Below are positions 1 to 32,000 of a stretch of 32,000 nucleotides of DNA, piece by piece. A program made the position numbers and the translations under genes. Within the stretch, counting starts at the first letter, position 1. Each line of letters starts with the position of its first letter. A model generated the notes under the pieces. That model saw nothing but the letters and a program-made list of their open reading frames with translations. It did no database searches and had not been told where the DNA came from. Source of the DNA: an uncultured Opitutales bacterium (GTDB lineage Bacteria; Verrucomicrobiota; Verrucomicrobiia; Opitutales; Intestinicryptomonadaceae); contig CAKUIA010000021.1 in the NCBI GenBank assembly GCA_934660865.1, positions 1 through 32,000 on the forward strand, read 5' to 3'.

Positions 1-426
1 TGCACAAACGTAGGTTTTTATACGCAAAAGGTATTCGATTTTTACGAAAACTTTACCTGGCCGCAAGACACGGGCAACAGGGAGCAGGTGCGCTTTTTTG
101 CCGTAAAAGACCAAAACAAAGATTCGGGCTTGGTGTTTAGTATGCCCAATAAGCCGTTGCCTGTGGCGTATTTGCCCTACACGCAAAGCGAGATAAAGAA
201 CGCAAAGCACACCTATTTGCTGCCCGCCGCACCCGAAAACTACGAGCTTAGAATTGCGGCCCAAGTTTGCGGTTTGGGCAACAATTCCTGCGGCGATTTG
301 CCCGAGCACAAATACAGGCTAAACCTGCAAAATCAGTTTAAATTTGAATTTGCAATAAAGCCGTTTTTTGGTTGTCCGATAAAGGAGGGTATGACGCCGC
401 TATGCCCCGAATATTTTAAAAAATAA
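1..426 (+). CDS. C-terminal fragment of a GH2 beta-galactosidase (domain 5 / small-chain domain); the 5' end lies outside the window
   Basis: Frame 1 is open from nt 1, with no stop before the ORF-track M at 88. The translation ...WPQDTGNREQVRFF...HTYLLPAAPENYELRIAAQVCGLGNNSCGD... parallels the LacZ C-terminus (PSENGLRCGTR...HRHLL...IDGFHMGIGGDDSWSP). A hairpin terminator follows. Confidence 0.7.
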   Translation, partial: CTNVGFYTQKVFDFYENFTWPQDTGNREQVRFFAVKDQNKDSGLVFSMPNKPLPVAYLPYTQSEIKNAKHTYLLPAAPENYELRIAAQVCGLGNNSCGDLPEHKYRLNLQNQFKFEFAIKPFFGCPIKEGMTPLCPEYFKK

Positions 427-456
427 AGGGCGGTAATTTTCCCCAAAATAAAGACG

Positions 457-491
457 CAAAAACCGAAGCCAAAACAGGCTTCGGTTTTTTT
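457..491. terminator. Bidirectional rho-independent terminator between convergent genes
   Basis: Stem ccgaagcc (463-470), loop aaaaca, stem ggcttcgg (477-484). An A-run lies upstream and ttttttt (485-491) downstream. Confidence 0.7.
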
Positions 492-511
492 GCGGCAAAG
501 TTTTTTAATTT

Positions 512-1162
512 TTATTTGGCAACTACGCAGGAAAATAGTACGGCAAAAAAGTGCATAATTGTGCCCAGCAATACAAACAAGTGCCAAATTGCGTGCATAT
601 ATTTTTTGTTCTTTTTTACGTAAAAAATTACGCCGAAAGTGTAGAAGGCGCCGCCCAAACAAAGAAAGGTTATGGCCGTTGCCGACAAGATTTTAAAAAG
701 CGTGCCCGACGCAAAAATTATAAGCCAGCCCATTGCCAAATACAGCAAAATGCTCCACAGTTTTGAGCCGTTTGCGCCTATAAAAATCTTCAAAAAAGTT
801 CCCAAAATGGCCAGCCCCCATATTACGCCGAACATTGTCCAACCCGTTGCATTGCGCATATTTGCAAGCAAAAACGGCGTGTAGCTGCCCGCAATTAAAT
901 AGTATATGGCAATGTGGTCTATCTTTTCCAAAACGCGCTTGGCCTTTTCGAACGGAATGCCGTGGTATAGGCTGGAGGCCGTATACAGCAAAATTATCGA
1001 AGCCCCGAATATTGCGGTAGAAACAATATTCCACGCATTGCCGTATATCGACGAAAGCGTAACTAAAACGGCAAGTTCTATGCCGCCCAAAAACGCCCCA
1101 AAACCGTGTATCGAAGAGCTTAAAACCTCTTCAAGTGCGCTGTATCTTTTTGCAATTTCCAT
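512..1162 (-). CDS. Hemolysin III / PAQR family (YqfA-like) 7-TM membrane protein
   Basis: Contains SSSIHGFGAFLG, EKIDHIAIYYLIAGSYTPF and HAIWHLFVLLGTIMHFFAV, which are typical HlyIII/PAQR His-containing TM motifs. The ATG at 1162 (MEIAKRYSALEE...) is preferred; the ORF-track start at 1210 is a TTG alternative. Confidence 0.8.
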   Translation of the reverse strand: MEIAKRYSALEEVLSSSIHGFGAFLGGIELAVLVTLSSIYGNAWNIVSTAIFGASIILLYTASSLYHGIPFEKAKRVLEKIDHIAIYYLIAGSYTPFLLANMRNATGWTMFGVIWGLAILGTFLKIFIGANGSKLWSILLYLAMGWLIIFASGTLFKILSATAITFLCLGGAFYTFGVIFYVKKNKKYMHAIWHLFVLLGTIMHFFAVLFSCVVAK

Positions 1163-1216
1163 ATAAAAATCTCCGAGACGGATTATTGCGCCCGGTTTTT
1201 GTTCTTTCAAGATTTT

Positions 1217-1966
1217 TTAGGCGAAAAACACCAATTTTTTGCCGTTTAAGTCGGCAATTTCGCATTGGCTTTCGTACAGGCTTTGCAGCAGGTTTTTGTC
1301 GACAACATCGCAGGCGGCCTTGTCGAAAAATAAAGATTTGTTTTTCAGCGCCAAAACCCTGTCGGAATATTGGCACGCCAAATTTATGTCGTGCATGACG
1401 GCGAAAATTATTGCGCCGTTATCGGCAAGCGATTTGGCGGCTTTCATTATTAACACCGAGTAAAATGGGTCTAAATTTGCGGCGGGTTCGTCTAAAATAA
1501 GCAGCCTGCCCGACATATTTTCGGAATATATCTGGGCTATGCAGCGAGCTATGTCTACACGCTTTTTTTCGCCGCCCGAAAGCGTTGTGTAGCGGCGCCG
1601 CAAAAAGCTTTCTATTTGCATAAGCTCTACGGCGGCCTTTACGGCATTCGGGTTTTTGTTTGCAAATTGCGAAAGCTCTACAACCTCTTTTACCGTGTAG
1701 TCGAAGGCCAAGTGCTGCTCTTGCTCGGCGTAGGCGCGCAGCTTTGCAAGTTCTAGCGCAGAATATTGGCAGATATTTTTGCTGTTAAAAACAATGTTGC
1801 CGCTTTTGGGGGGCATAATGTTTGCAAGCAGTTTTGCCAATGTGGTTTTGCCCGAGCCGTTTTTGCCTATAACCGAATAAAAGCGGCCGTCTTGCATATT
1901 AAACGATACCTTGCTTAAGATTTCGGAATTTTTATACGAAAACGATATGTTGTTTACCTCGAGCAT
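1217..1966 (-). CDS. ABC transporter ATP-binding protein, iron-chelate/heme/B12 (FecE/HmuV/BtuD) type
   Basis: Walker A GKNGSGKTT, signature LSGGEKKR and Walker B LLILDEP, with a HmuV-like insertion before Walker B. Start taken at MLEVNNISFSY (1966). The longer ORF to 2074 would overlap the permease gene. Confidence 0.85.
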   Translation of the reverse strand: MLEVNNISFSYKNSEILSKVSFNMQDGRFYSVIGKNGSGKTTLAKLLANIMPPKSGNIVFNSKNICQYSALELAKLRAYAEQEQHLAFDYTVKEVVELSQFANKNPNAVKAAVELMQIESFLRRRYTTLSGGEKKRVDIARCIAQIYSENMSGRLLILDEPAANLDPFYSVLIMKAAKSLADNGAIIFAVMHDINLACQYSDRVLALKNKSLFFDKAACDVVDKNLLQSLYESQCEIADLNGKKLVFFA

Positions 1967-2949
1967 TTTCTTAAAATATATGCAAAAAACGGCGCGCCTA
2001 TAAAGGCGGTTATAACGCCTATGGGCATTGGGTCGTTTGCGTTTAGCAGACGCGAAAAAATGTCGGCGTAGCATATTAAAACGGCGCCCGCCATTGCCGA
2101 AAGCATTATAAGCGGCTTGTTGTTCGGGCCTATTAGCTGCCTAATTATATGGGGAACAACAAGCCCTACAAAGCCTATTGTTCCGCAAAGCGAAACGCAA
2201 ACCGAGGTTGCCAACGCGGCGGCCGAAGCCGCAAAAAACTGCAAACGCCCTACGTCTATGCCCGCACAATACGCCTGGTTTACCCCCAAAAGCAAAATAT
2301 CAAGCGCGTCGGATTTTTTAAGCGCGTATGCAAAAACGGCAATGCACAAAAGGCAGGCGGGCAAAATTTCGTTTAAAGACGCAAAGTTTAGGCTGCCCAG
2401 CGACCAAAAAACAATTCCCCTAACGCCCATATCGCGCGCCGAATACATAAAAAACGCAACCAAAGCCGAGCAAAACGCGTTTATTGCAATGCCCGCCAGC
2501 AAAAGCGAGTAGGGCGAAACATTGCCGTTTATTTTGCCCAGCTTGTATACGGCGCCGAAGGCCGCAATGCCGAATACGAATGCAAAAATTTGCAGCCCCA
2601 TAAAAAATTGAGGAACAACGCAAATGTATACAACCGCTCCCAGCGCCGCGCCCGCCGAAACGCCCGTAATCGAAGGGTCTGCCAGCGGGTTTCTAAAAAG
2701 AGTTTGCATAATTGCGCCCGCAACCGAAAGCATTGCGCCGCACAAAACGGCAAGCAAAAAGCGGGGAATGCGTATTTGCCACAAAATGGTGTCGGCGCTT
2801 TCGTTGTCGCCCGAAAAAACAAGGGCCTTTAAAATGTCGCAAAAGGGCGCGTTAAAGCTGCCGTAAAATACGAATAGGCAAAATGCCGCCGCCAAAAATA
2901 AAAAAAGCCACGCAAACAAATACATGGCTTTTTTGCTGCAAAAATTCAT
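1954..2949 (-). CDS. FecCD-family ABC permease (BtuC/HmuU-like)
   Basis: 331 aa polytopic protein with WQIRIPRFLLAVLCGAMLSVAGAIMQTLFRNPLADPSITGVS, the canonical FecCD N-terminal region. It overlaps the ATPase start by 13 nt. Confidence 0.85.
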   Translation of the reverse strand: MNFCSKKAMYLFAWLFLFLAAAFCLFVFYGSFNAPFCDILKALVFSGDNESADTILWQIRIPRFLLAVLCGAMLSVAGAIMQTLFRNPLADPSITGVSAGAALGAVVYICVVPQFFMGLQIFAFVFGIAAFGAVYKLGKINGNVSPYSLLLAGIAINAFCSALVAFFMYSARDMGVRGIVFWSLGSLNFASLNEILPACLLCIAVFAYALKKSDALDILLLGVNQAYCAGIDVGRLQFFAASAAALATSVCVSLCGTIGFVGLVVPHIIRQLIGPNNKPLIMLSAMAGAVLICYADIFSRLLNANDPMPIGVITAFIGAPFFAYILRKCSR

Positions 2950-2955
2950 AAAAAA

Positions 2956-3249
2956 CTACCTCGACGCGGGTCTTGAGGGAGCGTGGCGGTGCGGCCCGTA
3001 GCTGCGAATGGGGGCATTGTGCGCAACGTCTTCGTTTTTCATTCTATACACAATGCGGGCTTTTTCGATGTCTTGGGGGGTCATTTCCATCTTAACGCGG
3101 TCTCCCGTGGTAAGTTTAATGAAGTTCTTTCTAAGCTTCCCCGAAATGTGGGCCAAAACTTGGTGTCCATTCGAAAGTTCCACCCTGAACATCGTTCCGG
3201 GAAGAACGGCTATAACTTTGCCTTCTACTTCAACTACGCAGTCTGCCAT
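2956..3249 (-). CDS. infA: Translation initiation factor IF-1 with a ~25 aa basic/Pro-rich C-terminal extension
   Basis: [60 protein letters not shown] matches the IF-1 S1-fold core. The ORF then continues [26 protein letters not shown] before the stop at 2956. Confidence 0.9.
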
Positions 3250-3336
3250 GTTTGTTTTTTTGCTTATTTATATGTAAATATATCTCGTAATTTCGGCTTT
3301 TTTCTTCATCATAGTCAAGCTCATAAAGAATAATTA

Positions 3337-3885
3337 ATGAAAAAAGTTTTTCCGGAGTGTCCCTTTAAGCCAATGTTTTTGTCGGAATTGAACCGAAACG
3401 ACGAATACTTTATGGCGCTGGCGTATAACGAGGCCTTAAAGGCCTGGAAAGAGGGCGAAGTTCCCGTCGGCGCGGTTATTGCATGCAACGGCGCGCTTTT
3501 ATCTTCGGCGCACAACATGGTAGAGCAAACCAACGACGCCACGGCCCATGCCGAAATTTTGGCAATAGGCAAAGCCACCGCAAAGTTGGGCGACTGGCGC
3601 TTAAACGACTGCGTTTTGTATGTAACAAAAGAGCCGTGCCCGATGTGCTCGGGCGCCTGCATAATGAGCAGGGTAGGCAAAGTTGTGTTCGCCTTGCCCG
3701 ACGCAAAAATGGGTTTTTTGGGCGGGGCCATAAATATAAACGAAGTAAAAACCTTAAACCACACATTGCAGATACAAAGCGGCGTTTTAATAGACGAGTG
3801 CTCGGCGCTTATAAAAACCTATTTTTCGCTGAAACGCGAAATGGAAAAACAAAACGCAAAAGGGCTTCCCGAATTGCCGCAATAA
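3337..3885 (+). CDS. tadA: tRNA-specific adenosine deaminase
   Basis: CDA-fold zinc motifs HAEILAI and PCPMCSGA with typical TadA spacing. An internal alternative start exists at M13. Confidence 0.85.
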   Translation: MKKVFPECPFKPMFLSELNRNDEYFMALAYNEALKAWKEGEVPVGAVIACNGALLSSAHNMVEQTNDATAHAEILAIGKATAKLGDWRLNDCVLYVTKEPCPMCSGACIMSRVGKVVFALPDAKMGFLGGAININEVKTLNHTLQIQSGVLIDECSALIKTYFSLKREMEKQNAKGLPELPQ

Positions 3886-3944
3886 GCGGGCACTTTTTAT
3901 TTTTTATGCGGCGGTTGCGTTTGCAGCCCCGCAATTTTTGGGCG

Positions 3945-3988
3945 CAAAAAAAACCGATTTCAAAAAATAGAAATCGGCCGACTTTTTT
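3945..3988. terminator. Hairpin terminator between convergent tadA and the small minus-strand ORF
   Basis: Stem ccgatttc (3954-3961), loop aaaaaata, stem gaaatcgg (3970-3977). On the minus strand the hairpin is followed directly by a run of T (complement of the A-run at 3946-3953). Confidence 0.5.
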
Positions 3989-4217
3989 ACTTTTCCTTAT
4001 TCTTTAAGGCCTTTTTGCGGGCGTTGCGCCACTTTTCCCTATGGTTTAGCACCCAGTCAATAAGAGCCGTTTCAAAGCCGATATCGTGCCCGGCTTTTTC
4101 GGATTCGAGCCACTTGTGTTTCAAGATTTCCTGCCTTTCGGCCTCAAATTCTTGAAATAGAGTAGATTTATGCAACTCGAAATTCCTCTTCTTTGCCTTT
4201 GTGTCTACACTTTTCAT
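3987..4217 (-). CDS. Small (76 aa) highly charged hypothetical protein
   Basis: Clean ORF with its own terminator. It has a conserved-looking core, HKWLESEKAGHDIGFETALIDWV. I cannot name the family with certainty. Confidence 0.45.
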   Translation of the reverse strand: MKSVDTKAKKRNFELHKSTLFQEFEAERQEILKHKWLESEKAGHDIGFETALIDWVLNHREKWRNARKKALKNKEK

Positions 4218-4337
4218 AAAATTAGCCTAAAATTATTAACTGCAAAAAAGCTATAAAATATGCAGGGCAAATGCAAGCATTTTTAGCGATTGCGCTTTTA
4301 CTGGACATATAGCGGCGTTTGTGTTTGTGTAGCTTTA

Positions 4338-5429
4338 TTGAATGTAAAAATTACAGCCATTGCGTATTCGCTTGCAAAAAACACCCTCGGCAACAAAGAG
4401 CTTGCCGAACGCTTCGGCGCCGACGTTGTTGCAAAAATAGAGAAGTTTAGCGGAATTTTAGAGCGCAGGGTGGCGGCCCCTTGCGAGTGCGCTTCGGACT
4501 TTGCGTATAACGCCGCAAAGCTTATAATAGACAACACCGCTTTGGATTTAAATTCGATAGACCTGCTTACTTTTGCAACCCAAACGCCCGACTACATTAT
4601 GCCTACTACCGCCTGCATTTTGCAGCAAAGGCTTAATTTGCCCAAAAAGGTTGCCGCCTACGACATAAATTTGGGGTGCTCGCAGTTTGTATATTCTTTG
4701 GCCAACGCCGCAATGTGGGTGGCGTCGCCCTTTGCAGACAAAGCCCTTGTTCTTACGGGCGACACCCCCACAAGGCTTTTGAATAAAAACGACAAAAGCT
4801 CGGTTGCCTTGTTCGGCGACGGCGCATGCGCCTTTTTGCTTGAAAAAAGCGAAAAGGACGAATTGCTTGACTTTAATTTCGGCAGCGACGGCGCGGGCTA
4901 TAACTCGATTATATGCCGCGCCTTTAGCATGCGCAATCCCCCAAAATATCCCGCCGACTATGTGCAGGTATGCGACGAAAATATGAATGTGCGCCGCCCA
5001 GTTGACATGTTTGTAGACGGCTTTAAAATATTTGCGTTTGCATACAAAAATATTGCCGACTCTGTTTCGGCTTTGCTCGAAAAAAATTCGCTTAAAGTTT
5101 CCGACATAGATTTGTTTATATTCCATCAGGCGGGGCAGACAATAGTTTCAAGCGCGGCAAAGCGGCTTGGCATAAGCCCCGACAAGGTTTACTATAAAAT
5201 GCACGACATAGGCAACTGCGGGGGCTCTAGCGTTGGCATTGCATTGTGCGACGCCGTTTTAAACAAAAGGCTAAGGCCGAAAATGAAGGTTGTTTTGTGC
5301 GCTTTCGGCGTGGGGCTTTCGTGGGGCAGCGTTTTGCTGGAGTGGAACGACACAAAAGCGCTTACCGACGCCGACTATTCAAATTCGCCGCAAAAGCCGC
5401 AAAGCCAAACATATGCCGACTTGCTATAA
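4338..5429 (+). CDS. KAS III-type (FabH/DarB-like) 3-oxoacyl-ACP synthase
   Basis: Cys-His-Asn triad contexts: INLGCSQFVYSL, FIFHQAGQTIV and HDIGNCGGSS. TTG at 4338 gives the typical N-terminus (L)NVKITAIAYSLAKNTLGNKELAERFG. The ORF-track start at 4290 is also TTG. Confidence 0.8.
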   Translation: MNVKITAIAYSLAKNTLGNKELAERFGADVVAKIEKFSGILERRVAAPCECASDFAYNAAKLIIDNTALDLNSIDLLTFATQTPDYIMPTTACILQQRLNLPKKVAAYDINLGCSQFVYSLANAAMWVASPFADKALVLTGDTPTRLLNKNDKSSVALFGDGACAFLLEKSEKDELLDFNFGSDGAGYNSIICRAFSMRNPPKYPADYVQVCDENMNVRRPVDMFVDGFKIFAFAYKNIADSVSALLEKNSLKVSDIDLFIFHQAGQTIVSSAAKRLGISPDKVYYKMHDIGNCGGSSVGIALCDAVLNKRLRPKMKVVLCAFGVGLSWGSVLLEWNDTKALTDADYSNSPQKPQSQTYADLL

Positions 5430-7778
5430 AAACGCCCTTAAAACCATCGCGTAGTTGTTGAAAGTTCTTGGCGACGCAAAAACCGCAATGTTTGCAAAAT
5501 CTTTGTTTAACGCGTTTGCGCCGAAAGCCGAACTTTTTGCCTCCAAAGCGCAAAGCAAAAGCGAAAGCGCATTCAGGCCGGAGCCGCTTTGCATATAGCC
5601 CGTTTTAAGCGAAGTGCAGACTTTTGCGGCATGTCCGAAATATTTTTCGCAAATGTCCTTAAGCTTTAAATCGCACGCATTGCCCATGGGGGCAAATACG
5701 GCAAAGTCTATGTCGCAGGCTTTTAAGTTTGCATTTTTAAGGGCTTTTAAAAGGGTGCTTTCCAGGCCTGTGCCATCGGTGTTTTGGGAATCGAAAGCCC
5801 CTATGTTCATCGACGACTCAAACGACAATAATTCCGCGTAGATTTTTGCGTTGCGCCCAAGCGCGCTTTCTTTGCTTTCCAGCACAAAAGCGCAGGAGCC
5901 TTCGCCGTATACGCTCTTAAACAAGTCGTTGCCGCAGAATTTAAAATCGTCTAAACTTTCGTACAGCATATCGGCGTTTTTGTAGGCGTTTAGCTGCCCT
6001 AAAAATACTTCGTCGGTAGCCTGGGCAAGCATTTGTTTTGCCGAATTTTCGCGCAGCATATAGGCGGCGTAGTCCATCGCCAAAATGCCCGAATCGAAAC
6101 CGCTTGTAAGGGTTATGTTAGAGCCTTTTATGCCCAAACCTTTCGTTGCCCAGCCCGCGGTAGAGTTTGCCGTTACGTTCGAAAAACACGAGATGTCGCC
6201 GTGCGGAATTTCGTCTTTAAAAACGCCCGTCATATGCTCGGTGTCGGGCGCGCCCCTGGAGACCGCCTCGGCTATGCCTATGTCGTTTTCGTTTTGCCTG
6301 CCTATTTTGATTTGCGCATTGTCGAACGCCTTTTTTGCCGAGATTGCGGCAAATTCGCTTATCAAATTCATTCCCGAAAAATCTACGCGCCTGTCGAAGT
6401 CGCTTCTGGTTAAAGGCCTTATTTTGCCTGCCAAATTTCCGTTTAAAGAGCCTATGCAGTTTTTTCCGGATATGTAGTTTTCCAGCTGTTCGGCGCAGTT
6501 TAGCCCCAAACACGACATCGAAGAATAGCCGGTTATTACAATGTTTGCGGCTGCGTTATATGCGCTTTCCGATTTCGGGGCAAAGCCTTTTTTCGCCACC
6601 ACAATGGCCGCATTGTTGCCCGCAAACGCATAGTTTGCCGACAAAAAGCAGTCGTAGTTTAGCTCTATGCCTTGGCCTGCCGCCACTTTTATTTTGTCGC
6701 ACTCTCCGCGCAAATTTGTAAAGCGCAAGGTAGGCGGTATAAAGTTGTCGTTCATGCTAAGCAGCTGGCATGTCGCCTCTATTATGCCCGTTGCCCCCAT
6801 GCAGTGCCCCGTATACGATTTTGTAGACGTTATATAAATTTCGTCTTTGCAGAACTTGGCAATGCCTTTCGATTCGGCCTTGTCGTTTGCTGAAGTGCCC
6901 GAAGCGTGCGCGTTTATGCAGCCAATTTGCGAGATTTCTATGTTGGCGTCTTTTACGGCCTTAAGCATTGTTTTGTATGCGCCTTCGCCGCGCGGGTCGG
7001 GCTGGGTGGGGTGGTGGGCGTCGCCCGTAGTGGCATGGCCTATAATTTTTCCGTAAATTTTTGCGTTGCGTTTTTCGGCTTCGCTTAGGTTTTCGACCAG
7101 CCAAAACGCCGCACCTTCGCCTATGTTCATTCCAACAGGCTCCGAAAAGGGCGCAGTTTTCCCTTTGCTCATTACCTTTATTGCCGAAAACCCCGCATAG
7201 TTTGCAAGGGCAAAGGCGTCGGCGCCTCCGGCAAGCACGCGCTTAAATTTGCCGCTTTTTACCAAAAGCTGCGCAAAGGCCAACGCCGCCGTGGCTCCCG
7301 AACAGGCGGTATTTATCATCCACATTGGGCACCTTGTGTTAAGCGATTTCGCCATTGCGCGCGGCAAAGCGCAATATTCGTATTGCTCAAGGTCGTTTTT
7401 TGTAAACGGCTTTTCGCTTTTGCCGAACATATGCAAATACTCGCGCTCGCCCGATGTCATTCCCGCGTTGCACGACGCCATTACCACCGCGCAGTCGTCG
7501 CCCAGGCTGCATATGTTCGCGTCGCTTAGCGCGCTTTTTGCCGCGCATATTGCCAGCCTTATAAACGGGTCGGTAAACTCGGCAAGCTCTTGTTCGTCCA
7601 TAAAAGACGAGGCATTAAAGTCTTTTATTTGGCCGCCTATGTCGCTTTGCATGCCGTTTGTGCAGATTTTCGTTACTTTGCCCAAGCCGTCTTTAAGGCC
7701 GCGCAGCGACTTTAAAACGTCGCTGCAGTTGTTGCCTATGGGCGAAATTATGCCTATTGCCGTTATCGCGCTTTGCAT
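5424..7778 (-). CDS. Fused beta-ketoacyl-ACP synthase (FabF-type KS) plus KS-like domain lacking the catalytic Cys (CLF-like), 784 aa
   Basis: The N-terminal half has INTACSGATAAL (Cys), DAHHPTQPDP, INAHASGTSAND and SYTGHCMGATG. The C-terminal half is KS-like, but the equivalent site reads LTSGFDSGILAM, with no Cys. Confidence 0.85.
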   Translation of the reverse strand: MQSAITAIGIISPIGNNCSDVLKSLRGLKDGLGKVTKICTNGMQSDIGGQIKDFNASSFMDEQELAEFTDPFIRLAICAAKSALSDANICSLGDDCAVVMASCNAGMTSGEREYLHMFGKSEKPFTKNDLEQYEYCALPRAMAKSLNTRCPMWMINTACSGATAALAFAQLLVKSGKFKRVLAGGADAFALANYAGFSAIKVMSKGKTAPFSEPVGMNIGEGAAFWLVENLSEAEKRNAKIYGKIIGHATTGDAHHPTQPDPRGEGAYKTMLKAVKDANIEISQIGCINAHASGTSANDKAESKGIAKFCKDEIYITSTKSYTGHCMGATGIIEATCQLLSMNDNFIPPTLRFTNLRGECDKIKVAAGQGIELNYDCFLSANYAFAGNNAAIVVAKKGFAPKSESAYNAAANIVITGYSSMSCLGLNCAEQLENYISGKNCIGSLNGNLAGKIRPLTRSDFDRRVDFSGMNLISEFAAISAKKAFDNAQIKIGRQNENDIGIAEAVSRGAPDTEHMTGVFKDEIPHGDISCFSNVTANSTAGWATKGLGIKGSNITLTSGFDSGILAMDYAAYMLRENSAKQMLAQATDEVFLGQLNAYKNADMLYESLDDFKFCGNDLFKSVYGEGSCAFVLESKESALGRNAKIYAELLSFESSMNIGAFDSQNTDGTGLESTLLKALKNANLKACDIDFAVFAPMGNACDLKLKDICEKYFGHAAKVCTSLKTGYMQSGSGLNALSLLLCALEAKSSAFGANALNKDFANIAVFASPRTFNNYAMVLRAFL

Positions 7779-7780
7779 GT

Positions 7781-8275
7781 CTAAAATATCCTTACGGTTT
7801 TAAGTGTTATTTTGTAGTTCGGGTTTTCTATATATACGCTTTTTACCCGTCCGTTTTCGCTTTCGAATTCGTATGCGGCGTTGTTTGCGGCAAGCTTTGT
7901 TTTGCCGTCTTTTGCGCTAATTGTGCACCTTTTGGGGAATGCCGCGGCGTATCCCAAACAAACAAGAAAGTCTTTTGCTGCGTATTTTTTTACGAGGTAT
8001 TCGGGCAAAAATTGCGAGCCTTTTGCCTCCAAAATCTCGCCCGAATTTGACACCTTTACAAACGCAAAATTTGCGCCCTCGCATTTTATGGACATTAAAG
8101 CGCCGTCGCTTTGCGCCTTTACAAAAACGTTTAAGACAATTTCCGTTTCGCCGAATTTAAACACGCCCCTTTGAATGTAGCTTTTGCCCGAAAGCCCGAA
8201 ATCGTACACATAAGGCGCCGCCCCAAGCTTTGCAAAGACCGCAAAAAACAAAATAAAAAGCCGCAAAAATTTCAT
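7781..8275 (-). CDS. Small secreted protein, possibly DUF3261 / ApeN-like
   Basis: The ATG at 8275 gives a signal peptide, MKFLRLFILFFAVFAKLGAAP. Size (164 aa) and position next to the LolA-like gene and exporter match APE-type clusters. There is an ATGA overlap with the upstream gene. The family call rests on context only. Confidence 0.45.
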   Translation of the reverse strand: MKFLRLFILFFAVFAKLGAAPYVYDFGLSGKSYIQRGVFKFGETEIVLNVFVKAQSDGALMSIKCEGANFAFVKVSNSGEILEAKGSQFLPEYLVKKYAAKDFLVCLGYAAAFPKRCTISAKDGKTKLAANNAAYEFESENGRVKSVYIENPNYKITLKTVRIF

Positions 8276-8838
8276 TGTTTGGGCGGGGTAAATCGTTCGG
8301 GTTTCGTCTCGTCGAAAGCCGCTTTTGCCGCGATTTTGTCTATATCTTTCGCCGAAAACAGCATTTCGGTTTTGTCGCCGTCCGGCTCGTAAACAACGGC
8401 CTTTACGGGGGCTTTGCCGCCAAGCGTAATTTCTATTTTGGCGGCGAATTTTTTTACAAGTTCGTCTTTCGGCGCAAGCCATATTTTGCCGTTTTCGGTT
8501 TTGCTTTCAAATTCCGAAAAGTCGCCCGAAATCATATTCAAAACCATTCGGGTAATCTGTTTTGTCTTTTCGGGCGCGGCGTTTTTTATAGGGCAAAGGG
8601 CGCCGTTTTTTTCCTCGAACTGGAACACGCCGTTTTTGTTTATTATAAGAACGCTCTTATATGGGCTAAGAACCTGCCAGCGCACGTTTTCGCCGTCGCT
8701 TACGGCAAGCGCCTTAGACGACAGCGTCTCGCCTAGCATTGCGTAGGTTTTTGTCTGCTCTATAAGCACGGCATTGGGGCCGGCAAAGCAGTGCGCGGCC
8801 AAGCACGCCGCCGAAATTATGAATGTAAACTTTTTCAT
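8272..8838 (-). CDS. LolA-like periplasmic lipid/lipoprotein carrier protein
   Basis: 188 aa with signal peptide MKKFTFIISAACLAAHCFAG. It has the size and beta-rich pattern of LolA-like proteins found in APE/flexirubin loci. There is an ATGA overlap with the upstream KS gene. Confidence 0.6.
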   Translation of the reverse strand: MKKFTFIISAACLAAHCFAGPNAVLIEQTKTYAMLGETLSSKALAVSDGENVRWQVLSPYKSVLIINKNGVFQFEEKNGALCPIKNAAPEKTKQITRMVLNMISGDFSEFESKTENGKIWLAPKDELVKKFAAKIEITLGGKAPVKAVVYEPDGDKTEMLFSAKDIDKIAAKAAFDETKPERFTPPKQ

Positions 8839-10988
8839 AAAACTTCGAAAACAAGAATTGCCGCCCTGTTTGTGCTAGACAGCACATATTGCATATAGCG
8901 CCCCTTGGCGCCGTTCTTTAGCGCCGCCAAAATTCCGAATGCCGAAGCAGAGTACGAGCTTCCGAGTTTTTCGTCTAAAAATTCGAATTTGCCGATTTTG
9001 GCAGAAACGGCTTCGGTTATTTTTTCGGCAAATTTGTTGCGCGGCATAAGCGAAAAGCACTTAACAAAATCTTTGCAATTTGCATTGGCCAAAATCTGCC
9101 CGACGCGTTCGGCCTCGGCTGCGGGGCTTTGGTCGCGTTTCGAAATATCAACAAAATCTATTTTTGCAAGGGGCTTAATGTTGCTTAATTCTTTGGACAG
9201 GTAGTAGGTTGCAGCCTGTTCGCTTAAGCAGGGCTTTGCGTGCGAATAGATTGAGTGGGCGTTCATAAACTCCTGCGCAAAGTGGTTGTATTCGTCGCTA
9301 GAGCCTACAAAGGCTGCGTCTATCGCGCTTGTCTTTATTTTGTTTATGGCGGTTTTTAGCGCACATTCAAACGAAATTTCCTTGGCCGAAACCGCAAAGT
9401 TTATGCCGTTTAATTTATGGCTTAGCGCCGCAAGCGAAGAGGCCGCGTTATGCACCGAATTTGTAAAGGAAAGCGGCTTTGCCGAATTTTCGCCCTCGGT
9501 TAAAATGGGCATTAAAAAGTTTTCGGTTTCGCCCGTCATGCCGAGCCCGGTTCCCAAACATACGCCCGTTCTTTTGGGGTTTGTTTCGGCGTTAAGGGAG
9601 TTTGCACATTCGCGCATTGCGCTTAGCAAAATCTGCTGGTGTCTGGACCACCTGCGCTTTTTTAGCGGCGATATGTTTTTTAGCGGCGTAAATGTTTGGC
9701 GTTTGCTTAAATCGCCGTAGTTTTCAAAAATTTGCGCCACATTTTCGCCCATATCCGAAAACGCCCCCAGCGAATAAACATAGCAGGGCTTTTCGTAAAA
9801 ATCTATTTTAGCGGTATTAAATTTCGAAAATATGGTGCACGAATTGTTGCCGCCAAACCCCAGAGAAAGCGACAGGACGCTTTCCAGGTTTTCCCTCGCA
9901 TTTTCGGTGGCGGGCTGCGGGGTAATTTCGGGGTCTTTGTCGGAAAAGCCCGTGCTTGCAAAGGCGGTGTTGTTTTGCATTGCCTCTATTGCCACTACTG
10001 CGTTAAGCAGGCCGCTTGCCCCCAATGTGTGCCCGAAAATTCCCTTTAAAGACGCGTAGCTGGGCACGTTTGAAAAGGCCCTGTTTAGGGCTTTAACTTC
10101 GGCTACGTCGTTGCCGGCGGTTCCCGTGCCGTGCGCGCATATAAACGAAATGGGCTTTTTGCCCGAAATCTTTAGCGCGCTTTCTATTGCCAAAAAGGCT
10201 CCCATGCCCTCGGGGTCGGGAGCGGTTGCGTGGTGTGCGTCGCACGACGACCCCCAGCCCGAAATATTCGCCAAAACTTTAAGCGAATTTTCTTCGACTG
10301 CCTTTTGGCTTGCCAAAATTAAAACGGCGCCGGCTTCGCCCAAATTTATGCCGTCGCGGTTTAAGTCGAAGGGCTTGCTAAAGTGTTTCGACAAAAGCAA
10401 AAGCGAGCCGAACCCGTTTAGGGTTATTCTGGAAAGGCTGTCGGCGCCGCAAACTACGGCAAAATCCAAATCGCCGCAGGAAATGGCGCAGGCTGCCGCA
10501 TCCATCGCAATAGACGAGCTTGAGCACGCCGTGGAAAACGCGCAGCATTGGCCGCTTGCCCCGATTTTTTTCGCCACAAATTCCGCCAAAGTGCTACATT
10601 CGTAGTAGCGCAGTGCCGAAAGGCTTTGGGTTTTGTTTTTTAAGTTGTCTATAATCGCGTTTTCGGTTTCGAAAACGCCGCCAATGCTTGTCCCCAAAAA
10701 TACGCCGCATTTGTATTTTTTTAGAATTTCGGCGTTAAAATTTAAAAGGCTTTGGTTTAAGGCCGCCAAAAGCATTTTGCCGCAGTTGGATATTTTCGAC
10801 GCGTTTTTTAATTCGGGTATTTCGGCCTGCGCCGAAAACCTGTCGGCAAACTTTTCGCTTTCGAACAGGTTTTGGTGTTTTAACGCGCGCCGCTGCAAAA
10901 GCGCCAGGTTGTAGGCCGCATTGGGGCTGCGGGCGCCTGCGCACCAAAGCCCGTGCGAAACTACGGCAATGCTTTGGCTCTTCATCAT
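8835..10988 (-). CDS. Second fused KS plus CLF-like protein, 717 aa
   Basis: The N-terminal half has FSTACSSSSIAMD (Cys), DAHHATAPDP, ICAHGTGTAGND and GIFGHTLGASG. The C-terminal KS-like half reads AVSAKEISFECAL at the aligned site, with no Cys. Confidence 0.85.
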   Translation of the reverse strand: MMKSQSIAVVSHGLWCAGARSPNAAYNLALLQRRALKHQNLFESEKFADRFSAQAEIPELKNASKISNCGKMLLAALNQSLLNFNAEILKKYKCGVFLGTSIGGVFETENAIIDNLKNKTQSLSALRYYECSTLAEFVAKKIGASGQCCAFSTACSSSSIAMDAAACAISCGDLDFAVVCGADSLSRITLNGFGSLLLLSKHFSKPFDLNRDGINLGEAGAVLILASQKAVEENSLKVLANISGWGSSCDAHHATAPDPEGMGAFLAIESALKISGKKPISFICAHGTGTAGNDVAEVKALNRAFSNVPSYASLKGIFGHTLGASGLLNAVVAIEAMQNNTAFASTGFSDKDPEITPQPATENARENLESVLSLSLGFGGNNSCTIFSKFNTAKIDFYEKPCYVYSLGAFSDMGENVAQIFENYGDLSKRQTFTPLKNISPLKKRRWSRHQQILLSAMRECANSLNAETNPKRTGVCLGTGLGMTGETENFLMPILTEGENSAKPLSFTNSVHNAASSLAALSHKLNGINFAVSAKEISFECALKTAINKIKTSAIDAAFVGSSDEYNHFAQEFMNAHSIYSHAKPCLSEQAATYYLSKELSNIKPLAKIDFVDISKRDQSPAAEAERVGQILANANCKDFVKCFSLMPRNKFAEKITEAVSAKIGKFEFLDEKLGSSYSASAFGILAALKNGAKGRYMQYVLSSTNRAAILVFEVL

Positions 10989-11245
10989 CGCTTCGACGAA
11001 ATGTAGTCTGCCAATGCGCCCATTGTGGCGAAAATCTTTTTGGCTTCGTCTTTGTCGTCTACCGAAATTTTATATTTGTTTTCGAGCATAACGATAAGCT
11101 CTAGGGCGTCTACCGAGTCCAGCCCAAGGCCGTCGTCCTCGAAAAGCGGGGTGTTTTCGTCGGCAAAATCCAAGTCGGCCGCCTGAATGTTCAGGGAAGA
11201 AGCCAGGTTCTTTTTTATGTCTGCAATCAAGTCTTGTCTGTCCAT
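10985..11245 (-). CDS. Acyl carrier protein
   Basis: 86 aa with the phosphopantetheine-attachment motif DDGLGLDSVDALELIVMLE. Confidence 0.9.
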   Translation of the reverse strand: MDRQDLIADIKKNLASSLNIQAADLDFADENTPLFEDDGLGLDSVDALELIVMLENKYKISVDDKDEAKKIFATMGALADYISSKR

Positions 11246-11291
11246 ATAATACGGAGCAATACTTGTCTACAACGCCGTTATAGGCAAGCAT

Positions 11292-12161
11292 TTATTCCCA
11301 ATAGTCGTAAAAATTGAACCATTGGTAGGGGTATTTCCTGACATAACATTCCAGCTGCCTTACGCACATTTGGGCAAATTCGTTTATGTCGGCGTGCATT
11401 TTTAAAGATTGCGCGCTGCAAAGCTCAAGCATTTGGTATCGGCAAAGGCCTTTTCTTACGCAAAGCGTTTGTATAATGCCCTTGCGCGCCGCCATTGCCA
11501 GTGCAAAAGGCGCAATCGAAAACTTTATTTTTTTGCCCAAAAACGGCGTTTCAATATATTTGCCGCCCGCGTACCTGTCGGAATGTATGGCAATAATGGT
11601 GCCGTTTTTAAGCTCTTTATACGCTGCAAGCGACGCAAATTCGTCTTCGTAGCCGCCAACGCTTTTAAGGGCGTCTATCTTGCTAGACTTTTCCCATAAA
11701 GAGGCAATTTTACCGTCTTCGGTTTGCGTGCCCAAAATTTTTACGGGGCACTTATATTGTTTTAAAGTATCGGCCGAAATTGCCCAGCCGCCGAAGTGCG
11801 CCGTTAAAACTACGCAGGAACCTCCTTTTTTTACAAAATCTGAAATTTCTTTGCCGCAAAGATTTGCAATTTTTATTTTTTTGCTTTTAAGGTGGTAGGC
11901 GGCTTTGTCTAAAAGGCATATTCCGAAGTTTAAAAAGTGCAGATACACTTTTAGCGAAAAATATGCGGGTTTTTTGCCGAAAACCATTTTTAGGTAGTTG
12001 CGCGAAATTGCGTTTAGCGACGGCCTAAAATACGCAAAATAAAACGCCACAAATACAAGCAACAAATATGCGGGAGCAAGCCCCGCCTTTAGCAGCATTG
12101 CAAAGCACCAGTTGCCGAAATAGCCGCCGTACGATTTGCCTTTCCATTTAACGTTTTGCAT
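11292..12161 (-). CDS. LpxL/HtrB-type (lipid A biosynthesis-like) lysophospholipid acyltransferase, ApeD-like
   Basis: 289 aa with an N-terminal membrane anchor (GNWCFAMLLKAGLAPAYLLLVFVAFYFAYF). Size, organisation and position beside the ACP are typical of LABLAT-family acyltransferases in APE clusters. Confidence 0.7.
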   Translation of the reverse strand: MQNVKWKGKSYGGYFGNWCFAMLLKAGLAPAYLLLVFVAFYFAYFRPSLNAISRNYLKMVFGKKPAYFSLKVYLHFLNFGICLLDKAAYHLKSKKIKIANLCGKEISDFVKKGGSCVVLTAHFGGWAISADTLKQYKCPVKILGTQTEDGKIASLWEKSSKIDALKSVGGYEDEFASLAAYKELKNGTIIAIHSDRYAGGKYIETPFLGKKIKFSIAPFALAMAARKGIIQTLCVRKGLCRYQMLELCSAQSLKMHADINEFAQMCVRQLECYVRKYPYQWFNFYDYWE

Positions 12162-14472
12162 TGTCTTTTATCAAAATGTTGCAAAGAGGGTATGTTATGC
12201 AGGTTGAGGCCAGATAAACGCACAATATCGAAAGCGCGGCGGCCGCCCCCAGACTTTTTAGCACGGGGCTTTGCGTTAACGCCAAAGAGCCGAATGCGAT
12301 TATTGTTGTAAGCGCCGAAAGCGCAACGCACGCCTGCGTTTTTGCGGGGGCAAAATTGCCGCTTTTTGCGCATATTGTAAACACGGCATAGTCTTGCGCC
12401 AAACAGATTGCGAAAATAACGAATATTGCGTTTACAGGATTTACCGAAATTTTAAATATGCCCATAAGGGCCGCCGCCCACAAAATTCCCAAAAACACGC
12501 TTAGCATTACAACAAGCGTTTTCTTTGCGCTTTTAAACATAAAAAGCAAATAGGCCACCGCAAACAATACGGCAAAACACGCAAATTTGGCCGTCCAGAT
12601 TTTCGAAAGCGACGCCATATTTTCGCCGAAAGCCCTTGCGTTGTACAGGCTTGCCGAAGGCATAAATTCCCTCAATTTCCGCTCAAGATTTTCGAAATTT
12701 TCGCCGTCGACATTCTTTATTACGGTAAGTGCCGCCTTTTGCGAAATGAAGTTTTCGGCAAAATCGCTAAACGGCGTTTTTTGCAGGCTTTCCATATTGT
12801 GCGCGTTTTGCGCGTTTAACACGGCGTCTTTAAAAAATTCGGGCTTAAAGCCAAGCTCTTTTGCCGATTCGTAAAAGTTTGCAACGGCCTGTTTGCCTTG
12901 CGGCGACGCCCAAAATTTTCGCCAAATTTCGAGGCTTTTTTGCGCGCTTTTGTTTGAGGGGCAAAGCACGCTTGCGCTTTTAAAGTCCAGATTTTGCCCT
13001 TTTAAAAATTCCGCCAAAAGCTCGTTGTTTTGCCTTAAAGCTTCGGGGGTGTCGGCATATACAACGGCGTAGGTGTCGTTGTAAAGGGCGTTTGCCCAAA
13101 GTTTGCCGATCAGCTGCAAGTCGGCCTTTCTTTGGGCGGAAATGCCGTTTAGCGAATTTATGTCGCTTTCGAATTTAATATTGTGCGCAAAAAACAGCGC
13201 GGGCAAAACCGAAAGGGCGGCCACCGCAAACAGCACTTTGCCGAAACGTTTTTGAATGCGGCATACTATCCGCCCGAACTTTTCGAAAACGGTTGTTTTT
13301 TGCAAATTAGCCTTTTTGTATAAAAAGGGTAGGCATAGCGTAAAGACCGCGGTAAGCAGAATGCCCAAAGCGCCGAAAACCCCTAGCTGTGCAAACCCCG
13401 TGTTCGAAAAGAAAAATATTATGGCAAAGGCCGCAATGCTGGTTCCCGCGGCAATGCAGACTGGCTTTGCAAAATCCGCCGCTATTTTGTTGGGGGTGCG
13501 TCCCGATTCTACGGCATAGATTATGTGTATTGCATAGTCTATGCCGACGCCCACGGCTATTGCCGCAAACGCCAGCGCTATCGCCGAAATTTTGTCGTAG
13601 ACAACAGTTAAAATGCAAAACGCCAACGCCATGCCCGCCAAAGACGGGATTATTGCAAATATTAAATTAAGCTTTCGCTTAAAGGCAACGGCGCAAATGC
13701 ACGCCAGCAAAACTGCGGTTATGTATAGCGATTTAGACGATTCGCTTTTCGAGATTTTCGCGTTTTCTGCTCCGGTAATGCAGCCGCCGCTAAAGGCGGT
13801 TTTTGTCCCGAATTTTTTGTCTATTTTTTGCGTCGCATTTTCTGCAAATTCGCAAAAATTTGCCGCCTTTTGCGTGTTCGAGGGAGGGAAATCTACCGTA
13901 GCTACAAGCAGCACATTGCCGTCTTTGCAAAGAAAACCGTTGTTTATTTCGCAGTTTTCGTCTTTAAACGCCGCCAGATAGCCGAAAACAACATTGCACA
14001 TTCCGAAGGGGTCTTTCGCCAAAATTTTCTTTGCAACCGCCCCCTCGGGCGAAAGCATTTTCCTTTTATATTCGGCCAGGCGCTTTTTGGTTTCCTCTTT
14101 TTTTAGGCTGTTTAAAAAGCTTTCGTAATTTGCGTAAAATATGTATGCAAACGAGTTTGTTATGTTGTCTATTGCGCTTTCGAAGTTTTCCGGGGAAGTT
14201 TTCGGGCGGTTTACCTTTGCGCCCGATTTTTCGAGCCTTTCCGATAAATCTTCGGCGGCCGTTAGGGCGTTTTTGCCCGAAATGTTAAAGTATACCTTTT
14301 TCGAAAAATCCAGATTTTCGGCGGCCTTTTTTTGCGATAAAATCGAGTCGTTTACAACGGCAAGTATGTCGAACGGGTTTTCGTCGAAAACCGCATTATG
14401 CAGGCGCAATGCGGCGAAAACGGCTATAAAAGCCGCTGTTAACGCGAAAATAAGCAGATTCTTTTTGCGCAT
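12148..14472 (-). CDS. MMPL/RND-superfamily exporter (ApeM-like)
   Basis: ~774 aa with two repeated halves, each a large soluble loop followed by a TM bundle. MMPL-like motifs GVGIDYAIHIIYA and ICLAQDYAVFTI are present. Start taken at MRKKNLLIFALTAAF (14472), 5 nt after the GT2 stop. Confidence 0.8.
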   Translation of the reverse strand: MRKKNLLIFALTAAFIAVFAALRLHNAVFDENPFDILAVVNDSILSQKKAAENLDFSKKVYFNISGKNALTAAEDLSERLEKSGAKVNRPKTSPENFESAIDNITNSFAYIFYANYESFLNSLKKEETKKRLAEYKRKMLSPEGAVAKKILAKDPFGMCNVVFGYLAAFKDENCEINNGFLCKDGNVLLVATVDFPPSNTQKAANFCEFAENATQKIDKKFGTKTAFSGGCITGAENAKISKSESSKSLYITAVLLACICAVAFKRKLNLIFAIIPSLAGMALAFCILTVVYDKISAIALAFAAIAVGVGIDYAIHIIYAVESGRTPNKIAADFAKPVCIAAGTSIAAFAIIFFFSNTGFAQLGVFGALGILLTAVFTLCLPFLYKKANLQKTTVFEKFGRIVCRIQKRFGKVLFAVAALSVLPALFFAHNIKFESDINSLNGISAQRKADLQLIGKLWANALYNDTYAVVYADTPEALRQNNELLAEFLKGQNLDFKSASVLCPSNKSAQKSLEIWRKFWASPQGKQAVANFYESAKELGFKPEFFKDAVLNAQNAHNMESLQKTPFSDFAENFISQKAALTVIKNVDGENFENLERKLREFMPSASLYNARAFGENMASLSKIWTAKFACFAVLFAVAYLLFMFKSAKKTLVVMLSVFLGILWAAALMGIFKISVNPVNAIFVIFAICLAQDYAVFTICAKSGNFAPAKTQACVALSALTTIIAFGSLALTQSPVLKSLGAAAALSILCVYLASTCITYPLCNILIKDNAKR

Positions 14473-14477
14473 AAAAC

Positions 14478-15191
14478 CTATTTTAAAGCCAGCTTTTTTA
14501 AAACGCACTTTGGCAGCAACAGGCTTTCGAAATACAGCCGCGTGTTCATAAGCGAAAATTTAAGGGTATCTAAAAACGGCTTGTAGTGCGAATTTTTTAG
14601 GCTTTCTTCGGTGTATACGGCCGGTATTTTAAGCTCTTTTAAGCCTATGTTGCCCCAGGCTGCCTTTACCAAAATTTCGGTTTCGAAAACAAAGCCCGAA
14701 AAATTCAGCCTAAGCTTTTCTATCTCTTTTAGCGGGTAGCACCTATAGCCGCATTGCGTATCGCCTATCTTTATTTTTGTTTCCCTGTAAAACCAAAAGT
14801 TCGAAAATTTGTTCATAAAAAGCCGCTTTGGCGGAATGGGCATTGTGGGGTGTTCAAAGTCTCTTACGCCAACGATTATCGATTCGGGGTTTTCGGAGGC
14901 GGCCCTTGCAAAATTTTGCGCAAATTCGGGCGGGTGCTGCATGTCGGCGTCTAAGGTTATGGCGTGCGTAAAGCCAACAGCAAGCGCCTTTTTAAAGGCA
15001 ATTTTTAGCGACTGCGCCTTGCCCAAATTTTTTTTGTTCCTTATAACAAGCGAGTTTTGATTTTTAAAGCTTACGGGGGTTTGCGAGCCGTCGTCTACAA
15101 CAATAGTAAAAAAATTGCGCGAGACTGTTTCGGCAACATAGTTTAGGCTTTTGTTGTGGTTGTAGCAGGCAATTACCGCACAGATTTTCAT
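14478..15191 (-). CDS. Family 2 glycosyltransferase
   Basis: MKICAVIACYNHNKS..., VVDDGSQ and TLDADMQHPP are GT2 (GT-A, DxD) hallmarks. Start taken at the ATG at 15191. Confidence 0.8.
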   Translation of the reverse strand: MKICAVIACYNHNKSLNYVAETVSRNFFTIVVDDGSQTPVSFKNQNSLVIRNKKNLGKAQSLKIAFKKALAVGFTHAITLDADMQHPPEFAQNFARAASENPESIIVGVRDFEHPTMPIPPKRLFMNKFSNFWFYRETKIKIGDTQCGYRCYPLKEIEKLRLNFSGFVFETEILVKAAWGNIGLKELKIPAVYTEESLKNSHYKPFLDTLKFSLMNTRLYFESLLLPKCVLKKLALK

Positions 15192-15263
15192 AGGCAGACT
15201 TTTTGCGCTTGAATAGTGTTTATATAAAAGCAATAGTAATTTTTTATAAAAGGTATCTAAAAT
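15192..15263. promoter_or_regulatory. AT-rich divergent intergenic region between the 8-gene minus operon and the ACP/GcvT-like/FabG operon
   Basis: This is the only non-coding gap between the two divergent operons. It contains a possible TTGAAT (15209-15214), a 17 nt spacer and AATAGT (15232-15237), plus an 8-nt direct repeat, tataaaag. No strong consensus was found. Confidence 0.3.
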
Positions 15264-15536
15264 ATGATAGTCAACAACGAAAATCTTGATAAAAGACGCA
15301 ACGTTTGTTCGGAGCTTAAAAGCAAGCTTATAGAGGCTTTGGATTTGCCCTATTTGCCGGGCGATTTGTCCGACGATATTCCCATTGTGGGCCTCGGCCT
15401 CGGGCTGGATTCGCTGGATATTCTGGAAGTTGTAAGCTGTGTGGAAAGCAATTTCGGCGTAAAAATGCCCGAATCGGGGCTTGGCGAGCTTCGCTCGATA
15501 AACACTTTGGTAGACTATATTTTGGCTAATAAATGA
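15264..15536 (+). CDS. Acyl carrier protein (second copy)
   Basis: 90 aa containing VGLGLGLDSLDILEVV. Confidence 0.85.
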   Translation: MIVNNENLDKRRNVCSELKSKLIEALDLPYLPGDLSDDIPIVGLGLGLDSLDILEVVSCVESNFGVKMPESGLGELRSINTLVDYILANK

Positions 15537-16600
15537 AAACTATGCTTTTAAGGGAAAATTGGGCGAATGCCGAAAAATTTGCAAACGTAGCGGGCAGCGA
15601 AGCCGTTGCCGTGTATAAATCGCTTAAAGACGAATATGCGGCCTTGCGCAACAGCGCGCTTTTAAGCGAATTGTCGTATTTAAAGCCCCTTGTATATACC
15701 GAAAGCGACGCCGCAGACAATCTCGACGCGGTTTTGACATCGAACATACTAAAGCTTAGGTACGGCAAGGTTATAGACTCTTTTTTGGCGGACAAAAACG
15801 GAAATATTGCCTCCGAAACCTTTGTGGCCGACACGGGCGACTTTATTTTGCTTTTTGCCGACGCTTTTGACAATGCCGACATTTCGGCTTTAAAAAACGG
15901 AGCGAAAGACGCAGGCGAAACTCATTGCGTTTTTTCGGTAGACGGGCCTTTGGCGTATAAGGCCGCAAAAGAGGTTTTCGGTTCCGACATTTTAAACCTT
16001 TCGTTTATGTCGTGCGAAACGTACAACTACGAGGGCGAAAAGGTTGTTTTGCTGCGCTGCGGCAAAACGGGCGAATTTGGCTATATGTTTTTTGCGCCGC
16101 TTGCGGTTGCAGACAGGCTTTTTAAACAGCTTAAAGGCGCGGTGGAAAATCTTGGCGGCTGCCTTGGAGGCTTTGAAGCTCTGGATTTGGCCGCGATGGA
16201 ATCGAACTTCTTTTGCGCAAGAAACGAGGGCGCAAAAATCGGCAATATGGCGCAGCTTGGGCTGTTGTGGGCGGTAGATTTCGACAAGGAATCGTTTTCG
16301 GGTTCCGAAAAAATATTCGAATACCGCAAAGACGAATCTTTAATGCCCGTAGTTTGCGTAAGGGGCAATATTGCCGAAAATGCCGAAATTTTCGCAAACG
16401 GCGAAAGCGTAGGGCGCGTTGTTTGCAGCAAATTCAGCTACGCGCTAAACGACAATTTGGGCATGGCAGTTTTCAATCGCAAATATGCGTTGGCGGGCTT
16501 CGAGTTTTCGTCGAAAGCCGGCGAAAACTTGGGCGACATTTCCACAATTTCGCGCCCGTGCGTTATGACAAAAAGCCTTGAAAACGGAATGGAGCAATAG
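15533..16600 (+). CDS. Aminomethyltransferase-fold (GcvT/YgfZ family) folate-binding-type protein
   Basis: EYAALRNSALLSELSYLKPLVYTESDAADNLDAVLTSNILKL resembles the GcvT N-terminus (EhxAvRxxAglFDlShmgk..v.GpdA..fLq.l.tndv..L). VVLLRCGKTGEFGYMFFAP resembles isRtGYTGEdGfEi. An ATGA overlap joins it to the ACP gene. Confidence 0.7.
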   Translation: MKTMLLRENWANAEKFANVAGSEAVAVYKSLKDEYAALRNSALLSELSYLKPLVYTESDAADNLDAVLTSNILKLRYGKVIDSFLADKNGNIASETFVADTGDFILLFADAFDNADISALKNGAKDAGETHCVFSVDGPLAYKAAKEVFGSDILNLSFMSCETYNYEGEKVVLLRCGKTGEFGYMFFAPLAVADRLFKQLKGAVENLGGCLGGFEALDLAAMESNFFCARNEGAKIGNMAQLGLLWAVDFDKESFSGSEKIFEYRKDESLMPVVCVRGNIAENAEIFANGESVGRVVCSKFSYALNDNLGMAVFNRKYALAGFEFSSKAGENLGDISTISRPCVMTKSLENGMEQ

Positions 16601-17334
16601 TGAAATTTTCGGGTAAAACGGTTTTGGTTACGGGCGGCTCGCGCGGCATAGGGGCTGCCATAGTGGAGCTTTTTGCCGAAGAGGGCGCATTTGTATGCTT
16701 TACGTATAAATCCTCCGCGCAGCTTGCCGAAGATTTGGCAAAGAAAACGGGCGGCAAGGCGTATCAATGCGGGCAGGACAACCCAGCGGAAATCTCGCGC
16801 ATTGTAGACGAAATTTGCGCCGAGCGCGGCAGGATAGACATTCTTGTAAACAACGCGGGCATTACAAAAGACGGCTACATAATGCTTATGGGCGAAAACG
16901 ATTTTAAAAGCGTTATCGACACAAACCTTACGGGCGCGTTTTTGTGGACAAAGGCGGTTATGCGCAAAATGTATGCAAAAAAATCGGGCAGCGTTGTGTT
17001 TGTTTCGTCGGTGTCGGGCCTAACGGGCGTTGTAGGGCAGGCCAACTATGCGGCAAGCAAGGGGGCAATGCTTTCGTTTATGCGCGTTGCGGCTGCCGAA
17101 GGCGGCATGAAAGGCATTCGCGTAAACGCCGTTGCCCCCGGTTTTGTTAAGACCGATATGACGGCGAAAATGCCGCGCGCCATAGCGGCAGCCCAGTGCG
17201 AAAAAATTACGCTAAAGCGTTTTGCAGACCCCGTTGAAATTGCAAGGGCGGTTTTGTTTTTGGCGGGCGACGAGGCCTCGTACATAACGGGGCAGTGCCT
17301 TGTTGTAGACGGCGGGCTAATTTCGCACGCGTAA
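16600..17334 (+). CDS. 3-oxoacyl-ACP reductase (SDR, FabG-like)
   Basis: GKTVLVTGGSRGIGAAIV (TGxxxGxG), NNAG and the YAASKGA catalytic Tyr/Lys. The GTG start overlaps the previous stop by 1 nt. Confidence 0.9.
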   Translation: MKFSGKTVLVTGGSRGIGAAIVELFAEEGAFVCFTYKSSAQLAEDLAKKTGGKAYQCGQDNPAEISRIVDEICAERGRIDILVNNAGITKDGYIMLMGENDFKSVIDTNLTGAFLWTKAVMRKMYAKKSGSVVFVSSVSGLTGVVGQANYAASKGAMLSFMRVAAAEGGMKGIRVNAVAPGFVKTDMTAKMPRAIAAAQCEKITLKRFADPVEIARAVLFLAGDEASYITGQCLVVDGGLISHA

Positions 17335-17339
17335 GGCTT

Positions 17340-17375
17340 GCGCGGAAAATGCGGCGTATTTTGCGCGCGGCTTTT
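17340..17375. terminator. Candidate hairpin terminator between convergent FabG-like and flavoprotein genes
   Basis: Arms gcgcggaaaat (17340-17350) and attttgcgcgc (17358-17368) pair at 10 of 11 positions around a 7-nt loop. ggcttttgg follows, so the T-tract is weak. Confidence 0.35.
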
Positions 17376-17416
17376 GGCTTTCGTTGTGTTTGCCAATATA
17401 TGGCCAAAAAAGCGTT

Positions 17417-18121
17417 TTACCTGCGTTTTTCTATATCCCAAAAAATTTTCGCATTTTTGGCAAACTGCTCGTCGGATACGCTTAGGTAAAGCTCGGCTAC
17501 GTCAATCAAATTTTGGCTTATGTTGCAGCTTTCGCCGAACTCTTTGCCCATTTCGCGGAAGGCCGCAAATATTTTTTTTACCCTTAAAGACGTTTGTGAT
17601 TTTTCGCCCAAAAGCGGGGCTTCGCCTCGGCGTATGTTTGCAATGTAGTTTAGGTTTAGCGCGCTTGCAATGCTTGAATATGTTTGGCTTATTACGCCAA
17701 ACGCCGAGTTTTTGCGGCCCAATGCGCAGCTTATGGTAATGAATTTTTTGCCCTTTAACGCCGTTGAATTTTCTACCGCATTGTTTTGCGCGTTAAATGT
17801 ATACCCGTCTATTAACGGGAAGCACCTGTCGAAGAATATTTTTACAAGCGAACTTGTAGAATAAAAATATACCGGGCTTATGCACACAACGGCATCGCAC
17901 TCTTTTAAAAGCTGCAAAAGCTTTTGCATATTGTCGTTTTGAACGCATTTGTCCGTTTTTACGCACGCAAAACAGCCTTTGCAGGGCGCAATGTTTTGGG
18001 CGGCCAAATCTATGTCGAAAATTTCGGCGTTGGCCTCTGTTAAGCCCTCTTTAAACAGGTTGCCCAGCTTTTCGCACAGGCCCGTTTTGCGGGGGTTGCC
18101 CCTTAAAATTAAAACTTTCAT
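17417..18121 (-). CDS. Flavodoxin-fold NAD(P)H-dependent FMN reductase / iron-sulfur flavoprotein (Isf-like)
   Basis: N-terminus MKVLILRGNPRKTG and a compact cysteine motif CKGCFACVKTDKC (CX2CX2CX5C) as in Isf proteins, then AVVCISPVYFYS. There is an ATGA overlap with the FabZ-like gene. Confidence 0.7.
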   Translation of the reverse strand: MKVLILRGNPRKTGLCEKLGNLFKEGLTEANAEIFDIDLAAQNIAPCKGCFACVKTDKCVQNDNMQKLLQLLKECDAVVCISPVYFYSTSSLVKIFFDRCFPLIDGYTFNAQNNAVENSTALKGKKFITISCALGRKNSAFGVISQTYSSIASALNLNYIANIRRGEAPLLGEKSQTSLRVKKIFAAFREMGKEFGESCNISQNLIDVAELYLSVSDEQFAKNAKIFWDIEKRR

Positions 18122-18543
18122 TGCGCGTTTTTTGCGGCCGCCAAAACAATGGTGCCCTCTGCGATTTTGTCGGTACCTACACAGGCCGTGGCCGAAAATT
18201 GGAAAAGCCCGTTAAAGCTGCGCACAATCTTGGCACAAAGCCTTAATGTGTCGGGCGGGCGGGCAACCTTTAAATATTTCATATTTGCCGAGGCCAAATA
18301 AAACATTTTGTTTTGCGGGGCATTTTTTAACGCAAGCAAAATTCCGCCGGTTTGGGCAAGGGCTTCGCAGGTAAGCACCCCTGGCATAATGGGTTGACCG
18401 GGGAAATGCCCCTTAAAAAACGGCAGGCTTTCGTCTAAAAACAATTCGCATTCTATTTGCGTGTCGGTGTGCGAAACAACTTTGTCGACCATCAAAAAGG
18501 GTTCTCTGTGCAAAAGCAGCTTTTTTATTTCTTCTTTGTCCAT
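18118..18543 (-). CDS. 3-hydroxyacyl-ACP dehydratase (FabZ-like hotdog fold)
   Basis: LLHREPFLMVDKV, FFKGHFPGQPIMPGVL and EALAQTGG are canonical FabZ motifs. Confidence 0.85.
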   Translation of the reverse strand: MDKEEIKKLLLHREPFLMVDKVVSHTDTQIECELFLDESLPFFKGHFPGQPIMPGVLTCEALAQTGGILLALKNAPQNKMFYLASANMKYLKVARPPDTLRLCAKIVRSFNGLFQFSATACVGTDKIAEGTIVLAAAKNAQ

Positions 18544-18548
18544 TGCGT

Positions 18549-19328
18549 TTATCCGTTGTTTGAATTTGCGTCTATGCTTTTTAGGTTGCGGTAAATTTCG
18601 TTGTAGGCCTTTGCCGAAATTGCGTCGGCATTGCGGCAGTTTTGCGGGTTTATGGGTTCGCCTATGCAGATTGTAAGCGTTTGCATAAATTTTGGGCGGA
18701 AGCTTTTTTGCCCCTTTGCCATAAATTTGTCGCTAAAGCGGATTGTGCAGGTTCCCACCGTTTTGTTCAGCTCTTTTGCAAGCTTAAAAGCCGATTTTTT
18801 AAAGTCTGCAAGCCGGCATGTGCGGCTGCGCTGGCCTTCGGGGAATACTATAAGGCGGTGGTTTCCGTTTAAAACTTCGGCGCATTTTTTGTATGCGTTT
18901 TGCACCGACAAAATATCGTCTTTCGAAATCGAAACGAAATTGAATATGTAAAAGAAAATCAAAATGAACGGGTTTCTTTTGTATTTTGTCTTTACCAAAA
19001 TTCCCGCGTCGCCTATCAGGGCCAGCATTATAAACGGGTCTATAAAGGAGGTGTGGTTTGCAACGTAAATGTCGGCTTTGTTAATGTTTTCTTTGCCGCA
19101 AATTTTTACGGTATACCCGCCCATTTTGGGCAGCGCAAAAAATACATAAACGGCCATTGCGGTTTGTATTATTGCCGAAATTGCCCTGCAGCGCAGGTTT
19201 TTATTGAAAAACAAAACAATATACGCCAAAACCGACGCCAAAACGGCGGGTATCGCCAAAATGCCGAATACAACAAAGCCCATGCAAAACCAAAGCGAAC
19301 AGAAAAATTCTTTTATATTTTTGGGCAT
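18549..19328 (-). CDS. Membrane-anchored PlsC-family (LPLAT/AGPAT) acyltransferase
   Basis: HX4D motif ANHTSFIDPF and motif III VFPEGQRS. Two N-terminal hydrophobic segments are present. Confidence 0.8.
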   Translation of the reverse strand: MPKNIKEFFCSLWFCMGFVVFGILAIPAVLASVLAYIVLFFNKNLRCRAISAIIQTAMAVYVFFALPKMGGYTVKICGKENINKADIYVANHTSFIDPFIMLALIGDAGILVKTKYKRNPFILIFFYIFNFVSISKDDILSVQNAYKKCAEVLNGNHRLIVFPEGQRSRTCRLADFKKSAFKLAKELNKTVGTCTIRFSDKFMAKGQKSFRPKFMQTLTICIGEPINPQNCRNADAISAKAYNEIYRNLKSIDANSNNG

Positions 19329-19948
19329 TTTTTCCTTAAAATTACATAGGTTGCAATCAGCGCAAAAACAAGGGCAATGACAATTAAAAATTTCTCCCTA
19401 AAAGCCGCGTTAAAAATCAAAATCATTGCAAGTGCGATAAGCCCCTGCACGCAAATGTTTACGGTAAGGTATGTAAAAATTTGCGCCTTTTTCGATAGCG
19501 AAGCTAATATCAGATTCTGCGCAAAGTAGGGAACCCCCGGGATGGCCCTTATAAAGAAGTTAAGCTTAAAGTATATGGCGTCTTCGGCATGCCGCGGCAG
19601 AAATTTGTTTTTAAGCTCTTTTACATAGGGCAGTTCCGAAAACACATTGCCTATAAAAAAGCCTATAAGCGAGCTTGTGAAAAGCCCTATAATGCAAAGC
19701 AAAAAGGCTTTTGGCAACGTATATGCGCTTGCCGCAAATACATAGCAAAACGAAAGCGGCACGCCCACGGCGCACCCTATACCCATAACGGGCAAAAAAA
19801 CGTATGCGGCGGAATTGTTTTTTGCAAATTCTTCGAACGCCCCGACAATTTGCGCAAAGCCCCAAAAATATTGAACGGACAACGCCGCCAATATTACGAG
19901 TACTACCTTTGCATATTTAAAAAACATTTGCCGATTATAGTAGGGCAT
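19313..19948 (-). CDS. VTT-domain (TVP38/TMEM64/DedA, SNARE-associated) membrane protein
   Basis: 211 aa polytopic protein. FFIRAIPGVPYFAQNLILASL fits the VTT motif R.iP.vP. It overlaps the PlsC-like start by 16 nt. Confidence 0.55.
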   Translation of the reverse strand: MPYYNRQMFFKYAKVVLVILAALSVQYFWGFAQIVGAFEEFAKNNSAAYVFLPVMGIGCAVGVPLSFCYVFAASAYTLPKAFLLCIIGLFTSSLIGFFIGNVFSELPYVKELKNKFLPRHAEDAIYFKLNFFIRAIPGVPYFAQNLILASLSKKAQIFTYLTVNICVQGLIALAMILIFNAAFREKFLIVIALVFALIATYVILRKKCPKI

Positions 19949-20027
19949 TTGCTCTTTCTATCAAGAAAATACAAAGTTAAAAATGGTTGTAAATTTTTGC
20001 GGCCAATGGCAATGTTGGGGCAATTAT

Positions 20028-20942
20028 ATGAATGTTGTATACTACAAGGTTTTGGCAAAAGACGCGTTTTCGCCCACAACGCAGTTCGACTATTCCCCCT
20101 ATCTGCCGCAAAACGGCAAGGCCGGCAAATGGCTGCCCGAAATAGAAAAGGCGCAAATAAGGAAAGCAGGCTACTACGTTTCGCGCTACTGGAATATGTG
20201 GTACGAAGACGGCTGCAGAATATACGAAGTAGAGTGCAAAGGCCTTTTGCTTGGCGACGAAAACGGCGTAGAAAAACAGGCATGCTGTGCGCAAATAAGG
20301 CTGCTTAAAGACGTAACCGAAAGCCTTGTGGGCTTTCTCGACTTGTCGGCTTTTGGCGAATCGGGAAACCCCCGCTTTAACACTGGCCCAGGCAACACGG
20401 GGTTGCGCAACACGGGTTCGTACAACAGCGGCAATTTTAATACGGGCAGCCGCAACACTGGCAACCTAAACAGCGGCGACTTTAACACGGGCGACAACAA
20501 CACAGGCATAGACAATGTAGGCGACAACAACATAGGCAGCGCCAACAGCGGGTGTTCGAACATAGGCCATTCAAACAGCGGCAATTTCAACAAGGGCAGC
20601 TACAACACGGGCAAATGCAACACGGGGCACTGCAATACGGGCAGCTTTAATTTTGGCAATTCAAACGTGGGCAAATGGAATGTGGGCAACTACCATTGCG
20701 GATTTTTTAATACAAAAGAAGCCCCCATAATGATGTTCAACAAGCCCGCAAGCGTTAAAATAAGCGAGGTAAAAATGCCGCTTTTTTTGAACGAAAAAGA
20801 CTGCAAAGCCGCCTTTGAAAAAACGACAACAAAAGACATTCAAGACGCTCTGGCATTGCCGAATTTCGATTTTGAAATATTCGGGGAAATTACGGGAATT
20901 TCGAAAGCAGACTTCGAAAGAAGGCTCGGCACAACATTGTAG
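20028..20942 (+). CDS. Pentapeptide-type (GxxN[TS]) repeat protein with unique N- and C-terminal domains
   Basis: An N-terminal ~105 aa domain (MNVVYYKVLAKDAFSPTTQFDYSPYLP...) is followed by ~23 consecutive 5-residue repeats, then GFFNTKEAPIMMFNKP...LPNFDFEIFGEITGISKADFERRL. An alternative ATG lies at 19983. Confidence 0.7.
   Translation: MNVVYYKVLAKDAFSPTTQFDYSPYLPQNGKAGKWLPEIEKAQIRKAGYYVSRYWNMWYEDGCRIYEVECKGLLLGDENGVEKQACCAQIRLLKDVTESLVGFLDLSAFGESGNPRFNTGPGNTGLRNTGSYNSGNFNTGSRNTGNLNSGDFNTGDNNTGIDNVGDNNIGSANSGCSNIGHSNSGNFNKGSYNTGKCNTGHCNTGSFNFGNSNVGKWNVGNYHCGFFNTKEAPIMMFNKPASVKISEVKMPLFLNEKDCKAAFEKTTTKDIQDALALPNFDFEIFGEITGISKADFERRLGTTL
20361..20714 (+). repeat. Intragenic 15-nt periodic tandem repeat encoding GxxN(T/S) pentads
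   Basis: Read directly from the translation: NTG PGNTG LRNTG SYNSG NFNTG SRNTG NLNSG DFNTG DNNTG IDNVG DNNIG SANSG CSNIG HSNSG NFNKG SYNTG KCNTG HCNTG SFNFG NSNVG KWNVG NYHCG FFNT. Confidence 0.85.
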
Positions 20943-20974
20943 GCCGCAAAACTTTTGCGCGCGGAACAAAAAAA

Positions 20975-21002
20975 CCGAACCCGCAAACGGATTCGGTTTT
21001 TT
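20975..21002. terminator. Bidirectional terminator between convergent genes
   Basis: ccgaaccc gcaaac ggattcgg forms an imperfect stem. It is flanked by aaaaaaa upstream and tttttt downstream. Confidence 0.55.
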
Positions 21003-21021
21003 GCGTTTTTTTTAGGCTTTT

Positions 21022-22449
21022 TTAGTACCAGCCCTTGCGCATTGGCGGGTTTATAAACGAATTTATTTTTGCGGAACCGCCTTTGCATACCATATTTTCG
21101 CTGTCCCAAACAATGTTTTCGTTTGCGCGCAAAGTAAGGTTGCCTAGTTGCACAATTTCGGTAAGTTTTGCCGCAGTTTCGAAATCCGACGAGGCTTTTT
21201 TTACCTTGCCGCAAATTGCGTCTATAAAGTTTATGTGGTGGTCTTTATAGCGTATTCTCGGCTCGCTTTCGGGAACTGACATTGCAAACTTTGTCCGCTT
21301 TTTCGGGAGCACTACGGGCTTGCCGAAAAGGTGCATTGTCGGCGAATAAAGCACGCCTTCGTCGCCTATAATGAACATTCCGTCTTCGGTAGACAAATCC
21401 CTGTAGCCGCGTCCGGTATCGGTGTATTCTTTCGGCAGCTTGGGCAAAAACGACAAATCGTAGTCTTTATACGAATCCCACTTTCCGTTTTTATCGGGCT
21501 TAACAAAGCCGCTATACCACTTTAGCTTTACCTTTTGCCCCTGGTTGCTTGTGTCGAAATTGTATATAACTTCGTCCTGAAGGGGGACGGAAATTTCGGT
21601 GCCGCCGCGCTGGCGCGATGTTATCAAACTGGGCATGCCAAGCCCGAGAGCCGTGTAGGGCACGTCTATGATGTGCGCGCCGATGTCGCCCAGCGAGCCG
21701 CTGCCGTATTTGTAGACCCTGCGCCAATTAAGCGGTACAATTTCGCTTGAATAGGGGCCGAAATCTGCAACATTAAGCCATTTGTCCCAATCCAAAGTTT
21801 CGGGCACTTTTTCGCTTGGCCACTGCTTGTAGCCCATAGACGGGCGGTTGCAACCCTTTAGCGGGCGGCATGTCCACATAACAACTTCGCTTACATTGCC
21901 TATCACGCCAGCTGCAATCCATTCTTTGGCAATTCTTATGCCGTGGCCCGAATGTACCTGGTTGCCCATTTGCGTTATAACGTTTTTGGTTCTTGCAAAG
22001 TCTCTTAGCGCCCTTATTTGCCCCAAAGTGTGGCACATGGGCTTTTCGAGATAAACGTTAAAGCCGTGCTTGATTGCGCACATGGCGGCCGCAAAGTGCG
22101 AGTGGTCGGGAGTGGCTATTATAACGCCGTCCAGCTTGCCCTCCATTTGCGAAAACATTTCGCGGTAGTCGGTAAAAATTGGGGCGTTTTTTTCGGCAAG
22201 GCTTTTGCCTTTGGGTATGCCGTAGGCTTTGTCTACGTCGCAAAGGGCGGCAAAGGTTTGTCCCTTGGCTATAAAGCGGCGCATATTCTCCGAGCCCATA
22301 AGCCCCGAGCCTACAATGCCAAGTTTTAGGCGGTCTACATTCTCGTAGCCACCCGCGGTTTTTTTGCCCGCCACCGATATGTAGGGGGCCGCCAGCAGCG
22401 ATGTTGTAGCCAGTGCAATGTTTTTTATGAATTTGCGTCTCGACGACAT
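21022..22449 (-). CDS. Gfo/Idh/MocA-family oxidoreductase with twin-arginine (Tat) signal
   Basis: MSSRRKFIKNIALATTSLLAAPY is a Tat signal. LKLGIVGSGLMGSENMRRF is the Rossmann N-terminus. EKPMCHT is the family EKP motif. Confidence 0.85.
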   Translation of the reverse strand: MSSRRKFIKNIALATTSLLAAPYISVAGKKTAGGYENVDRLKLGIVGSGLMGSENMRRFIAKGQTFAALCDVDKAYGIPKGKSLAEKNAPIFTDYREMFSQMEGKLDGVIIATPDHSHFAAAMCAIKHGFNVYLEKPMCHTLGQIRALRDFARTKNVITQMGNQVHSGHGIRIAKEWIAAGVIGNVSEVVMWTCRPLKGCNRPSMGYKQWPSEKVPETLDWDKWLNVADFGPYSSEIVPLNWRRVYKYGSGSLGDIGAHIIDVPYTALGLGMPSLITSRQRGGTEISVPLQDEVIYNFDTSNQGQKVKLKWYSGFVKPDKNGKWDSYKDYDLSFLPKLPKEYTDTGRGYRDLSTEDGMFIIGDEGVLYSPTMHLFGKPVVLPKKRTKFAMSVPESEPRIRYKDHHINFIDAICGKVKKASSDFETAAKLTEIVQLGNLTLRANENIVWDSENMVCKGGSAKINSFINPPMRKGWY

Positions 22450-22579
22450 ATTTTTATTTCTCCCTCGATTTGTTTTAATTGTTCGGGCGCGCTTTGTCGG
22501 GTTTTTAATGCACGCTCCGTTCGAAATTGATGTGCAAGGTTTTAATATTCGGGCAAATCGGCTTGCAACAAGAAAAGGT

Positions 22580-22608
22580 TTGCATTTTTCTTAACAGTTA
22601 AGTAAAAA
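22580..22608 (+). promoter_or_regulatory. Putative sigma70-like promoter with an embedded 13-bp palindrome (candidate LacI-family autoregulatory operator)
   Basis: TTGCAT (22580-22585), a 17-nt spacer and TAAAAA (22603-22608). The perfect palindrome cttaac-a-gttaag (22590-22602) lies within the spacer, 26 nt upstream of the regulator's ATG. Confidence 0.3.
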
Positions 22609-22627
22609 GCCCGCCGTCTTTTGTTTT

Positions 22628-23662
22628 ATGCACCAAAGTTCCCGTAAAAACGTAAGCATTGCCGACATGGCCGAAAAGCTGAACCTTTCGAAAGCCGCGG
22701 TTTCCTTCGCGCTTTCTGGGTCTAATATGGTATCTAAAGCCACAAAAGAGCGCGTTTTAAAGACGGCTGCAAAAATGGGCTACCAAAAAAGCCCCTTGGT
22801 TTCGTCGCTAATGTCGTCTATAAAAAGGGGTAAAGTTTCGGCATTTTCCGAAACAGTGGCCCTTTTAATTGCCAATGCCGACAAAAACATAATAAAAAAA
22901 CACCCGACTTTGCGCGAATATAAAAGGGGCATTGAAAGCGAGGCGAAGCGTTTGGGCTATGTAGTAGACGAAATTTGGGTTTCGGACCCTCTTTTAGACT
23001 CAAAAACCCTTGCAAAAGCCCTCCGCGCGCGCGGCATAAGGGGAGGGGTTGCAGTGGGCCACTTTTTGGGCGAATTTTTCAAGCCCAAGTTTGCTCAAAT
23101 ATGGCGCAACTTTTCTTTCGTGTCGGTCGGGGTAAAAACTTCGGCGTCGTTCGGCACGGTGGTTTCCGCCGACCAATATGCCGCCAGCTATTTGGCGTTT
23201 GAAAACTGCGTTAAAAAGGGGCTAAAGCGCGTGGCCATTATTATGGAAAAGGAGGTAGACTACTTTGTAGACGGCCGTTTTATTGCGGGCTTTTTGCGCG
23301 CGCAGTTCGAGGTTGAAAAATGCAACCGCATAGAGCCTTTTACCGTTCCTTTTGCCTCGGCCGATTTCGGCGCAAAGCTAAATTCGTTCTTAAAAACGCA
23401 AAAGCCGCAGGCAATATTGTATTTGCGCGACTATGTTGGCGATTTTTTGCGCCTAAACAAAATTGTTGCCGACAATAAAATACTTTTAGTTCAGCTTGAA
23501 AACCGCCGCAAGATTACAAAAAATTGGTGCGGTATAGAGCAAAACAACTATTCGGTTGGCGTTATGGCGGTAAGAACCCTTGCCGACATTTTAAACCGCA
23601 GGGAATTTACAGGCGAAACGCCGTATGTCAGCTTTGTTTCGCCTAGCTGGTGCGAGTTTTAG
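22628..23662 (+). CDS. LacI-family transcriptional regulator
   Basis: The N-terminal HTH is VSIADMAEKLNLSKAAVSFALSG...VSKATKERVLKTAAKMGYQ. A ~270 aa periplasmic-binding-protein-like sugar-binding fold follows. Confidence 0.85.
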   Translation: MHQSSRKNVSIADMAEKLNLSKAAVSFALSGSNMVSKATKERVLKTAAKMGYQKSPLVSSLMSSIKRGKVSAFSETVALLIANADKNIIKKHPTLREYKRGIESEAKRLGYVVDEIWVSDPLLDSKTLAKALRARGIRGGVAVGHFLGEFFKPKFAQIWRNFSFVSVGVKTSASFGTVVSADQYAASYLAFENCVKKGLKRVAIIMEKEVDYFVDGRFIAGFLRAQFEVEKCNRIEPFTVPFASADFGAKLNSFLKTQKPQAILYLRDYVGDFLRLNKIVADNKILLVQLENRRKITKNWCGIEQNNYSVGVMAVRTLADILNRREFTGETPYVSFVSPSWCEF

Positions 23663-23706
23663 ATTTATAGTTGACGTTGTTTTTTTCGGCAAATAGCATT
23701 TTTGCC

Positions 23707-25824
23707 ATGAATAAGAAACGCATATATATGTTGGGCAGGGTTGCCGTTTTGTTTTTTGCGCTTTTCGCTTCGCTTTGCGCCTTCGGCGAAAATCCGGAAA
23801 AGCAGCGCGCATTTTCGGGCGAATGGATAACAACGCCCATGTTCGAAAATCTGCAAAAAATAAACGTATTTCGCCGCCAGCTAGACGGCAAAAGGGCGGC
23901 AGAAATAAAAAAGCTTTCTACCATACGAAACAAGCACATATTGTTCAGAAAAACTTTCGAGCTGCCCGAAGCCGTCAAGAATGCCCGGCTTTATTTTTCG
24001 GCCGACGACTACGCGAAAATCTACATAAACGGGCAGTTTGTAGCGCAGGGGCCGACGGCGGCCTACAACTTCCACTACCTATACAATACGGTAGACGTTT
24101 CCAAATTCCTCAAAAAGGGCAAAAACACGATAGCAGTTCACAGCTACTATCAGGGGCTTATAAACAGGGTGTGGGTTAGCGGCGACAACCGCCACGGCTT
24201 TATTTGCGATATTGTTGCCGACGGCAAAACCGTTTTAAAGAGCGACAATTCCTTTAAATATGCCTATCACGACGCGTTTACCGCCACGGGCATTGTCGGT
24301 TACGACACCCAGTTTATGGAAAGCTACAACGCCAGTGCCGCCCAAGTCGGTTTTGAAAACCCCGATTTTGACGATTCTAAATGGCAAAGCGCCGTTGTCG
24401 CCAAGCTGGCCGACTACACTTTGTTTGAGTCTCCGCTTGCAAATTTGCAGTTCGAAACAATTAAGCCGAAAGTTATAGAGCGCCGCGGCAGGCGCATTTT
24501 TGCGGATTTCGGTGCAATGTATGTGGGCTATTTTAACATGAAGGCCTCCGGCAAAAAGGGCGCAAAAATCGAACTGCGCTTCGGCCAAGAGCTTAACGAC
24601 GACGGCTCGGTGCGCTACAAGCTTAGGGCAAATTGCGATTATAGAGAGCACTTCATACTCTCGGGCAAAAAGGGCGACACGCTCGACCAGTTCGACTACA
24701 AGTCGTTTAGATATGCCGAAATTATAGCGCCCGAAGGCGCGGATATAGACGAAAAATCCGTAGAGCTTGTCGCCCGCCATATGCCCTTTAAGCTTAAGGC
24801 GCAATGCAGGTACAAGGGCGACAAAACAGTCGAAAAAATCTGGAACTTGTGCGTGCGTTCCATGCAATACGGCGTGCAGGAACAGATACAAGACTGCATG
24901 GACAGGGAAAAGGGCTACTATTTGGGCGACGGCTGCTACACAATGCTTACCTATTGCGTGCTTACTAACGACTACGCTCCCATGAAAAAAATGGTAGACG
25001 ACTTTTTGCGAACCTCGTTTATAGACGGCGGTTTGGTAACCTGCGCAAACTGCTCGTTTATGCAGGAAATTGCGGAATATCCCTTTATGATGTTTATGCT
25101 TTTGCCCGTGCTTGAAAAGCGCGACGCCGAGTTTGTAAGGCAAAGAATGGGGCAGTTTAAAAATATATTGGACTATTATGCGAAAAACTACGCCGAAAAA
25201 GACGGGCTTTTGAACAATCTCGACAAATGGTGCGTTGTTGAATGGCCCGCGTCTTGGCAGGACAACTACGATGTAGACGTAAGCGAAGGAAAGGTATGCC
25301 GCACAAAGCACAATGTTATAAACGCATGGTATGTTGGGGCGGTGTTGCTATACAACAAAACGGCGCGCAGGCTTGGAATGTCGGAATATGCGGGGCAAAC
25401 ACAGTTAAAAGAGGCCTTTGTAAACGCGTTTTTCGACAAGGAAAAGAACTTGTTTAAAGATTCGGTTGCAAGCACACATACGAGTTTTCCCGCAAACATA
25501 TATCCGTGGTTTTTGGGCTTGTGCCCAAACAAAGAATCTAGCCAAAACATTTTGGAGATGGTAAAAAAAGAGAGAATGCAAAAAAGCATTTTGTTTATAA
25601 CATTTCCAATGTTTGCCTCGCTTAGAAGGGACGGGCAAGAAGGGCTTTTATACGAATTGCTGACCGACAAAAACGCCTGGCTTAAGATGCTCGAAGAGGG
25701 GGCTACCGCCACGTTTGAGGGCTGGAGCAAAACCTCAAAGCGCAACGCCTCTATGTTCCACCTAACGCTTGCGTGCGCAGCCGTGTTTATGGCCGACTAC
25801 GACATAAACGAGATTTTCGAATAG
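23707..25824 (+). CDS. GH78 alpha-L-rhamnosidase-like glycoside hydrolase, secreted
   Basis: Signal peptide MNKKRIYMLGRVAVLFFALFASLCAFG. ARLYFSADDYAKIYINGQFVAQGP...YNTVDVSKFLKKGKNTIAV matches the rhamnosidase N-domain pattern. QDCMDREKGYYLGDG resembles the DCPxRERxGWxGD six-hairpin motif. Confidence 0.75.
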   Translation: MNKKRIYMLGRVAVLFFALFASLCAFGENPEKQRAFSGEWITTPMFENLQKINVFRRQLDGKRAAEIKKLSTIRNKHILFRKTFELPEAVKNARLYFSADDYAKIYINGQFVAQGPTAAYNFHYLYNTVDVSKFLKKGKNTIAVHSYYQGLINRVWVSGDNRHGFICDIVADGKTVLKSDNSFKYAYHDAFTATGIVGYDTQFMESYNASAAQVGFENPDFDDSKWQSAVVAKLADYTLFESPLANLQFETIKPKVIERRGRRIFADFGAMYVGYFNMKASGKKGAKIELRFGQELNDDGSVRYKLRANCDYREHFILSGKKGDTLDQFDYKSFRYAEIIAPEGADIDEKSVELVARHMPFKLKAQCRYKGDKTVEKIWNLCVRSMQYGVQEQIQDCMDREKGYYLGDGCYTMLTYCVLTNDYAPMKKMVDDFLRTSFIDGGLVTCANCSFMQEIAEYPFMMFMLLPVLEKRDAEFVRQRMGQFKNILDYYAKNYAEKDGLLNNLDKWCVVEWPASWQDNYDVDVSEGKVCRTKHNVINAWYVGAVLLYNKTARRLGMSEYAGQTQLKEAFVNAFFDKEKNLFKDSVASTHTSFPANIYPWFLGLCPNKESSQNILEMVKKERMQKSILFITFPMFASLRRDGQEGLLYELLTDKNAWLKMLEEGATATFEGWSKTSKRNASMFHLTLACAAVFMADYDINEIFE

Positions 25825-25827
25825 GGC

Positions 25828-25900
25828 GCTGCGGTTAAACCCCGCAGCCGTTTTGCCGCCTTTTTTACAAACAAAAATCCCGAAATTTTCGGGATTTTTT
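25828..25900. terminator. Two tandem hairpins forming a bidirectional terminator region
   Basis: First hairpin: gctgcgg (25828-25834), loop ttaaacc, ccgcagc (25842-25848). Second hairpin: aaatcccgaaa / tttcgggattt (about 25875-25897), followed by ttt and preceded by an A-run. Confidence 0.6.
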
Positions 25901-25940
25901 GCGTTTTAAATGCCGTTTTTTGCCGAAAACTTTTTGGGCT

Positions 25941-26597
25941 TTAAACGTGGTAGTGCCATTTATATTCTATTTTGGCGATGTGCTCCATTATTCGGTCGGC
26001 TATTATCTGGGCGCGGTCGTGGTTCCCCTTTTGGGGGTCTATGTCGGCAACGTTAATGGGGTTGCCCGCAATTATCGTTATGCGCGTGCCCGCCGTAACT
26101 TTGTTGGATTTCGGCATAATCTTGAAATATCCGAAACTGCGTATCGGCAAAACGGGAATTTTAGCCTTAAGCGCCAGCATTGCAGCCCCCGGTTTTGCCT
26201 TCAGCAAATTGCCGTCTTCGGTGCGCGTGCCTTCGGGGAAAATAATAAGCGAATGCCCGTTTTTTATGCGCTTAAGAGCCTCTCTTATTGCCCCGAAATC
26301 GTTGCCGCCGCGCTTTATGGGAATTGCGTTTAGCGCCGAAAAATATATGCGCAAAATGGGGTTTTTCATAAGCGTGTCGCGCGCTATAACCGAAACGTTG
26401 TCGTTATGGAAAACCGACATTGTAGGCGGGTCTAAAAAGCTTACGTGGTTTGCAACTATAATGCAGTTGCGCTTTGGGGCCTTGTCGAAACCGTATATTT
26501 CTATTCTGCCGAGCAAATCGTTGAACGCGAAAAAAACGTGCCACGATACGCAGTACCAAAAGCCCGAATTTTTTAACGATGCAAATGTTGTTTTCAT
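25941..26597 (-). CDS. plsC: 1-acyl-sn-glycerol-3-phosphate acyltransferase
   Basis: ANHVSFLDPP (HX4D), IFPEGTRT and PVLPI. Start taken at MKTTFASLK (26597), which shares 1 nt with the upstream stop (TAATG). Confidence 0.8.
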   Translation of the reverse strand: MKTTFASLKNSGFWYCVSWHVFFAFNDLLGRIEIYGFDKAPKRNCIIVANHVSFLDPPTMSVFHNDNVSVIARDTLMKNPILRIYFSALNAIPIKRGGNDFGAIREALKRIKNGHSLIIFPEGTRTEDGNLLKAKPGAAMLALKAKIPVLPIRSFGYFKIMPKSNKVTAGTRITIIAGNPINVADIDPQKGNHDRAQIIADRIMEHIAKIEYKWHYHV

Positions 26598-28567
26598 TAT
26601 GCCTGTAAAATTATTGAAATGCTTTTTTGTATAACCTCGTCTTTTGTCATATACGAAGTGTCTATTTTTATTGCGCCTTCGGGGCAAAGCAGGGGGGCTG
26701 TTTTGCGCTTGCTGTCAAGGGCGTCGCGCTTTGCAACCGAGTCGCCAATGCCCTCTTTTGCGCGCCGCGCCGCCCTCGTTTCGGGGTTGGCGTCTAAAAA
26801 TATCCTTACGTCGGCGTCGGGGAAAATAACCGAGCCGATATCCCTGCCTTCCATAATAAGCCCGTTAAAGCCAAGCTTTTTCGCCTCGTCTTTCATCGAG
26901 CGCTGGTAGTTTTTAAGAAATTCCCTTAAAAACGGCTTTGCGGCAAAATAGGCTACGTTTGAGTTTATCCTTTCGGTTCTTATGTCGCAGTCTTTTACAA
27001 TATGGCCGTCTACCGCCATTTTGGCCTGGTTTTTTCCCTCTATTTTGGTGGAAATTTCAAGCCCGTTTATCGCTTTTAAAATTTCGGCGTCGGGGCTGTT
27101 GTAGCTTAGGTTGTTTTCAAGCAAAATATACGTTAAGGTTCTGTAGTGCGAACCCGTGTCGACGTGCATATAGTTAAGGGTTTTAGAGCTTTCCTTAGAA
27201 ACGCTCGATTTGCCGACGGCAGCTCCGCCGTCGATTGCAACAACTTTAAATCGGTCGGATTGCATTTTCCAATTCTCCATATCTTCAAAAAATTCGGGCC
27301 AGGTTTTGCCGCAGCATTGCGGGTTTTGTATGTCTATCCACGAAGCTCCGTTTAGGTTGCATGTGCCCAAAACGGCAAAGGCCATCGCCATTCTGTGGTC
27401 GTTGTAGGTTTCTATTAAAACGGGTTTTTGCGCGGTTTGCCTAAGCTCTTCGGGCAACGGCGGGGCAATGTCTATCGAGTCGTTGTCTATTTCCACGCTT
27501 TTGCACAGTTTTTTTAGCTCTGTTGCCATCGCCAAAACCCTGTCGGTTTCCTGCTTTCGGGTGTGGGCAATGCCCGTAATTTTCATTTTTTTACCAAGCA
27601 AGGGCGATATTGCCGCCAGGCTTAAAAATGTGTCGGAAATTGCGTTGAAATCCAAATCGGCGCTGCAGTCGAAATTGTGCAGGCTTTCCACAAGCAGGTC
27701 GCCGTCTACATTCGCCGTTTTTACCAATCCGATTTTGCGCAATATGTCGGAATATTCGGCGTCGCCCTGAAGCCTGCATTTTGCGAAATTTTTTACCAAA
27801 ACAGCCCCTTTGTTTACGGCCGCCATTGTAATGGGGTAGCTTGCGGCGGTAGCGTCGGGTTCAACTTCGTATTCGCCTATTCGGGTAGCTTGCTCCTGTC
27901 TTTTTATTTTGTAGCAGGTATCGGCCACTTGGGCGCAAAACCCGAATTGCTCCATCATTTTTATTGTCATTTCGACAAACGGTTTCGAAACCGTGCCGCC
28001 GTTTAATTGTACAAGCGAATCGCTTTCGGCCCTTGCCGACACCATTAAAAACGCCGACAAAATTTGGCTTGAGGCGGTTGCGTCTATAACGGTTTTTCCG
28101 CCGCAAAGCCCCGCGGTTTTCATCTTAAAGGGGAATGCAAATTCCTCGCCCAAAAACTCGAATTTTGCCCCCGAATTTTCTAGGGCAAGCAACAGTCCCT
28201 TTACGGGGCGTTTGTACATTTCCTCGTCGGAATCGAAAATGTATTCGCCGCCCCTTGCAAGGGCGCACAATGCGGTTATAAACCGCGCCGCCGTTCCCGC
28301 ATTGCCAACAAAAAGTTTTGCGTGCGCGTTCGGTATTTTGCCGCCAAGCCCGGTAATGGAAATGTCGTTTGCGTTTTCCGAAATTTCGAAGCCCAGCTTT
28401 TTAAGGCAGTCGAGCATAATTACGGTATCGCGCGAGCGCAGTATGTTGCGCACAACAACGCGCCCGTCGCAAAGCGATGCCAAAAGCAAGGCCCTGTTTG
28501 TTATGCTTTTAGACGACGGCAGCTTTGCCGAAAACGCCGCGCCTTTGTTGAAGGTTTTTATAAGCAT
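26597..28567 (-). CDS. aroA/cmk: Bifunctional 3-phosphoshikimate 1-carboxyvinyltransferase (EPSP synthase) / cytidylate kinase fusion
   Basis: The N-terminal ~430 aa has LPSSKSITNRALLLASLCDG, GNAGTAARF and NDHRMAMAFAVL (AroA). The C-terminal ~215 aa has VVAIDGGAAVGKSSVSKE...YMHVDTGSHYR (Cmk P-loop/NMP region) and RAARRAKE. Confidence 0.85.
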   Translation of the reverse strand: MLIKTFNKGAAFSAKLPSSKSITNRALLLASLCDGRVVVRNILRSRDTVIMLDCLKKLGFEISENANDISITGLGGKIPNAHAKLFVGNAGTAARFITALCALARGGEYIFDSDEEMYKRPVKGLLLALENSGAKFEFLGEEFAFPFKMKTAGLCGGKTVIDATASSQILSAFLMVSARAESDSLVQLNGGTVSKPFVEMTIKMMEQFGFCAQVADTCYKIKRQEQATRIGEYEVEPDATAASYPITMAAVNKGAVLVKNFAKCRLQGDAEYSDILRKIGLVKTANVDGDLLVESLHNFDCSADLDFNAISDTFLSLAAISPLLGKKMKITGIAHTRKQETDRVLAMATELKKLCKSVEIDNDSIDIAPPLPEELRQTAQKPVLIETYNDHRMAMAFAVLGTCNLNGASWIDIQNPQCCGKTWPEFFEDMENWKMQSDRFKVVAIDGGAAVGKSSVSKESSKTLNYMHVDTGSHYRTLTYILLENNLSYNSPDAEILKAINGLEISTKIEGKNQAKMAVDGHIVKDCDIRTERINSNVAYFAAKPFLREFLKNYQRSMKDEAKKLGFNGLIMEGRDIGSVIFPDADVRIFLDANPETRAARRAKEGIGDSVAKRDALDSKRKTAPLLCPEGAIKIDTSYMTKDEVIQKSISIILQA

Positions 28568-28569
28568 GG

Positions 28570-29403
28570 CTAAAGCGATTCCCTAAATTTTTGCGAAGAC
28601 GCCAAAAACCTTTTTATGGCTTTGGTGTTGCCGCTTTTTAAAAGCTTTTCGAAATTTTTAAACTCGTCTATCTGGTTTTTTAACGCCTTTAAAATCGAGC
28701 TTTTGTTTTCGGTTATAATGTCGGTCCACAAAACGGGGCTGCCGCCCGCTATTCGGGTTGTATCTTTAAAGCCGGTGCTTAACGCAAACCTTTCGTTTTT
28801 GCCCTTTGCGTTTTTGCATAAAATGGCCGCGGTTATGTGGGGCAGGTGGCTTATTCGGGCAACGCACAAGTCGTGCGCTTGGGGCGTCATAAGCTTAACG
28901 CGCATTTTCAGCGATTTCCAAAAATTTTCCACAAACAGCGTAGCTTGGCGGTTTTTAGACGGAATTACCATGCACGGCCTATTGTCGAAAAGGTCTGCCG
29001 AAGCCCACTGCGAGCCAGATTTGTCGGAGCCCGCCATTGGGTGCGAGCCGACATAAAAGGCCTTCTTGCCCCTGTAGATTTTGTCTACAACGCCGCAGAT
29101 TGCGCCCTTAATGCTTGCAACATCGGTTACAACGGCGTTTTGCTTTAAATGCGGCAAAATTTCGGCGGCGTATTTTGCTATGGTAGAGGGATTCGTGCAA
29201 ATGACAACAATGTCGGCGTCTTTCACACATTCGGCTGGGGTGTTGCACACGGTGTCCGCAAGGCGTTTTGCCTTTTCGCGCGAAGACTGGCTGCGCGACC
29301 AAACGCTTATCTTTGCCCCTTTAATATTCTTTTTTGCCGAAAGGGCAAGCGAGCCGCCCAAAAGCCCCATACCTAGTATGGCTATGTTTTTTGCCGAATT
29401 CAT
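28570..29403 (-). CDS. tyrA: Prephenate dehydrogenase
   Basis: NIAILGMGLLGGSLA (NAD-binding GxGxxG) and VGSHPMAGS. Size is 277 aa. Confidence 0.8.
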   Translation of the reverse strand: MNSAKNIAILGMGLLGGSLALSAKKNIKGAKISVWSRSQSSREKAKRLADTVCNTPAECVKDADIVVICTNPSTIAKYAAEILPHLKQNAVVTDVASIKGAICGVVDKIYRGKKAFYVGSHPMAGSDKSGSQWASADLFDNRPCMVIPSKNRQATLFVENFWKSLKMRVKLMTPQAHDLCVARISHLPHITAAILCKNAKGKNERFALSTGFKDTTRIAGGSPVLWTDIITENKSSILKALKNQIDEFKNFEKLLKSGNTKAIKRFLASSQKFRESL

Positions 29404-29440
29404 GGTTAATATTTCGGGGCATTATGTGCAAACTGCCGTG

Positions 29441-30085
29441 CTATGCAATATTTTTTATGCCCGCGGCCTCCAGGGCCGCCTTTCTTTCCAAACAGGTTGC
29501 GCATTTGCCGCAGGGGCTGTCGCCGCCGTTGTAGCACGACCACGTTTTTGAAAAGTCTACCCCAAGCGACACTCCCAGTTTTGCGATTTCGGCTTTCGAC
29601 ATATCCACAAAGGGGGCAACCAGTTTCAGCTTCTTGTCGTCGCAAAGCGAAATTGCAGTTTGCATTGCCCTGGCAAATTCGGGGCGGCAGTCGGCGTAAA
29701 TTGCGTGGTCGCCCGAGTGCGCCGCATAGGCCACCGAATCGGCGTTCGAGGTTATCGCGTAGGCGGCGGCTATCGAAAGGAAAATCATATTGCGGTTCGG
29801 CACAACGGTGTCGGCCATATTTTGCGGGTTGTATTCGGCCAAAGGCACTTTTACCGATTCGTTTGTAAGGGCGCTGTTGCCGAAAACGGGCTTTAAAGAC
29901 GATATGTCGGCTACAAAATGCCTTACGCCCAGTTTTTGGCAGTTGTATTTTGCATATTCAATTTCCCTGTTGTGCCTTTGCCCGTAGTAAAAGCTTATTG
30001 CGGCCGCAACGGAGTTGTCGGCGTGCAGTTTGTAGAGCAAAACGGTGGAATCCAACCCGCCCGAATATATCAATACCGATTTCAT
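29441..30085 (-). CDS. queC: 7-cyano-7-deazaguanine synthase
   Basis: MKSVLIYSGGLDSTVLLYKL is the PP-loop SGGxDS. The C-terminal Zn cluster is CYNGGDSPCGKCATCLERKAA. The ATG at 30085 is used; the longer ORF to 30340 adds an Arg-rich implausible leader. Confidence 0.9.
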   Translation of the reverse strand: MKSVLIYSGGLDSTVLLYKLHADNSVAAAISFYYGQRHNREIEYAKYNCQKLGVRHFVADISSLKPVFGNSALTNESVKVPLAEYNPQNMADTVVPNRNMIFLSIAAAYAITSNADSVAYAAHSGDHAIYADCRPEFARAMQTAISLCDDKKLKLVAPFVDMSKAEIAKLGVSLGVDFSKTWSCYNGGDSPCGKCATCLERKAALEAAGIKNIA

Positions 30086-30181
30086 ATATGCCGCAATATT
30101 TTGCAGCGCAAAGCGCCTTTGTAAAGTATATTTGAAAATGCTTGATATGGCCGCGGCTTTCGGCTTACATATTGCGTTGTA

Positions 30182-31945
30182 ATGAGAACTTCTATTAAGC
30201 AGATAGTTGTTTTTGCGGGCGCGCTGGCCGCGGCGCTGCCGTGCGCGGGGCTGCTCGGGTTGCTGTATTTTAAAGCCCCGAATATAGACAGGATTTCCGA
30301 AAACATATTCGACGACGTTTCGGAGAACAACGCAAAGCACATTGTAGGCGACATTAGGGGGCTTTGCCGCATTATGGATTCGTCGCTAAAAAATTCGGCT
30401 GGCAAAGACGCATACGAATCGGAAAAGGAAAGCCTGAAAGAGTCTATCTGCAAAAATCTTGAAAGCACAAAAGTGGGCGCAACGGGCAATTTTTGGGTTG
30501 TGGAGTTTTTGGACGAATTCAATACCGTTGTGCGCGTTTCGAAAAAAGGGCTTAAAACGGGCAAGATTATAGAAAAAGACTTTAACGAGCTTGATTTAAA
30601 GCCCCTGCAAAAGGCCATAGGCGAGCTTTTGGCTGCTGCCAAAAAAAACGGCGAAAAAATCAACTTTGTAAAGCGTTCGCCGGCCGATATGCGCATAACG
30701 GGCGAAAGGTATACCGCATTTTGCTATCTTCCCGAATTTAAATGGGTTATTGGAGTATCTTTCGCCGACAACGTTCCCGAAAAACAGGCTGTTTCAAAGG
30801 CAAAGCCCATCGACAGCGTAGCCGACAAATTTTCGGCAAAACTCGGCTCTAAAAAGATGTTTTTAGACATTCTTACCGTTTCGCTTGTGCTGCTTGTAGG
30901 TGCGGTTGCAATTTCGCTTATAGTGTCGTCGAACATACTTGTGGGGTTTAAGTCGGCGAATATGGCGTTAAAGCTTTTAAAGTCGGGCAAGGTTAGAGAG
31001 GCCGCCTACATTCTAAGAAGCGCCTCGTTTAACAACAAAAATTCGTTCTCGGAAATGGACGAAATTTTCCAAAACATTGCGGGCTATATAAACAGGATAA
31101 ACGAATCGATTGTGTCTTCGAAATCGAAATCGGCCAGAATTTCCGAGCTTTCGCGCCGCATTTCGGCCTCGCTGTTCGCGTTCGAAAACTTTGTAAAGGC
31201 CGAGGATTTGTCGGTAAGGCAGGTGTACCAGCAGTCCAATTCCACCGCCTTTTCGGCGCACGCGCTAAGCGCCACTACGGCCGAATCTTCAAGGGAAATT
31301 TCGGAATTTGCGGTGCACTGCAAAAGCGCAAAGGCCCATTTTGAAGAGCTTGGCCGCGATATGGGCTATTTGGCGCTTTCGGCGACCGAAACGGCAAACA
31401 GGCTAAAAAGTTTGCTTGAAATGTCGGGCCAGATATTCCAGTCGCTTTCGCAGATAGAAAAGTTCGGCGAAAACGCGAATATGCTTTCGTTTAACATTGC
31501 AATAGCCGCCGAAAAAGACGGCGGGGCAAGCGCGGGGCTTTCGGCCGTATCGCGCGAAATACACAAAATTGCGCAAAACATAAAACAGCTTGGCAAAAAT
31601 GTCGAAACGGCCTCCAAAGACCTGCAAAATTCGCTGGCATGCGACATTGCCGACGCTTCGCTTTTCGTGTCGAAAATAGGCGAGGCAAACGCCGAATTGG
31701 CGGCGTTGACGGGCGATTTTTCCGACATAGACGGCTATGTGTCGGAGCTGGACAAGGGGTTTTCGCGCTTGTCAAAATCCATTGCCGAGCAGTTCGAAAT
31801 TTCGGGCAAACTTTCGGTTTCTATGGATATAGTCGCCCAAAGCTCCGAAAAAATCAGGGCAAAAAACGCCGATTTTAAGTCGTCGTCGGACTTGCTTAAG
31901 CTTTCGGCCGACACATTCAAGGGCGTATCGGAAAACTTTTCGTAA
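30182..31945 (+). CDS. Methyl-accepting chemotaxis protein-like transducer with periplasmic Cache-like domain
   Basis: Two TM segments (IVVFAGALAAALPCAG; ILTVSLVLLVGAVAISLIV) flank a ~200 aa sensor ending ERYTAFCYLPEFKWVIGVSF. The cytoplasmic coiled-coil has the hairpin core ANMLSFNIAIAAEKDGGASAGLSAVSREIHKIAQ, compared with consensus TNLLALNAAIEAARAGE.GRGFAVVA.EVRKLAE. Confidence 0.7.
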   Translation: MRTSIKQIVVFAGALAAALPCAGLLGLLYFKAPNIDRISENIFDDVSENNAKHIVGDIRGLCRIMDSSLKNSAGKDAYESEKESLKESICKNLESTKVGATGNFWVVEFLDEFNTVVRVSKKGLKTGKIIEKDFNELDLKPLQKAIGELLAAAKKNGEKINFVKRSPADMRITGERYTAFCYLPEFKWVIGVSFADNVPEKQAVSKAKPIDSVADKFSAKLGSKKMFLDILTVSLVLLVGAVAISLIVSSNILVGFKSANMALKLLKSGKVREAAYILRSASFNNKNSFSEMDEIFQNIAGYINRINESIVSSKSKSARISELSRRISASLFAFENFVKAEDLSVRQVYQQSNSTAFSAHALSATTAESSREISEFAVHCKSAKAHFEELGRDMGYLALSATETANRLKSLLEMSGQIFQSLSQIEKFGENANMLSFNIAIAAEKDGGASAGLSAVSREIHKIAQNIKQLGKNVETASKDLQNSLACDIADASLFVSKIGEANAELAALTGDFSDIDGYVSELDKGFSRLSKSIAEQFEISGKLSVSMDIVAQSSEKIRAKNADFKSSSDLLKLSADTFKGVSENFS

Positions 31946-32000
31946 AAACCCGGCGCAGGGCAGCCAAAAAAACCGCGTTTTTGTGCTTTTTTTAAGCAAA

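What the first reader, a model, noticed from the sequence alone, without database searches (positions are those of the whole stretch)
4290..19948. APE-like type II FAS/PKS lipid gene cluster without any visible aryl-starter module (~15.6 kb, 16 genes in 4 transcription units)
Gene content read from the translations:
- a KAS III
- two KS-CLF-like fusions
- two ACPs (both with GLGLDS)
- one FabG-like KR and one FabZ-like DH
- LolA-like and DUF3261-like secreted proteins
- an MMPL exporter
- an LpxL-type acyltransferase and a PlsC-type acyltransferase
- a GT2 and a VTT/DedA protein

The core set (LPLAT-ACP-KS/CLF-LolA-MMPL-DUF3261-GT2-KR-DH) is the signature of aryl-polyene, flexirubin and xanthomonadin loci as described for E. 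coli CFT073 and V. fischeri Ape clusters.

Several genes that define those pathways are absent from the window:
- AMP-ligase/CoA-ligase for an aryl acid (ApeH-like)
- tyrosine/histidine ammonia-lyase or chorismate-derived starter enzyme
- thioesterase (ApeK-like)
- methyltransferase or halogenase
- any recognisable enoyl reductase

Instead there is a KAS III primer enzyme, a GcvT-family protein and an Fe-S flavoprotein. KR and DH without ER predicts a conjugated or unsaturated acyl chain. The chain would be primed by an acyl-CoA rather than an aryl acid, transferred to a glyco- or lysolipid anchor, and exported to the outer membrane. That would be a non-aryl variant of the APE paradigm which, to my knowledge, has no characterised member.
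Basis: partly seen in the sequence, partly recalled or inferred. Interest (0 to 1): 0.8.

Follow-up and report, generated by a model that had tools for sequence, protein, structure and literature searches.

The report
Hybrid lipid cluster with ACP-linked GcvT enzyme
A gut Verrucomicrobium carries a 16-gene lipid-building and export cluster that resembles aryl-polyene pigment clusters but lacks their aromatic starter genes and instead contains a widespread, unstudied module built around a carrier protein paired with a folate-type enzyme.

Summary
The host is a gut Opitutales bacterium (Verrucomicrobiota).

The locus joins two modules:
- **APE-like module:** an ApeO-type KS-CLF fusion, an ApeE-like ACP, LpxL-type and PlsC acyltransferases, GT2, MMPL, LolA and a LolB-like protein.
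- **Second module:** a KS-CLF fusion with Phe at the Cys site, an ACP, a T-protein homologue, KR, an Isf-type Fe-S flavoprotein and a FabZ-like DH.

The second module recurs in Fibrobacter, Omnitrophota and peat and lake metagenomes, in clusters of the kind genome-mining studies report as "ladderane"-type. There its KS-CLF usually carries an N-terminal B12 radical-SAM domain and is followed by a 4HBT thioesterase and FabD. About a quarter of those loci also have an ApeH-like ligase.

The window is a reduced form without the rSAM domain, thioesterase or SCP2 domain, and with a KAS III beside it. No ligase or ammonia-lyase occurs in it or in about 30 orthologous gut loci.

An ACP gene precedes the T-protein homologue in 94 of 94 loci, and the two are fused in six lineages. 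No member is characterised. The product, starter and chain saturation remain inferred.

The parts
4290..5429 (+). KAS III (FabH-like) ketosynthase. This is the maximal ORF; the likely start is near 4338-4344.
   Evidence: Pfam ACP_syn_III and ACP_syn_III_C. NF006829 scores 253 bits against a cut-off of 249. Cys-His-Asn triad intact, and orthologues at 51-57% identity lie beside the cluster in L011, L016, L034, L035, L036 and L051; L012 also has one. Best PDB hit is 3GWA, a long FabH paralogue.
5424..7778 (-). KS-CLF fusion of 784 aa. The KS half is active. The CLF-like half has Phe at the Cys site.
   Evidence: Pfam. Active-site columns. Aligns to residues 442-1236 of the 1239-1253-aa B12-rSAM-KS-CLF fusions. 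Forms a clade with the rSAM-fused KSs at bootstrap 100. PDB hits include the anammox amxFabF heterodimer 9S5H.
7781..8275 (-).
   Evidence: No Pfam hit for the window copy. 6/10 orthologues hit PF03550 LolB, best E = 8e-5. Signal peptide begins at M70. Not significantly similar to ApeN.
8272..8838 (-). LolA-like periplasmic lipid carrier.
   Evidence: PF03548, E = 3.5e-6. Weak match to NF053544 LolA2_flexi.
8835..10988 (-). KS-CLF fusion of 717 aa. The KS half is ApeO-type. The CLF-like half has Glu at the Cys site.
   Evidence: Pfam ketoacyl-synt plus Ketoacyl-synt_2. Best NCBIfam match is PRK09185. 34% identity to ApeO, E = 5e-46. Clade with ApeO at bootstrap 92. Active-site columns.
10985..11245 (-). 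ACP, ApeE-like (ACP86).
   Evidence: PP-binding. PRK09184. 40% identity to ApeE.
11292..12161 (-). LpxL-type lysophospholipid/lipid A acyltransferase.
   Evidence: PF03279. Matches the C-terminal half of ApeJ.
12148..14508 (-). MMPL/RND exporter. The likely start gives 12148-14472.
   Evidence: PF03176. Weak HpnN-like match. Weak match to ApeM. Called as 774 aa in L001.
14478..15233 (-). GT2 glycosyltransferase. The likely start is 15191.
   Evidence: PF00535. 30% identity to the N-terminal half of ApeJ.
15264..15536 (+). ACP (ACP90). It overlaps the GcvT-like gene by 4 nt.
   Evidence: PP-binding. An ACP lies within 600 bp upstream of the GcvT-like gene in 94/94 loci. ACP and GcvT-like are fused in P0012, P0338, P0386, P0409, P0413 and P0420.
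15533..16600 (+). T-protein (GcvT) homologue with a folate-binding fold, linked to the ACP.
   Evidence: PF01571 and PF08669. Below all GcvT equivalog cut-offs. AF2 pLDDT 86.5. Foldseek TM 0.83 to T-protein 1WOO at 21% identity. A Glu takes the place of the catalytic Asp, and the TGE motif is kept.
16600..17334 (+). FabG-like 3-ketoacyl-ACP reductase.
   Evidence: adh_short_C2 and KR. TIGR01830 scores 267 bits against a cut-off of 298. 42% identity to EcFabG and 30% to ApeQ.
17417..18121 (-). Isf-type iron-sulfur flavoprotein (FMN_red). It lacks the SCP2 domain that most orthologues carry.
   Evidence: PF03358 and PF02525. Conserved CX2CX2CX5C motif. Orthologues are 340-390 aa with SCP2.
18118..18543 (-). 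FabZ/ApeP-like 3-hydroxyacyl-ACP dehydratase.
   Evidence: PF07977 and a weak ApeI-like match. NF000582 scores 105.7 bits against a cut-off of 113. A precomputed ApeP-like hit is on record.
18549..19328 (-). PlsC-type acyltransferase (ApeD-like). The likely start is 19283.
   Evidence: PF01553. Weak match to ApeD.
19313..19948 (-). VTT/DedA-family membrane protein.
   Evidence: PF09335, 28.3 bits, below the cut-off of 33.9. Co-conserved at the end of the flavoprotein-DH-PlsC operon in gut Opitutales loci.

Best explanation
The locus is a dedicated type II FAS/PKS-like pathway for a cell-envelope lipid. It is assembled from two conserved modules.

**Module 1** is the 784-aa KS-CLF, ACP90, the T-protein homologue, KR, the Fe-S flavoprotein, DH and PlsC.
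- It builds the first part of an acyl chain on ACP90.
- Malonyl-ACP must come from the housekeeping FabD, because the window has none.
- In this lineage priming is by the adjacent KAS III from an acyl-CoA. The alternative is KS-CLF decarboxylation of malonyl-ACP.
- The T-protein homologue performs a tetrahydrofolate-dependent one-carbon transfer on an ACP90-tethered intermediate. My best guess is addition of a C1 branch or starter carbon.

**Module 2** is APE-like: the ApeO-type KS-CLF, the ApeE-like ACP, the LpxL-type and PlsC acyltransferases, GT2, MMPL, LolA, the LolB-like protein and DedA.
- It extends the chain to its final length.
- It attaches the chain to a glyco- or lysolipid anchor.
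- It moves the product to the outer membrane.

No aryl acid is loaded by any enzyme encoded here. The chain is probably at least partly unsaturated.

**Shown:** gene content, active sites, co-conservation, the ACP-GcvT linkage, and purifying selection.

**Inferred:** the order of steps, the starter, the C1 chemistry, the degree of saturation, the anchor, and the destination.
For: **Gene content and catalytic residues**
- Domain assignments.
- KS and CLF active-site columns.
- KAS III triad.

**Two-module origin**
- Module 1 occurs alone in Fibrobacter (L038) and Omnitrophota (L039), with orthologues at 33-55% identity.
- MMPL, LolA and the 717-type KS-CLF are present in 33/33, 30/32 and 32/32 gut Opitutales loci. 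Elsewhere they are present in only 7/33, 7/27 and 3/27.
- A verrucomicrobial cluster with TAL and an AMP-ligase (L028) shares module 2, the DH, the flavoprotein and PlsC. It has no GcvT-like gene or KAS III within view.

**ACP dependence of the T-protein homologue**
- An ACP gene lies directly upstream in 94/94 loci.
- The two genes overlap by 4 nt in the window.
- They are fused in six lineages that are less than 50% identical to one another.

**Folate fold kept**
- TM 0.83 to T-proteins.
- An acidic residue is kept at the catalytic Asp position, and the TGE motif is invariant.

**KAS III belongs to the cluster**
- It lies next to the cluster in seven gut loci besides the window. It sits at either end, and the outside neighbours differ.
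- No plsX or fabD lies beside it.

**Self-priming precedent:** the anammox KS/CLF heterodimer decarboxylates malonyl-ACP (bioRxiv 10.64898/2026.05.19.726425).

**Roles of the APE components:** PMC8253772.

**The cluster is functional:** dN/dS is 0.06-0.26.
Against: - No product is known for any member of either verrucomicrobial cluster type.
- The T-protein homologue's substrate and direction of reaction are unknown. Its family mostly removes C1 units rather than adding them.
- KAS III, KR and DH score close to the housekeeping FabH, FabG and FabZ thresholds. Part of the locus could therefore serve general fatty-acid synthesis.
- The whole genome could not be inspected for second copies of these genes, for FabI, or for aryl-CoA ligases.
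- The window lineage has lost three parts that most relatives keep: the rSAM domain, the thioesterase and the SCP2 domain. Its product may differ from theirs.
- The split of labour between the two KS-CLF enzymes and the two ACPs is pure inference.
Confidence: 0.45

Rival explanations
1. Specialised but fully reduced fatty-acid pathway. The Fe-S flavoprotein (SCP2-fused in relatives) or the housekeeping FabI reduces each enoyl intermediate. The product is then a saturated or mono-unsaturated, possibly branched, acyl chain for an outer-membrane glycolipid, not a conjugated polyene.
For: - KR and DH are much closer to FabG and FabZ than to ApeQ and ApeP.
- The 784-aa KS scores best against FabF models and FabF structures.
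- A conserved flavoprotein with a lipid-binding SCP2 domain sits in the DH operon in most relatives.
- Related anammox enzymes are regarded as fatty-acid enzymes (bioRxiv 10.64898/2026.05.19.726425).
Against: - No member of the FMN_red/Isf family is known to me as an enoyl-ACP reductase.
- The same flavoprotein occurs in the TAL- and ligase-containing cluster L028, which looks like a polyene pigment pathway.
- No FabI, FabK, FabL or FabV homologue is in the window.
Confidence: 0.3
2. Cryptic aryl polyene. An aromatic acyl-CoA (benzoyl-, 4-hydroxybenzoyl-, coumaroyl- or feruloyl-CoA) made elsewhere in the genome or from diet-derived acids is used as primer by the KAS III. The T-protein homologue could act as a LigM-like O-demethylase on the aryl head.
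For: - The module 2 genes are APE-type.
- A related verrucomicrobial cluster has TAL and a ligase.
- 7/29 environmental relatives have an ApeH-like ligase directly upstream of the rSAM-KS-CLF.
- LigM and DesA belong to the same fold family.
- From my own knowledge, KAS III-like enzymes can accept aromatic CoA primers.
Against: - No ligase or lyase appears in the window or in about 30 gut Opitutales loci within 10 kb either side.
- The T-protein homologue is far closer to T-proteins (TM 0.83) than to LigM (TM 0.64).
- Minimal clusters in Fibrobacter and Omnitrophota have neither a ligase nor a KAS III.
Confidence: 0.12
3. The fabH-, fabG- and fabZ-like genes are the organism's housekeeping FAS II genes. 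They merely sit next to an APE-like export cluster.
For: KAS III just reaches the NF006829 cut-off. KR and DH fall just below the FabG and FabZ cut-offs.
Against: - No acpP, fabD, fabF (equivalog threshold) or fabI is present.
- KR and DH are orthologous to the module 1 genes in Fibrobacter and Omnitrophota, at 53-55% and 40% identity.
- KAS III keeps its place beside the cluster even where the cluster is rearranged.
- Both KS enzymes are CLF fusions that fall short of the FabF equivalog threshold, and in a tree rooted on a single FabF they group with ApeO-type or rSAM-fused KSs.
Confidence: 0.08
4. Decaying remnant. The loss of the rSAM domain, thioesterase and SCP2 domain means the cluster no longer makes a product.
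For: Three parts present in most relatives are missing from the window.
Against: - All 15 tested genes are intact, with dN/dS of 0.06-0.26 against a relative with about 90% amino-acid identity.
- The same reduced architecture with KAS III recurs in several species at about 40-57% identity.
Confidence: 0.03

Closest known systems
Aryl polyene (APE) clusters of E. coli CFT073 and Xenorhabdus doucetiae (ApeA-R)
   Same: - The 717-aa KS is ApeO-type, and its fused partner lacks the catalytic Cys, as ApeC does.
- An ApeE-like ACP is present.
- GT2 and LPLAT match the two halves of ApeJ, and PlsC matches ApeD.
- MMPL, LolA and a LolB-like protein fill the ApeM, ApeL and ApeN roles.
- No canonical enoyl reductase is present (PMC8253772).
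   Different: - No ApeH adenylating enzyme, no ApeR, no ApeK and no ApeB.
- KS and CLF are fused.
- KR is FabG-like rather than ApeQ-like.
- Extra parts: KAS III, a second KS-CLF, the T-protein homologue, the Fe-S flavoprotein and DedA.
- The host is a strictly gut-associated Verrucomicrobium.
Candidate ladderane clusters of anammox bacteria (kustE3603-3608 and kuste2802-2805) and the antiSMASH 'ladderane'-type BGCs of non-anammox anaerobes
   Same: - A KS paired with a catalytically dead CLF-like partner. Phe at the Cys position matches Kuste2805 (PMC2649909).
- A dedicated ACP and a FabZ-like DH.
- In orthologues, a B12 radical-SAM enzyme, here fused to the KS-CLF.
- The same phyla are reported to carry such BGCs: Fibrobacterota, Verrucomicrobiota and Omnitrophota (PMC9902471).
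   Different: - The window copy has no radical-SAM domain and no phytoene-dehydrogenase homologue.
- The anammox papers I read do not mention a T-protein homologue, an Fe-S flavoprotein or APE-type export genes.
- Ladderanes have never been found outside anammox bacteria.
Verrucomicrobial TAL/AMP-ligase cluster (L028/L029; flexirubin- or APE-like; uncharacterised)
   Same: It shares orthologues of the 717-type KS-CLF (35% identity), ACP, LPLAT, GT2, LolA, PlsC, ApeP-like DH and the FMN_red flavoprotein.
   Different: - L028 has an aromatic ammonia-lyase, an AMP-ligase, a separate KS and CLF, a thioesterase, a deacetylase, an AAT-family protein and a methyltransferase domain.
- It lacks the T-protein homologue, KAS III and the 784-type KS-CLF within view.
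Glycine cleavage T-protein (GcvT) and its partner H-protein
   Same: - The full three-domain fold is kept (TM 0.83).
- Acidic catalytic residue and TGE motif retained (the latter pterin-binding, from memory).
- It works with a small carrier protein bearing a long thiol arm.
   Different: - About 20% identity, and below every GcvT equivalog cut-off.
- The partner is a phosphopantetheinyl ACP, not a lipoyl H-protein.
- No gcvH or gcvP is nearby.
- It is embedded in a KS/KR/DH operon.

Membership tests
Aryl polyene (APE) BGC, E. coli/Xenorhabdus type | ApeH-type adenylating enzyme that loads an aryl acid onto the ACP | tested here: not met
   tblastn with ApeH and with the L028 AMP-ligase gives no hit in the window (E > 0.2) or in L004-L025. 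The count is 0/33 in gut Opitutales loci.
Aryl polyene (APE) BGC, E. coli/Xenorhabdus type | ApeO-type KS working with a Cys-less CLF (ApeC) | tested here: met
   The 717-aa protein's KS half is 34% identical to ApeO and groups with it at bootstrap 92. Its C-half lacks the Cys and His residues. The two are fused rather than separate.
Aryl polyene (APE) BGC, E. coli/Xenorhabdus type | Separate initiating KS (ApeR) | tested here: not met
   No stand-alone FabF-like KS is present. A KAS III and a second KS-CLF fusion are present instead.
Aryl polyene (APE) BGC, E. coli/Xenorhabdus type | LolA / MMPL / DUF3261 export set, plus ApeD- and ApeJ-type acyl- and glycosyltransferases | tested here: met
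   LolA, MMPL, PlsC, GT2 and LPLAT are all found. The third export protein is LolB-like, not DUF3261.
Aryl polyene (APE) BGC, E. coli/Xenorhabdus type | ApeK-type 4HBT thioesterase | tested here: not met
   Absent from the window. Present between the GcvT-like gene and KR in 67/87 related loci.
Aryl polyene (APE) BGC, E. coli/Xenorhabdus type | Conjugated aryl-polyene carboxylic acid as product | not testable with these tools
   No chemistry is available. The absence of a canonical ER is compatible with this, but the Fe-S flavoprotein leaves it open.
Flexirubin cluster | Tyrosine ammonia-lyase with 4-coumarate ligase, and DarA/DarB dialkylresorcinol genes | tested here: not met
   No Lyase_aromatic or AMP-binding domain was found. 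KAS III scores 35 bits against DarB, whose cut-off is 550.
Anammox-type 'ladderane' cluster | FabF-like KS plus a catalytically dead FabF-like partner, a dedicated ACP and a FabZ homologue | tested here: met
   The 784-aa fusion has an active KS half and a C-half with Phe at the Cys site, as in Kuste2805. ACP90 and the DH are present (PMC2649909).
Anammox-type 'ladderane' cluster | Cobalamin-dependent radical-SAM enzyme | tested here: not met
   Absent from the window. Present as an N-terminal domain of the orthologous KS-CLF in L037, L038, L039 and 18 gut loci.
Anammox-type 'ladderane' cluster | Phytoene-dehydrogenase-like desaturase | tested here: not met
   No such domain appeared in any window ORF scanned.
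Housekeeping FAS II | FabF/FabB at equivalog score, with FabD, AcpP and an enoyl reductase | tested here: not met
   TIGR03150 scores 327 and 231 bits against a cut-off of 494. No FabD or ER is present. The ACPs fall below the AcpP cut-offs. KAS III alone reaches a FabH subfamily cut-off.
Glycine cleavage T-protein (GcvT) | Equivalog-level sequence score and genomic or functional link to GcvH and GcvP | tested here: not met
   Scores are 59-81 bits against cut-offs of 236-459. The neighbour is an ACP in 94/94 loci. The fold itself is met, at TM 0.83.

The most novel reading that the evidence does not exclude
The ACP/T-protein-homologue pair is a previously unrecognised tailoring or starter-forming step. 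In it a tetrahydrofolate-dependent enzyme transfers a one-carbon unit to or from an acyl chain held on a carrier protein. Together with the KS-CLF(-B12-rSAM) fusion, it defines a new, widespread class of envelope lipids in anaerobes (gut Opitutales, Fibrobacter, Omnitrophota, peat and lake bacteria). Genome-mining studies report antiSMASH 'ladderane' or 'arylpolyene' BGCs in these phyla (PMC9902471; bioRxiv 10.1101/2020.05.05.072835), and I expect this family to be among them; antiSMASH was not run here.
Probability: 0.35. Interest if true: 0.8.

Novelty: new variant of a known kind. Interest (0 to 1): 0.62.

Why it matters
- **An unexplained class of predicted clusters.** APE- and 'ladderane'-type clusters are among the commonest predicted BGCs in Gram-negative and anaerobic bacteria. 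Outside a few Proteobacteria, Bacteroidetes and anammox bacteria, nobody knows what they make.
- **A modular view.** This locus shows that the 'ladderane-like' KS/CLF module and the APE-like anchoring and export module are separable units. Gut Opitutales have joined them.
- **A conserved component not yet described.** The paper searches found no description of the T-protein homologue that is always paired with, and sometimes fused to, an ACP.
- **What a confirmed activity would add.** If the homologue does folate-dependent chemistry on carrier-bound lipids, that would be a new reaction type for fatty-acid and polyketide synthesis. It would also point to an outer-membrane lipid of human- and animal-gut Verrucomicrobiota that could matter for host interaction.
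- **A simpler entry point.** The reduced, rSAM-free window version should be an easier system for working out the shared chemistry than the anammox clusters, which have no genetic system.

Tried and rejected
- **Housekeeping fabH test.** I looked for plsX or fabD beside the KAS III orthologues and found none. The 353-aa ORF next to KAS III in L016 is not PlsX.
- **DUF3261 membership.** hhalign of the orthologue alignment against ApeN was not significant (probability 1.4%). The gene is filed as LolB-like instead.
- **Promoter and terminator scan of 3900-20200.** Counts do not differ clearly from shuffled sequence, and terminator-like sites fall below it, so this says nothing for or against the transcription units.
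- **Rfam scan of the window.** No family reached threshold.
- **Literature.** Four searches pairing aminomethyltransferase, GcvT or glycine cleavage with aryl polyene, ladderane, radical SAM or ACP returned nothing. An Opitutales 'arylpolyene' mention from turtle-ant symbionts gives no detail.
- **First protein search.** The word-index search for the GcvT-like protein suggested a family of 13 restricted to Opitutales. That was an artefact of sensitivity. Context look-ups, the metagenome scan and the full HMM search showed a much wider family.
- **Structure of the ACP-GcvT fusion.** I considered predicting it but did not. The tool returns no coordinates, so the docking geometry could not be read.
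- **Flavoprotein as dedicated reductant for the rSAM domain.** I rejected this as the sole role, because the flavoprotein is kept in rSAM-less clusters, including the window.
- **T-protein homologue as methyl supplier to the B12-rSAM domain.** I rejected this as its only role for the same reason.

Full report
**1. What is in the window**

The large ORFs between 4290 and 19948 were scanned against Pfam and NCBIfam.

| Coordinates | Strand | Product |
|---|---|---|
| 4290-5429 | + | KAS III |
| 5424-7778 | - | 784-aa double ketosynthase |
| 7781-8482 | - | small protein with no Pfam hit |
| 8272-8838 | - | LolA-like |
| 8835-10988 | - | 717-aa double ketosynthase (ketoacyl-synt + Ketoacyl-synt_2) |
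| 10985-11245 | - | ACP |
| 11292-12161 | - | LpxL-type acyltransferase |
| 12148-14508 | - | MMPL |
| 14478-15233 | - | GT2 |
| 15264-15536 | + | second ACP |
| 15533-16600 | + | GCV_T / GCV_T_C protein |
| 16600-17334 | + | FabG-like SDR |
| 17417-18121 | - | FMN_red / Flavodoxin_2 protein |
| 18118-18543 | - | FabA/FabZ-type dehydratase |
| 18549-19328 | - | PlsC acyltransferase |
| 19313-19948 | - | weak VTT/DedA protein |

- These are 16 genes in four strand blocks.
- The flanks are ordinary. Upstream lie HlyIII, a FecCD/ABC transporter, IF-1 and a TadA-like deaminase. Downstream lie a pentapeptide protein, Gfo/Idh/MocA, LacI, a rhamnosidase, a second PlsC, an AroA-Cmk fusion, TyrA, QueC and an MCP.
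- No AMP-ligase, aromatic ammonia-lyase, thioesterase, methyltransferase, FabD or enoyl reductase is present in any ORF.
- None is present as a six-frame remnant anywhere in the 32 kb either.

**2. Details checked**

- Both fusions are aligned to E. coli FabF. Their N-halves keep Cys164, His304, Lys336 and His341.
- Their C-halves have Phe (784-aa protein) or Glu (717-aa protein) at the Cys position and lack the histidines.
- KAS III has an intact Cys-His-Asn triad. Alignment with orthologues suggests the true start is near 4338-4344.
- Both ACPs carry GLGLDS.
- The flavoprotein carries C47-x2-C50-x2-C53-x5-C59, at least 90% conserved in 23 orthologues. From memory this is the compact cluster motif of Isf iron-sulfur flavoproteins, so 'Fe-S flavoprotein' is reasonable.
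- The 'DUF3261-like' gene is better called LolB-like. The window copy hits nothing, but 6 of 10 orthologues hit Pfam LolB (best E = 8e-5).
- A profile comparison with E. coli ApeN is not significant.
- The LolB-like protein most likely starts at M70 with a signal peptide, giving 7781-8275.

**3. Organism and conservation**

- The GcvT-like protein and its neighbours were found in 21 GTDB species genomes. All that are classified below domain are Verrucomicrobiota, almost all Opitutales or Opitutia, most from gut or faecal samples; one record is titled only 'uncultured bacterium'.
- Named examples are Candidatus Merdousia, Coraliomargarita sp. CAG:312 and the isolate Puniceicoccaceae bacterium Marseille-Q1082.
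- The core order is KS-CLF784, LolB-like, LolA, KS-CLF717, ACP, LPLAT, MMPL, GT2, then divergently ACP, GcvT-like, KR, with flavoprotein, DH, PlsC and VTT nearby.
- This order is kept at 30-60% amino-acid identity.
- Against a relative with about 90% amino-acid identity (L006), dN/dS is 0.06-0.26 for all 15 cluster genes tested; KAS III lies beyond that locus. That is the same range as the flanking genes. The cluster is under selection, not decaying.

**4. APE-like half**

I fetched the E. coli CFT073 ape cluster and fab genes and compared them directly.

- The 717-aa KS half is closest to ApeO: 34% identity, E = 5e-46, against E = 3e-28 for FabF.
- ACP86 is 40% identical to ApeE.
- GT2 and the LpxL-type acyltransferase match the N- and C-halves of ApeJ.
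- PlsC matches ApeD, and MMPL weakly matches ApeM.
- In a neighbour-joining tree the 717-type KS groups with other verrucomicrobial fusions and then with ApeO at bootstrap 92.
- The roles assigned to these Ape proteins are elongation by ApeO:ApeC, anchoring by ApeD and ApeJ, and export by ApeL, ApeM and ApeN. These come from PMC8253772.
- A more distant verrucomicrobial cluster (L028/L029) shares this half plus the DH, flavoprotein and PlsC.
- That cluster does contain an aromatic ammonia-lyase, an AMP-ligase, a 4HBT thioesterase and a methyltransferase domain.

So an aryl-primed version exists in the phylum, and the window type differs from it exactly at the starter genes.

**5. The other half is a separate, widespread module**

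- Homologues of the 784-aa KS-CLF are mostly proteins of about 1250 aa with an N-terminal B12-binding radical-SAM domain.
- The window protein aligns to residues 442-1236 of them.
- In a Fibrobacter MAG (L038) the context is rSAM-KS-CLF, a second double KS, ACP, GcvT-like, 4HBT thioesterase, KR and FabD.
- In an Omnitrophota MAG (L039) the context is the same set without the second double KS. On the opposite strand it adds a flavoprotein-SCP2 fusion, an ApeP-like DH and an acyltransferase.
- Neither locus has LolA, MMPL, GT2 or LPLAT genes.
- Their ACP, GcvT-like, KR, DH and flavoprotein are the best matches of the window proteins, at 48-52%, 33-35%, 53-55%, 40% and 32% identity.
- A metagenome scan with a GcvT-like alignment gave 259 relatives from gut, peat, lake and sediment samples.

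Counts from the loci with enough flank, by tblastn:

| Feature | All loci | Gut Opitutales | Other lineages |
|---|---|---|---|
| ACP gene within 600 bp upstream of the GcvT-like gene | 94/94 | 40/40 | 54/54 |
| Thioesterase downstream | 67/87 | 24/37 | 43/50 |
| KR downstream | 60/75 | 27/33 | 33/42 |
| FabD downstream | - | 0/32 | 27/34 |
| Ammonia-lyase | 0/62 | 0/33 | 0/29 |
| ApeH-like ligase | - | 0/33 | 7/29 |
| MMPL | - | 33/33 | 7/33 |
| LolA | - | 30/32 | 7/27 |
| 717-type KS-CLF | - | 32/32 | 3/27 |

The window cluster is therefore a lineage-specific union of two modules.

**6. The window is a reduced variant**

- Among gut Opitutales loci, 18 have the rSAM domain and the thioesterase, with no KAS III in view.
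- Seven loci, including the window, have the rSAM-less KS-CLF, no thioesterase, and a KAS III beside the cluster.
- The KAS III sits next to KR in L011, L012, L016, L034 and L051. It sits next to the 784-type KS-CLF in the window, L035 and L036.
- Its outside neighbours differ from genome to genome. This argues that it belongs to the cluster.
- One caveat applies. In most rSAM-type loci the far side of the KS-CLF gene is out of view. It is visible only in L037, which has a stand-alone KS and a second DH there instead.
- The window lineage has also lost the SCP2 domain of the flavoprotein: 234 aa against 340-390 aa.

**7. The T-protein homologue**

- It falls below every GcvT equivalog cut-off, scoring 59-81 bits against cut-offs of 236-459.
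- It still has the complete T-protein fold. The AF2 model has pLDDT 86.5 and pTM 0.88. Foldseek gives TM 0.83 to Thermotoga T-protein 1WOO at 21% identity.
- DMGDH, DmdA and LigM follow further down the Foldseek list.
- In the profile alignment to 1WOO, the position of the catalytic Asp is a nearly invariant Glu (E95). The R-x-G-x-T-G-E-x-G-Y motif is invariant. That this Glu binds the pterin is from memory.
- Besides P0012, five further representatives that are less than 50% identical to one another are PP-binding/GCV_T fusions of 441-464 aa.
- Together with the 94/94 adjacency, this is strong evidence that the enzyme acts with the ACP, most simply on something attached to its phosphopantetheine arm. 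This parallels T-protein acting on the lipoyl arm of H-protein.
- The gene is kept under purifying selection in rSAM-less clusters (dN/dS 0.125). Its role therefore cannot be only to serve the radical-SAM domain.
- The reaction itself is unknown. I favour a one-carbon transfer involving tetrahydrofolate, either adding a branch or starter carbon or removing a methyl or aminomethyl group. This is inference.

**8. Relation to the literature**

- Rattray et al. 2009 (PMC2649909) described atypical FabF paralogues lacking the active-site Cys in Kuenenia, Rhodopirellula and Geobacter. Examples are Phe163 in Kuste2805 and Glu163 in an R. baltica protein.
- Those paralogues sit next to SAM-radical/B12 genes. 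These are the same two substitutions seen in the window's two CLF-like halves.
- A 2026 preprint shows that the anammox pair amxFabF2/amxFabFmut forms a KS/CLF-like heterodimer. It decarboxylates malonyl-ACP and prefers short chains.
- What I take to be its PDB entry, 9S5H (the entry name is not given in the preprint text I read), is among the best structural-sequence hits of the 784-aa protein.
- antiSMASH 'ladderane' BGCs have been reported, with unknown function, in Fibrobacterota, Verrucomicrobiota, Omnitrophota and other anaerobes (PMC9902471).
- A 2026 review still lists the ladderane radical-SAM enzyme as uncharacterised (PMC13459092).
- None of the papers found mentions a T-protein homologue in these clusters.

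**9. Most likely working**

1. FabD from primary metabolism supplies malonyl-ACP.
2. KAS III primes from an acyl-CoA, or the Phe-type KS-CLF self-primes.
3. The 784-aa KS-CLF, KR and DH elongate on ACP90.
4. The T-protein homologue modifies an ACP90-bound intermediate.
5. The ApeO-type KS-CLF with the ApeE-like ACP extends the chain to its final length.
6. PlsC, the LpxL-type acyltransferase and GT2 attach the chain to a glycolipid or lysolipid.
7. MMPL, LolA, the LolB-like protein and perhaps DedA deliver it to the outer membrane.

Only the parts list, the active sites, the linkage and the conservation are shown. The sequence of events and the chemistry are inferred.

Whether the chain is a polyene is open. 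There is no canonical enoyl reductase. However, KR and DH are FabG- and FabZ-like, and a conserved Fe-S flavoprotein with a lipid-binding domain in relatives shares the DH operon.

**10. Verdict**

The cluster is APE-like without an encoded aryl starter, and it is uncharacterised.
- It is not simply an APE variant. It is a hybrid with the 'ladderane-like' KS-CLF/ACP/T-protein module. Relatives carry the thioesterase and sometimes a ligase. The window is a reduced derivative.
- I rate it a new variant of a known kind.
- The ACP-linked T-protein homologue is the most interesting element and can be tested directly.

Noticed in passing
L037:10001-13720, L038:10001-13762, L039:10001-13753 (orthologues of window 5424-7778): Single polypeptides of about 1250 aa fuse an N-terminal B12-binding radical-SAM domain to a KS and a CLF-like domain. 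They are common in gut Opitutales, Fibrobacter, Omnitrophota and many peat and lake metagenomes. The window copy lacks the radical-SAM part.
   Followed up: partly
L004:10001-11287 (P0012); P0338, P0386, P0409, P0413, P0420: Recurrent ACP (PP-binding) fusions to the T-protein homologue, in six representatives that are less than 50% identical to one another.
   Followed up: yes
L028:1-19293: A verrucomicrobial APE/flexirubin-like cluster. It has an aromatic ammonia-lyase, an AMP-ligase, an AAT-family (PF03417) protein and a polysaccharide deacetylase. It also has a 1469-aa fusion of GT2, DUF2062, MMPL and a methyltransferase.
   Followed up: partly
window 26597-28567 (-): EPSP synthase (AroA) fused to cytidylate kinase (Cmk) in one 656-aa protein. 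It lies next to TyrA and a second PlsC. It looks like housekeeping and is not part of the cluster.
   Followed up: no
L036:19248-22166: An iorA/iorB-like 2-oxoacid:ferredoxin oxidoreductase and a PaaK-like AMP-ligase lie about 2.5-4.5 kb (the ligase itself about 4.5 kb) beyond the cluster's KAS III in one Opitutales genome. The arrangement is not conserved in other loci, so it is probably unrelated aromatic amino-acid fermentation.
   Followed up: partly
P0126 (1226 aa) and P0354 (685 aa): Two odd fusions seen in hit lists. P0126 joins a KS-CLF to a polysaccharide deacetylase and LolA domains. P0354 is a high-scoring T-protein fused to a lysyl-phosphatidylglycerol-synthase transmembrane region.
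   Followed up: no
window 29441-30340 (-) and 30182-31945 (+): The QueC ORF has an 86-residue N-terminal extension before the QueC domain, and it overlaps the start of the MCP gene on the other strand. The annotated start is probably too far upstream.
   Followed up: no
L037:13839-17451: In an rSAM-type Opitutales locus, the position that KAS III occupies in the window type is taken by a small unknown ORF, a second FabA/ApeI-like DH, a stand-alone 421-aa KS and a KdtA-like glycosyltransferase.
   Followed up: no
window 17338-17739 (+): A 133-aa ORF after KR has no family hit and overlaps the flavoprotein gene on the other strand. It is probably not a gene.
   Followed up: partly
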